Origin: an uncultured Alphaproteobacteria bacterium
Lineage (GTDB): Bacteria; Pseudomonadota; Alphaproteobacteria; HIMB59; GCA-002718135
DNA: 64,000 nucleotides
Direction of reading: 5' to 3'
Assembly: GCA_902577425.1 (NCBI GenBank)
Contig: CACGZD010000001.1
Span: forward strand, 638,414 to 702,413
Of the stretch, positions 1 through 64,000 are shown in pieces. The position numbers and the translations under genes were made by a program. Every line of letters starts with the position of its first letter. Within the stretch, counting starts at the first letter, position 1. The notes under the pieces are model-generated. The model did no database searches, was not told where the DNA came from, and was given only the letters and a program-made list of their open reading frames with translations.

Positions 1-2
1 TA

Positions 3-740
3 GACAGTGAATTAATTAATAAACTAATAAAAGACGCTAACAATATTATAAATTTAAAGACTTCATGGGATGAAAAAATAAGCTCTTTTGAAATGTCAAT
101 TTTTAAATTTAATCAAAAGCTAGCTGACAAAATAATTAATACTAATGAAAAATGCCATTTGATATATTTTTCAGGATTAGGAGTAGATAAAGGTCCATTA
201 TCTTTAAGATCTCAAGCTATCTTGAAAAGTGAGGAATATTATCAAAATAATTTAATCAATTGTTCAATAATTAGGCCAGGAATAATAATTGGAGGAGAAG
301 ATAAGTTTTTAAAAGGTTTAATTCCTTTATTTAAAATGTCTCCCTTTATACCCTTGTTTGGCAATGGATTATCAAAATTTCAGCCAGTATCTATAGAAGA
401 TGTAACTATGGCTATTGAAAAAATAATATTAAGAAATTTAAAGGGAGTAAATGTATTTGAGTTTGTTGGAAATGATATTTTTAATTACAAAGAATTCTAT
501 TCTTTAATTTCTAATTATTTTAATAAAAAAAGATATTTTATTAAAGTTCCATTACGTTTAGTAAAATTAGTTATTTATTTTATAGATAAAACACCTTTTT
601 CTCCTATTAAAAGTGAACAGCTTAAATTATTTGAAAAAGACAATGTTGCTAGCAATCAGCACAAAAACTTAAAAAACTTAGATATAAACCCTCAAGATTT
701 AAAAGAAAAAATAAAAAAAATAATCTTAAAAAACCTATAA
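3..740 (+). CDS. Complex I NDUFA9-like NAD(P)-binding epimerase/SDR protein, 5'-truncated by the window edge
   Basis: The frame is open from position 3, upstream of the track's Met at 93. Motifs SIIRPGIIIGGEDKF, PLFGNGLSKFQPVSIEDV and FEFVG are typical of NDUFA9-like atypical SDRs. Confidence 0.72.
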   Translation, partial: DSELINKLIKDANNIINLKTSWDEKISSFEMSIFKFNQKLADKIINTNEKCHLIYFSGLGVDKGPLSLRSQAILKSEEYYQNNLINCSIIRPGIIIGGEDKFLKGLIPLFKMSPFIPLFGNGLSKFQPVSIEDVTMAIEKIILRNLKGVNVFEFVGNDIFNYKEFYSLISNYFNKKRYFIKVPLRLVKLVIYFIDKTPFSPIKSEQLKLFEKDNVASNQHKNLKNLDINPQDLKEKIKKIILKNL

Positions 741-874
741 AAAACAACAAATAATTCATTAAATTGCATTTATTGTACCATAATGATACTAATTTTTGGT
801 CTTTTTATTTGATTATTGTTTTTTTAGCTATAGATGTCATGTTCTATTAAAAATTAGTACAAAAAAGGGACTAT

Positions 875-2338
875 ATGTTAAAATTTGTTAATTTAAATCA
901 GGAAAACCCTCAAAAATCTAATTCAGATAAACGCTTAAAAAATTTCAATGAGATTTATGCTAGATTTTCTAAAGAGAAAGCAGAAAGTCAATCCTCTAGA
1001 TGTTCTCAATGTGGAATTCCTTATTGCCAGATACATTGTCCCCTCCAAAATAATATACCAGATTGGTTACAATTAACTGCAGAAAATAGATTACAAGAAG
1101 CATTTGAGATTTCTAGTGCTACAAATAATATGCCTGAAGTTTGTGGAAGAATTTGTCCTCAAGATAGATTATGTGAAGGTAATTGTGTCATTGAACAATC
1201 CGGTCATGGATCAGTAACTATTGGATCTATCGAAAAACATATTACTGATGTTGCCTGGGAAAAAGGATGGATAGACAAAATTAATGTTATTAATGAAAAA
1301 GAACAATCGGTAGGTATAATAGGATCAGGTCCTGCTGGATTAGCTGCTGGTGAAGAGCTTAGAAAAAAAGGATATCAAGTTACTATTTACGATCGTTATG
1401 ATAGACCGGGAGGTTTACTCATTTATGGAATACCTAATTTTAAATTAGAGAAAGAAATTGTTATTAGAAGAACGAACCGTTTAAGTGAAAGTGGTATCAA
1501 CTTTGAAATGAATTGTGAAATTGGAACTTCTACTTCATTTGAAAAAATTCAAAAGAAACATGAAGCGATATTAATTGCTACTGGAGTATACAAATCTCGT
1601 GAAATTAATTTAAATCATAATAATTCAAATAATGTTGTTCCAGCATTAGAGTATTTAGTTTCTAGTAACAGAAAAGGATTAAAAGATAATGTTAAAGATT
1701 TTGATAGTGGCAGATTAAATGCTCAAAATAAAAATGTAGTAGTTATTGGTGGTGGTGATACGGCTATGGATTGTGTTAGAACGGCTGTTCGTCAAGGCGC
1801 TAAATCAGTTAAATGCTTATACCGTAGAGATCAAAAAAATATGCCTGGATCTCAACGTGAAGTTGAGAATGCTATAGAAGAGGGTATAGATTTCCAATGG
1901 CTTACTTTACCAGCTGAATACATTGGTTCAGATTTAATTAATAAGTTAAAAATAATTAAAATGACATTAGGCTCTCCAGATGAATCAGGAAGAAGAAAAC
2001 CTGAACCGATTCCGGGTTCAGAAATAAACCTTGATGTTGATTTAATTATTGAGGCTCTTGGTTTTGAACCTGAAAATATTCCAAATATGTTTGATAAACC
2101 TGAGCTCGAAATTACTAAATGGGGTACTATTAAAATTAACTATAAAAATATGATGACTAATTTAAGCGGTGTTTTTGCTGCTGGAGATATTGTTAGAGGA
2201 GCAAGTTTAGTTGTTTGGGGAATTAAGGATGGCAGGGATGCAGCAACAAATATACACAATTATATTCAAGAAAAAAATAAAGCTAACTTAGAGAGTGTGC
2301 TTATAAAACAGGATTTCAGAGAAAATGCAGAAGCTTAA
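875..2338 (+). CDS. gltD: Glutamate synthase small (beta) subunit
   Basis: RCSQCGIPYCQIHCP and CGRICPQDRLCEGNC Fe-S motifs, GSGPAGL and GGGDTAMDC dinucleotide motifs; directly upstream of gltB. Confidence 0.97.
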   Translation: MLKFVNLNQENPQKSNSDKRLKNFNEIYARFSKEKAESQSSRCSQCGIPYCQIHCPLQNNIPDWLQLTAENRLQEAFEISSATNNMPEVCGRICPQDRLCEGNCVIEQSGHGSVTIGSIEKHITDVAWEKGWIDKINVINEKEQSVGIIGSGPAGLAAGEELRKKGYQVTIYDRYDRPGGLLIYGIPNFKLEKEIVIRRTNRLSESGINFEMNCEIGTSTSFEKIQKKHEAILIATGVYKSREINLNHNNSNNVVPALEYLVSSNRKGLKDNVKDFDSGRLNAQNKNVVVIGGGDTAMDCVRTAVRQGAKSVKCLYRRDQKNMPGSQREVENAIEEGIDFQWLTLPAEYIGSDLINKLKIIKMTLGSPDESGRRKPEPIPGSEINLDVDLIIEALGFEPENIPNMFDKPELEITKWGTIKINYKNMMTNLSGVFAAGDIVRGASLVVWGIKDGRDAATNIHNYIQEKNKANLESVLIKQDFRENAEA

Positions 2339-5300
2339 GAAAAACAAAGATTATCTAAAAAATAAAAAAAAACTTATTCAAAATCATGTTTATTCTGAAA
2401 ATGATGAGCACTCTTCATGTGGAGTAGGATTAATTGCTTCAATTTCTGGGTTGCCTTCAAGAAAAATTGTAGAGATGGGTGTTCAGGCATTAAAAGTTTT
2501 ATATCATCGCGGCGCTGTCGATGCTGATGGCAAAACAGGAGATGGCGCAGGAATTCAGCTTGGAATACCTAAAGATTTTTTTAAAGAAAAAATTAATCGC
2601 TCAGGACATAAACTAAATAATCTTCCATTTGCTGTAGGAATGATTTTTTTGCCTCGTACTAATTTTGAAGCACAAGAAAAGGCACGTATTATTATTGAGT
2701 CTGAAATTATTAAAGAAGGTTTTAAAATTTTTGGTTGGAGACATGTTCCTATTAATACTAAAATTATTGGAGAAAAAGCGAAGGCATCACTTCCTGAAAT
2801 TGAGCAGATATTAATTGGAAACGAAATTTTTAAAAATGAACTTGAATTTGATGATAAACTTTATTTAATTCGAAAACGAATAGAAAAAAAAATAAATAGT
2901 TCAAATATTAATGATTTTTATATTTGTTCATTATCATGCCAGTCAATTATTTATAAAGGTATGTTTCTAGCTGAACAGCTTTCAAATTTTTATCCAGATA
3001 TTCAGGATAAAAGATTTATTTCAAATTTTGCAGTCTACCATCAAAGGTATTCGACTAATACTTTTCCTACGTGGTCTTTAGCTCAACCTTTTAGAGTGAT
3101 TGCGCATAATGGTGAAATTAATACTCTAAAAGGAAACAAAAACTGGATGGAAGCACATGAACCCAGAATGTTTCATGCGAGTTATGATAAAGATATAGAT
3201 GACTTAAAGCCAATTATTGATAGAGCAGCTTCTGACTCTGCAGCTCTAGATTCTACTATAGAGCTTCTTGTTAGAACAAAAAGAAGCTTGCCCATGGCAA
3301 AGTTAATGACGATACCTGAAGCATTTGCACATAGAAGAGATTTTCCAAAAAAATTAAAAGATTTATATACCTACGCAAATGCAGTTATGGAATCTTGGGA
3401 TGGCCCAGCTGCTATTTGTGGATGCCATGATCAATGGGCAATTGCTGGAATGGATAGAAATGGTTTAAGGCCTCTAAGATATACATTAACAAATGACTTT
3501 CTTATTGCTGGTTCAGAAACAGGTATGGTTGAAATTGATGAGGCAGAAATTCTCGAAAGAGGTCGTGTAGGTCCAGGCCAAATGATAGCAGTAAATTTTA
3601 AAGAAGGTAAATTTTATAAAGATAAAGAAATAAAAAATAAACTTTCTCAATCTAGACCTTTTGGAGAATGGATTAAAAAAATTAAACATATTGATAAATT
3701 AGTTCAGTCCGTTGATGAAGAATTTAGAGATATTCAAACTTCAGATTTAAGAAGAAGAATGACTTCTTTTGGTTGGACTTCAGAGGATATGGAAATAATT
3801 CTTCATCCAATGATTGCATCACAAAAAGAGGCAGTTGGTTCCATGGGTGATGATACTCCTATTGCTGTTTTATCAGATAATTATAGAGGACTTCATCATT
3901 TTTTTAGACAAAATTTTAGTCAAGTCACAAACCCCCCAATTGATAGTTTGAGAGAAAGAGTTGTTATGAGTCTTAGGACAAGAATAGGCAATTTAAGTAA
4001 TATTCTTGATGAAGATCAATCACAATGTGATCATCTGCAATTAAATTCTCCAGTACTGTCCATAAATCAATTTAAAACTTTACGTCAGTATATGAAAGAT
4101 AAAGTTAAGATTATTGATACAACTATGGATATCCAACAAGAAAATTATCATTTTAAAAAAGAATTAGATAGAATTAATAAAGAAGCTGAAGAAGCTGTAC
4201 GTTCTGGCTATGTACACATTATATTAACTGACAAATCTTTAAGTAAATCTCGAGTAGCTCTACCTATGATTTTGGTTACTAGTTCTGTACATCATTATTT
4301 AATTAAAAAAAGATTAAGAACATTTATTTCATTAAATGTTCAATCTGCAGAATGTTTAGATGTTCATTATTTTGCTGTTTTAATAGGTGTAGGTGCTACT
4401 AGTATCAATGCGTATATGGCTCAACAAGCTATTGCTGAAAGGCATAAGAAAAAATTATTTGGTCAACTTACTTATGAAGAATGTGTAGAAAGATACATTC
4501 AATCTGTAAACAATGGATTACTCAAAATTATGAGCAAAATGGGAATCTCAGTTGTTAGTTCATATAGAGGAGGATGTAATTTTGAAGCAATTGGCTTAAG
4601 CAGAAATCTTATGAGCGAATATTTTCCTTCTATGAGCTCTAAAATATCAGGTATGGGCCTAAAAGGTTTAGAACAAAAATCTTTGTTTGCACATAACAAA
4701 GCATATTCAGATGATGTTATTAATTTACCCATAGGGGGCTTTTATAGATACCGCAAAGATGGAGAAAAACATTCTTTTGAAGGTACTGCAATTCATATTT
4801 TGCAAACAGCAGTAGGAACTAATAATTATTCTTTGTATAAAAAATATTCAAAACAAATTAATGAAAATTATCCTATTAATTTAAGAGATCTTGTTGATTT
4901 CAAATCAGATAAAGATTCTATTAATAATAAATCTGTAAATAATACTTATGAAATAAGAAAACGTTTAGTTGCACCAGGAATTTCCCTTGGTGCCTTAAGT
5001 CCTGAAGCGCACGAAACAATAGCTATTGCCATGAATCGTATAGGAGCAAAATCTGATTCAGGAGAAGGGGGAGAAGATCCTGAAAGATTTATTCTTAGAA
5101 GTAATGGAGATAATCCATCTTCAAAAATTAAACAAATAGCAAGTGGAAGATTTGGTGTAACTGCAGAATATTTAAACAGTTGTAATGAAATTGAAATAAA
5201 AATTGCTCAAGGGGCTAAACCAGGAGAAGGAGGACAACTTCCAGGTGAAAAAGTTACTCCTTTGATTGCAAAATTAAGACATTCAACAGAGGGTGTAACA

Positions 5301-6845
5301 TTAATAAGCCCTCCTCCTCATCATGATATCTATTCAATAGAAGATCTTGCGCAATTAATATATGATTTAAAACAGATTAATCCTAAAGCTAAAGTATGCG
5401 TTAAGCTTGTAGCTCAATCAGGTATAGGTACAGTTGCTGCAGGTGTTGCAAAAGCTAAAGCTGATGTAATTTTAATCTCTGGACATAATGGAGGAACAGG
5501 AGCAAGTCCTCAAAGTAGTATTAAATACGCTGGTTTACCATGGGAAATAGGATTAAGCGAAGTTCATCAAGTGCTTTCTCTAAATAATTTAAGAGATAAA
5601 GTTATTTTAAGAACAGATGGAGGTTTAAAAACTGGAAGAGATATAGTTATAGCAGCTATGTTGGGAGCAGAAGAGTATGGAATAGGTACTGCAAGTCTAG
5701 TTGCTATGGGTTGTATTATGGTAAGACAATGTCATTCTAATACTTGCCCTGTCGGTGTTTGTTCTCAAAATGAAAAGTTAAGAGAGAAGTTTACTGGCAC
5801 CCCTGAAAAAGTTGTAAACCTATTTACTTTCATAGCTGAAGAAACAAAGGAAATTCTTAATTCTTTAGGATATAATAAATTAGATGAAATTGTGGGCAGA
5901 TCAGATTTATTATATCAAATAAATAGAGGTAGTTCTTTTTTAGATGATTTAGATTTAAATCCAATTTTATCACAAATAGAATCAGATATTGGGGAGTATT
6001 CTTATAAAATAGAAAATAGAAATGAAGTTGATGCTAGTTTAGACAATAAAATTATTAAGGATGCAGAATCATTATTTAAAGATAAACAAAAAATTCAACT
6101 TACTTATAATATAAAAAATACTGATAGGGCATTAGGTACCAGATTTTCTTCAGAAGTTACTACAAAAATTGGAACTGACATTTTGAATGATGATCATGTG
6201 AATATAAAATTGATTGGAACTGCAGGTCAATCATTAGGTGCATTTTTATGTAAGGGAATTACTCTTTCTGTTTCAGGAGATGCTAATGACTATGTTGGAA
6301 AAGGACTTTCTGGAGGTAAAATTATTTTGAAACCAAAAAATAGTTCAAAATTAGACACAAAAGATAACGTTATTATAGGAAATACAATTTTATATGGTGC
6401 CACTAATGGCAGTTTATATGCTTCGGGCATTGCAGGAGATAGATTTTGTGTTAGAAATTCAGGAGCTCATGCAATTGTAGAAGGCTGTGGTGATAATGGG
6501 TGTGAGTATATGACTGGGGGCAGCGCTATAATATTAGGCTCAGTTGGCAATAATTTTGCTGCAGGAATGACGGGAGGTATCGCTTTTGTTTATGATAAAG
6601 AAGGCACCTTACCTATGAGAATCAATTTAGGCGATGTAATTTATCAACAGCAAATGACAGAGTATTGGGAAAATTTCTTACATTCTAAAATTATAGAATT
6701 TTATAAAATTACTAATTCTCAAAATGCAAAAAATATAATTGATAACTGGGAAAAAGAAAAATATCTTTTCTGGCAAATATGTCCAAAAGAAATGTTAACA
6801 AAATTTGAAAATCCAATTTTACTAGAAGATGAAAAAATAGCTTAG
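2325..6845 (+). CDS. gltB: Glutamate synthase large (alpha) subunit
   Basis: 1506 aa. CGVG Ntn-amidotransferase start, HQRYSTNT, KIAQGAKPGEGGQLPG, CHSNTCPVGVC 3Fe-4S motif and C-terminal GXGXG repeats. Confidence 0.98.
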   Translation: MQKLKKNKDYLKNKKKLIQNHVYSENDEHSSCGVGLIASISGLPSRKIVEMGVQALKVLYHRGAVDADGKTGDGAGIQLGIPKDFFKEKINRSGHKLNNLPFAVGMIFLPRTNFEAQEKARIIIESEIIKEGFKIFGWRHVPINTKIIGEKAKASLPEIEQILIGNEIFKNELEFDDKLYLIRKRIEKKINSSNINDFYICSLSCQSIIYKGMFLAEQLSNFYPDIQDKRFISNFAVYHQRYSTNTFPTWSLAQPFRVIAHNGEINTLKGNKNWMEAHEPRMFHASYDKDIDDLKPIIDRAASDSAALDSTIELLVRTKRSLPMAKLMTIPEAFAHRRDFPKKLKDLYTYANAVMESWDGPAAICGCHDQWAIAGMDRNGLRPLRYTLTNDFLIAGSETGMVEIDEAEILERGRVGPGQMIAVNFKEGKFYKDKEIKNKLSQSRPFGEWIKKIKHIDKLVQSVDEEFRDIQTSDLRRRMTSFGWTSEDMEIILHPMIASQKEAVGSMGDDTPIAVLSDNYRGLHHFFRQNFSQVTNPPIDSLRERVVMSLRTRIGNLSNILDEDQSQCDHLQLNSPVLSINQFKTLRQYMKDKVKIIDTTMDIQQENYHFKKELDRINKEAEEAVRSGYVHIILTDKSLSKSRVALPMILVTSSVHHYLIKKRLRTFISLNVQSAECLDVHYFAVLIGVGATSINAYMAQQAIAERHKKKLFGQLTYEECVERYIQSVNNGLLKIMSKMGISVVSSYRGGCNFEAIGLSRNLMSEYFPSMSSKISGMGLKGLEQKSLFAHNKAYSDDVINLPIGGFYRYRKDGEKHSFEGTAIHILQTAVGTNNYSLYKKYSKQINENYPINLRDLVDFKSDKDSINNKSVNNTYEIRKRLVAPGISLGALSPEAHETIAIAMNRIGAKSDSGEGGEDPERFILRSNGDNPSSKIKQIASGRFGVTAEYLNSCNEIEIKIAQGAKPGEGGQLPGEKVTPLIAKLRHSTEGVTLISPPPHHDIYSIEDLAQLIYDLKQINPKAKVCVKLVAQSGIGTVAAGVAKAKADVILISGHNGGTGASPQSSIKYAGLPWEIGLSEVHQVLSLNNLRDKVILRTDGGLKTGRDIVIAAMLGAEEYGIGTASLVAMGCIMVRQCHSNTCPVGVCSQNEKLREKFTGTPEKVVNLFTFIAEETKEILNSLGYNKLDEIVGRSDLLYQINRGSSFLDDLDLNPILSQIESDIGEYSYKIENRNEVDASLDNKIIKDAESLFKDKQKIQLTYNIKNTDRALGTRFSSEVTTKIGTDILNDDHVNIKLIGTAGQSLGAFLCKGITLSVSGDANDYVGKGLSGGKIILKPKNSSKLDTKDNVIIGNTILYGATNGSLYASGIAGDRFCVRNSGAHAIVEGCGDNGCEYMTGGSAIILGSVGNNFAAGMTGGIAFVYDKEGTLPMRINLGDVIYQQQMTEYWENFLHSKIIEFYKITNSQNAKNIIDNWEKEKYLFWQICPKEMLTKFENPILLEDEKIA

Positions 6846-7580
6846 CTAAATAAGTTTTCGAATATTATCTAAAGAATTTTTAATATTTATAAGGTCGGTT
6901 GCACTTGAGAGACTATGATCACTAGACTTTAAAAATTTAATTTGAACATTTTTACCACTTAATTTTTTCATTATTTTTATTGGCATTGTATCTTTCACAA
7001 TATTATCTTTATTACCGTGAATTAAAATTACTGGTTTATTAAAATTTATTTTTTTATTTAAAATTTTATTTTTTGTACAATGTATAAAAAATTCTTTTGT
7101 AAGATAATATGCAAAACATTTATATGTATATTTTGTTATTCCTTTAGTTTTGATATCTTGTTTATTTTTTATACTTAAACTATTAAATAGATCCTTTCCA
7201 AAATCTGCAGCAGAAGCTAATCCAATTAGACCAGATATTTTTCTTTTTTTAGATTTAGCAGCTAACAACATTAACCACCCTCCCATACTACTTCCTACGA
7301 GAATTTGAGGTCCCTTGGTAAGGTTATCAATTATGTCAAAAAGATCTTTTTTCCAATCAGAAATTGTAAAATCTTCAAAATTACCAGAAGATTTACCATG
7401 TCCCCTACAATCGAAACGAATAAATGATAGTTTATTTTTTTTTGCATATTTTTCAATAAAGATAGCCTTTTTTCCTTCCATGTTAGAATTTAAACCATGA
7501 ATAAAAACAATACCTGGAGATTTACCTTTGATTCTTTTATATGCTATTTTTTGATTTTTTTTGTTTATAAAGTAACTCAT
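6846..7580 (-). CDS. Alpha/beta hydrolase
   Basis: FIHG oxyanion motif, GSSMGG nucleophile elbow, IHGNKD and C-terminal DHSLS catalytic His. Confidence 0.88.
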   Translation of the reverse strand: MSYFINKKNQKIAYKRIKGKSPGIVFIHGLNSNMEGKKAIFIEKYAKKNKLSFIRFDCRGHGKSSGNFEDFTISDWKKDLFDIIDNLTKGPQILVGSSMGGWLMLLAAKSKKRKISGLIGLASAADFGKDLFNSLSIKNKQDIKTKGITKYTYKCFAYYLTKEFFIHCTKNKILNKKINFNKPVILIHGNKDNIVKDTMPIKIMKKLSGKNVQIKFLKSSDHSLSSATDLINIKNSLDNIRKLI

Positions 7581-7618
7581 TATTTAAATTAATTTTTAGT
7601 TTATAACATAATTTAATT

Positions 7619-8743
7619 ATGAAAATATTTAATTTGATGCAAATAGTACCATCTTTGCAATCAGGAGGAGTTGAGCAAGGAACAGTTGATTTATCAAATT
7701 ATTTAGCTTCACTTAAAATTAGGAATTTTATTATTTCCAATGGAGGTAATTTATTATCATACTTAAATAAGCAATATGTTGATCATAGTATCTTGCCTGT
7801 TCATTCAAAAAATTTTTTTAAAATGCCCTTTACTGCTAAAAAAATTAATAATTTATTAAAGAAATCAGAAATAAATATATTGCATTTAAGATCTCGTGCA
7901 CCTGCTTGGATGATACCATATTTAGATAAAGATAATCTAAAAATAGTCTCTACTTTTCACAATGTTTATGGTCATGAAAATATAATAAAAAAAATATATA
8001 ACAAAAGATTGTCTAAAGTTGATAAAATAGTTGCTATTTCTAGTTATGTTAAAAATGAAATAACAAATTTATATAAAATTAATCCTGAAAAAATAAAAGT
8101 TATAAATAGGGGTATAGACATTAATTTTTTTGATAATGATAATATAAATCAAGAGTTTTTTATAAATTTTTTAAAAAAAAATAATATTTCTCCAGATAAC
8201 AAAATTATTCTATTTCCGGGGCGATTGACAAAATGGAAAGGTCAAATTGAATTTTTAAATATAGTAAATGCTTTAAAAGATAAAAAAATAATTTTTTATT
8301 TTATTGGAGATGATAAAAATACTTCATATAAAAATAAATTTATTAATGAAATAAATAAAAAAAATTTAAACAATATATGTAGAGTTCTTGGAAATCTAAA
8401 TGCTGAAGAGCTTAAAATAATGTACAAATGTTCTGACATCGTAATATCTGCACCTTTAAAGCCTGAAGGCTTTGGTAGGATTATTAGTGAATCTCTTGCA
8501 ATGAAAAAAATAATCTTAGCATACAATTATGGAGGGGCAAAAGATCAAATCGATAAATTAGATGATTTATATAAGATAAATCCAGGCCAACTTAATGAGC
8601 TAAAAAATAAAATTATAAAAGTTTTAGAAATGGATCAAATTACTATTAACAATTTAGGAAATATTGCAAGACAACATGTTTCAAAAAATTATTCAAAAAG
8701 TTTAATGTTGGAGTCTTATTATAATTTTTATCAGGAGCTATAG
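7619..8743 (+). CDS. Glycosyltransferase family 4
   Basis: GGVE N-terminal motif, PGRLTKWKGQ and PEGFGRIISESLAM (EX7E-type). Confidence 0.9.
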   Translation: MKIFNLMQIVPSLQSGGVEQGTVDLSNYLASLKIRNFIISNGGNLLSYLNKQYVDHSILPVHSKNFFKMPFTAKKINNLLKKSEINILHLRSRAPAWMIPYLDKDNLKIVSTFHNVYGHENIIKKIYNKRLSKVDKIVAISSYVKNEITNLYKINPEKIKVINRGIDINFFDNDNINQEFFINFLKKNNISPDNKIILFPGRLTKWKGQIEFLNIVNALKDKKIIFYFIGDDKNTSYKNKFINEINKKNLNNICRVLGNLNAEELKIMYKCSDIVISAPLKPEGFGRIISESLAMKKIILAYNYGGAKDQIDKLDDLYKINPGQLNELKNKIIKVLEMDQITINNLGNIARQHVSKNYSKSLMLESYYNFYQEL

Positions 8744-9670
8744 TTGAAAAAAATTCTTTTAATAAAACATGGATCTTTAGGTGATATTATCACATCTACA
8801 TCGGTCATTAATGATATAAAAAAGCATTTTACTAGAGATCAAATTTATATTTTGACTTCTGATAAATTTAAGGATTTTTTTTATGAATTTAATTTTTTTG
8901 ATAAAATCATTATAGACAATAGAGAAGGTATATCTAAAACTATAGGTGTTATTAAAAAAATATTTAATTTAAAGATAGATCTTATAATTGATCTTCAAAA
9001 TTCAAAAAGAACTTCAGTTTATGCTCTTATTCTTAGAATTTTTTCAAAAATTAAAATTAATGGTACGGGAGTTTTTTCTACTCATAGATATCAATATGAT
9101 AAAACGAATATGCCATCTGTCATTGATGGCTTATCAAATCAAATTGAACTTTTAGGAATTAAAACATTACGTATGCCTCACCTAAATTGGCTTATTAAAG
9201 AGAAATTTGACTTTACTAAAATTAAAAACCAAAATTTCTTTTTAATTAATCCAGGATGTTCAAAAAAAAATTTTAAAAAAAAATGGCCAGCAGTAAATTA
9301 TGCAAAAATTTGTACTTATTTAAGTTCAAAAAATATTTTACCGATAATTATAGGGGCTAATGAAGATAAAGCTGAAATTGAAGAAATTTTGAGTTTAGAA
9401 AAAAATGTATTAAACTTGTTTAACAAATCTCCTCTTAGTATTGTTTTTCAATTATCACAAAAAGCAATTGGAGCTATATCAAATGATACAGGTCCAGCTC
9501 ATTTAATTGCAGCCAGTGGTTGTTCTATACATTTAATACTTTCTGATTTTTCTAATACAAACACAGTTATTCCTCAAGGCACTAATGTGTCTTTTATTAG
9601 AAAAAAAGACATAAAAAAAATTTTAGTTGAAGAAGTTATAGAAGATCTAAATAATAAATTTGATTTATGA
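8744..9670 (+). CDS. Glycosyltransferase family 9 (LPS heptosyltransferase-like)
   Basis: KHGSLGDII, IIDLQNS, KKWP and SNDTGPAHLIAA motifs; TTG start. Confidence 0.88.
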   Translation: MKKILLIKHGSLGDIITSTSVINDIKKHFTRDQIYILTSDKFKDFFYEFNFFDKIIIDNREGISKTIGVIKKIFNLKIDLIIDLQNSKRTSVYALILRIFSKIKINGTGVFSTHRYQYDKTNMPSVIDGLSNQIELLGIKTLRMPHLNWLIKEKFDFTKIKNQNFFLINPGCSKKNFKKKWPAVNYAKICTYLSSKNILPIIIGANEDKAEIEEILSLEKNVLNLFNKSPLSIVFQLSQKAIGAISNDTGPAHLIAASGCSIHLILSDFSNTNTVIPQGTNVSFIRKKDIKKILVEEVIEDLNNKFDL

Positions 9671-10764
9671 AAATTGATATAATACTTCCATATAAAGAAG
9701 TCTTTTCAAGCACAAAAGCATCAGCAGTATCTTTAACTGTAAAAAATTCTTCAGAATTTTCAATTTATAAAAAACAAATAAATGTTTATGGTCAATTTAC
9801 TGATTCACCTTTTAAAAATGTAAAATTTATTGGAATTAAAACTAATAAATTTCTACACTTAGGTAATAATAATTCTGTTTATTTAAACTATATAAAAAAG
9901 CGCGAATCTATAACAAAAAGAATTGTTGAGTTTCATAATCGACCCTATGTTTTTAATAAAGCAATACAATTAGAAAAAAAATATCCAATTACCTTACATT
10001 TTCACAATGATCCTAAAACTATGAGAGGATCAAAAACTGTTGATGAACGAAAAAATATTGCTGAAAATGCAGAGGCCGTATATTTTGTGAGTCATTATAT
10101 AAAAAATTGTTTTATTGATGGCTTAGATAAAGATTATAATAATCTTCATATCATCCCAAATGCAATACAAAGAAACTTAAAACAAAAACCAAATAAGAAT
10201 AAAGAAGTTTTGTTTGTGGGAAGGTTAGTTGAAGAAAAAGGCTGCCATTTGTATGTTAATGCAATAAAATCAATAGTGAAAAAGTATCCCGAATGGAAAT
10301 TTCGCATTATAGGTACCGAAAGAGCAGGTCAAAAATCATTAACATCATCATATGCAAAAAATTTAATTACTGACTTTGAATCTTTAGGTAAAAATACGGA
10401 ATATCTTGGTTTTGTTTCTAATACAGAAGTTACAAATATATTAAAAAAAACATCAATATTAATTGTTCCTTCTATTTGGCAAGAACCATTTGCTTTAACA
10501 GCTTTAGAGGGTGTTTGTAATGGGGCAGCTGTAATTGCTTCTAAGGTTGGGGGAATGCAAGAAATGTTAGAAGATGTAGGAATGTTGGTTAATGATATTG
10601 ATGCAATTAAACTTGAAAAATCAATTTTAAGCTTATTAGAAAATGAAAATTTATTAAATGACTATCATAACAAATCTTGGATAAATTATAAATATAACCA
10701 AAAAGATATTGTTAAAATTCAGGATGAAGTTAGAACAAAGATTTTCAACAAATATAATTATTAA
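9667..10764 (+). CDS. Glycosyltransferase family 4 (LPS core-type)
   Basis: FVGRLVEEKG and PSIWQEPFALTALEG motifs; overlaps the GT9 stop codon. Confidence 0.88.
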   Translation: MKIDIILPYKEVFSSTKASAVSLTVKNSSEFSIYKKQINVYGQFTDSPFKNVKFIGIKTNKFLHLGNNNSVYLNYIKKRESITKRIVEFHNRPYVFNKAIQLEKKYPITLHFHNDPKTMRGSKTVDERKNIAENAEAVYFVSHYIKNCFIDGLDKDYNNLHIIPNAIQRNLKQKPNKNKEVLFVGRLVEEKGCHLYVNAIKSIVKKYPEWKFRIIGTERAGQKSLTSSYAKNLITDFESLGKNTEYLGFVSNTEVTNILKKTSILIVPSIWQEPFALTALEGVCNGAAVIASKVGGMQEMLEDVGMLVNDIDAIKLEKSILSLLENENLLNDYHNKSWINYKYNQKDIVKIQDEVRTKIFNKYNY

Positions 10765-10886
10765 TATTAATAAAATGTTAAATCTAAACTTGAATAATTA
10801 TTTAAAAAGACATATATGTTTATTTAATGTGGTATTCTAATTAATTATGCTTTTAAAAGCAGTTTTCAACAAATTTTAATATAGTC

Positions 10887-11426
10887 TTGAGTTTCCAGTA
10901 TAGAGAAAAAAAAGATTCTGGTCCTAGGACTAATGAGCAAATTACTGCAAGTGAAGTAAGAGTTATTTCTTCTTCTGGTAAACAACTAGGCATTATAAGT
11001 ATTAGGGAAGCATTAAATCACGCAGAAGATGAGGGCTTTGATTTGGTTGAAGTATCTCCTGATGCCAAACCTCCTGTTTGTAAAATTCTGGATTATGGAA
11101 AACTAAAATATCGTGAACAGAAAAGTAAAAAGGAAGCTAAAAAGAAACAAAAAACTATAGAAATAAAAGAAATAAAGATTAGACCTGGTATCAATAAGCA
11201 TGATTATGAGGTTAAAGTTAAAGCATTCCATAAATTTATAAAGGGTGGAAATAAAGTTAAAGTTTCAATGAGATTTAGAGGAAGAGAAATGGAACATCAA
11301 AACCTAGGTTTAGATCTTTTAAAAAGACTTATTGAACAGGTGAAGGAATATGCAAAAGTTGAAGTGCCTCCTAAAAATGAGGGAAAGCAGATAATGATGG
11401 TTTTAGTCCCTTTTAGTGAAAAATAA
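10887..11426 (+). CDS. infC: Translation initiation factor IF-3
   Basis: GPRTNEQI, DLVEVSPDAKPPVCKILDYGK and KVKVSMRFRGRE motifs. There is no ATG start (TTG 10887 or ATA 10881), as is usual for infC. Confidence 0.97.
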   Translation: MSFQYREKKDSGPRTNEQITASEVRVISSSGKQLGIISIREALNHAEDEGFDLVEVSPDAKPPVCKILDYGKLKYREQKSKKEAKKKQKTIEIKEIKIRPGINKHDYEVKVKAFHKFIKGGNKVKVSMRFRGREMEHQNLGLDLLKRLIEQVKEYAKVEVPPKNEGKQIMMVLVPFSEK

Positions 11427-11436
11427 ATAAATTCTA

Positions 11437-11465
11437 TTGATTGAATTCTTTAATTTGTCTATAAG
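11437..11465 (+). promoter_or_regulatory. Putative sigma70 promoter of rpmI-rplT
   Basis: TTGATT (11437-42), a 17-bp spacer and TATAAG (11460-65), followed by a GC-rich leader and AAGGAG RBS before ATG 11530. Confidence 0.5.
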
Positions 11466-11529
11466 CTCGCCAAACTTGCTATGGCCTGCGGGGCAGCCTA
11501 GTAGTTAAATTTTTAATCAAGGAGTTTTA

Positions 11530-11730
11530 ATGCCCAAGCTAAAAACAAAAAGTAGTGTAAAAAAACGCTTTTCAAGAACAGGTTCAGGAAAAATTAAATT
11601 TAAGCCTGCTGGCAAACGTCATGGAATGAGTAAAAGAACAAATAAATTTATACGTAACACAAAAAGATCTAGCATTATGTCACCCGGTGACTCTGCATTA
11701 ATTGATCATATGTTACCTTACAATAAATAG
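11530..11730 (+). CDS. rpmI: 50S ribosomal protein L35
   Basis: [14 protein letters not shown]...GKRHGM; located between infC and rplT. Confidence 0.97.
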
Positions 11731-11739
11731 AGGTAAACT

Positions 11740-12093
11740 ATGGCAAGAGTATCAAGAGGAGTAACCACGCATGCAAGGCACAAAAAAGTAATTAAACGTG
11801 CCAAAGGATATTACGGTAGAAGAAAAAATGTTTTCAGAGTTGCTGTTCAGGCTGTCGAAAGAGCGCAACAATACGCTTATAGAGATAGAAGAAAAAGAAA
11901 AAGTGATTTTAGAGGTCTTTGGATACAACGCATTAATGCAGGTGCAAGAATGCATGGAATGACATATTCTCAGTTTATAAATGGCTTAAAAAAAGCAACT
12001 ATAGAAATTGATAGAAAAAATTTAGCAGAACTAGCAGTAAATCAACCAGATCTTTTTAAAGCTTTAGTAGAAAAAGCTCAATCTGCTAACTAG
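11740..12093 (+). CDS. rplT: 50S ribosomal protein L20
   Basis: MARVSRGV...AKGYYGRR...[23 protein letters not shown]. Confidence 0.98.
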
Positions 12094-12128
12094 TCTTTTA
12101 ACGATAGATAATTTATATATATAAAGAT

Positions 12129-13175
12129 ATGTCTATTAAATTAGATAAGCAAATTATATTAGAGGAATTAAAATTAATTTCTTCAATAGACTCCTTAGAA
12201 GCATTAAGGATAAAGTATTTAGGAAAAAAAGGATTAGTCTCTCTAGAGATGAAATCCTTATCTTCTTTATCCATAGATGAAAAAAAAATTAAAGGTCAGG
12301 AGCTAAATACCTTTAAGTCTTTTTTTGAAAAAGAAATTCAAAATAAAAGAATTGAAATTGAAACCTCTTCCATTAATGAAAAATTGCGAAAAGAAAATAT
12401 TGATGCAACTTTACCACCAAGAAATTTTGAAACGGGCAGACTCCATCCTATAAGTCAAACAACTTACAAGATTATTGAAATATTTGGCAATATGGGTTTT
12501 TCGGTCAAAAGTGGACCTGATATTGAAACAGATTTTAATAATTTTACTGCATTAAATATCCCTGACCATCATCCGGCAAGGGAAATGCAAGATACTTTTT
12601 ATTTAGATAAAAAAGTATTAAGAACTCACACCAGTCCAGTACAAGTAAGAACAATGTTGGAAAGTAAGCCACCAATTAGAATTATTGTTCCAGGAAGAAC
12701 TTATAGAAGTGACTCAGATTCAACGCATACTCCTATGTTTCATCAAGTAGAAGGTTTATTAATAGATGAAAAATCAACCATGTCCCATTTAAAAGGATGT
12801 TTAATAGATTTTTTAAAAGAATTTTTTGAAATTAGTGATCTAAAATATAGATTTCGTCCTAGTTATTTTCCTTTTACTGAACCAAGTGCAGAAATGGATA
12901 TCGCATATACAAAAACAAACAATATTCTTAAGTTTGGAGAAGGTGATGAATGGATGGAGATATTGGGTTGTGGAATGGTAAATCCAATTGTTTTAGAAAA
13001 TTGCAAAATAGATTCCAAAAAATTTCAAGGTTTTGCTTTTGGTATGGGAATTGAAAGATTAGCAATGTTAAAATATGGAATTACAGATATCAGAAGTTTT
13101 TATGAAAGTGATTTTAGATGGATTCAACATTATGGCTTTAATCCTTTGGACTTAAATTCTACATCAGGGTTATAA
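12129..13175 (+). CDS. pheS: Phenylalanine--tRNA ligase alpha subunit
   Basis: HPAREMQDTF, LRTHTSPVQVR, FRPSYFPFTEPS and GFAFGMGIERLAM motifs. Confidence 0.98.
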   Translation: MSIKLDKQIILEELKLISSIDSLEALRIKYLGKKGLVSLEMKSLSSLSIDEKKIKGQELNTFKSFFEKEIQNKRIEIETSSINEKLRKENIDATLPPRNFETGRLHPISQTTYKIIEIFGNMGFSVKSGPDIETDFNNFTALNIPDHHPAREMQDTFYLDKKVLRTHTSPVQVRTMLESKPPIRIIVPGRTYRSDSDSTHTPMFHQVEGLLIDEKSTMSHLKGCLIDFLKEFFEISDLKYRFRPSYFPFTEPSAEMDIAYTKTNNILKFGEGDEWMEILGCGMVNPIVLENCKIDSKKFQGFAFGMGIERLAMLKYGITDIRSFYESDFRWIQHYGFNPLDLNSTSGL

Positions 13176-13176
13176 T

Positions 13177-15579
13177 ATGAAATTTACCCTAAGTTGGCTT
13201 AAAGAGCATTTAGAAACAAAAGCTAAAATTGATATCATTACAGATACTTTAACAAATATTGGTTTAGAAGTTGAAAATATTGAAGATAAAGAAAATGATT
13301 ATAAGCATTTTACTATAGCTAAAGTTATTAGTGCTGACAAACATCCTAATGCTGATAGGTTAAAAGTTTGTAAAGTTGAAACTTCCAAAGGAAATGTTCA
13401 AGTTGTATGTGGAGCTCCAAACGCTAAGTCAGGTATGTTTGGCGTATTTGCTCCTAGTGATACTTATATACCTGGCACTAACATTAATCTTAAAAAATCT
13501 GAAATAAGAGGTGTAGAATCAAATGGAATGTTGCTTTCAGAGCGAGAATTAGGAATATCAGATGAACATGATGGCATAATAGAGTTAACAGGAAAACATA
13601 AAATAGGTGATCCCATTGCTTCTATATATGGATTTGATGATCCTGTAATAGAGATAAATTTAACACCGAATAGATCAGATTGCTTATCAGTTAGAGGAAT
13701 AGCAAGAGATCTGGCAGCTGCAGGTTTAGGTACTTTAAAAGAATTAAAAATTAAAAAGATAAAAGGCAGTTTTAAAAGTAATATAAAGTGGGTAAGGAAA
13801 TTTAAAAAAGATGAAGAGTATTTATGTCCTGGTGTAGCAGGTCGATTATTTAAAAATGTTAAAAATAGTCAAAGTCCTGAATGGTTAAAAAGAAGATTAA
13901 CACTTATTGGATTAAGACCTATCAGTACCTTAGTAGATATCACTAATTATGTAACTTTTGATCTTGGTCGTCCACTCCATGTTTATGATGCTAGTAAATT
14001 AAGTGGCAACTTAGTAATGCGTAAATCTGAAAATAAAGAAAAATGCAAAACCTTAGATGATAAGGAATATATTTTATCTGATGAAATGGTTGTTATAAGT
14101 GATGATAAATCTTTGCACGGTATAGGAGGAGTAATGGGTGGCTTAAATAGTGGTTGCTCAGAAAATACAACTGATGTTTTTTTAGAAGTAGCTCTTTTTG
14201 ATCCAATTAGTGTAACCAAAACTGGTAGAAAATTAAATTTACAGAGTGATGCACGGTACCGATTTGAAAGAGGTTTAGATTATACTTCAATTGATTGGGG
14301 AGTAGATATAGCAACACAAATGATTCTTGATTTATGTGGAGGTGAAACTAGTGAAATTGTTGCTGACAAATTAGATGGTCCAAAATCAAAAACTATTAAT
14401 TTTAATACTACACTTACTAAAACATATGGTGGTATTAATATTTCAGAAGATCAACAAAAAATAATTTTAGAAAAATTAGGTTTTTTAGTTAGTGGTAAAG
14501 ATAAAAAAATTTTTAAAATTACTATACCATCTTTTCGACCTGATATTGCATCATCAGCAGATATAGTTGAAGAAATACTTAGAATTTATGGATTTGATAA
14601 AATTGAACCCACTTCCTTACAAAAAGATGAAGGCAATACAGATGAAATTCTAAGTCCTAAATTAAAAAGTTTTTTTAAATCTAGACGATTAATAGCTAAC
14701 AGAGGTTACTTAGAAACTGTCACTTGGTCTTTTATGGATTCAAAAAATGCTGATTTTTTAAATAATAATTCATCTATAAAAATTAAAAATCCTATAAGTG
14801 TTGAGATGGATGCAATGCGACCTTCTACATTTCCTAACTTATTGAATTCAATAAATTTCAATATTTCAAAATTATTTACTGAAGGCAAAGTATTTGAGGT
14901 AGGTCCAAATTTTCATGGATTAGAAGAAGAAGATCAACAAATGGTTGCAACTGGTATTCATTATGGTTTTGATAGTTCAATTTCTTGGAACAAAAAACAA
15001 AGATCTGTTGATATTTATGATGTGAAAAGTGATGTTTTTTATATTTTAGATCAATTAAATGTTCCAGTAGAGAATTTGCAATATGATAAAATAGATAATA
15101 ATATTTATCATCCAGGTAAATCTACAAAACTGAGATTAGGCAGAAATACAATTGCGACCTTTGGAGAAATAAGTCCTTTATTATTAAATAGATTTAATAT
15201 TAAAACTTTAGTGTGTGGCTTTGAAATATATTTAGATGAACTTGATCAATTTCAAACGAAAAAAACTTCAACTAAAAAAAGTTTTGATAATAATTCTTTA
15301 CAGAAAATTGAAAGAGATTTTGCTTTTCTTTTTCCTTTAAAAATTCAAGCTATAGATATAATTAATGCTGTTAGAAAAATTGATAAAAAAATAATTAAAA
15401 ATGTCATTATCTTTGATGTTTTTGAAGGAAAGAATTTATCTGATAGTAAAAAAAGTATAGCATTCAAGGTTATAATGCAGCCTCAAGAAAAGACATTCAC
15501 AGATGCTGAAATTGAAAACCTATCTACTAATATTATTGATCTTATATCAAAATCATTTGATGGTGAATTAAGACAATAA
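13177..15579 (+). CDS. pheT: Phenylalanine--tRNA ligase beta subunit
   Basis: [34 protein letters not shown], and a C-terminal anticodon-binding domain. Confidence 0.98.
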
Positions 15580-17381
15580 TGACAGAATTAAAAAATTTAA
15601 GAAATTTTTCTATAGTTGCGCATATAGATCATGGCAAGTCTACCTTGGCTGATAGATTAATTCAATTTTGTGGAGGATTATCAGATAGAGAAATGAAAGA
15701 ACAAGTATTGGATTCTATGGAACTTGAGAGAGAGCGAGGTATAACTATAAAAGCTCAAACTGTTAGACTAAAATATCAAGGAGATGATGGTAATAATTAT
15801 ATTTTAAATCTAATGGATACTCCAGGACACGTTGATTTTTCTTATGAAGTATCAAGATCTCTAGCTGCGTGTGAAGGCTCAATATTAATTGTAGATTCTA
15901 CACAAGGAGTAGAAGCCCAAACATTAGCAAATGCTTATCAAGCTATTAATAATGATCATGAAATTGTTCCAGTTTTGAATAAGATTGACTTACCATCTTC
16001 TGAACCCGATAGAATTAAAGATCAAATAGAAGAAATTCTTGGAATAGACTCTCAAGAAGCTGCTTTAGTATCTGCTAAAACAGGTGACGGGATAAAAGAT
16101 TTGTTAGAAAAAATAATAAAGAAACTACCATCACCTTCAGGAAATGAAAGCGACCCATTGAAATGTATGTTGGTAGATAGTTGGTATGATAGTTATCTAG
16201 GAGTTGTAGTTTTAGTAAGAGTCATTGATGGCAAGTTAAGTAAAAATCAAAAAATTCGTTTCATGGCTGCTGGGGTAACTCACACTATAGATAGAGTAGG
16301 AATATTTTCACCTAAAGCAGAAGAAGTAGATTCTTTAGGTCCTGGAGAAATTGGTTTTATTAACTCTGGAATCAAAAGTGTTTCAGATTGTAAAGTTGGA
16401 GATACAATTACTGAGGAGAAAAATCCTGCTAAAGATCCACTACCTGGTTTTAAACCTTCGCAGCCAGTTGTTTTTTGTGGCATGTTTCCTGTAGACTCAG
16501 ATGATTATGAACATTTAAGAGATAGTATGGTGAAATTAGCATTAAATGATTCTAGTTTTTCTTATGAGCCAGAAGTTAGTCCTGCTCTTGGTTATGGCTT
16601 TAGGTGTGGTTTTCTCGGTTTGCTTCATCTAGAGATAATTCGGGACAGATTTGAAATAGAGTTTAATTTAGAATTAGTTACTACGGCACCTTCTGTTGTT
16701 TATAAAGTTAATATGAATGATGGAAGTGTAATTGATTTGCATAACCCTACAGATATGCCTGATCCAGTAAAAATAAACAACATCGAAGAGCCATGGATCA
16801 AAGCTACAATTTTGGTTCCTGATGAATATCTTGGACCAGTATTAGAATTATGCACTTCAAAAAGAGGAATTCAAAAAAATCTTAGTTATGTTGGGACTAG
16901 AGCATTGGTTGAATATAAATTACCTCTCAATGAGGTAGTTTTTGATTTTTATGATCGTCTTAAATCCATAACAAAAGGTTATGCTAGTTTTGACTATGAA
17001 ATGACAGGTTATGAAGTAAATGATTTGGTAAAAGTTTCTATTTTGATTAATGGAGAGCCTGTAGATGCCCTGTCATTAATTGTACATCGAGATAGATCAC
17101 AATCAAGAGGCAGGACTCTTTGTTCTAGATTAAAAGATTTAATTCCAAGACAACAATTTAAAGTTGCAATTCAAGCTGCCATAGGTGGTAAAATTATTGC
17201 GCGTGAGACGGTTGCTTCATTTAGAAAAGATGTTACGCAAAAATTATATGGCGGTGATGTTACAAGAAAGAATAAATTATTAGATAAACAAAAAAAAGGA
17301 AAAAAGAGAATGAAGCAATTTGGTAAAGTAGATATTCCTCAAAATGCTTTTTTAAATGCTCTTAAAATGAATGAAAACTAG
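15579..17381 (+). CDS. lepA: Elongation factor 4 (LepA)
   Basis: [39 protein letters not shown] and KCYGGD-like LYGGDVTRK; normal C-terminus. Confidence 0.98.
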
Positions 17382-17382
17382 T

Positions 17383-17427
17383 CTACGGATCTGGAGGTTA
17401 GGAGTTCGACTCTTCTCGGGCGCGCCA
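17383..17427 (+). pseudogene. 3' half of tRNA-Arg(ACG) (att-like fragment 1); 5' half absent
   Basis: CTACGGA anticodon loop, TCTGG, T-arm AGGAG-TTCGACT-CTTCT and CGGGCGC-GCCA. It starts 1 bp after the lepA stop; there is no D-arm or 5' acceptor strand upstream. Confidence 0.9.
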
Positions 17428-17473
17428 AGTAAAGTGGGAAATTTATCTACTGTTCCGTTTTGAAAATTCCTAT

Positions 17474-17495
17474 TCGGAACACTTACGGACCACTT
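17474..17495. repeat. Tandem 11-bp arm-type repeat (tRNA-distal side of Arg fragment 1)
   Basis: TCGGAACACTTACGGACCACTT is 17/22 identical to the Ser-module motif TCGGCGCACATACGGCGCACTT. An inverted half (TGTTCCG) lies 17 bp upstream. Confidence 0.72.
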
Positions 17496-17557
17496 CGTAT
17501 TCAAAAATTACTTTTTACGTATCAACTTTTCTTACTATTGGTGCTAAGACAGTTGTA

Positions 17558-18718
17558 ATGAAAAAAGAAACTGGCTACTGGTTGTTTAATTGTAATCCTG
17601 CAATATGGGATATTAAATCAAGGCTTCAAAGTAAAATTACAAAGGAAGATTGGGGAATTCCTAATAATAGAGTTAAACAATTTAAAAAAGGACAACTAGG
17701 ATTTATCAGAGTCGCGTTAGACACAAGACCTAAGAGACTTGTAAATAAAAAACTATTATCTGGTTTTTATGCTTTAGTAGAAATTGTAGACGAACCTTTT
17801 TATGGAAAAACAAAAAATCCTAAATTGTTTTTTAAGCCTACCAAATATACCCAAAAAGTTAAAAATGTTGAATTAAAAACACATTGGAGAGTTCCTATAA
17901 ATATTACAGAAAGTTTTTTAAACTCACCAATACTTATTTCAGATTTAAAAAATACTGAATTTAATTTTGATAAAGGAGTATTTCAACCAGGACAAGGAAT
18001 TTCAGTTAGACCAATAGAAAGAAAATCTTTTTTTGAACTTCTTAAAATGACTGGCAAAAAAGATAAATTATGGATTGAAGACATTAAGGAGGCGTTTAAT
18101 AGTCTTGGAAGAGAAGCGTCTTTAAAGGAAATTTATTCTGAAGTAAAAAAAATAAGAAAAAATATAAATCTCAATCAAGACTGGCAAGCAATTGTTCGAA
18201 GAGAAATAGGAGAAAATTCTTCAGATACAAAATATTGGAAAAAAAAATCTGATTTATTTTATAACGTATATGGACTTGGCGAAGGGTATTGGGGTTTAAG
18301 AAGTTTCGCAAATGATCCCAAAATAATTAAAAATTACAAAAAACAATTTGAAAAAAAAGTAAATAACAATTTAAAACTATCTGCTGCAGAACTTAAAAAA
18401 AGAGCAAACAAAAGTTTAAAAGTTAAAGTAAAAAATACTCAAACCAAATATTTTAATAGAGATGATTATGTTGAGGCTTATGTAAAAAAAATTGCAAAAG
18501 GTAAATGTGATTTATGTGAAAAAAATGCGCCTTTTAAAAAGAAAAAAACAAATGAGCCGTACCTAGAGTGTCATCATGTTAAGTGGCTTTCTAAAGGGGG
18601 AAAAGATATTATTGAAAATGCAGTAGCTCTTTGCCCCAATTGTCATAGAAAAATGCACTCATTAAGCCTTAACAAAGATATTAAAAAACTATTTGAAAAA
18701 ATAAATACTCGGCAATAA
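17558..18718 (+). CDS. EVE-domain + winged-helix + McrA-like HNH endonuclease (putative modification-dependent, type IV restriction enzyme)
   Basis: N-terminal YWLFNCNPAIWD...WGI...KGQLGF (EVE-like), central WIEDIKEAFNSLGREASLKEIY...GYWGLR (wHTH-like), and C-terminal CDLC...EPYLECHHVKWLSKGGKDIIENAVALCPNCHRKMH (McrA-type HNH). Confidence 0.8.
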   Translation: MKKETGYWLFNCNPAIWDIKSRLQSKITKEDWGIPNNRVKQFKKGQLGFIRVALDTRPKRLVNKKLLSGFYALVEIVDEPFYGKTKNPKLFFKPTKYTQKVKNVELKTHWRVPINITESFLNSPILISDLKNTEFNFDKGVFQPGQGISVRPIERKSFFELLKMTGKKDKLWIEDIKEAFNSLGREASLKEIYSEVKKIRKNINLNQDWQAIVRREIGENSSDTKYWKKKSDLFYNVYGLGEGYWGLRSFANDPKIIKNYKKQFEKKVNNNLKLSAAELKKRANKSLKVKVKNTQTKYFNRDDYVEAYVKKIAKGKCDLCEKNAPFKKKKTNEPYLECHHVKWLSKGGKDIIENAVALCPNCHRKMHSLSLNKDIKKLFEKINTRQ

Positions 18719-18729
18719 TTTTTTATATC

Positions 18730-18753
18730 CCAGTGCAAATTCGTAACACTTCA
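18730..18753. repeat. Orphan arm-type repeat between the HNH and YdjM-like genes
   Basis: GTGCAAATTCGTAACACTTCA (18733-53) is 18/21 identical to 19985-20005; no tRNA fragment follows it. Confidence 0.65.
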
Positions 18754-18754
18754 C

Positions 18755-19957
18755 TCAGAAATTCAAAGCAAAAATTAGATAGGGTGTGTCATAAGCTGGG
18801 CAATTAGTTACAATTTCAATTGATTTTTTTGCAAGTTTGTACTTACTAACTTCCCCATTACACATGCTTTTATTATCTTCTTTGTGATCAATTATTTTGA
18901 TTTTATTCTCTATAAAAGAAAAAACTGAATAAGTATTATGTCTAATATGAGCTGAACCTTGAGGTTGAGAGAAAGTAGAAATTAAATAATTATTTTCATT
19001 AAGTTTTAATAAAATTTCAGTATCCAATTGCTCTATCTCATTTTGCCAATCAATCTCATATATTGATTTATTAACAATATTATAAAGTTTAGACCTATCA
19101 AAGGATTTTAAGTCAATTTCTTGGTTATTGCTAAAGCAACAATCATAATTGTGAACCATATATGTTATAATTTTAGGATCAAAATTATTAATAGTTATGT
19201 TTTGGTTTGGACCAATCGTAGAATAATCTTTAAATTTTTGATAATCGTTAAATAATGTTACTCCATAATAAACGAAAAACAATACTATTAATAAAATTGA
19301 TAAATAAAAAATAAATTTAAAAAATTTGTAAACACCAGAAAAAAAACTATTTACTTTACGCTTTGCTATTTGAAGATTTTGAGTTGATTTTTCAGTGACA
19401 CTACTCAACTTTGGGAAATAGCTAAATATTTTTTTTTCACCAAAATAATCTACTGTTAATACTGCTATTGGTATCATTCGTATATCTTCTCCTTTAAGAA
19501 AGTATAAAAGAATACATATTCCCGCAGTAAGGTAGAAGTGATATGGATAAAACGAAAAACTATTTTCTTTAATTATTTTTAAGCAAAAATAACCACACGC
19601 TATTACATTTGCAAATATCCAAATAGGACTAAGCGGACCTATCCAACCAATAAATGGAACGCTGATTAAAGCATAACCTTTCCATGATTTGGGAAACAGA
19701 TCTGCAGATAGGTGGACCATAAATGCGAAATATATTGCAGCAATAATTAAAGGATATTGTTTTGAAGAGTATTTTTTTGAATAATAATCAATTAAAAAAG
19801 GTATAAAAATGCTGTGTGTTACAATTGAGCGATGAAGTAATAATTTTCCTGTAGCTAAATCCCAATCAGGTATACTTACAGTTACTAGTGCAATAAAAAA
19901 GAAAAATATACTTGAGCCAGTTTTTTTACCAAAGTTCTTTTCTAAATACTCAATCAT
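18755..19957 (-). CDS. YdjM-like membrane metal-dependent hydrolase with a C-terminal soluble domain
   Basis: IPDWD, HRSIVTHS and HLSADL motifs in a multi-TM N-terminal half, then a basic linker, one TM helix and a hydrophilic C-terminus. Confidence 0.65.
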   Translation of the reverse strand: MIEYLEKNFGKKTGSSIFFFFIALVTVSIPDWDLATGKLLLHRSIVTHSIFIPFLIDYYSKKYSSKQYPLIIAAIYFAFMVHLSADLFPKSWKGYALISVPFIGWIGPLSPIWIFANVIACGYFCLKIIKENSFSFYPYHFYLTAGICILLYFLKGEDIRMIPIAVLTVDYFGEKKIFSYFPKLSSVTEKSTQNLQIAKRKVNSFFSGVYKFFKFIFYLSILLIVLFFVYYGVTLFNDYQKFKDYSTIGPNQNITINNFDPKIITYMVHNYDCCFSNNQEIDLKSFDRSKLYNIVNKSIYEIDWQNEIEQLDTEILLKLNENNYLISTFSQPQGSAHIRHNTYSVFSFIENKIKIIDHKEDNKSMCNGEVSKYKLAKKSIEIVTNCPAYDTPYLIFALNF

Positions 19958-19981
19958 TTTATAAACTTATAACTAAACTTT

Positions 19982-20005
19982 GTGGTGCAAATTTGGAACA
20001 CTACA
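19982..20005. repeat. Tandem 11-bp arm-type repeat (upstream of Arg fragment 2)
   Basis: TGGTGCAAATT-TGGAACACTAC shows an 11-bp period. The second CAC (19999) is 86 bp before the anticodon loop at 20085. Confidence 0.68.
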
Positions 20006-20084
20006 GAATCATTTTTTTTCACTTAACGAATGATTTTTCCCGTAATTCCGTATATGTAATACAATCTGGTGCACGGGACACGGA

Positions 20085-20129
20085 CTACGGATCTGGAGGT
20101 TAGGAATTCGACTCTTCTCGGGCGCGCCA
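20085..20129 (+). pseudogene. 3' half of tRNA-Arg(ACG) (att-like fragment 2), decaying
   Basis: Same as 17383-17427 except that G53 is changed to A (AGGAA-TTCG), breaking the invariant G53-C61 pair; no 5' half. Confidence 0.9.
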
Positions 20130-20175
20130 TATAAACTGTCAAAAACTTAATTTTAAAAAATTATTAATTAAAAAA

Positions 20176-20197
20176 AAGTGTGCCGTTTGTGCACTTT
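20176..20197. repeat. Arm-type repeat after Arg fragment 2 (largely inverted)
   Basis: The reverse complement of 20176-94 is GTGCACAAACGGCACACTT, 16/19 identical to GCGCACATACGGCGCACTT. The following ~35 bp resemble those after 17495. Confidence 0.68.
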
Positions 20198-20243
20198 CGT
20201 ATTTAGAAATACTATTTTGGATTCAACATTCCTCTTAGAAGAA

Positions 20244-20990
20244 TTATTTTATTTTTTTATTAAAAACCACAGGCATTTTGCCTTTCCACTGAATCCAAAG
20301 GTTAGGTTGTTCAATGCACTCACACATAAAATGAGCGACGTTTGCTCGCGTAGTAGTAAGTCCATTAAAAATAGTTTGAGGAGGTGTCGTTACTACTTCA
20401 TAGTTCGAAATTTCAGCATTAATGAGTCCGTCTGGTCGGACCACTACCCATTCAATAAATTCATTTTCTGAACCAATGTTATCTCTCAAAAAAGCAGCGG
20501 AGGCTTCATTATCATAATGTGGTGGTATGAGGTTGCGTAACAGAGATAAAATAACTTTTTCGCTCGTGGTTACTCTCTCACCAGGATTGCGATTACCTAC
20601 GGTGTTCATTAATAAAAATTTTGTTTTATCTAGAGAATGAGTAGCCTTAATAGCTACACATAGACGTTTGACTGCTTCCAGAACAAGCGTTCTGGGTTTG
20701 CCAAATATTCCTTTAAAACTCATTGTGTGACCTAAGCAGGAAGCCACAGCAGCACAACCTTTTACGGCTTCCAACATTTGTTCGTCACTCAGATCAAGCA
20801 AACTTGCTTTTATGATTTTAAGCTTTGGATTTTCAAGAAGTTCTTGTGGAAATTTATCGAGTGACCGAACAATAATTCGAAGGTTATAGCCGCGGACAAG
20901 AAGCTGTTTTACAAGAGGGAAACCAGTATTTCCTGTGGCTCCAACCACTAAAACTGTTTTAAAATTTGAATTGGTTTTTTCGGTTGTCAT
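20244..20990 (-). CDS. NAD(P)H-binding atypical SDR (BVR-B/flavin reductase-like)
   Basis: VLVVGATGNTG, VASCLG, WVVVRPDGL and TTRANVAHFM motifs. Confidence 0.85.
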   Translation of the reverse strand: MTTEKTNSNFKTVLVVGATGNTGFPLVKQLLVRGYNLRIIVRSLDKFPQELLENPKLKIIKASLLDLSDEQMLEAVKGCAAVASCLGHTMSFKGIFGKPRTLVLEAVKRLCVAIKATHSLDKTKFLLMNTVGNRNPGERVTTSEKVILSLLRNLIPPHYDNEASAAFLRDNIGSENEFIEWVVVRPDGLINAEISNYEVVTTPPQTIFNGLTTTRANVAHFMCECIEQPNLWIQWKGKMPVVFNKKIK

Positions 20991-21006
20991 TTACCGGGCA
21001 TATAGA

Positions 21007-21609
21007 CTAACTCAAATTTATATTAAAACTTATTACAATTCTATCTTCATTTGATCTATTTACATCAACAGAGTGATGTAAGTAGCTAGGAAACAGTACT
21101 AACAAGCCTTCTTCAGGTTTTATTGAAACAATATTAGTATTTAAGTTATTAGGATTGTCTACTTTAGGGTGAAAATAAACTGGTTCACTTCTTGGATCAT
21201 GAAAAACAATATTGCCACAATTTTCAGGGGCTTTAACATAGTAGGCTGCACTTATATAATTGTTACTATGTATATGTCTTGCATTAGTGGCATCATTTCT
21301 ATTTATGATAGACCACATACTGGTAATTTTAACTTTTTGATTTTTTAAATCCCATCCCATATCTACAAGTGTTTCGTTTATGTAAGGGCCAATAGAGTTA
21401 ATATAATCTTTTATATTGTCAGCATTCATATCAAAGTCTTGAGAGTGCCATCCTTTTGAATTAGATTTTTGAACTCCTTTAGGATTTTGAGACTCTAAAC
21501 TTTTTATATATTCTAATATCTTTTTATTAACTTCTTGATGGTTTTTCACTCGTGAAACCCAAACAGGAGTTGAAAAAAAAAGTTTTAATTCTGACACTCT
21601 ATCTGTCAT
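21007..21609 (-). CDS. Putative 2OG-Fe(II) oxygenase, TIGR02466-like
   Basis: GWHS, HIHSNNYISAAYYV, IVFHDPR, GLLVLFPSYLHHSV and RIVISFN motifs. Confidence 0.85.
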   Translation of the reverse strand: MTDRVSELKLFFSTPVWVSRVKNHQEVNKKILEYIKSLESQNPKGVQKSNSKGWHSQDFDMNADNIKDYINSIGPYINETLVDMGWDLKNQKVKITSMWSIINRNDATNARHIHSNNYISAAYYVKAPENCGNIVFHDPRSEPVYFHPKVDNPNNLNTNIVSIKPEEGLLVLFPSYLHHSVDVNRSNEDRIVISFNINLS

Positions 21610-21667
21610 ACGTTTTAACTACCTTAACTTTTTGAATTTTGCTAGAAAATTCTACAGACTTATTGCA

Positions 21668-23638
21668 TTACTTAGTACTATCAATACAAACAATTGCATA
21701 AGGTAATAATTCCAGTTTAAGAGATCCATTAGCAGTTACGTGTTTTTTAAAGTTTTGAGCACGAAAAGTTTCAGGTGATTTCATTGCTTCCTCAATATTA
21801 CTTTCATTGAGATGTCGAATATTAACTGAACTACCTAAATTTTTTACTGTTAATTGTTGTACTTCTGAAACTAGATTAGCTAAAATAATTCTTATCTGAC
21901 CTTCTTTGTTTATAGCTAATCCATTTATTTTTAAAGGATTGCTTGATGAGGTTGAAATAATCTCTCCATCTGCAAATTCTCCTACATCAGCAAAAACATG
22001 ATAAAGAGGAAAAACAGATTCTTTAAATGAATAAAATTTTTCTGGAATAGGTGAACCATACTGAGTTTCCATTACACCTCGCCATCCTGTTGTTTCATAA
22101 TATGTCAAACTATGAGCCTCACTTTCACATAAATATTTTAAGCTGCCAACTGTCCAGCCTGCACCAAATAGAGACATCTGTCTCACATCTACTTGAGATG
22201 GAAGCTGGTTAGATTTCAATTCTGTTTCAGGAGAAGTAGCAAAGGGATTAAAACGCATTTTTAATGTAATAGGTGAAACCGCAATAAATTTATTATTAGA
22301 AAATTGACGAGCACTTTTTACTGTTTCCGGTTGAGCTGAAAGCGTTTCTATTAGTGAAAGATTATCAAAAGCATGTACCTGCGGATTGATAGAATAAGAT
22401 ACTAAATCCATATCTTCAAAAGAGGCAGTGGAACGATTCAGATCAGTAAATAAAACATTTGTACCAGAACCTATTTTGATATTATGATCATATTTTTGTA
22501 AATATTTTTTAGCTAATAATATCCATTTTTTAGAAGTTGTTATTTCTTCTTTATGGAAAATGAGCCAAGTTAAAATAGGAGGTTTAATCTTTTTTAATAA
22601 TTCAAGAAAAGCCATCAGTTCAGACTCAGCATCATTTGAAAGAAACAACGCTACTTCTAAATTAATTCCTAATTTGTGAGCATCCCTAGATGATTGTTCG
22701 AATTTTGCTTCATAATTAGGATCATATAAATTTAAATTAATTCTTTGATGAGATAGATTTAAAACTTTTAGTCGCTCCAACTCTTTTTCATTGAGTGGAT
22801 AATCATGACTAGCTTCATCCAATCCAATTTTTGGTAGTTTTCGTATTGCTTTTTCTTTTATTAAAAAAGTAAGCTCATCATTAGCTTTAAAAGATTTTAA
22901 TTCATGATCTTGATTTTTTAAAGTTAAAGAAAAGTTTTGAGAAATTTTTGTACCTGCTTTAACTTCTACTGGAGAAGGTTTGCTAAGTGGAGTACCGTAG
23001 GTTTTAAAAGAGGCATCTGTCCAGTTTCGTTGATCTTCCATTTCAAAATTTTCACCTTCAAAACGAACTTCTGCTAGTAAATTTTGTTTTACTTGATAGA
23101 CAAGTGCTCGCATATTAGAAAATGGTTCAACAGGTGAAGGCTTGTCATTAATGATAAGTTGCGGTGCTATAAATTTTGGAAATGTAGTTTGTTCAATTGT
23201 TCCATCCACATGTTCAATTTTACACTCTGTACTGGCATATTCCATTGGATGCAAAATACAAAAACCAATGCGGTTTCGCCAAAATGTGGAGCGCGCTTCA
23301 CCATCCATACTAAAGGTGATAGCACCATTAGCTTTACCAATAATTTTTCCTTGCCAGCAGAAATCAATGTCACTTTGAATATTATTGACAGTATATGTGA
23401 TAATAAAAGAATCATCTTTTATATCCATCTTCACATTTGATAAAACAGGTTTTACAGTGTCCCAATTACGATCACGCACAGCAACATAGATACGACGGAT
23501 TATTTCCTTATCACCATATTTAATATAGCGAAGATCTCCTGCTTCATAAAATAAATTTAATGGTCCAGCTTTAAGGTCTATCTGTTTGGGTAATGATTCA
23601 TCTTTTCCATAATATTGAACGTTTTTAGATAATTTCAT
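21668..23638 (-). CDS. apnL: D-apionate lactonase-like protein
   Basis: AGPL, GDLRYIKYG, VRDRNW, NRIGFCILHP and FEMEDQRNWTDASFKTY match my recollection of the ApnL family; adjacent to the ApsD-like gene. Confidence 0.7.
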   Translation of the reverse strand: MKLSKNVQYYGKDESLPKQIDLKAGPLNLFYEAGDLRYIKYGDKEIIRRIYVAVRDRNWDTVKPVLSNVKMDIKDDSFIITYTVNNIQSDIDFCWQGKIIGKANGAITFSMDGEARSTFWRNRIGFCILHPMEYASTECKIEHVDGTIEQTTFPKFIAPQLIINDKPSPVEPFSNMRALVYQVKQNLLAEVRFEGENFEMEDQRNWTDASFKTYGTPLSKPSPVEVKAGTKISQNFSLTLKNQDHELKSFKANDELTFLIKEKAIRKLPKIGLDEASHDYPLNEKELERLKVLNLSHQRINLNLYDPNYEAKFEQSSRDAHKLGINLEVALFLSNDAESELMAFLELLKKIKPPILTWLIFHKEEITTSKKWILLAKKYLQKYDHNIKIGSGTNVLFTDLNRSTASFEDMDLVSYSINPQVHAFDNLSLIETLSAQPETVKSARQFSNNKFIAVSPITLKMRFNPFATSPETELKSNQLPSQVDVRQMSLFGAGWTVGSLKYLCESEAHSLTYYETTGWRGVMETQYGSPIPEKFYSFKESVFPLYHVFADVGEFADGEIISTSSSNPLKINGLAINKEGQIRIILANLVSEVQQLTVKNLGSSVNIRHLNESNIEEAMKSPETFRAQNFKKHVTANGSLKLELLPYAIVCIDSTK

Positions 23639-23658
23639 TTTTTTGTAACTTTAAGCAT

Positions 23659-24696
23659 CTAATTGCCCATTGTTACAAGTGAACCACCTTTTGCAGCTGA
23701 TTGATAAGCTGCCTCTACTAGTTTCAATGTTTTTAAATTATCATCAACTGAGGTTTCAGGTTTAAGATTTTGTGGAACTGTGTCTATCCAATGACGACAT
23801 GTATTTTTAACGCTATCTTGAACTACATGCCAAGGTTTTTCACACCAGTCATCAACACTTGGTTCAGCATTTATTGTTTCAACTTTTTCACCAGATCTTT
23901 TTATCATTTGGTACCCTGCTCCTAGCGTTACTGCACCATTTGTTCCTTCAACAGAGACAAGAGTTTCAGGGAAAAGATCTGGGACTTGCTTAGATCCATA
24001 AGTACATTCAACAATTGCAGTCCGCTCTTTTGAAAATCCTAACATCATTGTAGCCATATCTTCACCAGCAATATCTGAACGAGTTTTTTGAGTTCGGCAA
24101 CATATAGAAGTAGCTTCTCCAAATAAAAAACGTGCGGTATCTAGAACATGAACTCCCAAGTCCATTAGCACTAGTTGATCTACTTCCTTAAGATAAGGTT
24201 GATTTGTATAAATATCGAAAGAAGTACGAAAACTTATCTTACAAAAAAGATGTTGACCAATGTTATCATTTGCAATGAAATTCTTTAGATCTCTTATAGG
24301 TTGTTGAAACCTGAAATTTTCATGAACCATCATGGGTGTTTTAGTTGTTTCAGCAAGATCAACAATTTTAGTTGCTTCTTTTAATGAGGGAGCCATAGGT
24401 TTTTGAATAATGGCAGAAATATTTAGAGAGGCTGCTAGTTTTGCAAGATGATAATGGGATGGCGCAGTTGTGACAATATCAACAACATCAGGTCGAACTT
24501 TTTTTAACATCAATTCAGCATCAGTGAAATATGGAGTGCCTTTCGAAATATTACTTGCATTAATAGCCTTCTCTTCATCTAGATCACAAACGCCAACTAG
24601 ATCTACGTCTTTAAAGTTGCTCCATGAAAGAATATGATTTGTTGCAAAAAATCCACAACCTATAACAGCTACTTTACTTTTATTTTTATTTATCAT
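23659..24696 (-). CDS. apsD: D-apiose dehydrogenase-like Gfo/Idh/MocA oxidoreductase
   Basis: IGCGFFA, QKP, HENFRFQ, SFR..FD.Y..QPYL, DLGVHVLD, FPETL, PWH and DNLKT..LVEAAY, as in ApsD. Confidence 0.72.
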   Translation of the reverse strand: MINKNKSKVAVIGCGFFATNHILSWSNFKDVDLVGVCDLDEEKAINASNISKGTPYFTDAELMLKKVRPDVVDIVTTAPSHYHLAKLAASLNISAIIQKPMAPSLKEATKIVDLAETTKTPMMVHENFRFQQPIRDLKNFIANDNIGQHLFCKISFRTSFDIYTNQPYLKEVDQLVLMDLGVHVLDTARFLFGEATSICCRTQKTRSDIAGEDMATMMLGFSKERTAIVECTYGSKQVPDLFPETLVSVEGTNGAVTLGAGYQMIKRSGEKVETINAEPSVDDWCEKPWHVVQDSVKNTCRHWIDTVPQNLKPETSVDDNLKTLKLVEAAYQSAAKGGSLVTMGN

Positions 24697-24744
24697 TTTT
24701 ATTTTATATATAACCTAATCATATTTTTATATTTTCTTATCCAA

Positions 24745-25563
24745 TTATGATTTAGCATCTCCATCTGCAGGATCCAAACTAGTAGCTGGTATCCGATCAC
24801 ATCCAACTTCTTCTAAGGACTGATGCAGAGATCGCATTAATAGTCCACTATCTGGTCCTAAAGCTAACATTCGAAAACCTTGATCACGTCGTTCAGTTAA
24901 ATTTTTAACACTAGTAGATATAACACCACAATGTTTTCCAGCAGCGTTAATTATGTCTTTTAATTCTAATATTTGTTCGGCTACACCAGGACCTTCCCAT
25001 TGTCCTCGATATCCTGCACTTGCTGAGAAATCAGCTGGACCAAAGAAAAATAGATCTATTCCATCTACTTTACACATGTTGGCTACATTAGGAATGGCAT
25101 TGATACTTTCAATCAAAGGTATAACTAGTACATTTTCATTTGCTTCATTAGTATGTTCACTTAAACACTGACCCCATACTGTTGCTCGTTCTCCTCCTAT
25201 TCCTCGTCGTCCTTCAGGTGGATAATGGCAATCACGAACGGCCTCTTCTACTTCTTCTACCTTTTCCATCCAAGGAACTATTATTCCATCAGCTCCAATA
25301 TCAAGAGCACGTTTTGACAAGGAAGTACTTCGTTCAGCAATACGGACAAGAACAACAGTATCACTTCGTAAAGCTGCCCTAATATGGGAATTTATGTCTC
25401 TCCAATCCAAATGACCATGTTCTGCATCAATTACAACCCAATCTAAACCGAGAGAAACGGCCATTTCAGTAATTGACGCTGATTCAAGAGTAACCCATAA
25501 TCCGTATATAGGCTCATTTTTTTTAAGCTTTTGCCTTAGTTTTTGAAGAGCTTTAACTTTCAT
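24745..25563 (-). CDS. HpcH/HpaI class II aldolase
   Basis: DWVVIDAEHG, ALDIGADGIIVP, YPPEGRRG, PLIES and FFGPADFSAS motifs. Confidence 0.9.
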   Translation of the reverse strand: MKVKALQKLRQKLKKNEPIYGLWVTLESASITEMAVSLGLDWVVIDAEHGHLDWRDINSHIRAALRSDTVVLVRIAERSTSLSKRALDIGADGIIVPWMEKVEEVEEAVRDCHYPPEGRRGIGGERATVWGQCLSEHTNEANENVLVIPLIESINAIPNVANMCKVDGIDLFFFGPADFSASAGYRGQWEGPGVAEQILELKDIINAAGKHCGVISTSVKNLTERRDQGFRMLALGPDSGLLMRSLHQSLEEVGCDRIPATSLDPADGDAKS

Positions 25564-25721
25564 TTTTTTTCAATTTATACATTATAGTCATTCTAATTAA
25601 AAACTATTAGCACTTGATAATAATTTTTAATACGATTATCATTCTTTTGATATGACAAATATGAGTATAATTTTATCATATTTATTTATCAAAACAAATT
25701 TTTAATACGTAGGAGGGAATA

Positions 25722-26756
25722 ATGGTATTAAGAAAAATAATAGCTGCTGGGTTTTTGAGTGTAGCAACACTTTTTAGTTTGTCTATATCAAGCATAGCTT
25801 CAGCCGGTCAGATAGTAGTTGGCTACGCTGCACCTTCTCTTGATGGTGCACAGAAGCAAATATTTGATGGCTTTAGGATTCCAGCAGAAGCAAAAGGTTG
25901 GAAAGTAGTTTCTGTAACATCTGGAGGAGATGCTCAAAAACAAATTAATGACGTTAATGACTTTATAACTCAAGGAGTTGATGCAATTGTAGCGGTTCCT
26001 GATGATAGTGCTGGAATTTGTGTTGCAGTAGCAGCAGCGGAAGAAGCTGGAATACCTTTTTATACAATTGATAGATCTGCAGTTGGTTGCCAAATGGAAA
26101 TGACTGTCCTAGCTGATAACAATCTAGGCGGAAATCAATCTGGTAATGCTGTTGTTGCGCATTTAACAAAAAAATATGGAGAACCTAAAGGAACAGTTTT
26201 GCATATTACTGGTAACTTAGCACAAAACGTTGCACAGTTAAGAAAAGCAGGATTTGATGAAATTATAAATCAACATTCTAACATTGAACACATTACCAAA
26301 GATGGTGAATGGCAAGTTGAAAAAGGAGTTCAAATAGTTCGTGACGTTTTATCAGTTCGCGATGTTGATGCAATTTATTTACATTCTGACTGTGCTTACT
26401 CTGAGAGTACTGTTCAAACTCTAAAAGAGATGGATCAATATGCACCTAGAGGCGAAGATGGTCATATCTTTATTGCAGCAATCGATGGTTGTAGCTCTGC
26501 TTTAAATTTAATCCGAGAAGGATCAACTGACCAAGCTTCAGGTCAACCAATTCCAGACTTTGGAAGTATGGTTGTTGTATATATTGAAAAGAAATTGAAT
26601 GGTGAACCAATTGAGGAAGGTCAAGTTGTTCAAGAAGGAGCATTATGGTCTCCAGCTCAACTTGTAATGACTGATGTTGGCTTTCAGCTTTTCTTAAGTA
26701 CAACTGATATTTCTATAGACAATGTGGACAATCCTGGACTTTGGGGTAACCAATAG
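25722..26756 (+). CDS. Sugar ABC transporter substrate-binding protein (RbsB-like)
   Basis: Signal peptide; QINDVNDFITQGVDAI, AGIPFYTIDR and ADNNLGG motifs; AGGAGG RBS. Confidence 0.9.
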   Translation: MVLRKIIAAGFLSVATLFSLSISSIASAGQIVVGYAAPSLDGAQKQIFDGFRIPAEAKGWKVVSVTSGGDAQKQINDVNDFITQGVDAIVAVPDDSAGICVAVAAAEEAGIPFYTIDRSAVGCQMEMTVLADNNLGGNQSGNAVVAHLTKKYGEPKGTVLHITGNLAQNVAQLRKAGFDEIINQHSNIEHITKDGEWQVEKGVQIVRDVLSVRDVDAIYLHSDCAYSESTVQTLKEMDQYAPRGEDGHIFIAAIDGCSSALNLIREGSTDQASGQPIPDFGSMVVVYIEKKLNGEPIEEGQVVQEGALWSPAQLVMTDVGFQLFLSTTDISIDNVDNPGLWGNQ

Positions 26757-26799
26757 TTGGATTGAACACTACGTTTGTTGATGTTATAAAAAAATAAAT

Positions 26800-26830
26800 T
26801 TTGGAGGGGTTAATTTTTATCCCCTCCAAA
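26800..26830 (+). terminator. Stem-loop between the SBP and ATPase genes (terminator or mRNA-stabilising hairpin)
   Basis: TTTGGAGGGG-N11-CCCCTCCAAA, a perfect 10-bp stem. Confidence 0.7.
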
Positions 26831-26890
26831 CTCGTAATTCAAAGATTATAAATATAATATAAGTATGATAAAAAGATTTTGGTTGGAATT

Positions 26891-27631
26891 ATGAAAATTC
26901 TTGAATTAAAAAATATTTCGAAAAGCTTTGGCGCAATCCATGCTTTAGAAAATGTAGATTTAGATATTACTCCAGGAGAAGCGCTTGGTCTAATGGGTGA
27001 TAATGGAGCTGGCAAATCAACACTTGTGAAAATTGTTGCTGGAAATTTTTCTCCTACAAATGGAGAAATTTTTGTTGCAGGAAAAAAAACGTCAATTTCT
27101 AATCCACTTGAAGCTAGAAATCATGGTATCGAAATCGTGTATCAAGATCTTAAATTGTGTAATAATTTAACAGCCTCTGCGAATGTTTTTTTAGGTCGGG
27201 AAATAAATTCAGGTTTTGGTGTTTTTTCACGGCTAAAACACACTGCTATGAATGATCGAGCTGCAGAATTATTTGGAGAATTACAATCCGAAACACGTCC
27301 AAATGATGTAGTAGAACGAATGTCTGGCGGCCAACGACAAGCAGTCGCGCTTGCACGAACACGTTTGTCTGATCCAAAGATTGTTTTGTTAGATGAGCCT
27401 ACTGCAGCAATTTCAATTCGCCAAGTAGCAGGAATTCTTGCAAGAATTAAACAACTTAAAGAAACTGGTCATGCTGTAATTTTGGTAAGTCACCGAATGA
27501 TGGATGTTTTTGAAGTATGTGATCGTGTCGCCGTTCTACGAAGAGGGAATAAAATTGCTGATAAACCAATCGCTAACACAAACCCAGAAGAGGTTACTGG
27601 ATTAATAACCGGAGCTTTAGAAAAAGCATGA
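26891..27631 (+). CDS. Sugar ABC transporter ATP-binding protein (single NBD)
   Basis: GDNGAGKST, MSGGQRQ and LLDEPT motifs; ATG at 26891 preferred over TTG 26879. Confidence 0.92.
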   Translation: MKILELKNISKSFGAIHALENVDLDITPGEALGLMGDNGAGKSTLVKIVAGNFSPTNGEIFVAGKKTSISNPLEARNHGIEIVYQDLKLCNNLTASANVFLGREINSGFGVFSRLKHTAMNDRAAELFGELQSETRPNDVVERMSGGQRQAVALARTRLSDPKIVLLDEPTAAISIRQVAGILARIKQLKETGHAVILVSHRMMDVFEVCDRVAVLRRGNKIADKPIANTNPEEVTGLITGALEKA

Positions 27632-27652
27632 ATTATTCATTAGAGGAAAGTT

Positions 27653-28687
27653 ATGTTTTCATATAATCGTTTATTATTTCTGATTGATCATTTAATTTGG
27701 GGTATTTTAGTACTTGTATTTGTGTTTTTCATATTTCAATCTGAATATTTTCTTACTGAAAGAAATATTTCTAATATTTTAACAGCAGCAGCAGTATTAG
27801 GTGTCTTGGTAGCGGGTCAAACTTTTGTTTTAATAAGTGGCAACTTCGATTTATCGACAGAGTCCACATTAGGATTGGCAGCTTTAGTTGGTATCTGGTT
27901 GATTGTACCTGCAGGTCCGACAACGTTTGGTGGTGGAATTTATATGAATCCCTACCTATCAATTATTTGTAGCTTATCAATGGGAGCTTTAATTGGTTAT
28001 ATTATTGGTTGCTTAATAACATATGGTAACATGCATAATTTCATCGTTACTCTAGCAGCTCTTCTTGTTATTAGAGGTTTAATGATGGCTTTTACAGAGG
28101 GTGCACCAGTAAGTGGTTTTAATAATCCAAGTGCAGATGTTTTCTACTGGCTTGGTCATGAAAAAGCTTTTAAAGTCCCAGGTCTTGGTAAGATTTCCGT
28201 TGCTGTTCTTGCAACAGGATTAGTTTATATTGTTTGTCATTTAATTTTAAAACATCACAAATTTGGTCGAGAACTATATGCAATTGGTGGTAACCGTGAT
28301 GCTGCAGAAGCATTAGGTATAAATGTCAATAGAAGAATTAGGCAAGTGTATATGCTTAGTGGACTACTAGCTGCCCTAGGTGGTTGGATGTTAGCAGGAA
28401 GAGTAGTATCCATACAAAGCAATCTTGGTGAAACTTTTATATTTACTGTTTTTGCTGGGGCTGTCATTGGTGGTGTAAGTCTTCAAGGCGGTAGAGGAAC
28501 AATGTTAGGTGCTTTAGGTGGAGTTTTATTACTTTCTACAATTGATCGGGGATTAAATTTAATGCAAGTTTCTGTTTTTTGGATAAAAGTCATTCAAGGA
28601 TCAGTAATTCTAGTAGCTATGCTTATTGACGCACAACGTGTCCGTCTTAAAGAACTTAGTATCATTGCAACCAGTGAAAAAAAATAA
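27653..28687 (+). CDS. Sugar ABC transporter permease (RbsC-like)
   Basis: GNFDLS, FIVTL, FGRELYAIGGNRDAAEALGI and AVIGGVSLQGGRG motifs. Confidence 0.92.
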   Translation: MFSYNRLLFLIDHLIWGILVLVFVFFIFQSEYFLTERNISNILTAAAVLGVLVAGQTFVLISGNFDLSTESTLGLAALVGIWLIVPAGPTTFGGGIYMNPYLSIICSLSMGALIGYIIGCLITYGNMHNFIVTLAALLVIRGLMMAFTEGAPVSGFNNPSADVFYWLGHEKAFKVPGLGKISVAVLATGLVYIVCHLILKHHKFGRELYAIGGNRDAAEALGINVNRRIRQVYMLSGLLAALGGWMLAGRVVSIQSNLGETFIFTVFAGAVIGGVSLQGGRGTMLGALGGVLLLSTIDRGLNLMQVSVFWIKVIQGSVILVAMLIDAQRVRLKELSIIATSEKK

Positions 28688-28705
28688 TTAATTGAATTTT
28701 AATAA

Positions 28706-28795
28706 GGAGAGATGTGAGAGCGGTTTAATCAGCACGCTTGGAAAGCGTGTATAGTGGAAACACTATCGAGGGTTCGAATCCCTCTCTCTCCGCCA
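28706..28795 (+). tRNA. tRNA-Ser(GGA), intact, 90 nt
   Basis: Acceptor GGAGAGA/TCTCTCC, D stem TGA/TCA, anticodon arm CACGC-TTGGAAA-GCGTG, long variable arm TAGTG-GAAA-CACTA, T arm GAGGG-TTCGAAT-CCCTC, and encoded GCCA. Confidence 0.96.
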
Positions 28796-28839
28796 TAAAT
28801 TAGGATTTTCCTTTAACGATTTTTCAACAAAAAAGTGTT

Positions 28840-28861
28840 TCGACGCACATACGGCGCACTT
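28840..28861. repeat. Tandem 11-bp arm-type repeat, GGCG type
   Basis: TCGACGCACATACGGCGCACTT is 21/22 identical to 30760-81; the second CAC is 62 bp after the tRNA CCA. Confidence 0.85.
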
Positions 28862-28899
28862 ACGAGCCTATTTTTCATCTTAATCCCGTATCGGTATTG

Positions 28900-28918
28900 T
28901 GGTAGGATAATCGTGATG
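28900..28918 (+). promoter_or_regulatory. Putative extended -10 promoter with leaderless start
   Basis: TG-G-TAGGAT-N7-ATG, 18/19 identical to 43015-43033; no Shine-Dalgarno sequence. Confidence 0.5.
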
Positions 28919-29344
28919 AAAAAATTATTTTTTTTAATAGCTTTATTATTTTTGTTTTCTTCATACGCTAACGCTAAAGTGGTAAAACTTTTATGTGAGC
29001 CAAGAGAATACTACATTTATGATCACAATCAATCATCTGGAACTTATACTAAGCGTTTTGAACCTAATATTTTGGATTTAATTATTTCCATAAGTGAAAA
29101 AAAATTAACCATGTATTATGATGATGCAGAAGATAGTTTTAGTAGAACAAAAATTAATGCCGACCCAACATCATTTCTTATGAAATTTCAGAATGAAAAA
29201 TATGGAGTAGTGGTTGGCTTTCTTTTTCATAGAAAATCAGGAAGATTAAATAAGTTTAAAAGTGGAGGTCAATATGGAGGTGATAATAATATTTTTTCTG
29301 AGACATATTATAATTGTGAAAAATATTTAGAGCCCGTTTTTTAA
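28916..29344 (+). CDS. Secreted hypothetical protein
   Basis: ATG 28916 begins a clear signal peptide, MKKLFFLIALLFLFSSYANA. The track's upstream GTG start would run through the arm repeat. Confidence 0.7.
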   Translation: MKKLFFLIALLFLFSSYANAKVVKLLCEPREYYIYDHNQSSGTYTKRFEPNILDLIISISEKKLTMYYDDAEDSFSRTKINADPTSFLMKFQNEKYGVVVGFLFHRKSGRLNKFKSGGQYGGDNNIFSETYYNCEKYLEPVF

Positions 29345-29351
29345 AAATTAT

Positions 29352-29981
29352 ATGACCAATAAAGTTAAATTAAAATATGACTATATAATGAAATTAGAAT
29401 ACGTTGGTGAAGTCAAGGACGGCTTGCCCCATGGATATGGTACTTTCAATATATATGGAGAATTATCATTTAAAGAATTAAGTAAGACACAAAATTATAA
29501 AGAAACAAAGAAGGGTGAATACGAATATTTATCTCATCATAAATCTACCACACATTATCTTCAGGCACTTATAGAGGTGTCTTTAACAAAAAGTAAGCCA
29601 AAGGATTTTGATAAAGATTGTTTGGAAATTTCTATTAAAGGGGGCTTTAAAGAAGGTCTTTGGGAGGGACGTTTTTTTAGGATTGATTATGATTTTTTAA
29701 ATGGAAAAGAAAGTGACAATGAAGAAACTGAAGATTTTGAAGTATATTCTGAAGCATCGATTTTTGAAAATAATATTATGGTTGAAGGAAGAATAGATTT
29801 TGATGATGGTTATTATTTTGGTGAAGTCATATTGAATGAATCCTATAATAAAGATTTTGAAAAAGCCACTGGAGATCTTTATTTACCTCATGGAGAAGGT
29901 GATTACATTTATCATGATCCGAATAAAGGCAAATGGTTTAGAGGAATTTGGGAAAATGGAAAATTAAAAAAAACAAATTAA
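29352..29981 (+). CDS. Acidic protein with MORN-like repeats
   Basis: YVGEVKDGLPHGYGTF, YFGEV...PHGEGDY and WFRGIWENGK motifs. Confidence 0.65.
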   Translation: MTNKVKLKYDYIMKLEYVGEVKDGLPHGYGTFNIYGELSFKELSKTQNYKETKKGEYEYLSHHKSTTHYLQALIEVSLTKSKPKDFDKDCLEISIKGGFKEGLWEGRFFRIDYDFLNGKESDNEETEDFEVYSEASIFENNIMVEGRIDFDDGYYFGEVILNESYNKDFEKATGDLYLPHGEGDYIYHDPNKGKWFRGIWENGKLKKTN

Positions 29982-30542
29982 ATGACTAAAAAAGAAAAAA
30001 TAAAAACAAAGGATTGGACTTACAATGGTGAGGTTAAAAATGGGGAACCTCATGGAGATGGAATAATGAAATTTAAAAATGGAGAAAAGTTAGAGGGTTG
30101 TTGGAAAAATGGTAACCCTATAAAAGCATATAAATATATTCTTTATTCAAATGAAAAAAAAGATATGAGATATGAATACGAAGGTACGTTAGGTTGGGGA
30201 AAAGGCGGCGTATTAAATGGAAAAGGAATTTTTAAAATTATAGATAAAGTTTCAAAACCCAAAGGTTATACTTATCTAAAAGGAAACTTTGTAGGAGCCT
30301 TATTGGAAGGCAAGGGAATAAGAATTTTGTATTATGATAAAAACTATAGCCGAGCAATAAATCTTTACAAAGGTGAATTCAAGAACGGTTTTCAACATGG
30401 AAAAGGTATAGAGTGGTTTTACCCAAATAAATATTTCTCTGAAGGAATATTTAAAAATAATAAATTTAAAGGTTCAAAACAAAAACCACTTACAAAAAAG
30501 GTTTTTAAATTAATATTAGATGCAAATAATATTAACAAATAA
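29982..30542 (+). CDS. Basic MORN-repeat protein
   Basis: YNGEVKNGEPHGDGIM, LEGCWKNG, YEGT..NGKGIF and YKGEFKNGFQHGKGI motifs; TAAATG-coupled to the upstream gene. Confidence 0.75.
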   Translation: MTKKEKIKTKDWTYNGEVKNGEPHGDGIMKFKNGEKLEGCWKNGNPIKAYKYILYSNEKKDMRYEYEGTLGWGKGGVLNGKGIFKIIDKVSKPKGYTYLKGNFVGALLEGKGIRILYYDKNYSRAINLYKGEFKNGFQHGKGIEWFYPNKYFSEGIFKNNKFKGSKQKPLTKKVFKLILDANNINK

Positions 30543-30563
30543 CTAAAACAAATGAAATAATTC

Positions 30564-30643
30564 TTGTCTCACATATGTCTCACTCGCGCACCCGGTATTT
30601 ACATTTTTACGTTTAATTTTTCCTAGAAACCTTACACTTTGTA
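30564..30643. repeat. Right-end arm of Ser module 1: GTCT-type tandem repeat plus a conserved ~60-bp spacer
   Basis: TTGTCTCACATATGTCTCACTC followed by CACCCGGTATTTACATTTTTACGTTTAATTTTTCCTAGAAACC..., near-identical at 42761-42840 and 43798-43877. Confidence 0.85.
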
Positions 30644-30715
30644 TTTAATCAGCACGCTTGGAAAGCGTGTATAGTAGCAATACTATCGAGGGTTCGAATC
30701 CCTCTCTCTCCGCCA
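30644..30715 (+). pseudogene. 72-bp 3' copy of tRNA-Ser(GGA), from the D-loop to CCA
   Basis: Starts at TTTAATCAGC with no 5' acceptor strand. The variable arm is TAGTA-GCAA-TACTA, a compensatory variant. Confidence 0.92.
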
Positions 30716-30759
30716 TAAATTAAGATTTCTCTTTAAAGATTTTTTAACAAAAAAGTGTT

Positions 30760-30781
30760 TCGGCGCACATACGGCGCACTT
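30760..30781. repeat. Tandem 11-bp arm-type repeat, GGCG type
   Basis: TCGGCGCACATACGGCGCACTT, identical to 42761-82; the second CAC is 62 bp after CCA. Confidence 0.88.
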
Positions 30782-30825
30782 ACACATTCTTTTTCATCTT
30801 TGAAAAGTATGTTATTTATATTTTC

Positions 30826-30849
30826 TTAATTGGTTTTTTCGGGTGTCAT
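30826..30849 (-). pseudogene. 7-codon stub (MTPEKTN*) matching the start of the 20244-20990 gene
   Basis: 30828-30852 is 24/25 identical to 20969-20993, which encodes MTTEKTN. Confidence 0.5.
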
Positions 30850-30862
30850 TTATGGTTATCTT

Positions 30863-32185
30863 CTAGTTTTTAATTTTTTTTGCTGCTTTTGCATATTCTA
30901 TATTTCTTCCGCCATAACGTCTTAGACGTATGTTGCATTGTTCGGCATGACCAAGAAAACCTTCTAAATATGAAAGTCTAGAGCCATACTCACCTATTAA
31001 GGTCGCAGCTTCATCTGTTAAAACTTTTTGATATGTGTGTGTTTTGATAAATTTACCCACCCATAATCCGCCAGTATAACGTCCGGCTTTTTTAGTAGGT
31101 AGGGTATGGTTTGTTCCAATCACTTTGTCACCATTTGCAACATTGGTTCTTGGGCCAAGAAATAATGCACCGTAAGATTTCATATTTTCCAAAAACCAAT
31201 CATCTTTTTTTGTCATCACTTGCACATGTTCCGAGGCAATTTCATTTGCTTTATCAAGCATTTCTTCGTACGAATCACAAAGTATAACTGCACCGTAATC
31301 TCTCCAACTTATACTTGCTGTTTCTTTAGTTGGTAAAATTTGAAGAATTCTTTCAATCTCTAATAGAGTAGACTCTGCTAAATTTTTTGAATTTGTAATT
31401 AGAACTGCGGGTGAATTATATCCATGTTCAGCTTGCCCTAAAAGATCAGTAGCACATAATTCTCCATCTACAGTATTATCTGCAATAACCATTGTTTCCG
31501 TTGGGCCAGCAAATAAATCAATCCCCACTTTTCCAAATAATTGTCTTTTAGCTTCAGCAACATAAGCGTTACCAGGACCAACAAGCATATCAACTGGTTT
31601 TATTGTTTCAGTTCCTATTGCCATTGCACCTATACCTTGCATACCACCTAATACATATATCTCATGGGCTCCACCTAAATGCATAGCCGCAATTACTGCT
31701 GGATTAGGTTTGCTTTGAAATGGAGATGTAGTAGCTACTATTCTAGGGACATCTGCAACAGATGCTGTTACTACAGACATGTGTGCGGATGCTACCATAG
31801 GAAATTTTCCTGCAGGAACATAACAGCCAACTGATTGTACTGGAATATTTTTGTGACCTAATATCACTCCAGGTAGTGTTTCAACTTCTAATTCCTTTAA
31901 TGTTGCAAGTTGTGCTTCTGCAAATTGTCTTATTTGTTTTTGCGCAAATTTGATGTCCTCAATGTCATCTTCAGATACCTTACTAATTAAATTTTGAATC
32001 TCGGAATCTGTTAACCTAAAACTTGTTGGGGAATAATTATCAAATTTCTCTGACAATTCTCTAACATATTGGTCACCTTGTTGTTCTATTTTTTTTAATG
32101 TTTCTTCAACAATGTTTTTAACTTTATCATTCTCAGCTGATCGTTCTTGTTCAGCAATTCCTTTTTTCAAATATTGAATAGTCAT
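30863..32185 (-). CDS. HisD-family dehydrogenase, sulfopropanediol 3-dehydrogenase (HpsN)-like
   Basis: VGCYVPAGK, GPGNAYVAEAKR, AGPTE, DLLGQAEH, SEH and GTNHTLP motifs. The MTIQYLKKG N-terminus and GRYTGGLWVGKF are HpsN-clade-like; there are no his genes nearby. Confidence 0.75.
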   Translation of the reverse strand: MTIQYLKKGIAEQERSAENDKVKNIVEETLKKIEQQGDQYVRELSEKFDNYSPTSFRLTDSEIQNLISKVSEDDIEDIKFAQKQIRQFAEAQLATLKELEVETLPGVILGHKNIPVQSVGCYVPAGKFPMVASAHMSVVTASVADVPRIVATTSPFQSKPNPAVIAAMHLGGAHEIYVLGGMQGIGAMAIGTETIKPVDMLVGPGNAYVAEAKRQLFGKVGIDLFAGPTETMVIADNTVDGELCATDLLGQAEHGYNSPAVLITNSKNLAESTLLEIERILQILPTKETASISWRDYGAVILCDSYEEMLDKANEIASEHVQVMTKKDDWFLENMKSYGALFLGPRTNVANGDKVIGTNHTLPTKKAGRYTGGLWVGKFIKTHTYQKVLTDEAATLIGEYGSRLSYLEGFLGHAEQCNIRLRRYGGRNIEYAKAAKKIKN

Positions 32186-32188
32186 AAG

Positions 32189-33283
32189 TTATTTTTTATG
32201 TATTAAATCAAATATATCAACGTCTATCTGGTTAAGTATGTGTGCAATATCAATGGGCACCCAGTTTTCTCTTATTAATCCTTCGTGATGTAAATAAAAA
32301 TCCATAACTCTCATTGTTACTGATTTGCCTGTGCCTTCATATCCAAGCCATTCTTTTGAACCATGCTTACACTCTATGCTGTGCCAACCTGATGTCATCG
32401 AAAAATTGCCATCTGCAATTTCAATATAGTGTCCTATTTTCCAATAGTCTCTTTCCTTAAATGTTAGTCGAAATGGTAATTGATGATGATCAACATATCC
32501 TTTTAGTCCTCTTGCAGTACCTATACCACTAGGACCATACCACATCATTTTAGGATGCCAGAAATCTTTTTGTGCATGATTTAATAATTTCTCTCTTATA
32601 TATTCATAATTAGATCCAGGATCAGTTTCAGGTTTGATGTTTAAACTTCTTTGCATTGTTAAAGCTTGCTCCATAGATTTAATTGATAATTCATTATCCA
32701 TATTTTCAAATGTTGTACCATCACCGGTTATTGGTCCTGGCCACATACCTTCCGCGCCTAGAGATTTATTTACTGGCCAAAATCCAGCCTGACGAATAAA
32801 ATCTAAAGTATCAATTAAAATGTGAGATTGAATAATTTTATTATCTTTGATTTCATGCGCTTCACATATTCTAAGATGAATTGTTTTGGCATGAGCAGGA
32901 ACATTAAGCCATGGATTTACAAAAGTCCCTGTTAAATGAGCTACTGTAGAAACAAAAATTTTATCTTGAAAAGATCCTCCAAGAATTAGATTATCCCTTC
33001 TTTCAAGATCAGGAAATGCACTTATAAGTGGTTTCCATAATTTTTCTGTTATTTTAGAAATTCCTTTTAAGTCATTAAGTGGATGGAATGCTCTTATTAC
33101 CGCATCATCATGATACGCATCACTAATATTTTTATTAATATTTTCTAAATTGGATTCAGCTATATTTTTTAGAAGAATTCTAATTTTTTTTTTATTTGCT
33201 AAATTTATCTTTGGATCTAAATTAATGACTTCAGTACTTCCCTCTTTTTTTATTCCAGTATTAAAATTTTCAATGTTTGTCAT
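32189..33283 (-). CDS. Tandem SnoaL-like / ester cyclase (NTF2-fold) protein
   Basis: FPDLERRD, WYGPSGIGTARG and RVMDFY...IRENWV motifs; paralogous to 40892-41965. Confidence 0.75.
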   Translation of the reverse strand: MTNIENFNTGIKKEGSTEVINLDPKINLANKKKIRILLKNIAESNLENINKNISDAYHDDAVIRAFHPLNDLKGISKITEKLWKPLISAFPDLERRDNLILGGSFQDKIFVSTVAHLTGTFVNPWLNVPAHAKTIHLRICEAHEIKDNKIIQSHILIDTLDFIRQAGFWPVNKSLGAEGMWPGPITGDGTTFENMDNELSIKSMEQALTMQRSLNIKPETDPGSNYEYIREKLLNHAQKDFWHPKMMWYGPSGIGTARGLKGYVDHHQLPFRLTFKERDYWKIGHYIEIADGNFSMTSGWHSIECKHGSKEWLGYEGTGKSVTMRVMDFYLHHEGLIRENWVPIDIAHILNQIDVDIFDLIHKK

Positions 33284-33332
33284 AATTATTTAAATTTTAG
33301 TTACTCACAATTAGGCAAATTTTAAATTGATT

Positions 33333-33370
33333 TATTCAATATTTTGAATATTATTCATTAAAAATGAATA
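33333..33370. promoter_or_regulatory. Candidate operator array in a divergent promoter
   Basis: TATTCA/TGAATA half-sites at 33333, 33345, 33352 and 33365, including the palindrome TGAATA-T-TATTCA; a similar array lies at 37526-37563. Confidence 0.4.
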
Positions 33371-33389
33371 AAATATAATTTTTCCTAAA

Positions 33390-34358
33390 ATGTCAATAGA
33401 TATAGAAAAACGTCTAGCAAGATTTAATGATCTTATTCCCAGTAAGATCCCTTTTGTAGAAGGTAAGTTAAAAGGTCATCAGGATAGAAAAAATTATTCA
33501 ATTGTCGGACCAGGGGTAAGTGAAGATTCTAAGCAAAATGTAAAAATTGCTGAAGCTCACGGATTTAATATCGGGGCTGTAAGTGCTGCCCCAATGAATG
33601 GTTCAGGATTGCATAGTCATACAACTGCCGAGGTGTTTATTATACATGCTGGTTCATGGCGTTTTTATTGGGGAGTAAATGGCGAAGAGGGCGAAGTAAT
33701 TCTTAGCAAAGGAGATGTAGCATCATTTCCTACTAATATGTTTAGAGGATTTCAAAATGTTAGTGATGAAGAAGCCCTTATGTTTGTTGCGCTAGGTGAA
33801 GATGATCCAGGTGTTATTACGTGGACTCCAAGATTATTGAAAGAAGCAAATGAATCAGGAATGTTATTAATGGAAGATCGTTCATTGGTTGATCTTAATA
33901 AGCAAAAAGTGCCTGAGGGTAAGTTAGTAACAAAACCTCTTGAAGATAAGGAACTGGAAAGCTTTGACCATTATACCTCAGATGAAATTGAGAAATTTGT
34001 TATTCGTTATAATGATAATAAAAATTATGTTGATGATGAACATTATAATTCAAATTCAATAATTAATTATTTAGATTCATTTGAAATACATGGAAAAAAA
34101 ATTGAACCTAAAATTCCTCACAAAACAGGCTTTGGATTGACTCTATTAAAAGGTGTTTCAGCCCATATGCATGCGTATTCTATTAATTCATCTGAAGTTT
34201 ATAATTGTTTAAATGGCAAGTGGGAAGTCACATGTAATGATGAGAAAGTTATTCTCGAACCACGTGATAGTTTCTCTGCTCCAAAGAATTCTACAAGAAG
34301 TGTAAAACAGATAAGCAATGATGAGGGTAGTTTATTTATCGTTAGGCAATCAAATTAA
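33390..34358 (+). CDS. Bicupin-domain protein
   Basis: GSGLHSHTTAEVFIIHAGSWRF cupin motif 1, GDVASFPTNMFRGF motif 2, and a second degenerate cupin domain. Confidence 0.8.
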   Translation: MSIDIEKRLARFNDLIPSKIPFVEGKLKGHQDRKNYSIVGPGVSEDSKQNVKIAEAHGFNIGAVSAAPMNGSGLHSHTTAEVFIIHAGSWRFYWGVNGEEGEVILSKGDVASFPTNMFRGFQNVSDEEALMFVALGEDDPGVITWTPRLLKEANESGMLLMEDRSLVDLNKQKVPEGKLVTKPLEDKELESFDHYTSDEIEKFVIRYNDNKNYVDDEHYNSNSIINYLDSFEIHGKKIEPKIPHKTGFGLTLLKGVSAHMHAYSINSSEVYNCLNGKWEVTCNDEKVILEPRDSFSAPKNSTRSVKQISNDEGSLFIVRQSN

Positions 34359-34370
34359 TTTATTAAAAAT

Positions 34371-35342
34371 ATGAAGGGTTTTGATAAAAAATTTAAAGAT
34401 CTGCCTGATTATATTCTTAAGATTACCTATCAGATTTGGGAGGATAAAGATGTTGAGTCAATTAGGGAGTATTATGCAAAGGGAATTCCGGTAAGATCTC
34501 CTGATGGAGTTATCTACGGACCTGATAAAGTAGTAAAAGCAACTTATGCTACGCTTGACGAATTTCCAGATCGGCAACTTCTTGGAGAGGATGTTATTTT
34601 TATAGGTAATGAAAATGATGGTTATTTATCTTCGCATCGTATTTTAACAAAAGCGACTCATCTAAATGATGGAGTTTACGGAAAAGCCACAGGAATTAAA
34701 ATATCTTACAGAGTTATAGCAGATTGTGCTTGTAAAAATAATCAAGTTTATGATGAATGGTTGGTTAGAGATCAGGGAGCAATAGTCAGACAGTTAAATT
34801 TAGATCCAAAAACCTATGCTAAAACATTAATTGATAAGCAAGGCGGTGTAACAAAATGCTCTATACCTTTTAATCAAAATACACCTCTAGATTTAAAATA
34901 TACCCAGTTAAGTTTGCCTAAAAATAACACTGGTTATGAATATGCTGAAATATTAAAAACTATATTTCAAAAGGATTTGGATAGTATTGAAAAATTTTAT
35001 GACAGATCTATTAATCAAGAACAACCTAGTGGTCTTAAAGCGTATGGAGTAGACGAGGTTAAATCTTTTTGGTCATCAATTTTTTCTTCCTTTCCTGAAG
35101 CGACATTTAAAATTGAACATGTCAGTTATCTGGATGAGCCTGCAGCATATAGAAAAGCAGCGATAAGATGGTCTTTAAATGGTATCCACTCTGGTCCTGG
35201 GTATTTTGGCAATCCTAGTCAAACAGAAGTTTATGTAATGGGAATTTCTCATGCAGAATTTGGTCCCAGAGGTATAAAAAATGAGTGGGTTTTATTTGAT
35301 GAAACTGCAATATGGAAACAAATTTTAATGAAAACTGGTTAA
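34371..35342 (+). CDS. Tandem SnoaL-like / ester cyclase protein
   Basis: TLDEFPDRQLLGEDVI, DEWLVRDQGAI, SFPEATFKIEH, RWSL.G.HSG.G.FG and EWVLFDE motifs. Confidence 0.75.
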   Translation: MKGFDKKFKDLPDYILKITYQIWEDKDVESIREYYAKGIPVRSPDGVIYGPDKVVKATYATLDEFPDRQLLGEDVIFIGNENDGYLSSHRILTKATHLNDGVYGKATGIKISYRVIADCACKNNQVYDEWLVRDQGAIVRQLNLDPKTYAKTLIDKQGGVTKCSIPFNQNTPLDLKYTQLSLPKNNTGYEYAEILKTIFQKDLDSIEKFYDRSINQEQPSGLKAYGVDEVKSFWSSIFSSFPEATFKIEHVSYLDEPAAYRKAAIRWSLNGIHSGPGYFGNPSQTEVYVMGISHAEFGPRGIKNEWVLFDETAIWKQILMKTG

Positions 35343-35355
35343 GGATAGATAAACA

Positions 35356-36486
35356 TTGAATACGAAAATTTTAACAACCCATGTTGGAAGTTTACCACGT
35401 TCAAAAACATTATCTGAATTTCTTTTTGCTAAAGATAAGGGAGAAAGTTTTAATTTAAATGAGTTTGATGAAGTAGTATCTCAAAATGTGCATGAAATTG
35501 TAAAAAAACAATTAGATATTGGTATTGATTTTATCAGTGATGGGGAAATGAGTAAAATCAGTTATGCTACCTATGTCAAAGAGAGAATAAATGGCTTTTC
35601 TGGAGAAAGTGAAAGAAGAGCTCCTGCTGATTTGGATGCATTTCCCGAATATAAAGAAAAAATTGCCAAAAGTGGTGGAACGCCTACTTATACCCGTCCC
35701 TGTTGTACTGGAGAGCTGTCACTTAAAAAAAATAGTGACCTTTTAAAAGATATAAATAATTTTACATCTGCTCTTAAATCAAACAACCATAAAAACGGCT
35801 TTATGAACTCTGCTTCACCAGGGGTTATAAATGTTTTTTTACCAAACAAATATTATAAAAATGATGATGAGTATCTTGAAAAACTATCTTCAATAATGTC
35901 TGATGAATATGAAACAATTACATCAAAAAATTTATATTTACAAATTGATTGTCCTGATTTGGCTTTAGCTAGGCATATGAATTTCAAAGATATGGATGAA
36001 AAAAGTTTTTTACATCGCGCTGAAAAACAAATTGAAGCTCTCAATGCTTCTCTCGCAGCAGTTCCACAGGATCAAATTAGAATTCATATTTGCTGGGGTA
36101 ATTATGAAGGGCCTCATACTTTTGATGTTGCTTTGGAAAAAATTTTACCAATTGTTCTAAAAGCTAAAACTAAATACCTGTTAATTGAGTCTTCAAATCC
36201 AAGACATGCTCATGAATGGAAGGTGTTTGAGAATATTAAATTACCAAAAGATAAAGTTATTGTTCCAGGGGTTATTGATTCGACATCAAATTTTGTTGAA
36301 CATCCTGAAGTTGTTTCAGATCGACTTAGACAATTTGCAAGTGTTGTTCCAAAAGATCAGATTATGGCAGGTACAGATTGTGGTTTTAGTACATTTGCTG
36401 GATTTGGAAAAGTTGACGAGAAAATTTGTTATGAAAAATTAGGCTCCCTAGTTAAAGGTGCTAAAATAGCCTCAAATATAATTTGA
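35356..36486 (+). CDS. Cobalamin-independent methionine synthase II family / epoxyalkane:CoM transferase-like Zn enzyme
   Basis: TTHVGSLPR, SDGE, QIDCPDL, HICWGNY, IE..NPRH and TDCGF motifs (Zn ligands H-x-C...E...C); single barrel. Confidence 0.85.
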   Translation: MNTKILTTHVGSLPRSKTLSEFLFAKDKGESFNLNEFDEVVSQNVHEIVKKQLDIGIDFISDGEMSKISYATYVKERINGFSGESERRAPADLDAFPEYKEKIAKSGGTPTYTRPCCTGELSLKKNSDLLKDINNFTSALKSNNHKNGFMNSASPGVINVFLPNKYYKNDDEYLEKLSSIMSDEYETITSKNLYLQIDCPDLALARHMNFKDMDEKSFLHRAEKQIEALNASLAAVPQDQIRIHICWGNYEGPHTFDVALEKILPIVLKAKTKYLLIESSNPRHAHEWKVFENIKLPKDKVIVPGVIDSTSNFVEHPEVVSDRLRQFASVVPKDQIMAGTDCGFSTFAGFGKVDEKICYEKLGSLVKGAKIASNII

Positions 36487-36499
36487 ATTGTTAATTTTT

Positions 36500-37501
36500 T
36501 TATCTAGTTGTATTTCGATAAATAAATTTGCCCTGTATTACATGATTAACAGGCTCAAATTCTGGATCCTTTATATTATCATCTATAATTTGGGTAACAA
36601 GCTTTGACATTTGTCTAATAGGTTGTCTAATTGTTGTTAAATTATATGAATACCAATTTGCTGTTGATATGTCATCATATCCAATTACCTCTATTTCTTT
36701 TGGGATATTTAATTTTGTATTTTCTTTAATATAATCAATGCAACCAAAAGCCATAGTATCGTCAGCACAAAACAATGCTGTAATATTTTTTTTTAAAAGT
36801 TTTTTTGCTGACTCGAAACCTCCTTCATATGTAAAATTTCCTTTTTCATGAAAAAATTTAATTTTGTTTAAATTTTTAAAATGGTTTTTAAAACCTTTAC
36901 ATCTTTCATTACTTACAAAGGATCCAGTTGGTCCTTCAACCATTCCTATATTAATATGTCCATTGGTAATGAAATGTTCTGCCGCTGCTTCTCCCCCATA
37001 TCTGTGATCACAAGCTACAGAACTCAATGTGGGTATTTTCCAATTTCTATTAAAAGCGATAAGTTGAATTTGTTTGGATAAACAATTTTCTACAAATGCA
37101 TCCGTAGGCTTTGTAGCCGAAACAATCGCAACTAATCTCTCTTTTAGGTAAGGTTGAATTAAGTTGTTATCAAGTTCTTCACCATCATCGGTTGTAATTA
37201 AAAGTATCCTGTACCCACTCATTCGAAGAGCCTCATGTAATTCAGTTAGGACTTCAGGATAATATCTATTGGTGATATAGGGTAATATTACGCCCACTAG
37301 CCCACCATCCACTGATGAAGAAAAAGAATGCTGAATAGTTTGATGTTTATAGCCCAATTTTTTAGCAGCTTCGATGACGCGTAATTTTGTCCGATTTGAG
37401 ATACTGGCTCCTTTGGTGAAGCACCGAGAGACTGCTGACTGGGATACACCAGCTAATGTGGCCACATTCTGGGATGTTGGATTCTTTAATTTAGTTTTCA
37501 T
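36500..37501 (-). CDS. LacI-family transcriptional regulator
   Basis: VATLAGVSQSAVSR HTH, followed by a periplasmic-binding-fold domain (ALFCADD, VIGYDD, LTTIRQP). Confidence 0.9.
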   Translation of the reverse strand: MKTKLKNPTSQNVATLAGVSQSAVSRCFTKGASISNRTKLRVIEAAKKLGYKHQTIQHSFSSSVDGGLVGVILPYITNRYYPEVLTELHEALRMSGYRILLITTDDGEELDNNLIQPYLKERLVAIVSATKPTDAFVENCLSKQIQLIAFNRNWKIPTLSSVACDHRYGGEAAAEHFITNGHINIGMVEGPTGSFVSNERCKGFKNHFKNLNKIKFFHEKGNFTYEGGFESAKKLLKKNITALFCADDTMAFGCIDYIKENTKLNIPKEIEVIGYDDISTANWYSYNLTTIRQPIRQMSKLVTQIIDDNIKDPEFEPVNHVIQGKFIYRNTTR

Positions 37502-37525
37502 TTATGCCTTTATCCACCGAAATAT

Positions 37526-37563
37526 TATTCATTACATTGCATATTTATTCAAAACAATGCAAT
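37526..37563. promoter_or_regulatory. Candidate operator array between lacI and the SBP gene
   Basis: TATTCA (37526), TGCATA (37538), TATTCA (37546) and TGCAAT (37558); spacing parallels 33333-33370. Confidence 0.4.
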
Positions 37564-37641
37564 ATATTTATTATAAATATTTATAATATTAATTCTCTTA
37601 ATATAACAATTTATTTTAAGGGTAATTAATAAGGAGGAAAA

Positions 37642-38883
37642 ATGTTATTTAAAAAACTAATATTAGTTGGATTTATTTCCCTATTTTTCAGCTCATCTTT
37701 GTATGCAGCTGATTGTGGACCGAATGGGCAATCAATCCGAATTCTAGCAAGTGATTTTCCAGCAATTCACGCAATAGCAAATTCTGCTGAAAGTAATTGT
37801 GCAGGATCTGCTTCTGAATTCAATCGAAATCATACTACCGAAGCACGTCAAATAATGAATGCTGCTCAAACACCAAATCCAGCAGAGTATACTTCAGTTA
37901 TTGTAGCTAACTCTACCCTAGTTCAATTAATGAACGATGGACTTGTTAGACCATTAGATGATTTAGTTGAAAAATATGGTGGTCACTTAAAATCTAACCA
38001 ACTGATAACTATTGATGGAAAAATAATGGCAATAGCGTTTATGGCAAATTCTCAGCACATGTATTATAGAACAGATATTTTAGAAAAATCTGGGGTTGAT
38101 GGAATACCAGCAACTTATGATGAAGTAATATCTGCTGCTGAAAAGATACGTGCAGCTGGTATCATGGAGCATCCACTTGTAATGAATCTCAAAGTCGGAT
38201 GGAATGTTGGTGAAGTATTTAACACTATATACCTAGCACATGGTGGAGAATTCTTTAAGCCTGGTAGTGCTGAAGCATCTATTAATAATGCCAAAGGTGT
38301 TGCTGCTCTAGAAACAATGAAAGCTCTTGTAGAGTATGCTCACCCTGATCATTTAACGCAGGCATCTGATGATACGCAAGGATTATGGGAAGCTGGTCAA
38401 GCGGCAATTGGCTTTATGTGGGGTTCTCGTGGAGGAGTTATACTAGATAATGAAGGTTCTTCAGCTGAAGTGACTTCAAATACTGTTTTATCTGCAGCTC
38501 CAACTGTTACTGGTGGCTCAATACCAGGAGCAACTCTATGGTGGGATGGAATAACTATAGCTACTAACGTGTCTGACAGTGAAGCAGAAGCAACGTTTGC
38601 AGCACTTGTAAGTGGTATGACTTCAGAAATGGTTGCTGCTAATAATGATGATGCAATTTGGTTAATTGATGGTTTTAAACCTGGTCCAGCTGCAGCAGGA
38701 GTTTCTGCAACTGCTCAAGGCGGTGCTAAATCTTACCCGATGTTTGCTCAAATGGGATTATTGCACAATGCATTAGGTGCAGAGCTAGTTGATTTTTTAA
38801 AGGGATCTGAGAGCGCTGAACAAGCACTTAGTGATGTAGAGGCTGTTTACGAAACAGCTGCTAAAGACGCAGGTTATCTGTAG
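37642..38883 (+). CDS. Carbohydrate ABC transporter substrate-binding protein (family 1)
   Basis: Signal peptide, YYRTDILEKSG.D.IPATYDE motif, and AAGGAGG RBS. Confidence 0.88.
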   Translation: MLFKKLILVGFISLFFSSSLYAADCGPNGQSIRILASDFPAIHAIANSAESNCAGSASEFNRNHTTEARQIMNAAQTPNPAEYTSVIVANSTLVQLMNDGLVRPLDDLVEKYGGHLKSNQLITIDGKIMAIAFMANSQHMYYRTDILEKSGVDGIPATYDEVISAAEKIRAAGIMEHPLVMNLKVGWNVGEVFNTIYLAHGGEFFKPGSAEASINNAKGVAALETMKALVEYAHPDHLTQASDDTQGLWEAGQAAIGFMWGSRGGVILDNEGSSAEVTSNTVLSAAPTVTGGSIPGATLWWDGITIATNVSDSEAEATFAALVSGMTSEMVAANNDDAIWLIDGFKPGPAAAGVSATAQGGAKSYPMFAQMGLLHNALGAELVDFLKGSESAEQALSDVEAVYETAAKDAGYL

Positions 38884-38905
38884 TCAATATAAATAAATCA
38901 GTAAA

Positions 38906-38933
38906 AAGGGGTTTTCAAATTTGAAAACCCCTT
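38906..38933 (+). terminator. Perfect 28-bp palindrome after the SBP gene (hairpin)
   Basis: AAGGGGTTTTCAAATTTGAAAACCCCTT equals its own reverse complement. Confidence 0.7.
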
Positions 38934-38963
38934 GTATCTTTCTATGTAATTTAAAATCGCATA

Positions 38964-39998
38964 ATGAAGCACAGCACATTCTTATTATTTTCTCTTCCTT
39001 CATTAAGTGTAATGTTTTTATTTATTGCAATACCTATAGTTTCTGTTTTTATTCAATCTCTGCATATTGAGCATAAACAAGTAATAATTGTTACAGAAAA
39101 TTGTGATCCTTTTGGATGTGAGACAACAACAGCTGTGGATACTGAAGCTTCCGCAAAGTTAAAAGAAAAAGCACCTCTTGGTAAATTTAATGGATTTAAA
39201 ACATATTCAAACAGAATGCATTTTGCATTTGATGAAGTAGGAGAAGCTTGGAAGAGCTCGGATAGTTTTACAGTTTTTACTAAAAAATTATATAATTACC
39301 CCCTATATAGAGCGCTCAGTTTCACTCTTACTTACACCTTCGTAGTTACTCCTTTTGTCTTATTTCTTGGTTTTTTAGTTGCCGTTGGAGTTAATAATCT
39401 TCCAAAGATGTTTAAAGGTCCAACAATTTTTGCATCTCTTCTTCCAATGATAGTTACACCTCTTGTTGGTTCATTGATACTTTTCTGGATGGTTGACGGT
39501 GATGGTGTGATTGGGGCTACACTCCAAAAAATATTTAATGATAATTCTCTTAGCTTGAAAGCATCACCTGTGCTTACCTGGATTATGTTGATGGTATACG
39601 GTATTTGGCATTTGATGCCTTTTAGTTTTATTGTTTTTTATGCAGGTCTTCAAACGGTTCCTCAAGAAACAATAGAGGCGGCAACAATAGATGGCGCATC
39701 AAAATTTCAAAGAATACGCCATGTTGTTATTCCTCATTTAATGCCACTTGCTATTTTCATCACTTTAATACTTTTGATGGATAATTTTAGAGTTTTTGAA
39801 CCAATCATAGGTTTTAGAGCAGAAGCGCACGCCACCTCAATATCGTGGTTAATATGGAATCATTTGCGAGAAAGTGCTTACCCTCTCTATAACGCCGCAG
39901 GTGCTACATCTATGGTTACTATTTTTGGTGTAGCAATTTTACTCTTGCCCGTACTAATTCGAACATGGCGAGATTTTAAAGAAAAAAATAAAGGTTAG
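38964..39998 (+). CDS. Carbohydrate ABC transporter permease (MalF-like)
   Basis: EAATIDGASKFQRIRHV EAA motif; multiple TM segments. Confidence 0.9.
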   Translation: MKHSTFLLFSLPSLSVMFLFIAIPIVSVFIQSLHIEHKQVIIVTENCDPFGCETTTAVDTEASAKLKEKAPLGKFNGFKTYSNRMHFAFDEVGEAWKSSDSFTVFTKKLYNYPLYRALSFTLTYTFVVTPFVLFLGFLVAVGVNNLPKMFKGPTIFASLLPMIVTPLVGSLILFWMVDGDGVIGATLQKIFNDNSLSLKASPVLTWIMLMVYGIWHLMPFSFIVFYAGLQTVPQETIEAATIDGASKFQRIRHVVIPHLMPLAIFITLILLMDNFRVFEPIIGFRAEAHATSISWLIWNHLRESAYPLYNAAGATSMVTIFGVAILLLPVLIRTWRDFKEKNKG

Positions 39999-40004
39999 GA
40001 ATTT

Positions 40005-40886
40005 GTGAATACAAAAATTGAAAATAAATTAACCCCAGTTCGTATTATTGCTTTTATATTTGTGGCTCTGTGGTTGGTTATTGCTATGTTTCCTTTTATT
40101 TGGACATTGTGGGGATCTTTCAAAGTACAAGCTGATTTTTTTTCAAAAGCTGATTGGTTAAATGCAATATTTGGCTTTCATACTGAAAAACAAACAGGCG
40201 GTTTTTTTACTATGGATGGATATTATGGCTCTTGGATTGAAGAAGAATTTTGGCGTGCCGTTATTAATACAAGCATAGTAGTATTTTTTACAGTTTTAAT
40301 TTCTCTTACTTTTGGAACTTTAGGTGGTTATGCTCTTGCAAGGTCTACTTATCGCTACGCCTTCTGGATTTTAATGGCAGGTCTTATCTTTCGTGCGATG
40401 CCTCATATGACTTTGATTTCAGGATATCTTCAACCTTTTTTTGCATGGAATGTTTGGGGAATTTTGCCTACAACAATAATTGTGCTTGTTGCAATTAATC
40501 AGCCTTTTACTCTGTGGATGCTACATTCATTTTTTTTAAACATACCAAAAGATTTAGATGAAAGCGCTATGTGCGATGGTTGTAATAGATTTCAAGCATT
40601 TAGATATGTGATCATTCCTATAATGTGGCCAGGGGTAATCACTACTGGATTATTTAGCTTCCTTCTTGCTTACAATGATTTTACAGTTACATCCATGTTG
40701 CTTTCAGATGAAAATGAAACAATGATTCCAGCAATTGCAAGTTTTCTAGGTACTGTCCAAGAAGAAGGTAAAGTAATGTATGCTGTAGCAGCCGTTGTTT
40801 CAGCAACTGCTCCATTATTCTTTTTTGTACTGTTTTTTCAAAGACAGATTGTTAGTGGATTAACAGCTGGAGCAGTAAAAGGTTAA
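40005..40886 (+). CDS. Carbohydrate ABC transporter permease (MalG-like)
   Basis: IPKDLDESAMCDGC EAA motif and FQRQIVSGLTAGAVKG C-terminus; GTG start. Confidence 0.9.
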   Translation: MNTKIENKLTPVRIIAFIFVALWLVIAMFPFIWTLWGSFKVQADFFSKADWLNAIFGFHTEKQTGGFFTMDGYYGSWIEEEFWRAVINTSIVVFFTVLISLTFGTLGGYALARSTYRYAFWILMAGLIFRAMPHMTLISGYLQPFFAWNVWGILPTTIIVLVAINQPFTLWMLHSFFLNIPKDLDESAMCDGCNRFQAFRYVIIPIMWPGVITTGLFSFLLAYNDFTVTSMLLSDENETMIPAIASFLGTVQEEGKVMYAVAAVVSATAPLFFFVLFFQRQIVSGLTAGAVKG

Positions 40887-40891
40887 AAGTA

Positions 40892-41965
40892 ATGAAATCA
40901 GAGCAATTAAAAAAATACTTTGAAGATTATCAAATAGCTACTCAAAATTTTAATAAAAATTCAATAAATAATTCTCTAACTAAATACTTCTCAGAACATT
41001 CTGTGTTTCAATTCTGTTATCCCTTTGGAACGTTTAATGGATTAGATAATTTTTTATCTAATTGTATCAATCCTCTTTTAGAAAGTATTCCAGATCTTGA
41101 AAGAAGAGATATGATTGTTATGGCAGGCACAACACCTGAAGATAAACACTGGGTAGGTACTATGGGTAATTATATGGGAACATTTTTAAAATCATTTTTA
41201 GATATTCCACCAACTGGTAATTTAGTTCATATGCGTTATCATGAGTTTTTCCAAATCGAAAATAATCAGATTATAGAAATGCAATCAATATGGGATCTAC
41301 CTGAACTGATGATCCAGGCCAATGCATGGCCAATGAGTCCTCAGCTAGGATCTTTTTTATGTACACCATCTCCGATGACCGGAGACGGTTTAAAAATAAA
41401 AGGCGATGGATCAAAAAATTTTGATCTTGTGATTAATATGCTTCAAGACATGGTTTTACACCCTAGTAATCCAGATCCACAAGTTATGAATTTAGATAAG
41501 TATTGGCACCCCAGATTTAATTGGTATGGACCAGCTGGAATTGGAACTGGAAGAGGTATAGCAGGATTTCGCCATTGGCATCAAATACCCTTCTTACGTG
41601 CAATGCCGGATAGAAAGGGAGGTTCATCAAATGATAGCTTAAAAAATGAGGGATTGAAGGATATGCAAACTCATTGGATATATGAAGGAGATTATGTCTG
41701 TGAAACTGGTTGGCCAAATATGCGATCTACAATATCACAAGATGGATGGATGGGTATTGCTCCTTCAAACCAGATTATAGAAATGCGGAGTTTAGATTTT
41801 TGGAGAGTTGAAAATAATCTTATAAGGGAGAATTGGGTTTTAGTAGATCTTCTGGATGTTTATCAGCAAATTGGCGTTAATGTTTTTGATAGAATAAAAG
41901 AATTTAACAAAGCAAGAAATGTTGGTGATATTAACATTTCTCAAGGACTTGATTTAATTAAATAA
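40892..41965 (+). CDS. Tandem SnoaL-like / ester cyclase protein
   Basis: IPDLERRD, WYGPAGIGTGRG, HQIPF and RSLDFWR...IRENWV motifs; paralog of 32189-33283. Confidence 0.75.
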   Translation: MKSEQLKKYFEDYQIATQNFNKNSINNSLTKYFSEHSVFQFCYPFGTFNGLDNFLSNCINPLLESIPDLERRDMIVMAGTTPEDKHWVGTMGNYMGTFLKSFLDIPPTGNLVHMRYHEFFQIENNQIIEMQSIWDLPELMIQANAWPMSPQLGSFLCTPSPMTGDGLKIKGDGSKNFDLVINMLQDMVLHPSNPDPQVMNLDKYWHPRFNWYGPAGIGTGRGIAGFRHWHQIPFLRAMPDRKGGSSNDSLKNEGLKDMQTHWIYEGDYVCETGWPNMRSTISQDGWMGIAPSNQIIEMRSLDFWRVENNLIRENWVLVDLLDVYQQIGVNVFDRIKEFNKARNVGDINISQGLDLIK

Positions 41966-41982
41966 ATATTGATATAGAAGAA

Positions 41983-42750
41983 ATGTATTTACAAAAATTT
42001 GAAGTCAAAAACAAAACTGCATTAGTAACGGGAGCAGGAAAAGGTTTGGGAAAAGCATGTGCTATTGCTTTGGCTGAGGCAGGAGCCAATCTCATTATAT
42101 TAAGTCGTACCAAAACTGACTTAACAAAAGTTGAAAAACAAATAATAAAATTAAATAGAAAATGTCGATCAATCGTATGTGATGTAACAAATTATGAAGA
42201 TGTAAAAAAAACTTTTTCCTCCATATCTAAGTTAGATATTCTTGTTAATAATGCTGGAACTAATAGACCTGAATATTTTACAAAAATTAAAAAAAAAGAT
42301 ATGGATGATGTTGTTGATTTGAATATTAAAGCCGCATTTCATATTGCACAATTGGCTTCAAAAATAATGCTAAGATCCAAAAATCGAAAGAAAGTTGGGG
42401 CTTCCATAATAAATATGTCTTCTCAATTAGGAAAAGTAGGAGCTCCACGCCGAAGTGTTTACAATATGACGAAATTTGGAATTGAAGGATTAACCAAAGG
42501 AATGGCTGTGGATTTAGCTAAACATAATATTCGTGTCAATTCAGTTTGTCCCACATTTGTTAAAACGCCAATGGTTGAAAAGTTTTTTAAAGATAAAGAA
42601 TTTATGAAATCTGTATTAAAAAACATTCCTTTAGGCAGAATAGGTTCAGAAAGCGATATTGCTACAGCTGTAGTGTATCTAGCCTCCAATGCATCATCAA
42701 TGATTACTGGCTCATCATTAGTAATAGATGGTGGTTGGACAGCAAAATAA
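41983..42750 (+). CDS. SDR oxidoreductase, HpsO-like
   Basis: TGAGKGLG, NNAGTNRP, YNMTK, CPTFVKTP and DGGWTA motifs. Confidence 0.8.
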   Translation: MYLQKFEVKNKTALVTGAGKGLGKACAIALAEAGANLIILSRTKTDLTKVEKQIIKLNRKCRSIVCDVTNYEDVKKTFSSISKLDILVNNAGTNRPEYFTKIKKKDMDDVVDLNIKAAFHIAQLASKIMLRSKNRKKVGASIINMSSQLGKVGAPRRSVYNMTKFGIEGLTKGMAVDLAKHNIRVNSVCPTFVKTPMVEKFFKDKEFMKSVLKNIPLGRIGSESDIATAVVYLASNASSMITGSSLVIDGGWTAK

Positions 42751-42760
42751 TTAAAATTTC

Positions 42761-42840
42761 TCGGCGCACATACGGCGCACTTAGACACCCGGTATTTACA
42801 TTTTCACGTTTAATTTTTCCTAGAAACTCTAGACATTGTA
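42761..42840. repeat. Right-end arm of Ser module 2 (GGCG tandem repeat plus conserved spacer)
   Basis: The 22-bp motif starts 10 bp after the SDR stop; the second CAC is 63 bp before the tRNA fragment. Confidence 0.88.
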
Positions 42841-42912
42841 TTTAATCAGCACGCTTGGAAAGCGTGTATAGTGGCAACACTATCGAGGGTTCGAATCCCT
42901 CTCTCTCCGCCA
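42841..42912 (+). pseudogene. 72-bp 3' copy of tRNA-Ser(GGA)
   Basis: TTTAATCAGC...CCGCCA; variable arm TAGTG-GCAA-CACTA. Confidence 0.92.
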
Positions 42913-42956
42913 TAAATTAAAATTTTTCTATAACGATATTTCAATAAATATGTGTT

Positions 42957-42978
42957 TTGTCTCACATAGGTCTCACTC
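42957..42978. repeat. Tandem 11-bp arm-type repeat, GTCT type
   Basis: TTGTCTCACATAGGTCTCACTC is 21/22 identical to 30564-85; the second CAC is 62 bp after CCA. Confidence 0.85.
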
Positions 42979-43014
42979 ACGAGCCTATTTTTGATCAACA
43001 TTTCTTTTCATTAA

Positions 43015-43033
43015 TGGTAGGATAATTGTGATG
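43015..43033 (+). promoter_or_regulatory. Putative extended -10 promoter with leaderless start
   Basis: TG-G-TAGGAT-N7-ATG, matching 28900-28918. Confidence 0.5.
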
Positions 43034-43792
43034 TCAAAATTACTCCTCTTTTTTGTATTAGTTTTTTATTCATTTTCAAATTCATATGCTAAACCACCCT
43101 ATTGGGGTACAATATTTGATTTTCCTGATATTATTAATTCTAACGATCCAACAACATTTCAAGAATTAATTTATGTTGGTCAAGATCATCGTGAAATGTT
43201 TGATCGAAGAAAAGGAGGGCGTTGGATAACAAAAAAAGTTTTTTTGTTTAATGCAATTTACGAAGATAGATCAATTGAAATTCAAGTTAATCCCGAGTTT
43301 AATAATTATGAAAATGCTCTTGAAGAAGCTCTTACATATTCTAAAGTAATTGGACGGCTTCCAAATTTTTTACTTACTAATGTTAAAACCATTTGGATTC
43401 ACAAAGGAAATAATGACTATGGGGGTGGCAATCAAAACCTACTTATTCATATCGGGAGGAGCGTAGAATATATTTCAAAAAAAATCCTTGAAGAGACATT
43501 TATTCATGAAGCTGGTCATACTTCGCTTGATTGGGATTGGGGAGGTGTAATTAATAAATCTCAATGGTACAAAGCTGCAAAAAAAGATAAAGAATATATT
43601 TCTGAATACGCAAAACAATATCCAAAAAGTGAAGATGTTGCTGAAAGTATAGTAGCATGGATTGCTGTGCGGTATCGCTTAGATAGAATTTCTAATGGAA
43701 ATGCAGAAATAATTTTAAAAACTATACCTAATCGATTAAAATTCTTTGATGAACAAAATTTTGATATGTATCCATTGGTGCCTCGTGAATAA
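43031..43792 (+). CDS. Secreted zinc-metallopeptidase-like protein
   Basis: Signal peptide MSKLLLFFVLVFYSFSNSYA, HEAGH (HExxH) motif, and downstream SEYA...EDVAES. Confidence 0.65.
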   Translation: MSKLLLFFVLVFYSFSNSYAKPPYWGTIFDFPDIINSNDPTTFQELIYVGQDHREMFDRRKGGRWITKKVFLFNAIYEDRSIEIQVNPEFNNYENALEEALTYSKVIGRLPNFLLTNVKTIWIHKGNNDYGGGNQNLLIHIGRSVEYISKKILEETFIHEAGHTSLDWDWGGVINKSQWYKAAKKDKEYISEYAKQYPKSEDVAESIVAWIAVRYRLDRISNGNAEIILKTIPNRLKFFDEQNFDMYPLVPRE

Positions 43793-43797
43793 TTTTA

Positions 43798-43877
43798 TGG
43801 TAGCACATAGGTTGCACTAGCGCACCCTGTATTTACATTTTCATGTTTAATTTTTCCTAGAAACCCTACACTTTGTT
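43798..43877. repeat. Right-end arm of Ser module 3
   Basis: TGGTAGCACATAGGTTGCACTA begins 5 bp after the stop codon; the second CAC is 63 bp before the tRNA fragment. Confidence 0.82.
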
Positions 43878-43949
43878 TTTAATCAGCACGCTTGGAAAGC
43901 GTGTATAGTGGCAACACTATCGAGGGTTCGAATCCCTCTCTCTCCACCA
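43878..43949 (+). pseudogene. 72-bp 3' copy of tRNA-Ser(GGA), terminal copy
   Basis: Ends TCTCC-A-CCA (discriminator G to A) and is not followed by an arm repeat. Confidence 0.92.
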
Positions 43950-44035
43950 TAAATTAAATATTTAAAAATAAATATTCACTAACAATAAATTGAAAAAATA
44001 AAATAAAAATATAAAGTTTATTTTAGTAAATTAAT

Positions 44036-44839
44036 ATGAATAAATTAAATGTAATTTTGTTAGTAGGAGGCAAAAATACAAGATTAAAAAATTTCAATAA
44101 GCAAAAATTTTCTGTTCCAAAGGCTCTTCAAAAAATAAATTCTAATAACCTTATTTTGCATGTTATAAAAAATTTTACTAATAATGAATTTAATAATTTT
44201 ATATTACCAATAGGGCATTATAAAGAAAGTTTTGAAAACTTTTTTAAAAATAAAAAGAAGATTAATGGAAAAAAATGTTCAATTTTTTTTGATTATAAAA
44301 AATATTTAAAATCAATAAATGATGCCAAAAATACTATTAACATATTACTTTTTAATTCTGGATTAAACTCAAATAAGGCAAAGAGAGCTTTAATGGTTAT
44401 TAACAAACTTAAATTAAATGAATTTGCTATATCTTATGGAGATGGAGTAGGAGATATTAAAATTAATGATTTATATAAAAAACACATTAAATCAAAATGT
44501 ATTGCTTCTTGTGCAGCAGTAAAGCCTAATTCACAATATGGCCATTTTATTTTTAAAAAGAAAACAAATAAAACAAATATTTATACTAATGATGTAATAG
44601 ATTTTATAGAAAAACCAATAATAGACGATTGGGTAAATATAGGCTATTTTTTTTTCAAAAAAAAATCAATAAATTATTTTTTAAAGTATTATAAGGATGA
44701 TTTAGAAATGGGAATTATTAAAAGAATTGCTAATAATAATAAGTTACTAATTCAGAAGCATTATGGTTTTTGGAAATCAGTAGATACTCAAAAGGATGTA
44801 AAAGAATTATCAAAAATATTAAAAAATGATAAAAAATAA
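44036..44839 (+). CDS. Sugar-1-phosphate nucleotidyltransferase (RfbF-like)
   Basis: LLVGGKNTRL, PK, SYGDG, F.EKP, WVNIGYF and GFWKSVDTQKD motifs. Confidence 0.75.
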   Translation: MNKLNVILLVGGKNTRLKNFNKQKFSVPKALQKINSNNLILHVIKNFTNNEFNNFILPIGHYKESFENFFKNKKKINGKKCSIFFDYKKYLKSINDAKNTINILLFNSGLNSNKAKRALMVINKLKLNEFAISYGDGVGDIKINDLYKKHIKSKCIASCAAVKPNSQYGHFIFKKKTNKTNIYTNDVIDFIEKPIIDDWVNIGYFFFKKKSINYFLKYYKDDLEMGIIKRIANNNKLLIQKHYGFWKSVDTQKDVKELSKILKNDKK

Positions 44840-45800
44840 ATTATTTCTTGTTACAGGATGTTATGGATTTGTTGCGCAACATTTAATCCATAATTTATTA
44901 CTAAATAACAATAGAGTTATTGGAATTTATAATAAAAAATATCAACTTAAGATTTTTAATAATAAAAACTATATTAATAAAAAAAAATTAATTGTAAAAA
45001 AAGTTGATATAAGAGATAAAAAATCTTTAATTAACCTTTTTAAAAAATATAAATTTGACTATTGTTATCATCTTGCAGCTATTTCTCAAGTTTTGACATC
45101 AAATCAAAGTCCAGAAGAAACTTATGAAATAAATGTTTTTGGCACTATAAATTTACTAGAATCTTCTAAATTATATAGACCCAAGATTAAATTTATTTTT
45201 AGTTCAAGCGATAAGGCTTATGGAAGTTCCAAAAAATTACCATATAAAGAAGATTTTCCCTTAAATGGATTAAATCCATATGATGCCTCTAAAGCTTGCG
45301 CAGATATTATTTCCAGATCTTATGCGAAAGCATTTAATTTACAAGTTTGTGTAACAAGATTTGTAAATATTTATGGACCAGGAGATGTAAATTGGGATCG
45401 TATAATTCCAGGCACAATTAAAAGTTTAATAAATAATAAAAAACCAATTTTGAGATCTAATGGAAGATTCTTAAGAGATTATTTATTTATTGATGATGTC
45501 ATAGATGGTTACATTATGTTGGGTAAAGCAATGCAGAATAAAAAAGTAAAAGGCATTGCTATTAATTTTGGTTCAGGTAAACCAATTACAGTACTAAATT
45601 TAGTTAAAAAAATGTTAAAAATTAATAATAATAATAGTAAATTCTATATAATAAAAAATAAAGTTAAAAATGAAATAAAAGATCAATATTCAGGATATCA
45701 ACTTGCTAAGGAAACTATTCATTGGAAACCAAAAATATCACTAGAAGAAGGTTTAGTTAAAACTTTTTCTTGGTATAAAAAAAGAATTAAAAAAAATTGA
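44826..45800 (+). CDS. NAD-dependent nucleotide-sugar epimerase/dehydratase (RfbG-like)
   Basis: TGCYGFVA, HLAA, SSDKAYG, YDASK and RFVNIYGPGD motifs. Confidence 0.85.
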   Translation: MIKNKLFLVTGCYGFVAQHLIHNLLLNNNRVIGIYNKKYQLKIFNNKNYINKKKLIVKKVDIRDKKSLINLFKKYKFDYCYHLAAISQVLTSNQSPEETYEINVFGTINLLESSKLYRPKIKFIFSSSDKAYGSSKKLPYKEDFPLNGLNPYDASKACADIISRSYAKAFNLQVCVTRFVNIYGPGDVNWDRIIPGTIKSLINNKKPILRSNGRFLRDYLFIDDVIDGYIMLGKAMQNKKVKGIAINFGSGKPITVLNLVKKMLKINNNNSKFYIIKNKVKNEIKDQYSGYQLAKETIHWKPKISLEEGLVKTFSWYKKRIKKN

Positions 45801-46492
45801 AATTATCAATAATTATTTGTGTTTTTAATGAAGCATCAACCATAGAGGAAATCTATAAAAGAGTTCGAAATGTTAAATTAATTAAAAAAATTGAAAAAGA
45901 GATTATAATTGTTGATAATAACTCAGATGATGGAACTTTGGAAAAATTAAAAAAAATTAAAAAAGATTTAGATACACTTATTATTTTTCAAAATCAAAAT
46001 CATGGAAAGGGAAATTCTATAATTGAAGGCTTAAAACATGCCAAAGGAGAGTATGTGATATTTCAGGATGCAGACTTAGAGTATGATCCTGAAAATTATA
46101 ATAAATTATTAGAAAAAATCATTGATAATAATTTAGATGCGGTATTTGGATCTAGAATCAAAAGCAATGTTAATTATCATGTTTATTATTTAAATAAGCT
46201 AGCTGTAGTTTTTTTTACAAAAATGATCAATATATTTTATAACACTAATTTTAGTGACACTGCCACTAACCATAAATTAATCAAAACTGAAATTTTAAGA
46301 AATTTAAAGCTTAAATCAAAAAGTTTCGCTTTAGATTTTGAAATAGCTATCAAACTTGGTAAAACAAAATGTAAATGTGCTGAAGTTCCTATAGAATATT
46401 CTCCAAGAAAATACAATCAGGGTAAAAAAATTAATTTTATTGATGCTTTTAAAAGTCTATTTGTAATATTTTATTTTTTATTTAAAAATTAA
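45797..46492 (+). CDS. Glycosyltransferase family 2 (DPM1/ArnC-like)
   Basis: SIIICVFNE, VDNNSDDGT, NHGKG, QDADLEYDP and GSR motifs. Confidence 0.88.
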   Translation: MKLSIIICVFNEASTIEEIYKRVRNVKLIKKIEKEIIIVDNNSDDGTLEKLKKIKKDLDTLIIFQNQNHGKGNSIIEGLKHAKGEYVIFQDADLEYDPENYNKLLEKIIDNNLDAVFGSRIKSNVNYHVYYLNKLAVVFFTKMINIFYNTNFSDTATNHKLIKTEILRNLKLKSKSFALDFEIAIKLGKTKCKCAEVPIEYSPRKYNQGKKINFIDAFKSLFVIFYFLFKN

Positions 46493-46533
46493 AATATTTT
46501 TTGATAATAATATATAGAAGGTGACTAGATAGT

Positions 46534-47328
46534 ATGATTTATGATTTAGAGTTGTTCTATAAAAAATATCAAAAGAACGGTTTTGTGTTTCCAATCAAAG
46601 TTATTGATTTGGAAAATGCAACACAATGCAGAATAAAATTAGAAGATGTAGAGAAAAAAATTGGAACATTACATTATAAATCAAAAGTTCATACAATTCT
46701 TCCCTGGGTATATAAACTAGCTACTCATAATAATATTTTAGATCTAGTTGAAAAAATTCTTGGTCCCAATATACTTTTTCATAATGCAACTTTTATTATT
46801 AAGGAAGCCAACACTCCTTCACATGTCAGTTGGCACCAAGATTTAACATATTGGGGATTTAGTCATGATGATCAAGTATCTGTTTGGCTGGCTCTTTCAC
46901 CAGCTAATGAATTAAGCGGAGCTATGCAAATGATTCCAGAAAGTCATACATCTGGAATGATTGAACATATTACAACAAAAGATAAAAATAATGTTCTTTT
47001 ACAAGGACAAAAAGTTGTAGGAGTAAATGAAAAGAAAGCAACTCTTTGCCCACTTTTACCAGGAGAAGCTTCATTTCATCATGGATGGACGCTTCACAGA
47101 TCCAAACCAAATAGAAGTTCTGATCGTCGTATTGGTCTAAATTTTCAATATTTAGCAACTCATGTTAAACAAACTAAACACAATAATGATAGTGCAATAT
47201 GTGTTCGAGGTTTTGATCAGTATAATAATTTTAAAAAAGATCAACTTGCTACACAAGATCTAGATCCTATTGCTTTAGAAAAATTTATTATTTTAGATGA
47301 GCTATATAAAAATACAGCTGGAAGCTAA
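46534..47328 (+). CDS. Phytanoyl-CoA dioxygenase (PhyH) family Fe/2OG enzyme
   Basis: WHQDLTYWG, VWLAL, GAMQMIPESH, HHGWTLHRS and RRIG motifs. Confidence 0.9.
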   Translation: MIYDLELFYKKYQKNGFVFPIKVIDLENATQCRIKLEDVEKKIGTLHYKSKVHTILPWVYKLATHNNILDLVEKILGPNILFHNATFIIKEANTPSHVSWHQDLTYWGFSHDDQVSVWLALSPANELSGAMQMIPESHTSGMIEHITTKDKNNVLLQGQKVVGVNEKKATLCPLLPGEASFHHGWTLHRSKPNRSSDRRIGLNFQYLATHVKQTKHNNDSAICVRGFDQYNNFKKDQLATQDLDPIALEKFIILDELYKNTAGS

Positions 47329-47520
47329 ATTTTTTTCAATATTCTTTATGTGTGTTAAAATCTTTTTCTAAAATATTTATTTATTTTAGTATGATTTTCT
47401 TCTTTAATAATATTTAAATGAAAAAACTACAATCTAAAATTTACCAATAAAGATCTAAACACTATAAGTTTAAGTTTCAATATTTCCATATAAATTTTAA
47501 GAAAATATAAAGGAGTAAAA

Positions 47521-47814
47521 ATGATTTATGTAATAGTTAAGCTGCCATGTCATGAAAAGGGAGCTGCAAAATTTATTGATTGGGCTAAAAGTGAAGATGG
47601 ATTTTCTGTGACAAGAGCATACAAGGGATTTAAGCATATAGAACTTTTAGTTGATGAAAATAAAAAAACAATTTGGTTATATGAGCAATGGGATTCAAAA
47701 GAAGATCATCAAGCATATCTGAGTTTTAGAATGGATAATGGTTTTGAAGATTTTGTAAAAGAAATAGTGGAAGATGAATTTACACTTTCATATCTTATGA
47801 ATGTAGGTGTTTGA
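47521..47814 (+). CDS. Antibiotic biosynthesis monooxygenase (ABM)-like small protein
   Basis: TRAYKGF...LYEQWDSKEDHQAYL dimeric alpha/beta-barrel signature; AAGGAG RBS. Confidence 0.75.
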   Translation: MIYVIVKLPCHEKGAAKFIDWAKSEDGFSVTRAYKGFKHIELLVDENKKTIWLYEQWDSKEDHQAYLSFRMDNGFEDFVKEIVEDEFTLSYLMNVGV

Positions 47815-47832
47815 TTAAAGAAAGTAAATCTT

Positions 47833-48114
47833 ATGAAATTTTTAATAACTTTTAAAATAAAGCATGGTTTTAATAGATGGTTAAAATTGGTGGATGATCT
47901 GCAACCGTATATGGATAAATATAAATATACAATGATATTTGCGTGCACTAACAATGATGAAACTCAAGTTTGGGATATGGGTGAAGCTAATAATCCTGAC
48001 TTAGTAAATGAATTTTTGGGTGATCAAGAAGTGGTTAATATGAGAAAAGAAGCTGGAGTAGATTTAGAGAGTTCAGAGGTCATATCTACAATTAGTAAAC
48101 ATAAAATTTGGTGA
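47833..48114 (+). CDS. Small hypothetical protein (DUF3764-like)
   Basis: 93-aa ORF with coding-like composition and ferredoxin-like patterning; family guess from memory. Confidence 0.5.
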   Translation: MKFLITFKIKHGFNRWLKLVDDLQPYMDKYKYTMIFACTNNDETQVWDMGEANNPDLVNEFLGDQEVVNMRKEAGVDLESSEVISTISKHKIW

Positions 48115-48261
48115 TATCAAAAAAGAGATAGTTAAAGAATATATTTATTTTAAGCTTTATCATTTTTTAGCAATTAGCTTAGGTATTTATTGTGTGGTTG
48201 ATCTACCGCTAGATTTAAGACTTAACTTTTACCAATAGATGGTATTATAATGATCTGATAA

Positions 48262-48435
48262 ATGAGTAAAAAAGATAAAGATATACTAGATAAATTCTTT
48301 AATTTTTTAAAAAAGGAAGTATCTCCTCCAATCAAAAAAGATTTTACATGGTTGGGTCAGATAATAAACGAAGATTTAGAAAAGCTAACAAAAGAAAAAA
48401 AAGAATCAAAAAAAAGGAAAAACAAATCAAATTAA
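48262..48435 (+). CDS. Small lysine-rich hypothetical protein (57 aa), not in the ORF track
   Basis: ATG 48262 to TAA 48435 encodes MSKKDKDILDKFFNFLKKEV...; TATAAT lies at 48246-51 and the ORF fills the gap before mutT. Confidence 0.4.
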   Translation: MSKKDKDILDKFFNFLKKEVSPPIKKDFTWLGQIINEDLEKLTKEKKESKKRKNKSN

Positions 48436-48447
48436 CTTAAAATTAAT

Positions 48448-48825
48448 ATGAAATCAACTAATGTAGTTGCAGCAATTATTAAAAAAGATAACCAATATTT
48501 AATTGTTCAAAGAAATAAGAATAAACACTTGGGATTAAAATGGGAGTTCCCTGGCGGGAAAGTTGATGAAAATGAAAGTTTTGAAAGTGCTTTAAAAAGA
48601 GAAATTCAGGAAGAATTGAATATAGAAATAAATATTTACAAAAAAATTGCAGAAGAAGCATATGAAGATGAAAAAATAGATATTATTTTACATTATTACT
48701 TATGTTCACAAAAAAATGGAAATATTACACTTAATGAGCATGAAAGTTTAGCTTGGGTAGAAAAAAAAGATTTTGAAAAATATGATTTTGCTGAAGGTGA
48801 TGGTAATATACTTTCATTATTATGA
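48448..48825 (+). CDS. mutT: MutT-like NUDIX hydrolase (8-oxo-dGTP diphosphatase)
   Basis: WEFPGGKVDENESFESALKREIQEEL Nudix box. Confidence 0.82.
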   Translation: MKSTNVVAAIIKKDNQYLIVQRNKNKHLGLKWEFPGGKVDENESFESALKREIQEELNIEINIYKKIAEEAYEDEKIDIILHYYLCSQKNGNITLNEHESLAWVEKKDFEKYDFAEGDGNILSLL

Positions 48826-49397
48826 TAAAAAAATTTTTGTTTTTTAGGTTGTATTTTTTTATAATAATTCTATTTAGTTATTCATTTGCAATGGCTTACG
48901 AGGAACCTTCTTTTAAAATAGTTCATCAAACGGATAAATATGAAATTCGTCACTACAAAGAGAGATTAGCTGTTCAATCAACTTATACCAATCAAAATAG
49001 TAGTTTTCGAAATCTTTTTAATTATATTTCTGGGGCAAATAAAGAATCAATAAAAATAAAAATGACTACACCTGTTACACAACATGAGAACAATTCAGAA
49101 ATAGTAATGCAGTTCTATCTTCCTTCTATATTTACTACAAAAACAGCACCTATCCCTAGCGATCCTAGAGTTAAGCTTATAAATATAGAAGAAGGATATT
49201 ATGCTGTGATTAGATATTCTGGAAATGCAAGAAATAAAAATTTTGATAAACACGCTCAAATTCTAAGATCATCTCTTATAGAAGATAAAGTAGAAATTTT
49301 AGGTCCATCTATAAAGGCAATATATAATGGGCCTTTTACTCTACCAATAATGCGCCGCAATGAAGCTATGTTTAAAGTAGAATGGAAAAAATTGTAA
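48822..49397 (+). CDS. SOUL heme-binding family protein
   Basis: YEEP, YEIRHY, FRNLFNYISGAN, IKMTTPV, MQFYLP and P..RRNE motifs. Confidence 0.88.
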   Translation: MIKKFLFFRLYFFIIILFSYSFAMAYEEPSFKIVHQTDKYEIRHYKERLAVQSTYTNQNSSFRNLFNYISGANKESIKIKMTTPVTQHENNSEIVMQFYLPSIFTTKTAPIPSDPRVKLINIEEGYYAVIRYSGNARNKNFDKHAQILRSSLIEDKVEILGPSIKAIYNGPFTLPIMRRNEAMFKVEWKKL

Positions 49398-49418
49398 GTA
49401 AATTACTAATTACATAAA

Positions 49419-50168
49419 TTGAACAAAATTGATTTAAAATCATTAGCCAAGAGACAGTGGCAAGATTATCAACAAAATAATCCAGGTACTTTTTTTTCAA
49501 CAGAAAATAATACACTTAGTTTAGAAGAGGCATATAAAGTTCAAAAAGAATATACAAAAATCAGATGTAGCTTAGGTGATGAAATAGCAGGGTATAAAGT
49601 TGGGTGTACAGGCTCTAAAATTATTAAACAATTTGGAATAGCTGGACCTATATATGGTCGATTATTTAGAAATGAAATTTATTTTTCTGGAATTAAACTA
49701 AAAAAAAATAATTTTAAAAATCTAGCTGTTGAGGCTGAGATGGCAGTTGAGATTGGAAAAGATTTAAAAATAAAAAAAGCATTTCCAGTTATTGAACTTC
49801 ATAATTTTATTTTTAGATCTAAAAGAAAAACGCTTATGGAATTGATTGTTAATAATGCCTTAAATGCTGGCTTAGTTTTATCTGATAAAAAGATAGCAAA
49901 GCCAATTAATCAATGGGATAGTGCGAAGCACCTTATATTAAAAGTAAATGATAAAATCGTTGAATTTGGTAGTCCTTGGGCTATGAAAGGTGGTGCAAAT
50001 GAATCAGTTAAGTGGCTTCAAGCAAACTTAAATTTACATGGTTTATCAATAAAACAAAGTAATATTATTTTAACAGGAACCTCACTTTCATTATATCATG
50101 TAAATGTTGGTGATTTTATATCTGTTTTTGTAGATAAAGATGAATTAGTAAATTGCAAAATTGAATAA
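49419..50168 (+). CDS. 2-keto-4-pentenoate hydratase-like (FAH superfamily)
   Basis: LEEAYKVQ, GYKVG, PIYGRLF, VEAE and IILTGT motifs; TTG start. Confidence 0.78.
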   Translation: MNKIDLKSLAKRQWQDYQQNNPGTFFSTENNTLSLEEAYKVQKEYTKIRCSLGDEIAGYKVGCTGSKIIKQFGIAGPIYGRLFRNEIYFSGIKLKKNNFKNLAVEAEMAVEIGKDLKIKKAFPVIELHNFIFRSKRKTLMELIVNNALNAGLVLSDKKIAKPINQWDSAKHLILKVNDKIVEFGSPWAMKGGANESVKWLQANLNLHGLSIKQSNIILTGTSLSLYHVNVGDFISVFVDKDELVNCKIE

Positions 50169-50198
50169 TGTTTTTTTTTATAATAAGAGTAATTATTT

Positions 50199-51071
50199 AT
50201 GAGTAAAATTAAAGTTGGTTTTATCGGTGTAGGCTTAATGGGTTTGCCAATGGTAAAGAATATAGCAAAAAGTAATTATCCTTTAGCAATCTGGAATAGA
50301 TCTAAAAAAAATTTAAAAAAAATTAAAAATAAAAAAATTAACATTTGTAAAAATCTGATTGATATACCTTCTAAGTCTGAGGTGATTATAATGATGTTAT
50401 CTAATGACAAAGTTTGCTTAGATATTTCTAAACAGATAACCAAAAAAATAAAAAAAGGACAAATACTAATTGATATGAGCTCTACTAAGCAAAAAACAGC
50501 AATTGAGATTGAAAAAAAAGTTAAAAGAAAGGGAGGATATTTTCTAGATGCACCTGTTTCTGGTGGAACATTAGCTGCTAAAAGTGGACAATTAGCAATA
50601 ATGGTAGGCGGTCAAAAAAAAATATTTTCAAAAACTAAAAATTTATTAAAAAGTATGGGTGACCCAACATATTTAGGAAAAACAGGTTCTGGACAAATTG
50701 CAAAACTTGCAAATCAAACAATAGTAGGGATAACTATTGGAGCTGTTGCAGAGGCAATAATTATGGCTGAGGCTGCCGGTGTAGATGCAAAAGCTCTTAG
50801 ACAAGCTATAAAAAATGGATTTGCAGGAAGTAAAATTTTAGAAATTCATGGTCAAAGAATGATAAATAAAAATTTTCAGGCGGGTGGAAAATGTTCTACA
50901 CAATTAAAAGATATGAATAATATTATTGAAACAGCAAAAAATTATAATGTTAATTTACCGATATCAAAAACAATAAAAAAACTTTATGAACAAACAGTTG
51001 CAAAAGGTCACGCCGATTTGGATCATAGCGCGCTCTATTTATTATTAAAAAATTTAAAAAAAATTAAATAA
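50199..51071 (+). CDS. 3-hydroxyisobutyrate dehydrogenase / 2-hydroxy-3-oxopropionate reductase family
   Basis: GFIGVGLMG, DMSS, FLDAPVSGG, LAIMVGG and GSGQIAKLANQ motifs. Confidence 0.9.
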   Translation: MSKIKVGFIGVGLMGLPMVKNIAKSNYPLAIWNRSKKNLKKIKNKKINICKNLIDIPSKSEVIIMMLSNDKVCLDISKQITKKIKKGQILIDMSSTKQKTAIEIEKKVKRKGGYFLDAPVSGGTLAAKSGQLAIMVGGQKKIFSKTKNLLKSMGDPTYLGKTGSGQIAKLANQTIVGITIGAVAEAIIMAEAAGVDAKALRQAIKNGFAGSKILEIHGQRMINKNFQAGGKCSTQLKDMNNIIETAKNYNVNLPISKTIKKLYEQTVAKGHADLDHSALYLLLKNLKKIK

Positions 51072-51076
51072 CAAAA

Positions 51077-52369
51077 ATGTATCTTCATTCAAAATTACAA
51101 AATCATAAAGAAATGATTAATGTTGCATTAATTGGATGTGGAAAATTTATTTCAATGTTTTTATCTCAATATAATCAACTTAAAAAAATTAACATAGATT
51201 CAATTGTAGATATAGATATTGAAAAAGCAAAATTAAATTGCATCAATAGTGGCTTAAATAAAGAAACTATTAAAAAAATTAATTTTGTAAATTCTTTAGA
51301 TAACACTCTAGATAGAAATATTGAAATATACATAGAGGCCACTGGCAATCCTATTATAGGGACACAACATGCTTCAAAGGTAATTCAAGCAAACAAAAAT
51401 ATAATTATGGTTAATGTAGAAGCTGATGTTTTGTGTGGAAAATATTTATCAGATTTAGCAAATAAGCATAATATAAATTATTCTATGGCTTATGGTGATC
51501 AACCTTCTTTAATTTTAGAACAAATAGAATGGGCGAGATTAAATGGTTTCTTAGTAACTTGTGCAGGTAAAGGTACAAAATATCATTCTAGTTTTGAGTA
51601 CTCAACTCCTGATAATGTTTGGGATAACTATGGCTTGACTCAGAAAGAAGCAAAAGAAGCAGGCATGAATCCAAAAATGTTTAATTCTTTTGTGACAGGC
51701 GACAAAAGTTCAATCGAAATGGCTGCAGTTGCAAATGCATCGGGATTAAAATGTCCCAGTAATGGATTAACTTATCCTTCAGTAGGAGTTCTAGATATTG
51801 CAAATAAGTTAATTCCAAAAGATAAAGGAGGATTAATTGATTATGAAGGACAAGTAGAAGTAATTTCAAGTATTGATGAAAATAAAAAGCAAATACCTAA
51901 TGATTTAAGATGGGGTGTTTATATAGTTATTAAAGCTCAAAATAATTATACAAAAAAATGTTTTAAAGAATACGGAATGATTACTGATAAATCTGGAAAT
52001 TATTCATCTATATGGCGGCCTTATCACTATATTGGTTTAGAGCTAGCACAGTCTATATATTCAATTTCTTTAGATAAAAAATCAACAGGCGCAACAAAGT
52101 TTTTTAATGCAGAAGTAATTGCAGTTGCAAAAAAAAATTTAAATATTGGAGATATTCTTGATGGAGAAGGTGGTTTTGCTGCAAGAGGTAAATTAATTTC
52201 TTCTAAAGATAGCGTAGATAATAATTTTTTACCACTTGGTTTATCTGATGGAGCAACAATAAAAAAAGAAATTAAAAAAGATAACTTTATAAAAATTAGT
52301 GATGTTAATATTAATTGGAATCCTGAAGTATTAAAAGCAAGAAATTATCAGACTAATTTGATTAAATAA
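51077..52369 (+). CDS. NAD(P)-dependent oxidoreductase with a C-terminal SAF domain
   Basis: LIGCGKF, EATG, MVNVEAD, GDQP, AGKG, DKSSIEM, RPYH and AKKNL..GD.LDGEGG motifs. Confidence 0.82.
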   Translation: MYLHSKLQNHKEMINVALIGCGKFISMFLSQYNQLKKINIDSIVDIDIEKAKLNCINSGLNKETIKKINFVNSLDNTLDRNIEIYIEATGNPIIGTQHASKVIQANKNIIMVNVEADVLCGKYLSDLANKHNINYSMAYGDQPSLILEQIEWARLNGFLVTCAGKGTKYHSSFEYSTPDNVWDNYGLTQKEAKEAGMNPKMFNSFVTGDKSSIEMAAVANASGLKCPSNGLTYPSVGVLDIANKLIPKDKGGLIDYEGQVEVISSIDENKKQIPNDLRWGVYIVIKAQNNYTKKCFKEYGMITDKSGNYSSIWRPYHYIGLELAQSIYSISLDKKSTGATKFFNAEVIAVAKKNLNIGDILDGEGGFAARGKLISSKDSVDNNFLPLGLSDGATIKKEIKKDNFIKISDVNINWNPEVLKARNYQTNLIK

Positions 52370-52384
52370 AATTTTTAATTTAAA

Positions 52385-52807
52385 CTAAATTATTATAATA
52401 ATTAAAATTAAACTAATCAATATTGTAAGAGGCAATCTTAAAAAATAAAAAACTTTCTTATTTGTTAAATTTGCAAATATTAAAATAAAATCAAAAAATA
52501 ATTGTGAAATTAAAAGAATAATAGACAATAAAAATAATGTTTTAATATTATATGAATATAAATTTAGGATTATTATAATGAGAGAACAAACAGTTGGTAT
52601 AAAACCATAGATAATGAGATGATTTGGAACTTTTTTTTGAAGATCCCAGTTTATAGAACCAATAAAAACACAAATAATTAATGTATAATATAAAATAAAA
52701 CTAAGAAGAATTTCTTCTTTAATGTTTAAAAATAAATATTTATCAATTAATAAATAGATATATGGAATTAATCCAAGGTATGAAATTATATACTGCAAAT
52801 TTTTCAC
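52385..52807 (-). CDS. DUF3429-family membrane protein
   Basis: LGLIP, Y...I..FIGSINW and LR..LT motifs; four TM segments. Confidence 0.7.
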   Translation of the reverse strand: MKNLQYIISYLGLIPYIYLLIDKYLFLNIKEEILLSFILYYTLIICVFIGSINWDLQKKVPNHLIIYGFIPTVCSLIIIILNLYSYNIKTLFLLSIILLISQLFFDFILIFANLTNKKVFYFLRLPLTILISLILIIIII

Positions 52808-52820
52808 AATTTTTTTTATT

Positions 52821-54416
52821 TTAAATTACAGCTGTTAATAGTTCTTTTGTATAGTTACTTTTAGGCAAACTAAAAACATCCTCAGCAGAACCTTCTTCTA
52901 CAATTTTACCTTTTTTAAGTACAATTATATAATCAGATACTGAACGAATAACTCTAATATCATGACTTATGAATATATAGCTTAATTCATATTTTTTTTG
53001 TAATTTAATTAAAAGTTTAATAATTTGATTTTGTATACTCACATCTAGCGCTGAGGTTGGTTCATCTAATATTAAAAGTTTAGGTTTTAGAATTATTGCT
53101 CTTGCTATAGCTATTCTTTGTCTTTGTCCCCCAGAAAACTCATGAGGAAAGCGATTTCTAACATCATCATAATTTAATCCAACTTCATTTAATATATCTA
53201 TTATCATTTTCTGCTTTTCTTTAATTGGAACTTCTTTCATATGAATATCTAGACCCTCTTTTACTATTTCTTCTACTGTCATTCTTGGACTTAAAGAACT
53301 AAATGGATCTTGAAAAATAATTTGCATATCTTTTCTGATTTTAATGAGATCTTTGCTTTTTAATTTTGATATATCTAAATCATTAAATAGGATCTTACCC
53401 TTAAACGAAATTAATTTTAAAAGTGCCAGAATTAAAGAAGTTTTTCCTGATCCAGATTCTCCTACTATTCCTAATGTTTGGTTATAAAATAAGTCTATAT
53501 TTATTGAATTTACGGCCTTAACATAGTCTATAGTTCTTTTAAAAATTCCTTTTTTTATGGGATACCAAACTTTCATATCTTGAATTTTTAAAATAGTTTT
53601 CTTAGAAATTATTTTTTTTTCTTTATCTATATTTTTATTACCTATTAATTCTTTTGTATAAGCATGCTGAGGATTATTAAATATATTTGATTTCGTATTT
53701 TGCTCTATAATATTTCCATCTTTCATTATACAAATATAATCAGCAATGTTTTTTACTACTGCTAAATCATGACTTATAAATAAAATTGCCATTTCCAAAT
53801 TTTCTTGTAATTTTTTTAACAATCTCAAAATTTGTAGTTGAATAGTGACATCTAAAGCAGTTGTAGGTTCATCAGCAATTAATAAATCAGGGTTATTTGC
53901 AATACTCATTGCAATCATAACTCTCTGTCTTTGCCCCCCAGATAATTCATGGGAATATGATTTTAATCTATTAGATAAATTTTCTAGTCCAACACTTTTT
54001 AATAATTCTTTAGTTTTAGTAGAGGCTTCAGCATAGGATATTTTTGAATGAATCATTAATATTTCATTAATTTGTTTTTCAATTGTGTGTAGAGGATTTA
54101 AGCTCGACATAGGTTCTTGAAATATTGTAGAAATATTATTACCTCTAATATTTTGCATTTCTTTATTTGATATTTGGAGTAAATTTTTATTTTGATAAGT
54201 GATTTCACCAGATTCATGATAAGCTGAAGGATATGGTAATAATTTTAAAATACTTAAAGCTGTCACTGTTTTTCCAGATCCTGATTCACCAACTAAAGCA
54301 ACTGTTTTGCCTTTAGGGATATCAAAAGATATTGAATGAACAACATTATTCTTTTTATTATTTGTTTGAAAACCTACGCTTAAATTTTTAACTGAAATAA
54401 TATTTGTCATAATCAA
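52821..54416 (-). CDS. yejF: Peptide ABC transporter ATP-binding protein (double NBD)
   Basis: Two GESGSGK(T/S) and (L/F)SGGQRQR sets; follows yejE. Confidence 0.88.
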   Translation of the reverse strand: MIMTNIISVKNLSVGFQTNNKKNNVVHSISFDIPKGKTVALVGESGSGKTVTALSILKLLPYPSAYHESGEITYQNKNLLQISNKEMQNIRGNNISTIFQEPMSSLNPLHTIEKQINEILMIHSKISYAEASTKTKELLKSVGLENLSNRLKSYSHELSGGQRQRVMIAMSIANNPDLLIADEPTTALDVTIQLQILRLLKKLQENLEMAILFISHDLAVVKNIADYICIMKDGNIIEQNTKSNIFNNPQHAYTKELIGNKNIDKEKKIISKKTILKIQDMKVWYPIKKGIFKRTIDYVKAVNSINIDLFYNQTLGIVGESGSGKTSLILALLKLISFKGKILFNDLDISKLKSKDLIKIRKDMQIIFQDPFSSLSPRMTVEEIVKEGLDIHMKEVPIKEKQKMIIDILNEVGLNYDDVRNRFPHEFSGGQRQRIAIARAIILKPKLLILDEPTSALDVSIQNQIIKLLIKLQKKYELSYIFISHDIRVIRSVSDYIIVLKKGKIVEEGSAEDVFSLPKSNYTKELLTAVI

Positions 54417-55441
54417 CTAAATGTCTTTCTGGGATCTAAGGCATCTCTTATTGCTTCACCAACAAAGACTAAAAGACCAAGCATTAAGCCAAGAGTAAAA
54501 AAGCTGGTTAATCCAAGCCATGGAGCTTGTAAATTATTTCTTCCTTGATTGACCATTTCACCTAATGAAGCTGAGCCAGGTGGCAAACCAAAACCTAAAA
54601 AATCTAATCCAGATAACGCTGTGACTGAGGCACTAAGACTAAAAGGTAAAAAAGTGATAGTCGCAACAGTTGCATTTGGTAGCAAATGCCTTAACATAAT
54701 TGTATTATTTGAAACTCCTAAAGCTTTAGCTGCTCTTACATAATCCAAGTTTCTTGCACGCAGAAATTCTGCTCTAACTACACCAACATATCCCATCCAA
54801 CTAAAAAGAAGTAAAATTATTAAAAGCCACCAAAAATTTGGCTGCACTATACTTGCTAATATTATTAAAACATAAAGTGTAGGTATTGCAGACCAAATTT
54901 CCATAAATCTTTGAAAAAATAAATCTGTCTTCCCACCAAAATATCCTTGGACTGCTCCAGCAGAAACTCCAATAATCATTGAAAAAAAAGTAAGAGTAAA
55001 ACCAAATAATATTGAAATTCTAAATCCATAAATTAATCTTGCCAATACATCTCTAGCTTGATCATCTGTGCCAAGCCAATTTTTTTTTGATGGGGGTGCA
55101 GGAGCAGGAACTTCTAAATCTCTAATAATAGTATTATATGTATAAGGTATGATAGGCATCACTAACCAACCTTTATTTTCAATTAATTCTATTACATAAG
55201 GGTCTCTGTAATCAGCTTCTGTCTCAAAATCTCCTCCAAAATTTGTTTCTGGATATTCTACAAAAATTGGAAAATATAAATTATTATTATATTTAATTAT
55301 CAAAGGTTTATCATTTGCTATAAAATCTGCAAAAATTGATATAAAAAATAAAAAACTAAATATCCAAAAAGAATACCAACCTCTTTTATTTAATTTAAAA
55401 TTATTTAATCTTCTTCTATTAAGAGGAGAAATTTTCATCAA
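54413..55441 (-). CDS. yejE: Peptide ABC transporter permease
   Basis: NRRRLNNFK..KRG..S, LGTDDQARDV and VRAEFLRAR motifs. Confidence 0.9.
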   Translation of the reverse strand: MMKISPLNRRRLNNFKLNKRGWYSFWIFSFLFFISIFADFIANDKPLIIKYNNNLYFPIFVEYPETNFGGDFETEADYRDPYVIELIENKGWLVMPIIPYTYNTIIRDLEVPAPAPPSKKNWLGTDDQARDVLARLIYGFRISILFGFTLTFFSMIIGVSAGAVQGYFGGKTDLFFQRFMEIWSAIPTLYVLIILASIVQPNFWWLLIILLLFSWMGYVGVVRAEFLRARNLDYVRAAKALGVSNNTIMLRHLLPNATVATITFLPFSLSASVTALSGLDFLGFGLPPGSASLGEMVNQGRNNLQAPWLGLTSFFTLGLMLGLLVFVGEAIRDALDPRKTFS

Positions 55442-56544
55442 TATTCTCTTGTTTCAAAATCTATTCTAGGATCAATTATTGAATACATAATATCTCCAAG
55501 TATTCCCATGATTAAACCAAGAAGTGAAAAGAAATATAAAGTGGCAAATATAACAGGGTAATCTCTAGTTAAAGCTGCTTCATATCCCAGTAACCCTAAT
55601 CCATCCAATGAAAAAATAACTTCAATAAATAGAGAGCTGGAAAAAAGTATTCCTATAAAAGCAGATGGAAAACCTGCAATTACTATTAGCATAGCATTTC
55701 GAAATACATGTCCATATAATACTTTTCTTTCAGGCAAACCTTTAGCTCTAGCAGTCATCACATATTGTTGATTTATTTGATCAAGAAAAGAATTTTTAGT
55801 TAAAAAAGTTAAACCTGCAAAACCGCTGACTACCATAGCTAGCAACGGAAGAGTTAAATGCCAAAAATAATCTTTTATCTTTAATAAAAAACTAAGATCT
55901 TCAAAATTTTCAGAAACTAATCCTCGAAGAGGAAAAATATCATAATACCTACCACCTGCAAAAAATACAATTAGTATAACTGCAAATAAAAAATTTGGAA
56001 TGGCATAACCAATAGTAATAATTGTACTAGATGTTATATCAAATTGACTACCATCCTTTATTGCTTTTCTAATGCCTAGAGGTATAGAAATTAAATACAC
56101 AAGAAGAGTGGTCCATAGCCCTAAAGATATAGAAACTGGCATTTTATCTAAAACTAAATCTATAACCTTTTGATCTCTAAAAAAACTTTCACCAAAATCA
56201 AAAGTTAAATAATTTATTATCATTTCAAAAAAACGTTTGTGAGCAGGCTTATCCATCCCATACATTTTTTCAATTTCTTTAATTATGTCTGGATCAAGTC
56301 CCTGTGCACCTCTGTATTTTGAATCAAAAGTAGAAGATTCAGAATAATCAAATGAGTTAAGATTCTCACCTTCATCTGTCCCTGAAAATCTAGCAGTAGA
56401 TTCAACAGCTGTTCCAGTCATCTGAGCAATCATTTGTTCCACAGGTCCTCCAGGAACAATTTGAACAACGGCAAAATTAATTATCATAATTCCTAGAAGA
56501 GTAGGAATAACTAAAAGCAACCGTCTAAAGATGTATGCGGTCAT
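55438..56544 (-). CDS. yejB: Peptide ABC transporter permease
   Basis: PGGPVEQMIA, YRGAQGLDP, FDFGESFF and TARAKGL motifs. Confidence 0.9.
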   Translation of the reverse strand: MTAYIFRRLLLVIPTLLGIMIINFAVVQIVPGGPVEQMIAQMTGTAVESTARFSGTDEGENLNSFDYSESSTFDSKYRGAQGLDPDIIKEIEKMYGMDKPAHKRFFEMIINYLTFDFGESFFRDQKVIDLVLDKMPVSISLGLWTTLLVYLISIPLGIRKAIKDGSQFDITSSTIITIGYAIPNFLFAVILIVFFAGGRYYDIFPLRGLVSENFEDLSFLLKIKDYFWHLTLPLLAMVVSGFAGLTFLTKNSFLDQINQQYVMTARAKGLPERKVLYGHVFRNAMLIVIAGFPSAFIGILFSSSLFIEVIFSLDGLGLLGYEAALTRDYPVIFATLYFFSLLGLIMGILGDIMYSIIDPRIDFETREY

Positions 56545-56594
56545 AGATTTTAATTATATCATTTTTTATGATTAAAAGATGATTATTCTATTAA

Positions 56595-58421
56595 CTATTC
56601 TAAAGAATTTTTTGTTTGACGAATATTTTTTTCTTTTTCAGGATCTATCCACCAAGTATTTGTGCCAAGAGAATATTTAGGTCTTATTTCAGGTTTATCA
56701 AATATATCCCAATATAAGGTTCTATATGAAGAAATATGCCATTGTGGAATTACATAATGCCCCCATAGTAAAACTCTGTCTAAAGCTCTTGTTGATTGAA
56801 TAAGCTCTTCTCTATTTTTAGCAGAAATAACTTTTTCAATTAATAAATCTATAACTTCATTTTCTATTCCAATGATATTTCTAGAGCCATTAGTTTTAGC
56901 AGCATCTGAACCCCAAAAATTTCTTTGTTCATTTCCTGGTGATAATGATTGAGAAAATGTACTAACAATCATATCAAAATCAAATGAATCTATTCTATTT
57001 TGATATTGAGCACTATCAATCGTTCTAACACTTACTTCAATTCCAAGTTTTTTTAAGTTGTCTACAAACGGCAGAACAATTCTTTCAAAAGCAGGAGATA
57101 CTAAAAGTATCTCAAAAACAAACTTTTTCCCTGTACTATTGTTTACTAAGTTTCCTTCTTTTAAAATCCATCCTGATTGTTTTAATAACTCAGTAGCTTT
57201 TTGTAATTCTTTTCTTATAAAACCAGATCCATCAGTTTCTGGTACTTTAAACTCAGTTTTAAACATTTGTTGAGGTAGTTGATCCATATACGAATGTAGT
57301 AAATCTAATTCTTTTCCTGACGGTAGTCCTGATGATGCTAGTTCAGAATTTTCAAAAAAACTATTAGTTCTTTTATAAGCATCATAAAATAAGTTTTTAT
57401 TAGTCCATTCAAAATCAAATGCGTATGATAATGCTTCTCTTACTTTTTTATCTTTAAAAATTTCTCTTCGCGTATTGTAAACAAAAGCTTGCATACCTTG
57501 AGGGTTTTCGTGGCTAATTAAATCTTTTTTAATTAAATTATTTTTTACAGCGGGAATTTCATAACTTGTAGCCCACTCTTTTGAAGAATTTTCTGAAAAA
57601 AAGTCTATGTCCCCTGATTTAAAAGCTTCACGCTCAATTGATCTGTCTTTATAGTATTCATATTGAATAATACCAAAATTTTCAGTACCTTTTTTTATAG
57701 GTATGTTTTTCCCCCAGTAATTATTATCTAGTTCATAAGTAATTGATCTTCCTGCATCAAAATCTTTAATTCTATATGGGCCACTACCAATTGGAATTTC
57801 TAAGGTAGTTTCTTCAAAATTTTTATTCTCCCAATAATGTTTTGGTAATACTGGTAACTGACCTACAATTAGAGCTAATTCTAAATTGGTATTTCCTTTA
57901 AAATTAAACCTAACTTTATTCTCACTTTCTTTAATTGCCTCAACTACATCTCCATAATAATATTTATAAAAAGGATGACCTTTTTCCATTAGAGTGTTGA
58001 AAGTCCAAATTACATCTTCTGGTGTAATTTTTTTTCCATCATGCCAAATTGCTTCTTCTCGAATAGTATATGCTACCCATGAACGATCTTTTGGCCATTC
58101 AATACTTTCTGCAATCAGGCCATATTCTGTAAAAGCTTCATCACTTGAACTTGTAGTTAGAGTTTCATATAAATTTCCAATTCCAGCAGCTGCAGTTCCT
58201 TTTAAAATAAAAGGGTTAAAAGAATCATAAGATCCAGTGCTACTGAAAGTTACCTTTCCACCTTTTAGGGCATTTGGATTAACATAATCAACATACTTGA
58301 AATCATTAGGATATTTTGGATTTCCATGCATAGCTATTGCATGCGAATTATTAATTTCTGCTTTAACAGATAATGTTAATAATAAGAAACAGGCAAAAAA
58401 AAGTATTTTTATAAAATTCAT
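56595..58421 (-). CDS. yejA: Peptide ABC transporter substrate-binding protein
   Basis: HAIAMHG.PKY..DF..DYVNP.A.KGG, FDSFNPFILKG, GSGPY and SLSPGNEQR..WGS motifs. Confidence 0.9.
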   Translation of the reverse strand: MNFIKILFFACFLLLTLSVKAEINNSHAIAMHGNPKYPNDFKYVDYVNPNALKGGKVTFSSTGSYDSFNPFILKGTAAAGIGNLYETLTTSSSDEAFTEYGLIAESIEWPKDRSWVAYTIREEAIWHDGKKITPEDVIWTFNTLMEKGHPFYKYYYGDVVEAIKESENKVRFNFKGNTNLELALIVGQLPVLPKHYWENKNFEETTLEIPIGSGPYRIKDFDAGRSITYELDNNYWGKNIPIKKGTENFGIIQYEYYKDRSIEREAFKSGDIDFFSENSSKEWATSYEIPAVKNNLIKKDLISHENPQGMQAFVYNTRREIFKDKKVREALSYAFDFEWTNKNLFYDAYKRTNSFFENSELASSGLPSGKELDLLHSYMDQLPQQMFKTEFKVPETDGSGFIRKELQKATELLKQSGWILKEGNLVNNSTGKKFVFEILLVSPAFERIVLPFVDNLKKLGIEVSVRTIDSAQYQNRIDSFDFDMIVSTFSQSLSPGNEQRNFWGSDAAKTNGSRNIIGIENEVIDLLIEKVISAKNREELIQSTRALDRVLLWGHYVIPQWHISSYRTLYWDIFDKPEIRPKYSLGTNTWWIDPEKEKNIRQTKNSLE

Positions 58422-58452
58422 TATTTAAATATAATTAAAAAATATAAAATTG

Positions 58453-59229
58453 CTAATTATTAATGATATCAATTACTTGATTATGTAAAGATTTATTTGC
58501 AGTCGCAAGAATACTGCCATCTGAATTAATAGTTATAGGTTGACCATATTTATTAGTTACTATCCCACCAGCGCCTTCAATTACTGGAATTAATGCCATA
58601 TAATCATGCGCTTTTAATGTATCTTCTAATACTATATCTATTAATCCTGATGCAATCATTCCGTACATATAACAATCTCCCCCTAATCTATAATATTTTG
58701 TTTGTTTAATTATTTTATCACAACTTTTTTTAAAGTGATCATTTTCCAAATATAAACCAGTAGTACAAAAATAACTGTTGTTTACTAAATTAGTATTGGA
58801 TGTTTTAACTACTTCATCATTCATAGTTGTTTTTTCATTTATTATGCCAACCCATCTTTCATTATGCATTGGACAATTAATTATACCAATTATAGGTTGG
58901 TTATTATGGATAAGAGCAATTAAAGTTCCAAAATCTTTATGTCCAGCAATAAAACTTCTCGTTCCATCTATTGGGTCAATTACCCAAAGAAATTCTGAGT
59001 CAATATTTTGAGAATCAAACTCTTCCCCAAGTATTCCATGACTAGGATATTTTTTGTTTATTAACTCTCTAATTTTTAATTCAACTTCTTTATCAGCTAA
59101 AGTGACAGGACTTTTATCTTCTTTACTTTCTATATTTAGAGAAGTTCTAAAATATTTTTTTATCAACCTTTCTGATTCATCAGCAAGATGTTTGGAAAAG
59201 CTTATAAGTTCATCTAAATTTGAAAGCAC
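58453..59229 (-). CDS. hisN: Histidinol-phosphate phosphatase (inositol monophosphatase family)
   Basis: SPVTLAD, GEE, WVIDPIDGT, GGDCY.Y and D..ALIPVIEGAGG motifs. Confidence 0.8.
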   Translation of the reverse strand: MLSNLDELISFSKHLADESERLIKKYFRTSLNIESKEDKSPVTLADKEVELKIRELINKKYPSHGILGEEFDSQNIDSEFLWVIDPIDGTRSFIAGHKDFGTLIALIHNNQPIIGIINCPMHNERWVGIINEKTTMNDEVVKTSNTNLVNNSYFCTTGLYLENDHFKKSCDKIIKQTKYYRLGGDCYMYGMIASGLIDIVLEDTLKAHDYMALIPVIEGAGGIVTNKYGQPITINSDGSILATANKSLHNQVIDIINN

Positions 59230-59250
59230 GAATAATTAATAACTTATATT

Positions 59251-59796
59251 TTATGGAAGTGGTACAGGATTATCAGATTGTTCTCTCATGAATAAGATTA
59301 GATTGGCTCTATCTTCAGCTTTTTTAAGTCCAGCAAAATTCATTTTAGTACCTTTAATATAATCTTTAGGCTTATATAGAAATTTAGAAAGTTCTTCATA
59401 CCCCCATACACCTCCAAATTCTGCTAAAGCACTAGAATAAGCAAAGCCATCTACATTTGCTTTTGGCCTATTAATAATATTCCATAAATTTGGCCCCACT
59501 TTATTTTTACCATCTTTTGTATAACTATGACAAGATCCACATTTCTTATAAGTTTTTTCTCCTTTTTCTAATGAAGCACTGGCAAGTAATGTTAAGATAG
59601 ATTCTATTTCTATTTCTGAAGTATCTTTATTTTCTTCTGTTGAAGTAGATTCTGTGCTTTCAACATTATAGGCAGTTTTAGTATTTGAGTCTTTTTTTGG
59701 ATTAACTAAAAAATCTCCAATATTAGTGATTAAAAACACTATAAGAACTGCCATAATTATAGCAGCAAGAATTTTATTAACTTCAAGACCAGACAT
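59251..59796 (-). CDS. cycM: Membrane-anchored cytochrome c (CycM/c2-type)
   Basis: N-terminal TM anchor, CGSCH heme motif, VGPNL and GTKMNFAG motifs. Confidence 0.85.
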   Translation of the reverse strand: MSGLEVNKILAAIIMAVLIVFLITNIGDFLVNPKKDSNTKTAYNVESTESTSTEENKDTSEIEIESILTLLASASLEKGEKTYKKCGSCHSYTKDGKNKVGPNLWNIINRPKANVDGFAYSSALAEFGGVWGYEELSKFLYKPKDYIKGTKMNFAGLKKAEDRANLILFMREQSDNPVPLP

Positions 59797-59888
59797 GTGT
59801 AAGAACCATATATAGTTTTTTTTATAAAATGAATAGAGCTCAAATCATTCAAATAATTTTTTTAATAGTTTAATTGTCGCATAAACAT

Positions 59889-60617
59889 ATGAAAACAATA
59901 ATTATTATTCCAGCAAGAATGGCTTCACAAAGATTTCCTAATAAACCTATGGCTTTAATTGACGGAATACCAATGATTCAAAGGGTATGGGAAAAAGCAA
60001 AATTAGCCAATATTGGAGAAGTGGTCGTTGCATGTTGTGAAAAAGTAGTTTTTGATAAAATTAATTCTATTGGTGGTGCAGCAATAATGACAAACCCTGA
60101 TTTGCCTAGTGGAACTGATCGAGTTTATGAAATTATTAATAACCATCCAAATGCTAATCAATTTGAATGTATAATTAATTTACAAGGAGATATGCCTTTA
60201 GTTAATCCTAATGATATTCAAAAAGTCAGCATACCTTTAATGCAAGGTTTTGATATTGGCACCTTAGTTACCCATATATCTAAAGAAGAGGAAAAAAATA
60301 TTAATATTACTAAGGTTAAGGTAAACTGGATAAAAAGAGATAATATTGGGGAAGCAATAGATTTTTATAAAAAACCAAAAAAAGTTTTAAAAAATATTTA
60401 TCACCATATTGGAATATATAGTTTTAGAATTAATAGTTTAAAAAAGTTTATAGGTTTAAAACCGTCAGAAAATGAATTATTTCATAAGCTTGAACAATGG
60501 CGTGCACTTGATTCTAATATGACTATCGGTACAAAATATATAGATGAATCATATTTTGGTGTTGATACAGAAGAAGATTTGCTTAAAGCAGAAAATATTA
60601 TAAAGGATAAAAAATGA
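59889..60617 (+). CDS. kdsB: 3-deoxy-manno-octulosonate cytidylyltransferase
   Basis: IIPARMASQRFPNKP, SGTDR, NLQGD, HIGIY and LEQWRAL motifs; ATG 59889 preferred. Confidence 0.92.
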   Translation: MKTIIIIPARMASQRFPNKPMALIDGIPMIQRVWEKAKLANIGEVVVACCEKVVFDKINSIGGAAIMTNPDLPSGTDRVYEIINNHPNANQFECIINLQGDMPLVNPNDIQKVSIPLMQGFDIGTLVTHISKEEEKNINITKVKVNWIKRDNIGEAIDFYKKPKKVLKNIYHHIGIYSFRINSLKKFIGLKPSENELFHKLEQWRALDSNMTIGTKYIDESYFGVDTEEDLLKAENIIKDKK

Positions 60618-61456
60618 ATACAAATTTCAAATTTTCTTTTCAAGGAGTTAATGGAGCTTATAGTGAATTAGCGGGTATTGATCTTTATCCAAATTATAAT
60701 TCAATTCCATGCAAAACTTTTGAAGAAATGTTTGAAAAAGTTAGAGATCAGGAAGCTGAAATTGCTATTGTTCCTATAGAGAACTCTAGAGCTGGTAGAG
60801 TAGGTGATACACAAAGATTAATACCTGACTCAAAATTGAAAATTATCGGAGAATATTTTTTAGAAGTAAATCATTGTCTTTTAGGTGTTCCTGGTTCAAC
60901 AATGAAAGAAATAAAAAGAGTACATAGTCATGAACAAGCGATTGCTCAATGTAGAAATAATTTAATTAAACAAAACAAAGATATGATAGTAGCCGCTGAT
61001 ACTGCAGGAGCAGCTAAAATGGTTTCAGAATTAAATCAGAAAGAGGATGCAGCAATAGCTTCTGAACTTGCAGCAAAAACTTATTCTTTAGACATATTGC
61101 AAAATAATTTTCAAGACTCTGAAAAAAATGTAACTCGTTTTTTAATTATGTCTAATAATCTTAATACTCCAGATAGTAATGATGACGATTTAATGACCAC
61201 CTTAGTTTTTGAATTAAAAAGTATTCCAGCTGCTTTGTACAAAGCCCTAGGAGGACTAGCAAGTAATGGGGTAAATATGACAAAATTAGAAAGCTATATA
61301 AATCCCCAGGGTTTTGATGTTGCTCAATTTTATACTGATATTGAGGGACATCCAGAGAATCAAAAGGTTAAATTAGCTTTAGAAGAAATGAAGTATTACT
61401 GTAAGCATGTTGATATATTAGGTGTTTATAAAATGTCAAATTTTAGAAAAAAATAA
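60614..61456 (+). CDS. pheA: Prephenate dehydratase
   Basis: FQGVNGAYS, PIENSRAG, HSHEQA, DTAGAA, NVTRF and NMTKLES (ACT domain) motifs. Confidence 0.93.
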   Translation: MNTNFKFSFQGVNGAYSELAGIDLYPNYNSIPCKTFEEMFEKVRDQEAEIAIVPIENSRAGRVGDTQRLIPDSKLKIIGEYFLEVNHCLLGVPGSTMKEIKRVHSHEQAIAQCRNNLIKQNKDMIVAADTAGAAKMVSELNQKEDAAIASELAAKTYSLDILQNNFQDSEKNVTRFLIMSNNLNTPDSNDDDLMTTLVFELKSIPAALYKALGGLASNGVNMTKLESYINPQGFDVAQFYTDIEGHPENQKVKLALEEMKYYCKHVDILGVYKMSNFRKK

Positions 61457-61509
61457 TAAAATAGTTGTAACTGAGAGTAGGTCTTTTTTAGCAATAATGT
61501 TATATTGAA

Positions 61510-61605
61510 GCTGGAAGGTATTGAGGGCAAATAACTTGCTAATCCAGTCAGATCTGAAAAGAAGCAGCTGTAACAAGCTTATTTGGGTCTCTTTTGCCTT
61601 CCATT
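61510..61605 (+). ncRNA. ffs: Signal recognition particle RNA (4.5S)
   Basis: Terminal stem TGGAAGG/CCTTCCA and helix-8 motif TCAGATCT-GAAA-AGAAGCAGC (a covariant of CAGGTCC-GGAA-GGAAGCAGC); canonical position upstream of dnaX. Confidence 0.88.
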
Positions 61606-61636
61606 AAAAAATTTGCAAATGAAAGATTAATTATTA

Positions 61637-63313
61637 ATGAATAATGAATATAAGGTTTTAGCGAGAAAATACCGCCCTCAAAAATTTAACGATTTAATTG
61701 GACAAGAAGTATTAGTAAAGACTTTAACAAATTCAATATTACAAAACCGTATCGCTCATGCTTATATTTTAACAGGTGTTAGAGGCGTAGGAAAAACAAC
61801 TACTGCAAGATTAATAGCAATGAGTTTGAATTGTGAAAACCGATCTGAAAAAACCTGTGAACCTTGTGGTAAATGTAACTCATGTTTAGCAGTTCTTGAA
61901 GATAATAATCTTGATGTTCTTGAAATGGACGCTGCAAGTAAAACAGGCGTCGATGATATTCGTGAAATAATTGATAATATTAAATATAAGCCTGTTAATA
62001 GCAAATATAAAATTTTTATTATTGATGAAGTTCACATGCTATCAAAAAGTGCATTTAACGCACTTTTAAAAACTTTAGAAGAACCTCCTGAACATATAAA
62101 ATTTATATTTGCTACTACAGAAGTTAAAAAGATACCTATAACTATTATTTCTCGCTGCCAGAGGTTTGATTTATTAAGAATTCAGATAAAAGATTTAAGT
62201 GAGCAGTTATCAAAAATATCAATAGAGGAAAAAATAAAAATAGATCAAGAAGCTCTTAATTTAATTGTTCGTTCTGCTGATGGTTCTATGCGAGATGGTT
62301 TAAGCCTACTCGATCAAGCTATAGCAAATGAAAATGAAAATATAACAGCTATGTCAATTATTAAAATGTTAGGTTTAGCAAATAGAGAGGGAGTATTTGA
62401 CCTTTTAGAGTCAATTTTTAATGGAGATGCTCCACAAGCTATAAAAATCTATCATTCTATTTATGAAGCTGGCGCAGATGTTGTTATGATTTTTGATGAA
62501 ATGTTGAATATTGTTCATTTTATTACTCAGATGAAAATTGCACCTGAATTAAAAAATGAACTTTATATTCCAGAGTTAGAGAGAACAAGAGGTCAAGAAA
62601 TATCCTCCAAAATTTCAATGACATCTTTAGGTATGGTTTGGCAGGTTTTATTTAAAGGATATGAAGAATTACAATCAGGTTATCATCTATATCAACATGG
62701 AGAGATGATAATATTGAGGTTAATACATTTATATGATGGGCCAAATCCTGATGACTTAATAAAAAAATATTCTACATCTAATGTAGAAGAAAATACTGTA
62801 TTGAACAAAAAAAAAGATGAATTAAATATAGGTGAAAAAAATCAAGCAAATATAATTAAGAATATCGAACAAAAATCAACAAATATTAAGGGAATAATAT
62901 CTATTAAGTCTTACAGACATTTTGTAGAATTATTTTATAAAAATAAAGAAGCTATTTTGCATACTAATTTATACAACAATGTTAAACTAATTTCATTTAA
63001 AGAAGGAGAAATAGAAATTAATTCTAGTTCTATTTCTGATAAACACTTTAACAGAACTATAGCAAAATTAATTTCTAAGTGGACAGGAAGAATTTGGCAA
63101 GTAAGTAGCAGCACAAGCAACCTTGGTCAAAGCTTATATGAGGAAGATTTAATTCAAGAACAAAAAGAAATTGAGCAGATGAAAGATGACCCAGAAGTTA
63201 AAAAACTACTAGATTCTTTTCCAGGAATTAAAATTCACTCAATTACTAATATTAAAGAGACTATTGCAGAACAAGAAGAAAAAATTCAAACTAGTACAAA
63301 AAAGGAGAAGTAA
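61637..63313 (+). CDS. dnaX: DNA polymerase III subunits gamma/tau
   Basis: LARKYRP, GVRGVGKTT, Zn-binding Cys motif, EMDAAS, IIDEVHML and SRC motifs. Confidence 0.97.
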   Translation: MNNEYKVLARKYRPQKFNDLIGQEVLVKTLTNSILQNRIAHAYILTGVRGVGKTTTARLIAMSLNCENRSEKTCEPCGKCNSCLAVLEDNNLDVLEMDAASKTGVDDIREIIDNIKYKPVNSKYKIFIIDEVHMLSKSAFNALLKTLEEPPEHIKFIFATTEVKKIPITIISRCQRFDLLRIQIKDLSEQLSKISIEEKIKIDQEALNLIVRSADGSMRDGLSLLDQAIANENENITAMSIIKMLGLANREGVFDLLESIFNGDAPQAIKIYHSIYEAGADVVMIFDEMLNIVHFITQMKIAPELKNELYIPELERTRGQEISSKISMTSLGMVWQVLFKGYEELQSGYHLYQHGEMIILRLIHLYDGPNPDDLIKKYSTSNVEENTVLNKKKDELNIGEKNQANIIKNIEQKSTNIKGIISIKSYRHFVELFYKNKEAILHTNLYNNVKLISFKEGEIEINSSSISDKHFNRTIAKLISKWTGRIWQVSSSTSNLGQSLYEEDLIQEQKEIEQMKDDPEVKKLLDSFPGIKIHSITNIKETIAEQEEKIQTSTKKEK

Positions 63314-63636
63314 TGGTAAATATAGGAAATATGATGAAACAAGCACAGCAGCTTCAAAAAAAAATGTCTGAGGCACAAGAAAAATTAAATTCCATAGAGG
63401 TTGAGGGTGTTTCAGGAGGAGGCTTAGTAAAAGTTACAGCAACTGCAAAAGGTGAAATTAAAAAAATATTACTTGATGAATCTTTATTAAAAAAAGAAGA
63501 TAAAGAAATGACTGAAGATTTGATAGTTGCTGCTATTAATGATGCAAAACAAAAAGGTGAAGTTGCTTCACAAGAAGAAATGAAATCTTTAACTGGAGGA
63601 TTACCTTTACCACCTGGAATGAAGTTGCCTTTTTAA
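63313..63636 (+). CDS. ybaB: YbaB/EbfC nucleoid-associated protein
   Basis: MMKQAQQLQ, GVSGGGLVKV and EDLIVAAINDA motifs; between dnaX and recR. Confidence 0.93.
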   Translation: MVNIGNMMKQAQQLQKKMSEAQEKLNSIEVEGVSGGGLVKVTATAKGEIKKILLDESLLKKEDKEMTEDLIVAAINDAKQKGEVASQEEMKSLTGGLPLPPGMKLPF

Positions 63637-63643
63637 TATATTG

Positions 63644-64000
63644 ATGAATAGTTCTGAGATAGATATATTGATAAACGAAATATCAAAACTCCCTGGATTG
63701 GGAAGACGATCAGCTCAGCGTATTGCTATTTACTTATTAAAAAACAAAAGCGCTAAACTTTCACCTTTAATTAAAACACTTACTGATGCCCAAACAAACA
63801 TCGTAGATTGTCATAAATGTGGAAATATTGATATGATTGATCCTTGTAACTTATGCCAAAATAACAAAAGAGATGATAATACTATCCTAGTAGTAGAAGA
63901 TGTATCTGACCTATGGACTTTTGAAAGAACAGGTTTTTATAAAGGTAAATATCACGTATTAGGAGGATCTTTGTCAGCAATGAACGGTTTAGGTATTAAT
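63644..64000 (+). CDS. recR: Recombination mediator RecR, 3'-truncated by the window edge
   Basis: My translation: MNSSEIDILINEISKLPGLGRRSAQRIA...CHKCGNIDMIDPCNLC...VVEDVSDL..FERTG.YKGKYHVLGG. Confidence 0.95.
   Translation, partial: MNSSEIDILINEISKLPGLGRRSAQRIAIYLLKNKSAKLSPLIKTLTDAQTNIVDCHKCGNIDMIDPCNLCQNNKRDDNTILVVEDVSDLWTFERTGFYKGKYHVLGGSLSAMNGLGIN

Follow-up and report, generated by a model that had tools for sequence, protein, structure and literature searches.

Two genes for dissimilar secreted proteins, lying some way apart in a 64-kb stretch of DNA (the whole of which we call the window), are both preceded by a 19-mer, TGGTAGGATAATYGTGATG, that runs into the start codon. What does this element do for the genes that follow it: does it start their transcription, bind ribosomes or some other protein, provide a leader for export, or merely record common descent? 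A reading made from the sequence only had proposed that it is an extended -10 promoter with a leaderless ATG, at the end of a cassette that also supplies a signal peptide to captured domains. The two copies were confirmed at 28900-28918 and 43015-43033 with a one-base difference (18/19), and each ends in the ATG of an open reading frame that begins with a signal peptide. A search allowing up to 3 mismatches found just these two copies in the 64 kb, against a chance expectation of 0.06. As set out below, we consider it probable that the 19-mer combines the -10 box of a leaderless promoter with the start codon, located in the conserved tRNA-side end of integrase-less cassettes, and that the signal peptides are borne by the cargo.

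A cassette array at tRNA-Ser and a sister cassette at tRNA-Arg

The 19-mers lie in a tandem array of three cassettes, A (1.9 kb), B (12 kb) and C (1 kb), bounded by one intact tRNA-Ser(GGA) and three 72-nt fragments of it (Table 1). Alignment of the repeat units across the 64-kb window gave a unit of about 228 nt in four copies, plus the one intact tRNA, whose D-arm is atypical (GGAGAGATGTGAGAGCGGTTTAATCA / GAGATGTGAGAGCGGTTTAATCAGCACGC). The fragments end at 30715, 42912 and 43949, with the intact tRNA at the opposite side of the array, and GTTTAATTTTTCCTAGAAAC is a P-arm sequence. The arm-repeat pattern CAC[AT]TA-N5-CAC has 7 matches in the window, 7/7 of them on the plus strand and 7/7 at cassette ends. 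Since no left-end homology continues past junction unit 4, the array stops there. A scan of the window found no terminators between or flanking the cassettes, and the left ends and predicted 5′ ends matched no Rfam family above threshold and showed no unusual structure on RNA folding, the predicted 5′ ends having no stable structure. Cassette B carries an identical 23-nt arm repeat at its two ends. Its neighbours, the right arm of A on one side and the left arm of C on the other, share the GTCTCAC type, the pattern that would be expected had B entered an older A-C junction as a unit.

Table 1. Coordinates of the cassette features in the 64-kb window
Feature	Position	Strand	Basis
Left end of Arg cassette, at tRNA-Arg(ACG)	17383..17557	+	alignment, repeat search, sequence
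tRNA-Arg 3′ fragment; arm repeats CGGAACAC-TTA-CGGACCAC	17383-17427; near 17475-95	+	
Arg unit -35 TCAACT; TGC, then -10 TAAGAC; 7 nt, then ATG	17522-27; 17545-50; 17558	+	
Arg cassette	17558..20129		Pfam, PHROGs, translation, sequence
HNH-endonuclease-domain protein, without signal peptide	17558-18718	+	Pfam, PHROGs
400-aa membrane protein	18755-19957	-	translation
Second tRNA-Arg fragment	20085-20129		sequence
Intact tRNA-Ser(GGA), array anchor	28706..28795	+	ARAGORN; Rfam tRNA 53 bits; sequence
Left (tRNA-proximal, P′) end of cassette A	28796..28915	+	alignment of four repeat units and nine left ends
Arm-type direct repeats GACGCAC-ATA-CGGCGCAC, left end of A	28843-28863	+	coordinates checked
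-35-like TTAATC of A	28880-85	+	alignment, sequence
TGG; -10 TAGGAT; discriminator AATCGTG of A	28900-02; 28903-08; 28909-15	+	alignment, sequence
Cassette A gene 1, 142-aa secreted protein (MKKLFFLIALLFLFSSYANAK...), function unassigned	28916-29344	+	predicted leaderless start 28916
Cassette A genes 2 and 3, 209 and 186 aa	29352..30542	+	Pfam
Junction unit 2	30556..30800	+	alignment, repeat search, sequence
Right (P) arm of A, GTCTCAC repeats	30556-30643	+	part of junction unit 2
72-nt tRNA-Ser 3′ fragment	30644-30715	+	part of junction unit 2
Cassette B, 12 kb, metabolic cargo	30716..42840		Pfam; arm identity
Left arm of B, CGGCGCAC-ATA-CGGCGCAC	30760-82	+	part of junction unit 2
Junction unit 3	42753..43030	+	alignment, sequence
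P arm of B; tRNA-Ser fragment	42753-42840; 42841-42912	+	parts of junction unit 3
Arm repeats GTCTCAC-ATA-GGTCTCAC, left end of C	42960-79	+	part of junction unit 3
-35 TCAACA; TGG; -10 TAGGAT; discriminator AATTGTG of C	42995-43000; 43015-17; 43018-23; 43024-30	+	
Cassette C single gene, 253-aa secreted protein (MSKLLLFFVLVFYSFSNSYAK...)	43031..43792	+	predicted leaderless start 43031
Junction unit 4: P arm of C (GGTAGCAC-ATA-GGTTGCAC) and final tRNA-Ser fragment (43878-43949)	43790..43949	+	

A sister cassette stands at tRNA-Arg(ACG), and its spacing, reported earlier as equivalent to that of the 19-mers, was confirmed (TGC-TAAGAC-AGTTGTA-ATG, 17542-17560). Neither the second Arg end nor cassette B has a forward gene behind the end; junction unit 2 lacks the forward promoter-ATG, and the first gene of B is on the minus strand. 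The minus-strand 400-aa frame of the Arg cassette was considered as an integrase and rejected, being a multi-pass membrane protein with no Pfam or PHROG matches.

Each cassette is bounded by an att-derived unit, in which a right arm bearing direct repeats of the CAC type is followed by 72 nt copied from the tRNA 3′ part and then by a left arm of about 120 nt; two further CAC-type repeats in the left arm would serve as recombinase arm sites. No integrase domain was found among the long window ORFs scanned, including those of A, B and C. A tyrosine recombinase beside the same unusual tRNA-Ser sequence is present in a related contig (L259), and tblastn with this integrase gave no match in the window. 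The cassettes are presumably moved in trans by a recombinase of the L259 type, the only link being the shared tRNA sequence and similar arm repeats. This candidate is of the generic phage-integrase type, its scores being well short of the cutoffs that NCBIfam sets for integron integrases. A relative accompanied by a DUF5906 primase-helicase module occurs only in other contigs, at tRNA-Gln.

The same tRNA is found in other marine contigs, where the first cassette after it differs. A scan of a genome collection with the tRNA-Ser T-arm/acceptor pattern, which is kept across many phyla, returned at least 120 records; among the matches listed, the two titled Pelagibacteraceae (L022, L062) both have a standard D-arm and unrelated downstream sequence. 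A metagenome scan (anticodon arm plus 400-nt spacer) gave, among the matches listed, mostly standard-D-arm tRNA-Ser of other lineages, the only window-type tRNA-Ser among them being L232, with a truncated left end. Scans of viral contigs gave no matches, or chance or coding matches such as WYDNGD. The host would be a marine, Pelagibacterales-like bacterium, the grounds for this assignment being a single integrase relative with a name and the tRNA-Arg of L297, which is near-identical.

A conserved block in front of unrelated first genes

Rather than standing alone, the 19-mer forms the final block of the conserved left end of about 120 nt, and its two copies are not independent, since these homologous ends align from the tRNA 3′ end to the ATG. 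We compared 13 related gene starts, drawn from the window and from marine metagenome contigs, which are phylogenetically non-independent in that they include three PhyH, two C and two A orthologues. They share the layout TCAACA-17 nt-TGn-TA..AT-6/7 nt-ATG, with other positions varying and the first genes unrelated. TGn stands one base upstream of the -10 hexamer in 13/13 units, and the hexamer has the form TAnnnT in 12 of the 13 (11 TA..AT, one TAAGCT), the Arg hexamer TAAGAC being without the final T. TCAACA, which matches TTGACA at 4/6 positions, lies at exactly 17 nt in 8/13; two more units have TCAACT or TCTACA, and cassette A has just TTAATC. The ATG is present in all 13 units, behind a discriminator of 6 nt in three and 7 nt in ten. 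Those Ser units that were measured have about 117-120 nt between the CCA and the ATG, and the Arg unit has 130 nt.

Within the window the full composite motif has two occurrences, both at cassette starts, and it appeared in none of 60 Markov simulations. A generic two-hexamer promoter scan did not call the sites; giving as many matches in shuffled sequence, it is uninformative in DNA of 30% GC. The retention of TGn, TA..AT and ATG in front of unrelated first genes provides computational support for an extended -10 promoter with a leaderless ATG. It also speaks for a promoter that the -10 varies for the same cargo across contigs: for C it is TAGGAT here and TAGAAT in L257, and for PhyH it is TAAGAT, TAAAAT or TAGGAT. 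The published signature of leaderless genes in bacteria is a Pribnow box that precedes the start codon by about 10 nt (PMC6028130). To this extent the comparison favours the earlier promoter reading (extended -10, discriminator of 6-7 nt, probable leaderless ATG); the supplied signal peptide, the captured domains and the likeness to an integron Pc promoter did not fare as well, as described below.

In the proposed mechanism, most left arms would continue past the arm repeats into a sigma-70-type promoter (-35 TCAACA, a 17-nt spacer ending in TGn, -10 TA(A/G)(G/A)AT, 6-7 nt, ATG), of which the 19-mer would be the TGn/-10/discriminator/ATG block. Transcription would start at the ATG or within about 3 nt of it, and the first cargo gene would yield a leaderless mRNA independently of neighbouring sequence. 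The promoter would thus move with each cassette, with no platform promoter shared between them.

The 19-mer could instead be mainly a ribosome-binding region, with AGGA as the Shine-Dalgarno sequence and the promoter further upstream, in the tRNA, the arm region or the preceding cassette. The original statement that there is no Shine-Dalgarno sequence needs qualifying for both window copies, where AGGA is contained in TAGGAT 8 nt before the ATG; AGGA also lies within the -10 of one L257 unit and is missing from the other ten units. A short leader with a weak Shine-Dalgarno sequence may apply to these two copies. Strongly expressed genes of the window, e.g. those for solute-binding proteins at 25722 and 37642, have clear GGAGG sites, and the cassettes are not separated by terminators. 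However, where the hexamer is TAAGAT, TAATAT, TAAAAT or TAGAAT, the G's are lost while T1, A2, A5, T6 and the upstream TG are retained, a substitution pattern expected of a -10 box and not of a Shine-Dalgarno sequence, and the conserved 17-nt spacing to TCAACA also argues against ribosome binding as the main role. We regard this alternative as very unlikely.

Could the block have no specific function, with A and C sharing a recently duplicated or gene-converted end and the ATG placed next to it by descent? The entire left ends are homologous. In this genome the two 19-mers agree at 18/19 positions, and L257, in its orthologue of cassette C, has another version (GTGATAGAATAAT), which suggests homogenisation within the genome. 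Against descent as the whole explanation, A and C have very different spacers between -35 and -10 but almost the same -10/ATG block, the cross-contig substitutions spare exactly the promoter-critical positions, and a decayed -10, CTAGAT, is seen in the window where other genes precede PhyH. We accordingly rate an explanation by descent as improbable, and keep the leaderless promoter as our preferred reading.

A different possibility, for which we see a small chance, is that the block is a binding site of a recombination or regulatory protein kept for mobility, or an operator overlapping the promoter. It is situated within the att arm and adjoins clear arm-type repeats, TTGATCAA is a perfect palindrome present in five units, and conservation reaches past the minimal -10 box, to GATAAT. 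Yet L010, L269, L002c and also the Arg unit lack the palindrome and retain only TCAACA/T, and in L001b the arm repeats are deleted with the -10-to-ATG spacing surviving, the fixed distance being to the ATG and not to the core. Moreover, the promoter-ATG unit recurs inside islands, at gene starts that lack both a tRNA piece and arm repeats (L257 at 1142 and 1979, L002 at 7359, and L269). These occurrences bear on our preferred reading as well: the promoter-ATG unit may be a gene-start design typical of the clade rather than a property of the cassette end, and PhyH, which it also precedes, may be a conserved flank gene.

Cargo genes and their signal peptides

The product of cassette A gene 1 is predicted to adopt an all-beta fold and had no match in Pfam, PHROG or NCBIfam at the thresholds used. 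The two genes behind it are probably co-transcribed with it; the 186-aa protein is a MORN-repeat protein, above the Pfam cutoff, and the 209-aa protein has a weak, sub-cutoff MORN match only. The L269 homologue of A likewise precedes a gene with a faint MORN match. Pfam assigns to the cargo of B a HisD-like dehydrogenase, SnoaL-like proteins, a cupin, a MetE-like protein and a LacI regulator, as well as an ABC solute-binding protein with two permeases and an SDR. The cargo of C is a member of a widespread, secreted and uncharacterised family in which an HExxH motif is invariant (1857 homologues, by search and alignment); it had no match in Pfam or NCBIfam and, below E = 0.001, none in PDB by either sequence or fold, and its structure model (AF2, pLDDT 88) is alpha/beta. 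Exact-protein look-ups for the first two genes of A, for the C gene and for a flank gene found no identical record. As had been noted, the mature parts of A and C show no similarity, here by BLASTP, and their predicted folds differ (all-beta and alpha/beta).

We then considered the proposal that the end is an expression-and-export platform, in which promoter, ATG and signal-peptide leader are fused in frame to captured foreign domains. The signal peptides of A and C are both 21 aa, both end at A before K and have 8/21 residues in common, placing them in the top 6% of 126 unrelated pairs, and their nucleotide identity over codons 2-21 is 60% versus 39% for codon shuffles. However, 60% is also the value for A against an unrelated secreted gene (L257c) over the signal-peptide codons, and lies within the range of 0.42-0.62 seen among short cassette signal peptides. 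The signal peptide does not behave as part of the cassette end, as A/C DNA identity, which is 95% over the 19-mer, drops to 60% over the codons of the signal peptide and to 24-37% further downstream. Homologues of C with 72-73% identity, located in ordinary operons without a tRNA piece (L252, behind an AsnC gene, and L251), carry a homologous signal peptide. In other phyla, C homologues bear signal peptides of their own, lipoboxes or T9SS tails, with conservation beginning at PP(Y/F)xGT. Nor is a shared leader found on diverse cargo, since three of the proteins encoded behind the same promoter and ATG (PhyH, the HNH protein and a membrane protein) lack a signal peptide. Finally, the cargo consists of whole genes and operons encoding complete proteins of known families, and not of captured domains. 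The export-platform reading is thus largely refuted already, and we hold it to be extremely improbable. The signal peptides appear to be ordinary parts of the individual cargo genes and, for C, sequence comparison shows that the signal peptide comes with the gene family.

Relation to known systems and significance

The likeness to an integron Pc promoter that had been suggested is a loose one. Recombinase-less cassettes are arrayed at one site and their expression would rely on a standard promoter design, as in integrons. Unlike integrons, which have a single platform Pc, each cassette end here would have its own promoter; B and the second Arg end lack a forward gene behind the end, and the unit also occurs in att-free islands; the boundaries are direct tRNA 3′ repeats with arm-type repeats instead of attC hairpins, and no IntI-type integrase adjoins the array.

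Closer parallels exist in the tandem accretion at tRNA genes described for tycheposon arrays in Prochlorococcus (bioRxiv 10.1101/2020.12.28.424599), in CIMEs, cis-mobilizable elements that have att sites without an integrase (PMC5704250), and in SAR11 genomic islands, whose gene cassettes are marked by partial tRNA repeats with almost no integrases (PMC11796062). Features in common with this locus are head-to-tail units at a tRNA gene, partial tRNA copies between them and a streamlined marine host. As in a CIME, tRNA 3′ direct repeats flank the units, an intact tRNA stands at one end, and att arms are present without integration genes. The units here are very small by comparison (1-12 kb, one with a single gene), and the tyrosine recombinase and replication module of tycheposons are absent from the window. 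What sets this locus apart from known tRNA-anchored cassette arrays is the probable leaderless promoter in the conserved end: the tRNA-array literature that we searched by term makes no mention of a standardised promoter with a leaderless ATG in the att arm (the word 'promoter' was absent).

In the GeneMarkS-2 group C genomes (PMC6028130) and in Deinococcus deserti (PMC4007540), leaderless genes are known whose -10 box lies immediately before the start codon. The units described here resemble them in having TAnnnT 6-7 nt before the ATG and, in most cases, no Shine-Dalgarno sequence, and differ in being predicted from sequence and tied to a conserved mobile-element arm, with a conserved TG extension and a -35-like hexamer. 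The addition of a self-contained promoter and gene to a variable region is also reminiscent of phage morons and self-promoter cassettes, and the att-free promoter-ATG units in L257, L002 and L269 amount to moron-like behaviour; in contrast to morons, the units are hosted by a bacterium rather than a phage, the scan found no terminator beside them, and those of the window are bounded by att repeats.

A more far-reaching interpretation, which we put forward tentatively and consider rather doubtful, is that Pelagibacterales-like genomes have an integron-like but mechanistically distinct cassette system, in which integrase-less, gene-sized units carry a tRNA-derived att arm with a standardised leaderless promoter and the promoter block doubles as a homology patch for cargo swapping. 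Such a role would account for the finding of promoter-gene units that have att pieces alongside others that lack them, and for the L257 ORF, barely more than a signal peptide, that runs into the next promoter. If this is true, any gene placed at such an ATG would be expressed regardless of where its cassette inserts.

In surface ocean waters the dominant bacteria are of the SAR11 type, which have large flexible gene pools. To our knowledge, they have almost no recognisable mobile elements, and the question arises how new genes enter such streamlined genomes and come to be expressed there. Cassettes able to do without an integrase of their own, a Shine-Dalgarno sequence and a host promoter would give simple plug-in gene expression, and their conserved arms (P arm, tRNA fragment and P′ arm) would offer a sequence handle for cataloguing such cassettes in metagenomes.

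Organisation of the tRNA-Ser cassette array

The window contains a single tRNA gene, tRNA-Ser(GGA), as judged by ARAGORN and Rfam; Rfam also identified a bacterial small SRP RNA upstream of dnaX (RF00169, 53 bits). A repeat finder recovered a ~228-nt unit in four copies, and alignment showed that copies 2 to 4 each include a 72-nt duplicate of the tRNA 3′ part (D-loop to CCA). Upstream of the tRNA fragment these three copies share ~88 nt, the right (P) arm, made up of CAC-type repeats and then CCCGGTATTTACATTTT.ACGTTTAATTTTTCCTAGAAAC; downstream, ~70-120 nt are common to copies 1 to 3 and form the left (P′) arm, and the DNA downstream of copy 4 is unrelated and very AT-rich. Judged from sequence, this layout is the signature of three tandem insertions by site-specific recombination in the tRNA, giving cassettes A, B and C. 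No integrase was found among the long ORFs scanned in the window, and tblastn with the integrase of contig L259 (see below) was also empty. The window has seven instances of the motif CAC[AT]TA-N5-CAC, always on the plus strand and always within the arms of the Ser cassettes or the Arg arm, and these are putative recombinase arm sites.

Features of the cassette region and neighbouring loci (window positions)
Feature	Position	Description
First tRNA-Arg(ACG) 3′ fragment	17383-17427	abuts the lepA stop codon
Arg-module string	17542-17560	TGC-TAAGAC-N7-ATG
Second tRNA-Arg(ACG) 3′ fragment	20085-20129	
Left-end-like DNA past second Arg fragment	20130-20250	arm repeat GTGTGCCGTTTGTGCAC and TTCAACATTCC
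Second Arg left end	20176-20240	
Next gene after second Arg left end	20244-20990	opposite strand
tRNA-Ser(GGA)	28706-28795	
Atypical D-arm of tRNA-Ser(GGA)	28706-28731	GGAGAGATGTGAGAGCGGTTTAATCA
Cassette A	28796-30643	three genes
19-mer, copy 1	28900-28918	TGGTAGGATAATCGTGATG
ORF of cargo A	28916-29344	142 aa; its ATG is the end of the first 19-mer
Cassette B	30716-42840	~ten metabolic and transport genes
Genes of cassette B described in the text	30863-42750	
Cassette C	42913-43877	one gene
19-mer, copy 2	43015-43033	TGGTAGGATAATTGTGATG
ORF of cargo C	43031-43792	253 aa; its ATG is the end of the second 19-mer
Low-GC insertion	43950-46530	three genes, 15-25% GC
PhyH orthologue	46534-47328	
Small SRP RNA	61512-61606	

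The 23-mer CGGCGCACATACGGCGCACTTA is identical at both ends of cassette B, and the two arms flanking B, on the right of A and the left of C, belong to the GTCTCAC type, as would be expected if cassette B, bearing its own arms, had entered an older A-C junction. By gene content B looks like a self-contained catabolic module. SnoaL-like domains were matched in four of its proteins, over two stretches in three of them; its other products are a cupin, a HisD-like dehydrogenase, a MetE-like protein, a LacI regulator and an ABC importer, no ATPase gene being found for the latter. The D-arm of the tRNA-Ser(GGA) is atypical. At the AT-rich loci that scans of genomes and metagenomes listed, two of them in records titled Pelagibacteraceae, tRNA-Ser(GGA) has the standard GGAGAGGTGGCCGAGTGGTTGAAGGC, and at several of these the tRNA adjoins an apparent gyrB. 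Since the element-borne fragments start inside the D-loop, the odd D-arm may be partly derived from the element.

Two 3′ fragments of tRNA-Arg(ACG) form a sister site of cassette-like architecture, with no intact tRNA-Arg gene in the window; the 5′ half of the gene is absent beside lepA, the place at which one would look for the intact copy. The left-end-like DNA that follows the second fragment is not closed into a cassette by a third one.

A predicted promoter and leaderless start at the cassette left ends

The sequence-only reading had described two 19-mers, each ending in the ATG of an ORF whose product begins with a signal-peptide-like N-terminus, followed by mature parts of no visible similarity, and an Arg-module string of the same spacing. 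All of this was present as described: only two copies of the 19-mer occur in the window at three or fewer mismatches (chance expectation 0.06), the signal-peptide-like segment is 21 residues long in both proteins, and BLASTP of the 142-aa against the 253-aa protein found no similarity. We collected further left ends from contigs on which the tRNA is preceded by the identical ABC permease and from contigs reached via cargo homologues. The alignment of nine left ends revealed a constant order of CCA, ~47 nt, two arm repeats, TTTTGATCAACATT, a variable spacer, (A/G)TG-n-TA..AT-(A/T)AT, 3-4 nt and ATG; CCA-to-ATG spacing is ~117-120 nt in the Ser units measured, and the alignment is lost past the ATG. 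The 19-mer is thus, by alignment, the terminal block of a conserved left arm.

To characterise this block we compared 13 gene-start units, of which three lie in the window and ten on the metagenome contigs L001, L002, L010, L257 and L269. TGn stands directly ahead of the hexamer, and ATG is the start codon, in all 13. The hexamer reads TA..AT in 11, the remaining two being TAAGCT and TAAGAC; TCAACA lies exactly 17 nt upstream in eight units, with TCAACT or TCTACA in two more, and the gap from hexamer to ATG is 7 nt in ten units and 6 nt in three. Within the window the composite TCAAC[AT]-N14-TGNTANNA[TC]-N6-7-ATG is matched twice, at the Arg cassette and at C, and 60 Markov simulations gave no match; its loose components show no enrichment over the window as a whole, and TGnTAnnnT 5-8 nt ahead of an ATG is found at only one further ORF start in the window (56544, minus strand). 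A generic promoter scan was uninformative at the window's base composition. The predicted 5′ ends are unstructured, and a Pribnow box ~10 nt before the start codon is a published signature of bacterial leaderless genes (PMC6028130).

In the two window copies TAGGAT could be read as a Shine-Dalgarno AGGA. The G's are, however, not kept in other units: cargo C starts with TGG-TAGGAT in the window and TGA-TAGAAT in L257, and the PhyH hexamer is TAAGAT, TAAAAT or TAGGAT depending on the contig. Across units the variants TAGGAT, TAAGAT, TAGAAT, TAATAT and TAAAAT differ at those positions that a -10 box tolerates, a substitution pattern that disfavours the Shine-Dalgarno reading. Conservation over the 13 units therefore supports the proposal that the conserved end carries a predicted promoter and leaderless ATG, while the accompanying statement that no Shine-Dalgarno sequence is present is weakened by the AGGA possible in the two window copies.

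Origin of the signal peptide

The signal peptide was also proposed to be supplied by the cassette end. Five lines of evidence agree that it is not part of it. The cargo C family (1857 matches at E <= 0.001, including Caldithrix, Pirellulales and Opitutia) is conserved from PP(Y/F)xGT, directly after the signal peptide, and every member inspected has a signal peptide or lipobox of its own, some also having T9SS or other C-terminal extensions. Homologues of 72-73% identity lie in ordinary contexts: in L252 and L253 the gene of one, P0019, overlaps an AsnC-type regulator gene at the latter's stop codon and has no tRNA piece beside it, and a second, P0024, is encoded on L251. Their signal peptides (MKYILFTVFLVFYTFVNLSAKPPY, MKFISILLFLVFYSFMDVYAKPPY) are homologous to MSKLLLFFVLVFYSFSNSYAKPPY in the window. 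Proteins that lack a signal peptide also follow the same promoter-ATG: the PhyH dioxygenase (L001, L002, L257), the HNH protein of the Arg cassette and, in L010, a membrane protein. Nucleotide identity between A and C falls at the ATG, from 95% in the 19-mer to 60% in codons 2-21 and 24-37% beyond. The 60% is above a codon-shuffle null and equals that between A and an unrelated secreted gene, L257c (0.60), within the 0.42-0.62 range of short signal peptides of these islands; at the protein level, 8 of 21 residues are identical, in the 6% tail of 126 unrelated pairs. We read this likeness as the probable result of a common n-h-c layout and composition, the genome being AT-rich.

The fifth line comes from AlphaFold: the models of A (two sequences; all-beta, pLDDT 74.5) and C (alpha/beta with HExxH in a helix, pLDDT 88) differ in predicted fold. 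Going by these models A and C are not full-length homologues, so simple common descent, the alternative raised by the sequence-only reading, does not apply. Cargo C belongs to a large secreted family across phyla, with invariant HExxH plus GGGN and PNR motifs; it has no Pfam or NCBIfam match, searches of PDB sequences and folds gave nothing below E = 0.001, and it may be a new zincin-like hydrolase.

Gene-start units outside cassettes and a candidate recombinase

In cassette B and at the second left end of the Arg site the arm repeats are kept, but neither a forward gene nor a promoter block follows. Conversely, the promoter-ATG unit occurs with neither tRNA piece nor arm repeats immediately behind the stop codon of PhyH (L002, L257), ahead of PhyH in L257, where a 38-codon ORF runs into it, and in L269 before a 40%-identical A homologue (TCAACA-17-TGTTAAGAT-7-ATG). 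The 38-codon ORF (L257, 1040-1156) starts at TGA-TAAGCT-7-ATG, comprises a signal peptide and 18 residues, and enters the PhyH -10 box; it could be what cargo swapping left behind at the promoter block, or it could encode a real small secreted peptide. PhyH may be a conserved flank gene. It directly follows the tRNA fragment in L001 and L002; the window orthologue (~90% identical) has a -10 box decayed to CTAGAT. Between this orthologue and the last tRNA fragment lies a low-GC insertion, free of att repeats, with three sugar-nucleotide and glycosyltransferase genes, for a nucleotidyl transferase, an epimerase/dehydratase and a GT2 glycosyltransferase. Because the unit is also found apart from att pieces and is missing from B and the second Arg end, promoter-ATG is, on comparative grounds, a recurrent gene-start module of the clade's flexible regions, carried by cassette left arms. 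This recurrence leaves no single platform promoter, and the proposed analogy to an integron Pc does not hold.

Contig L259 bears a close variant of the window's permease and the 5′ part of the same unusual tRNA-Ser with GTCAC-type arm repeats, followed directly by a 349-aa tyrosine recombinase. At 11600-13150, GTCAC-type arm repeats lie on both sides, with an inverted P-arm-like sequence after the recombinase gene; no intact tRNA-Ser is present on this 15-kb contig. The integrase family has 200 matches at E <= 1e-10, nearly all listed from marine metagenome sources and one labelled Candidatus Pelagibacterales. Most members are on 1.2-2 kb contigs, as if the L259-type integrase were itself a repeat-bounded unit. 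A 52%-identical relative resides in a ~7-kb element with a DUF5906 primase-helicase (L297), which has a 5′ fragment of tRNA-Gln on one side and the intact gene on the other; L297 also carries a tRNA-Arg(ACG) whose sequence almost matches that of the Arg fragments in the window, which is why we regard the window as Pelagibacterales-like. We infer that an L259-like integrase would mobilise the window cassettes in trans.

Unlike an integron, from which it differs in all three features tested, the window array resembles Prochlorococcus tycheposons in its tandem units parted by partial tRNAs (bioRxiv 10.1101/2020.12.28.424599), and CIMEs, which are likewise att-flanked and integrase-less (PMC5704250). 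It also shares partial tRNA repeats and scarce integrases with SAR11 islands, where such repeats are reported to mark 'insertion of a gene cassette' and integrases are almost absent (PMC11796062). By term search, 'promoter' is absent from both the tycheposon preprint and the SAR11 paper, and hence neither speaks of a standard promoter or leaderless start in an att arm. The significance of the array lies mainly in compact, integrase-less cassettes with a predicted promoter of their own, in bacteria whose gene-flow mechanisms are poorly understood.

What the first reader, a model, noticed from the sequence alone, without database searches (positions are those of the whole stretch)
30863..42750. 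12-kb orphan catabolic module: HpsN-like + HpsO-like + three SnoaL proteins + bicupin + MetE/EaCoMT-like Zn enzyme
Seen: a self-contained, LacI-regulated module whose two outermost genes are the HisD-family and SDR dehydrogenases. It holds three tandem NTF2-fold proteins, a cupin, a single-barrel Zn thiol-alkyltransferase-family enzyme and a sugar-type ABC importer. Known: HpsN and HpsO oxidise or epimerise 2,3-dihydroxypropane-1-sulfonate; NTF2 folds include cyclases and epoxide hydrolases; the MetE-like family includes epoxyalkane:CoM transferase. The characterised hps operon lacks these extra genes and uses a TRAP transporter. Inference: an uncharacterised pathway for a cyclic or glycosylated organosulfur (or other diol-yielding) marine metabolite, moving as one cassette.
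Basis: partly seen in the sequence, partly recalled or inferred. Interest (0 to 1): 0.7.

Follow-up and report, generated by a model that had tools for sequence, protein, structure and literature searches.

The report
Mobile catabolic island, unknown marine substrate
A 12-kb, 11-gene nutrient-uptake and breakdown cassette sits between repeated tRNA-Ser fragments in a streamlined marine bacterium; the same genes occur together in many marine and soil microbes, no searched paper assigns a substrate, and the substrate is probably not the sulfonate DHPS.

Summary
Window 30863-42750 holds 11 intact genes: a HisD-family dehydrogenase, three two-domain SnoaL/NTF2 proteins, a bicupin, a single-barrel MetE-like Zn enzyme, LacI, a sugar-type ABC binding protein with two permeases (no ATPase), and an SDR.

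The genes form one mobile unit. They lie exactly between two copies of the 3' 72 nt of the adjacent tRNA-Ser. The same 12.1-kb block, 99.6% identical, sits among different neighbours in another single-cell genome.

The gene set is not orphan. It recurs in about 35 SAR11-like genomes, on Roseobacter plasmids, and in OM60 Gammaproteobacteria, Bacteroidota and Chloroflexota.

The organosulfur reading is weak. The dehydrogenase is closest to HpsN but has G-K-F-P-M in place of the sulfonate-recognising motif G-R-Y-A/S-H. No desulfonating enzyme travels with the module, and the SDR is generic.

The MetE-like enzyme keeps all zinc and homocysteine ligands, and the bicupin resembles quercetinase-type dioxygenases. 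Fuller versions add RraA or HpcH pyruvate aldolases.

My best reading is an uncharacterised pathway for an O-methylated, hydroxymethyl-bearing cyclic metabolite. A mycosporine/gadusol-type substrate is a speculative candidate. No searched paper assigns this gene set.

The parts
28706..28795 (+). Complete tRNA-Ser(GGA); the presumed integration target at the head of a tandem array of islands
   Evidence: ARAGORN and Rfam. Its 3' 72 nt are repeated three times downstream.
30644..30715 (+). Partial tRNA-Ser copy (anticodon stem to the CCA end); left boundary of the module island
   Evidence: 2 mismatches to the 72-nt core. Alignment A2. Repeat family D1.
30863..32185 (-). HisD-family Zn/NAD+ four-electron alcohol dehydrogenase. 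It belongs to a distinct subfamily, with motif G-K-F-P-M plus G-D-K.
   Evidence: PF00815, 437 bits. Nearest structures are HpsN 8v35/8wwe, 45-46% identity in my MAFFT alignment. The HpsN His126 motif is absent. It is 59-74% identical to the co-clustered orthologues in other phyla and on Roseobacter plasmids.
32189..33283 (-). Two-domain SnoaL/NTF2 protein (Sno1)
   Evidence: Pfam SnoaL in 2 stretches. AlphaFold2 model: pLDDT 91, pTM 0.90, two NTF2 domains. Foldseek top hits are the two-domain epoxide hydrolases MonBI-II and Lsd19 and single-domain polyketide cyclases.
33333..33371 (.). Two adjacent palindromes, TATTCAA-N4-TTGAATA and TTATTCATT-N3-AATGAATAA, in the divergent Sno1/bicupin promoter region; candidate LacI operators
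   Evidence: Sequence. Conserved in the LacI-bearing orthologous loci L004, L005, L007, L009, L023 and L026. Absent from the LacI-less loci L014, L028, L034 and L038.
33390..34358 (+). Bicupin. The N-terminal barrel carries a 2-His-1-Glu metal motif and an invariant Arg. The C-terminal barrel has no conserved metal ligands.
   Evidence: Pfam. Invariant H75, H77, E81 and R119. AlphaFold2 pLDDT 89.5. Foldseek top hits are quercetin 2,3-dioxygenases, oxalate decarboxylase and salicylate 1,2-dioxygenase.
34371..35342 (+). Two-domain SnoaL/NTF2 protein (Sno2), immediately upstream of the MetE-like gene
   Evidence: Pfam. It forms its own cluster, present in 53 loci.
35356..36486 (+). Single-barrel MetE-like Zn enzyme (a 'core' cobalamin-independent methionine-synthase fold)
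   Evidence: PF01717 only. All NCBIfam methionine-synthase hits fall below their cut-offs. S12, E64, D198, H244, C246, E278 and C342 are invariant in 81 of 81 homologues. HMMER aligns six of these onto the MetE residues (S, E, H, C, E, C); D198 was placed by my own motif comparison. The MetE residues are those defined in PMC7857596.
36500..37501 (-). LacI-family repressor
   Evidence: Pfam LacI plus Peripla_BP_1/3/4. All NCBIfam equivalogs are below cut-off.
37642..38883 (+). Family-1 (carbohydrate-type, CUT1) periplasmic binding protein
   Evidence: SBP_bac_1 and SBP_bac_8. Only remote solved relatives: chitooligosaccharide, maltose and sulfoquinovosyl-glycerol binding proteins, at most 51 bits.
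38906..38933 (.). Perfect 14+14 nt hairpin between the binding-protein and permease genes; a possible intra-operon attenuator
   Evidence: The function is inferred.
38964..39998 (+). ABC permease (UgpA/MalF-like)
   Evidence: BPD_transp_1
40005..40886 (+). ABC permease (MalG-like)
   Evidence: BPD_transp_1
40892..41965 (+). Two-domain SnoaL/NTF2 protein (Sno3), a paralogue of Sno1 (28% identity)
   Evidence: Pfam. Same cluster as Sno1. Alignment A4.
41983..42750 (+). Classical SDR oxidoreductase
   Evidence: adh_short and adh_short_C2. The nearest structures are an unnamed SDR-family dehydrogenase (4j2h), then KduD, gluconate 5-dehydrogenase and FabG.
42841..42912 (+). Partial tRNA-Ser copy; right boundary of the module island
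   Evidence: 0 mismatches to the 72-nt core. Alignment A2.
43878..43949 (+). Third partial tRNA-Ser copy. It closes a further 1-kb island holding one ORF (43028-43792).

Best explanation
The module is a LacI-repressed uptake-and-catabolism island. It sits as one unit of a tandem island array at tRNA-Ser. It degrades a small, hydrophilic, probably O-methylated cyclic metabolite that carries a hydroxymethyl group next to a hydroxyl. It is not a DHPS/hps pathway.

Shown by the analysis:
- the gene content;
- the cassette boundaries;
- conservation across phyla;
- purifying selection on all 11 genes;
- intact catalytic residues.

Inferred steps:
1. The family-1 ABC system imports the compound, using an ATPase encoded elsewhere.
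2. The three two-domain SnoaL/NTF2 proteins perform cofactor-free hydrolysis, dehydration or isomerisation. The multiple paralogues may handle several substituents or related substrates.
3. The HisD-type Zn/NAD+ enzyme oxidises -C(OH)-CH2OH to -C(OH)-COOH. An oxygen of the substrate is bound at the zinc site where HpsN binds sulfonate.
4. The MetE-like enzyme uses a zinc-activated amino-acid thiol, most likely homocysteine, to remove a methyl (alkyl) group from the substrate. This would make methionine.
5. The bicupin, through its 2-His-1-Glu metal site, cleaves the unmasked enediol or catechol-type intermediate with O2.
6. The SDR adjusts a hydroxyl/keto group.
7. In fuller versions (Roseobacter, OM60, some SAR11-like genomes) an alpha/beta hydrolase, an Amidohydro_2 enzyme and an RraA- or HpcH-type class II aldolase finish the pathway, giving pyruvate plus a second keto acid.

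The leading but unproven candidate substrates are compounds with the 4-deoxygadusol core (gadusol and mycosporine-like amino acids). See the section on the most novel reading.
For: Gene families and coordinates.

Cassette:
- Four same-strand copies of the tRNA-Ser 3' end bracket three islands, one of which is exactly the module.
- The 12,148-bp block is 99.6% identical in SAG AG-414-E06, where its neighbours differ.

Conservation:
- The full set occurs in about 35 low-GC alphaproteobacterial genomes.
- In 42 distant loci found through the MetE-like gene, the window-type HisD gene is present in 20 and the cupin in 25.
- Single operons on Ruegeria sp. THAF33 and Octadecabacter arcticus 238 plasmids contain homologues of every module gene, plus an ABC ATPase, an alpha/beta hydrolase and RraA.

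Selection: dN/dS is 0.05-0.16 for all 11 genes.

Regulation: the palindromes co-vary with the presence of LacI.

HisD-type enzyme:
- The catalytic E-H and D-K residues are kept.
- The sulfonate His126 is replaced by Met or Leu in every co-clustered orthologue.

MetE-like enzyme:
- The HCEC zinc ligands and the S/E/D homocysteine ligands are invariant in 81 of 81 homologues (residue definitions from PMC7857596).
- It is paired with NTF2 genes even in haloarchaea and sphingomonads. In Novosphingobium pentaromativorans it lies next to a ligM-type O-demethylase, metF, purU and ligAB cluster.

Bicupin: conserved HxHxxxE plus Arg. Its nearest folds are O2-dependent bicupins.

Lower pathway:
- An HpcH aldolase is present in 16 loci.
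- An RraA-like aldolase is present in 9 SAR11-like loci and in both Roseobacter operons.
- Amidohydro_2 is present in 12 loci.
Against: - No step has been tested biochemically, and the substrate is unknown.
- The window's own version lacks the aldolase, the alpha/beta hydrolase and the ABC ATPase, so it may depend on genes elsewhere or yield a different end product.
- A family-1 binding protein and a LacI regulator usually signal a carbohydrate.
- Simple alkyl methyl ethers are poor methyl donors for a thiolate. The methyl-transfer step therefore needs an activated ether (enol or aryl), or another donor altogether.
- The thiol could be something other than homocysteine.
- Structural neighbours of the bicupin and the NTF2 proteins are distant (TM 0.3-0.6, 10-19% identity), so they constrain the chemistry only loosely.
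- No SAM or other riboswitch links the module to methionine metabolism.
Confidence: 0.45

Rival explanations
1. One reading: an organosulfonate pathway. A DHPS-containing or DHPS-like conjugate is imported, and an HpsN/HpsO pair oxidises it.
For: - HpsN is the nearest solved relative of the HisD-family enzyme (373 vs 264 bits for HisD).
- The Lys that hydrogen-bonds the sulfonate in CpHpsN is retained as G-D-K.
- In Pelagibacter sensu stricto the module lies next to a pta gene and a true HpsN-motif (GRYAH) gene.
- In L005, L012 and L033 a GRYNN-type paralogue is present; in L005 it occupies the same operon slot as the window's gene.
- A sulfatase is nearby in 4 distant loci, and cysQ-cysD-cysNC lie upstream in 8 SAR11-like loci.
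Against: - The HpsN-defining His126 motif is missing in the window and in every distant co-clustered orthologue.
- No SuyAB, Xsc or CuyA gene and no HpsKLM TRAP transporter lies in or beside the module in any lineage.
- The SDR has no specific link to HpsO.
- The MetE-like, bicupin and SnoaL genes have no role in known sulfonate catabolism.
- The Pelagibacter hpsN lies in a separate, convergent operon.
Confidence: 0.1
2. Catabolism of methoxylated aromatic compounds (algal or lignin-derived phenolics of the syringate or 3-O-methylgallate type). The MetE-like enzyme would demethylate the substrate, the bicupin would cleave the ring, and a LigI/J/K-like lower pathway would follow.
For: - In Novosphingobium pentaromativorans pLA3 the MetE-like plus NTF2 pair sits beside ligM-like, metF, purU and ligAB genes.
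- RraA-like aldolase, Amidohydro_2 and alpha/beta hydrolase genes accompany the core elsewhere.
- The bicupin's nearest folds are ring- or enol-cleaving dioxygenases.
- Thiolate cleavage of aryl methyl ethers is established chemistry (my own knowledge).
Against: - The importer and regulator are of the carbohydrate type.
- A HisD-type 1,2-diol or amino-alcohol oxidase has no obvious substrate among simple methoxybenzoates, yet it is the most conserved gene of the set (59-74% identity across phyla).
- The carriers include extreme open-ocean oligotrophs.
Confidence: 0.15
3. A non-phosphorylative pathway for an unusual (methylated or deoxy) sugar or sugar acid. The SDR oxidises the sugar, a lactonase opens the lactone, and a class II aldolase releases pyruvate.
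For: - The module has a family-1 sugar-type ABC system and a LacI regulator.
- Among named solved enzymes, the SDR is nearest to KduD and gluconate 5-dehydrogenase.
- Relatives carry Amidohydro_2 (the lactonase family) and HpcH aldolase.
- An SSS symporter and a TonB receptor replace the ABC system in Gammaproteobacteria.
Against: - No glycoside hydrolase, kinase or IlvD/enolase-type dehydratase was among the Pfam-annotated conserved gene clusters or in the annotated Roseobacter operons.
- No sugar isomerase (KduI, RmlC) appears among the bicupin's top 50 structural matches.
- Sugar methyl ethers are chemically inert to thiolate attack (my own knowledge).
- Three to six NTF2 paralogues per cluster are unexplained.
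Confidence: 0.15
4. Salvage of 5-methylthioribose-type or other thioether metabolites to recover reduced sulfur. The cupin would act like acireductone dioxygenase. The HisD-type enzyme would act on 3-methylthio-1,2-propanediol, a DHPS analogue.
For: - A hydrophobic Met or Leu replaces His126.
- A weak acireductone dioxygenase match falls on the cupin metal motif.
- A HAD hydrolase is present in 26 loci.
- SAR11-type cells need reduced sulfur (my own knowledge).
Against: - No kinase, isomerase or MtnB-like gene was seen among the annotated conserved genes.
- A thioether is not a methyl donor.
- Aldolases that yield pyruvate do not fit methionine salvage.
- Nothing in the neighbourhoods is specific to sulfur.
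Confidence: 0.05
5. A biosynthetic cluster for a small natural product, as the 'ester cyclase / polyketide cyclase' annotation of the SnoaL genes suggests.
For: NCBI names the SnoaL genes 'ester cyclase' with a polyketide GO term. Their nearest folds are polyketide cyclases.
Against: - No PKS, NRPS, terpene synthase or exporter is present.
- The cluster has an importer with a periplasmic binding protein and a LacI-type repressor.
- It carries pyruvate aldolases and hydrolases typical of catabolism.
- The hosts have streamlined genomes.
Confidence: 0.03

Closest known systems
HpsN (R-DHPS-3-dehydrogenase, EC 1.1.1.308) and the hpsKLM-hpsNOP DHPS pathway
   Same: - HisD fold.
- Nearest solved structures are 8v35 and 8wwe, at 45-46% identity.
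- The catalytic Glu-His pair and the Asp-Lys pair are conserved.
- It is likely to catalyse the same four-electron oxidation of a primary alcohol next to a hydroxyl.
   Different: - The motif is G-K-F-P-M instead of G-R-Y-A/S-H, so the sulfonate-contacting His126 is absent (PMC11382572).
- It forms its own subfamily across phyla.
- The transporter is an ABC system, not a TRAP system.
- There is no HpsP, and no SuyAB, Xsc or CuyA.
- It travels with MetE-like, bicupin and SnoaL genes.
'Core' cobalamin-independent methionine synthases (MesA-D; YxjG/YxjH-like 1ypx), PF01717
   Same: - A single (beta/alpha)8 barrel without the folate-binding N-terminal barrel.
- HCEC zinc ligands and S/E/D homocysteine ligands are all conserved.
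- The best solved hit is the YxjG/H-like protein 1ypx.
   Different: - It scores below every NCBIfam methionine-synthase cut-off.
- No MesX (DUF1852) or corrinoid-protein partner is present.
- It is embedded in a LacI-controlled catabolic operon and is consistently paired with SnoaL/NTF2 genes.
- The methyl or alkyl donor is unknown.
- Nothing specifically favours the epoxyalkane:CoM transferase reading. The retained amino-acid ligands argue for an amino-acid thiol.
Protocatechuate 4,5-cleavage / gallate lower pathway (LigI, LigJ, LigK)
   Same: Relatives of the module carry Amidohydro_2 (the LigI/LigJ family) and an RraA-like aldolase (the LigK family) or an HpcH aldolase, next to the MetE-like and cupin genes.
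   Different: - The window itself lacks these genes.
- The ring-cleaving candidate is a bicupin, not a LigAB or GalA-type extradiol enzyme.
- No orthology to LigI, LigJ or LigK was tested.
Bicupin dioxygenases (quercetin 2,3-dioxygenase YxaG/QueD; salicylate and gentisate 1,2-dioxygenases) and acireductone dioxygenase
   Same: The bicupin architecture is the same. The metal motif HxHxxxE lies in the N-terminal barrel. These enzymes are the top Foldseek matches.
   Different: - Identity is only 9-14% and TM about 0.5-0.6.
- The motif-2 His is replaced by an invariant Arg.
- The C-terminal barrel has no metal ligands.
- Activity is untested.
Two-domain NTF2 enzymes (polyether epoxide hydrolases Lsd19 and MonBI-MonBII) and SnoaL-type cyclases
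   Same: Two fused NTF2 barrels. These are the top structural matches.
   Different: - Whole-chain TM is only 0.3-0.4, because the domains are oriented differently.
- The family's own conserved motifs (WYGPxGIG, HQxPF, DFWR, ENW) are not those of SnoaL or limonene epoxide hydrolase.
- The context is catabolic.
tRNA-targeting integrative islands that leave arrays of partial tRNAs (e.g. tycheposon islands of Prochlorococcus, bioRxiv 10.1101/2020.12.28.424599)
   Same: A full tRNA is followed by same-strand partial 3' tRNA copies that bracket successive cargo blocks. The cargo is a nutrient-acquisition module.
   Different: - None of the 55 ORFs of 120 aa or more that were scanned with Pfam has an integrase or replication hit. 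The five not scanned are 2325-6845 and four between 58453 and 61456.
- The host is a low-GC alphaproteobacterium.
- Only the window's lineage shows this arrangement (the window, and SAG AG-414-E06 as L001/L003). Other carriers hold the module in other chromosomal or plasmid contexts.

Membership tests
HpsN (DHPS-3-dehydrogenase) | HisD fold (PF00815), with HpsN as the nearest characterised relative | tested here: met
   PF00815, 437 bits. 8v35 scores 373 bits and 8wwe 349 bits, against 264 bits for the best HisD.
HpsN (DHPS-3-dehydrogenase) | HpsN-specific loop motif G-R-Y-A/S-H, whose final His (His126 in CpHpsN) binds zinc and the sulfonate (PMC11382572) | tested here: not met
   The window has G-K-F-P-M. 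All distant co-clustered orthologues and the Roseobacter copies have G-[KR]-[FY]-P-[ML].
HpsN (DHPS-3-dehydrogenase) | Catalytic Glu318/His319, Asp352, and the sulfonate-contacting Lys353 | tested here: met
   ASEH and GDK are conserved in the alignment.
HpsN (DHPS-3-dehydrogenase) | Genomic association with DHPS uptake (HpsKLM TRAP), HpsO/HpsP, and a sulfolactate or sulfoacetaldehyde desulfonation route | tested here: not met
   None of these is in the module or among the conserved neighbours. Only Pelagibacter loci have a separate pta-hpsN (GRYAH) operon next door.
HpsN (DHPS-3-dehydrogenase) | Low-Km, stereospecific oxidation of R-DHPS to R-sulfolactate | not testable with these tools
   This needs an enzyme assay. 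SAR11 'HpsN' and 'HpsO' homologues assayed by others had Km values near 100 mM (PMC11131964). Whether those proteins are orthologues of this one is unknown.
HpsO (SDR DHPS-2-dehydrogenase) | Specific relatedness to characterised HpsO, beyond the shared SDR fold | tested here: inconclusive
   It is a classical SDR. The top 60 solved relatives are 4j2h (an unnamed SDR), KduD, Gno, FabG and the like; none is named as a DHPS enzyme. No HpsO sequence was on hand for a direct comparison.
Cobalamin-independent methionine synthase catalytic family (PF01717; 'core' MetE) | Meth_synt_2 barrel with His-Cys-Glu-Cys zinc ligands | tested here: met
   PF01717, 61 bits against a cut-off of 21. H244, C246, E278 and C342 align to the MetE ligands and are invariant in 81 of 81 homologues.
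Cobalamin-independent methionine synthase catalytic family (PF01717; 'core' MetE) | Homocysteine-binding Ser, Glu and Asp (E. coli S433, E484, D599; PMC7857596) | tested here: met
   S12, E64 and D198 are invariant in 81 of 81 homologues. S12 and E64 are aligned to MetE by HMMER. D198 was placed by motif comparison (inference).
Cobalamin-independent methionine synthase catalytic family (PF01717; 'core' MetE) | Membership of a named methionine-synthase family (MetE with the folate barrel; MesA-D with their partners) | tested here: not met
   There is no N-terminal Meth_synt_1 domain. All NCBIfam equivalogs are far below cut-off, e.g. 102 against 406 bits. No DUF1852 or corrinoid protein was seen in the neighbourhoods.
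Epoxyalkane:coenzyme M transferase | Use of coenzyme M and an epoxide, in an alkene-oxidation gene context | not tested
   No EaCoMT sequence was compared. No alkene monooxygenase or CoM-pathway genes were seen among the annotated neighbours. The retained amino-acid ligands point to an amino-acid thiol.
SnoaL/NTF2-like superfamily | The alpha+beta cone fold, here duplicated within one chain | tested here: met
   Pfam SnoaL in 2 stretches in each of the three proteins. The AlphaFold2 model has pLDDT 91 and two NTF2 domains. Foldseek single-domain TM (normalised to the target) is 0.6-0.8.
tRNA-targeting integrative element (tycheposon-like island) | Element flanked by direct repeats made of a partial copy of the target tRNA | tested here: met
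   72-nt tRNA-Ser 3' copies lie at 30644-30715 and 42841-42912, with the full gene at 28706-28795 and a further copy at 43878-43949.
tRNA-targeting integrative element (tycheposon-like island) | An integrase (tyrosine or serine recombinase) carried by the element or nearby | tested here: not met
   None of the 55 ORFs of 120 aa or more that were scanned has an integrase Pfam hit. The five not scanned are 2325-6845 (1506 aa) and 58453-59229, 59251-59796, 59874-60617, 60614-61456. Several small or unannotated ORFs also remain.

The most novel reading that the evidence does not exclude
The module may be the first catabolic pathway for mycosporine-like amino acids and gadusol. These are the UV-sunscreen C7-cyclitols of phytoplankton, corals and cyanobacteria.

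The proposed chemistry is inference from enzyme families plus textbook structures:
1. The SnoaL paralogues hydrolyse the enaminone/imine C-N bonds. This frees glycine and other amino acids and leaves 4-deoxygadusol.
2. The HisD-type enzyme oxidises the C5 hydroxymethyl, which sits next to the tertiary OH, to a carboxylate. The acidic enolate oxygen would occupy the zinc site where HpsN binds sulfonate.
3. The MetE-like enzyme transfers the activated 2-O-methyl (an enol ether) to homocysteine. This makes methionine and unmasks an aci-reductone.
4. The bicupin cleaves the aci-reductone with O2.

C2-C3 cleavage would give exactly 4-carboxy-4-hydroxy-2-oxoadipate. That is the substrate of LigK, which belongs to the RraA family, the same family as the aldolases that follow the MetE-like gene in the Roseobacter operons; orthology to LigK was not tested. 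A CO-releasing cleavage would instead give citrate, which needs no aldolase and would fit the window's own gene set.

If this is right, the pathway supplies glycine, methionine and TCA-cycle carbon to glycine- and reduced-sulfur-dependent SAR11-type cells. It would also define a new cofactor-free O-demethylase.
Probability: 0.2. Interest if true: 0.85.

Novelty: new variant of a known kind. Interest (0 to 1): 0.62.

Why it matters
What the most abundant ocean heterotrophs (SAR11 and its look-alikes) actually eat is a long-standing question. This is a complete, strongly conserved, regulated and horizontally mobile uptake-plus-catabolism module, and it has no assigned substrate.

- It is common in marine metagenomes. 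Single bicupin clusters hold up to 954 member sequences.
- It also occurs in cultivable Roseobacters: Ruegeria sp. THAF33, R. conchae, Octadecabacter arcticus 238 and Marinovum algicola DG 898. Solving it is therefore practical.
- It would correct a likely mis-annotation. HpsN-like genes of this subfamily may be miscounted as DHPS genes in similarity-based surveys.
- It may reveal a new role for the 'core MetE' fold: removing a methyl group from a catabolic substrate onto homocysteine.
- The partial-tRNA array shows how such modules are shuffled between streamlined genomes.

Tried and rejected
- **Literature.** None assigns this gene set.
- **Riboswitches.** An Rfam scan of the whole window found only the tRNA and the SRP RNA. 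No SAM or other riboswitch lies near the module.
- **Solved-structure sequence searches.**
  - Sno1 gave nothing useful.
  - The bicupin gave only generic cupin hits.
  - The binding protein gave only remote sugar-binding proteins, so no ligand could be inferred.
- **The window's own HpcH aldolase.** I asked whether the gene at 24745-25563 supplies the missing lower-pathway aldolase. It is only about 25-32% identical to the co-clustered HpcH family and belongs to a separate neighbouring cluster, so this was rejected as evidence.
- **Integrase.** I looked for an integrase to go with the tRNA repeats and found none among the 55 ORFs of 120 aa or more that were scanned.
- **EaCoMT-like epoxide chemistry.** Considered and set aside. 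The amino-acid ligands are retained and no alkene or CoM genes are present.
- **Biosynthetic 'ester cyclase' reading.** Rejected, because the cluster has an importer, a repressor and aldolases.
- **Second LacI operator.** In the LacI/binding-protein intergenic region I found only degenerate half-sites in this window.
- **Host taxonomy.** The nearest public genome is labelled only 'uncultured Alphaproteobacteria' (SAG AG-414-E06). A HIMB59/AEGEAN-169 affiliation is a guess.

Full report
**What is in the sequence.** The window has about 30% G+C and looks like a streamlined marine alphaproteobacterial chromosome. Core genes lie on both sides of the region: a glutamate-synthase small-subunit-like gene, IF-3, PheST, LepA and DnaX.

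| Coordinates | Strand | Pfam assignment |
|---|---|---|
| 30863-32185 | - | HisD family (PF00815, 437 bits) |
| 32189-33283 | - | two-domain SnoaL (Sno1) |
| 33390-34358 | + | bicupin |
| 34371-35342 | + | two-domain SnoaL (Sno2) |
| 35356-36486 | + | Meth_synt_2 only, 376 aa (MetE-like) |
| 36500-37501 | - | LacI repressor |
| 37642-38883 | + | family-1 solute-binding protein |
| 38964-39998 | + | ABC permease |
| 40005-40886 | + | ABC permease |
| 40892-41965 | + | two-domain SnoaL (Sno3) |
| 41983-42750 | + | classical SDR |

No ABC ATPase is encoded in the module. NCBIfam places none of these proteins in a curated equivalog above its cut-off, apart from the generic hisD domain model.

**The module is a physical cassette.**
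- A complete tRNA-Ser(GGA) lies at 28706-28795.
- Its 3' 72 nt, from the anticodon stem to the CCA end, recur on the same strand at 30644-30715, 42841-42912 and 43878-43949, with 0-2 mismatches. Each copy sits inside a longer repeat of about 230 nt.
- These copies delimit three successive islands:
  - a 2-kb island with three small ORFs;
  - the 12.1-kb module, which contains exactly the eleven genes;
  - a 1-kb island with one ORF.
- A 12,148-bp block (window 30828-42975) is 99.6% identical in the single-cell genome AG-414-E06. There it again lies between tRNA-Ser fragments. An NmrA-like gene, which in the window lies 10 kb away, sits at its left end, and the outer neighbours are unrelated.
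- This is the signature of repeated site-specific integration at a tRNA, as described for Prochlorococcus islands (bioRxiv 10.1101/2020.12.28.424599).
- No integrase hit appeared in the ORFs that were scanned.
- Other carriers hold the module elsewhere. In related single-cell genomes it lies downstream of cysQ-cysD-cysNC. In Roseobacters it is on plasmids, flanked by IS elements in Octadecabacter.

**The gene set is conserved well beyond chance.** I scanned one genome per GTDB species with an alignment of the MetE-like protein. The scan returned 493 relatives, of which 80 loci were kept. I then searched the loci held so far for each module protein with tblastn.
- About 35 low-GC marine alphaproteobacterial loci carry the whole set. 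These include single-cell genomes labelled 'uncultured Alphaproteobacteria' and 'MarineAlpha5'.
- Pelagibacter HTCC8051, HIMB1495, HIMB1587, Uisw_092 and nBUS_29/30 carry it without LacI, without the SDR and without the window-type HisD gene.
- In the 42 distant loci (MetE-like identity 50-55%), the window-type HisD gene is present in 20 and the bicupin in 25. SnoaL genes are present in most of these loci.
- These distant loci come from Halioglobus and other Gammaproteobacteria, Flammeovirgaceae, Hyphomonas, Lysobacterales and several Chloroflexota.
- A HisD-family gene is normally present once or twice per genome. Chance would therefore put one within 10 kb in roughly 1% of loci (my rough estimate).
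- A protein search of plasmids added cultivable carriers. Ruegeria sp. THAF33 has a single operon in this order: ABC ATPase, binding protein, two permeases, SnoaL, hisD, SnoaL, SDR, LacI, SnoaL, cupin, a SAM methyltransferase, MetE-like, alpha/beta hydrolase, RraA. Octadecabacter arcticus 238 has the same operon without the methyltransferase.
- Identity of these operons to the window proteins is 74% for HisD, 52% for MetE-like, about 50% for Sno2 and 50-58% for Sno3.
- All eleven genes are under purifying selection, with dN/dS of 0.05-0.16 against L004. Synonymous divergence is mosaic along the block: 0.24-0.46 for the transporter and Sno3 genes and 0.7-1.8 for the rest. This pattern suggests recombination inside the module.
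- The proteins are abundant in marine metagenomes.

**The HisD-family enzyme is HpsN-like but not an HpsN.**
- Its nearest solved relatives are the DHPS-3-dehydrogenases CpHpsN and RpHpsN (373 and 349 bits). The best true histidinol dehydrogenase scores 264 bits.
- The structural study of CpHpsN defines a motif that separates HpsN (G-R-Y-A/S-H) from HisD (G-S-A-P-L). The final His126 ligates zinc in the resting enzyme and hydrogen-bonds the sulfonate of the substrate (PMC11382572).
- The window protein has G-K-F-P-M at this position. It keeps the catalytic Glu-His pair and the Asp-Lys pair.
- Every orthologue that co-occurs with the MetE-like gene in other phyla, and both Roseobacter copies, have G-[KR]-[FY]-P-[ML] plus G-D-K.
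- Among 150 representatives of the superfamily this combination forms one class beside HpsN-type and at least two G-D-Y classes.
- In Pelagibacter sensu stricto the module lacks this gene. It lies next to a separate pta-hpsN operon whose product has the true GRYAH motif. In L005, L012 and L033 a GRYNN paralogue is present; in L005 it occupies the window gene's operon slot.
- I conclude that the reaction type is probably the same: four-electron oxidation of a primary alcohol beside a zinc-bound hydroxyl, with a second zinc-binding oxygen three bonds away. The substrate is probably not a sulfonate.
- Published assays of SAR11 'HpsN' and 'HpsO' homologues gave Km values near 100 mM for DHPS (PMC11131964). 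I could not establish whether those proteins are orthologues of this one.
- The SDR shows no specific tie to HpsO.

**The MetE-like enzyme.**
- It is a single catalytic barrel. Its best solved match is the YxjG/YxjH-like protein 1ypx.
- Price et al. list the residues that define a methionine synthase active site: zinc ligands H641, C643, E665 and C726, and homocysteine ligands S433, E484 and D599 (PMC7857596).
- The equivalents here are H244, C246, E278 and C342, and S12, E64 and D198. Six align to MetE in HMMER output; D198 was placed by my own motif comparison. All seven are invariant in all 81 homologues examined, including the Ruegeria, Octadecabacter, Halobellus, Novosphingobium and Rhodococcus proteins.
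- The protein falls below every NCBIfam methionine-synthase cut-off and has none of the known partners.
- Its most persistent neighbours are SnoaL/NTF2 genes.
  - On a Halobellus limi plasmid, five 'ester cyclase' genes precede it.
  - On Novosphingobium pentaromativorans pLA3 it overlaps an NTF2 gene. It lies beside a ligM-type O-demethylase, metF, purU and ligAB.
- This supports, but does not prove, a role in moving a methyl group from a catabolic substrate to homocysteine.

**SnoaL proteins and the bicupin.**
- An AlphaFold2 model of Sno1, built from 53 aligned sequences, has pLDDT 91 and pTM 0.90 and shows two NTF2 domains.
- The best PDB matches are the two-domain polyether epoxide hydrolases MonBI-MonBII and Lsd19, with whole-chain TM of only 0.3-0.4. 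Single-domain matches (IdmH, AclR, ChaU, SnoaL, PhzA/B and limonene epoxide hydrolases) reach TM 0.6-0.8.
- The family has its own conserved motifs, mainly in the C-terminal domain: WYGPxGIG, HQxPF, DFWR and ENW.
- The bicupin has invariant H75, H77 and E81. An invariant Arg119 sits where the motif-2 His normally lies. No metal ligands are conserved in the second barrel.
- Its model (pLDDT 89.5) is closest to quercetin 2,3-dioxygenases, oxalate decarboxylase and salicylate 1,2-dioxygenase. No sugar isomerase appears in the top 50.
- These matches are distant and only suggest O2-dependent cleavage of an enol, diketone or catechol.

**Accessory genes point to the end of the pathway.** Clustering the ORFs of all loci gave these recurrent partners:
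- HpcH/HpaI aldolase, in 15 distant loci and one Pelagibacter locus;
- Amidohydro_2, in 12 loci;
- a 250-aa alpha/beta hydrolase, in 21 loci;
- an RraA-like aldolase, between Sno2 and the MetE-like gene in 8 SAR11-like loci (and in a ninth locus, L043) and after the MetE-like gene in the Roseobacter operons;
- a HAD hydrolase, in 26 loci;
- an SSS symporter and a TonB receptor, which replace the ABC system in Gammaproteobacteria;
- a sulfatase, in four loci.

Two unrelated families of class II pyruvate aldolases in the same position argue that the pathway ends in a 4-hydroxy-2-oxo acid that is split to pyruvate and a second product. The window's version lacks these genes. Its nearby HpcH gene (24745-25563) belongs to a different cluster and is only about 25-32% identical to the co-clustered family.

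**Regulation.** The divergent Sno1/bicupin promoter region carries two adjacent palindromes, TATTCAA-N4-TTGAATA and TTATTCATT-N3-AATGAATAA. They are conserved in the LacI-bearing orthologous loci although the DNA is only 73-80% identical overall. They are absent from the LacI-less loci. They are good operator candidates.

**Most likely mechanism, and how sure I am.** I commit to an inducible catabolic island for a small hydrophilic compound that carries both a hydroxymethyl-carbinol and a transferable methyl group. The steps are those listed under Best explanation, and my confidence is about 0.45.

One specific scheme accounts for every conserved gene: catabolism of the 4-deoxygadusol core of gadusol and the mycosporine-like amino acids.
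- Oxidising the C5 hydroxymethyl, removing the 2-O-methyl and cleaving the resulting aci-reductone between C2 and C3 gives 4-carboxy-4-hydroxy-2-oxoadipate. That is the substrate of the RraA-family aldolase LigK.
- A CO-releasing cleavage would instead give citrate.
- The multiple SnoaL paralogues would remove the amino-acid substituents.

This scheme is my own inference from the structures of these compounds and from family chemistry. I found no paper on mycosporine catabolism. I give it about 0.2.

The rivals remain open: sulfonate, methoxy-aromatic, unusual sugar and thioether salvage.

**Limits.**
- No substrate, activity or expression was measured.
- ORF calling in the high-GC loci was crude.
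- Only 80 of 493 relatives were inspected.
- Host taxonomy is not established.
- Structural matches are remote.

Noticed in passing
window 28796-30643 and 42913-43877: Two further small islands sit in the same partial-tRNA-Ser array. The first has three ORFs (28835-29344; 29352-29981; 29982-30542), the latter two with MORN-repeat hits. The second has one ORF (43028-43792) with no Pfam hit. A homologue of the 209-aa ORF (60% identity) lies in the AG-414-E06 array, at L003 18617-19843.
   Followed up: partly
window 20244-28687: A second, unrelated catabolic cluster lies just upstream of tRNA-Ser. It holds an NmrA-like gene, a 2OG-Fe(II) oxygenase, an unannotated 656-aa ORF, a GFO/IDH/MocA oxidoreductase, an HpcH/HpaI aldolase and a CUT2-type ABC system (Peripla_BP_4, ATPase, BPD_transp_2). 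In AG-414-E06 only the NmrA-like gene (97% identical) is present, fused to the left end of the module.
   Followed up: partly
window 44036-47328: A very low G+C stretch (21%) begins immediately after the last tRNA fragment. It encodes a nucleotidyl transferase, an NAD-dependent epimerase/dehydratase, a GT2 glycosyltransferase and a PhyH-family dioxygenase. It looks like a cell-surface glycosylation (hypervariable) region. More glycosyltransferases lie at 7619-10764.
   Followed up: no
L028-L039 (Pelagibacter loci), e.g. L034 3627-5884: In Pelagibacter sensu stricto the module lies next to a pta (phosphate acetyltransferase) gene and a HisD-family gene with the true HpsN motif GRYAH (57% identical to CpHpsN). 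A glycine-betaine-type ABC system (OpuAC) lies on the other side. These may be the SAR11 DHPS genes discussed in PMC11131964.
   Followed up: partly
L004, L005, L008-L010, L012, L017, L024 (upstream of the module): In related single-cell genomes the module lies directly downstream of cysQ-like (inositol monophosphatase family), cysD and cysN/cysC fusion genes, which make PAPS. This is unexpected for organisms thought to depend on reduced sulfur.
   Followed up: no
L086 (Novosphingobium pentaromativorans US6-1 pLA3) 8995-16892: A 45%-identical MetE-like gene overlaps an NTF2 gene. It sits beside an IclR regulator, a ligM-like aminomethyltransferase, an alpha/beta hydrolase, metF, purU and ligAB. 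This ties the MetE-like/NTF2 pair to methoxy-aromatic and C1 metabolism.
   Followed up: partly
L085 (Halobellus limi plasmid) 3753-10146: Five consecutive SnoaL 'ester cyclase' genes (four of them two-domain) are followed by a MetE-like gene, 39% identical to the window's, in a haloarchaeon. A site-specific integrase lies 6 kb away.
   Followed up: no
window 17558-18718 and 18755-19957: An ORF with an HNH endonuclease domain, and an adjacent 400-aa ORF without any Pfam hit, lie between the core gene lepA and the NmrA-like gene.
   Followed up: no
window 38906-38933: A perfect 14+14 nt G+C-containing hairpin (AAGGGGTTTTCAAA/TTTGAAAACCCCTT) lies between the binding-protein gene and the first permease gene. 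It may be an attenuator that sets the excess of binding protein over permease.
   Followed up: no
module genes, window vs L004 and L023: Synonymous divergence is mosaic within the module. Against L004 the binding protein-permease-Sno3 block has dS 0.24-0.46 and the other genes 0.7-1.8. Against L023 the HisD, bicupin and SDR genes are the similar ones (dS about 0.6). Sub-blocks of the module therefore appear to recombine independently.
   Followed up: partly
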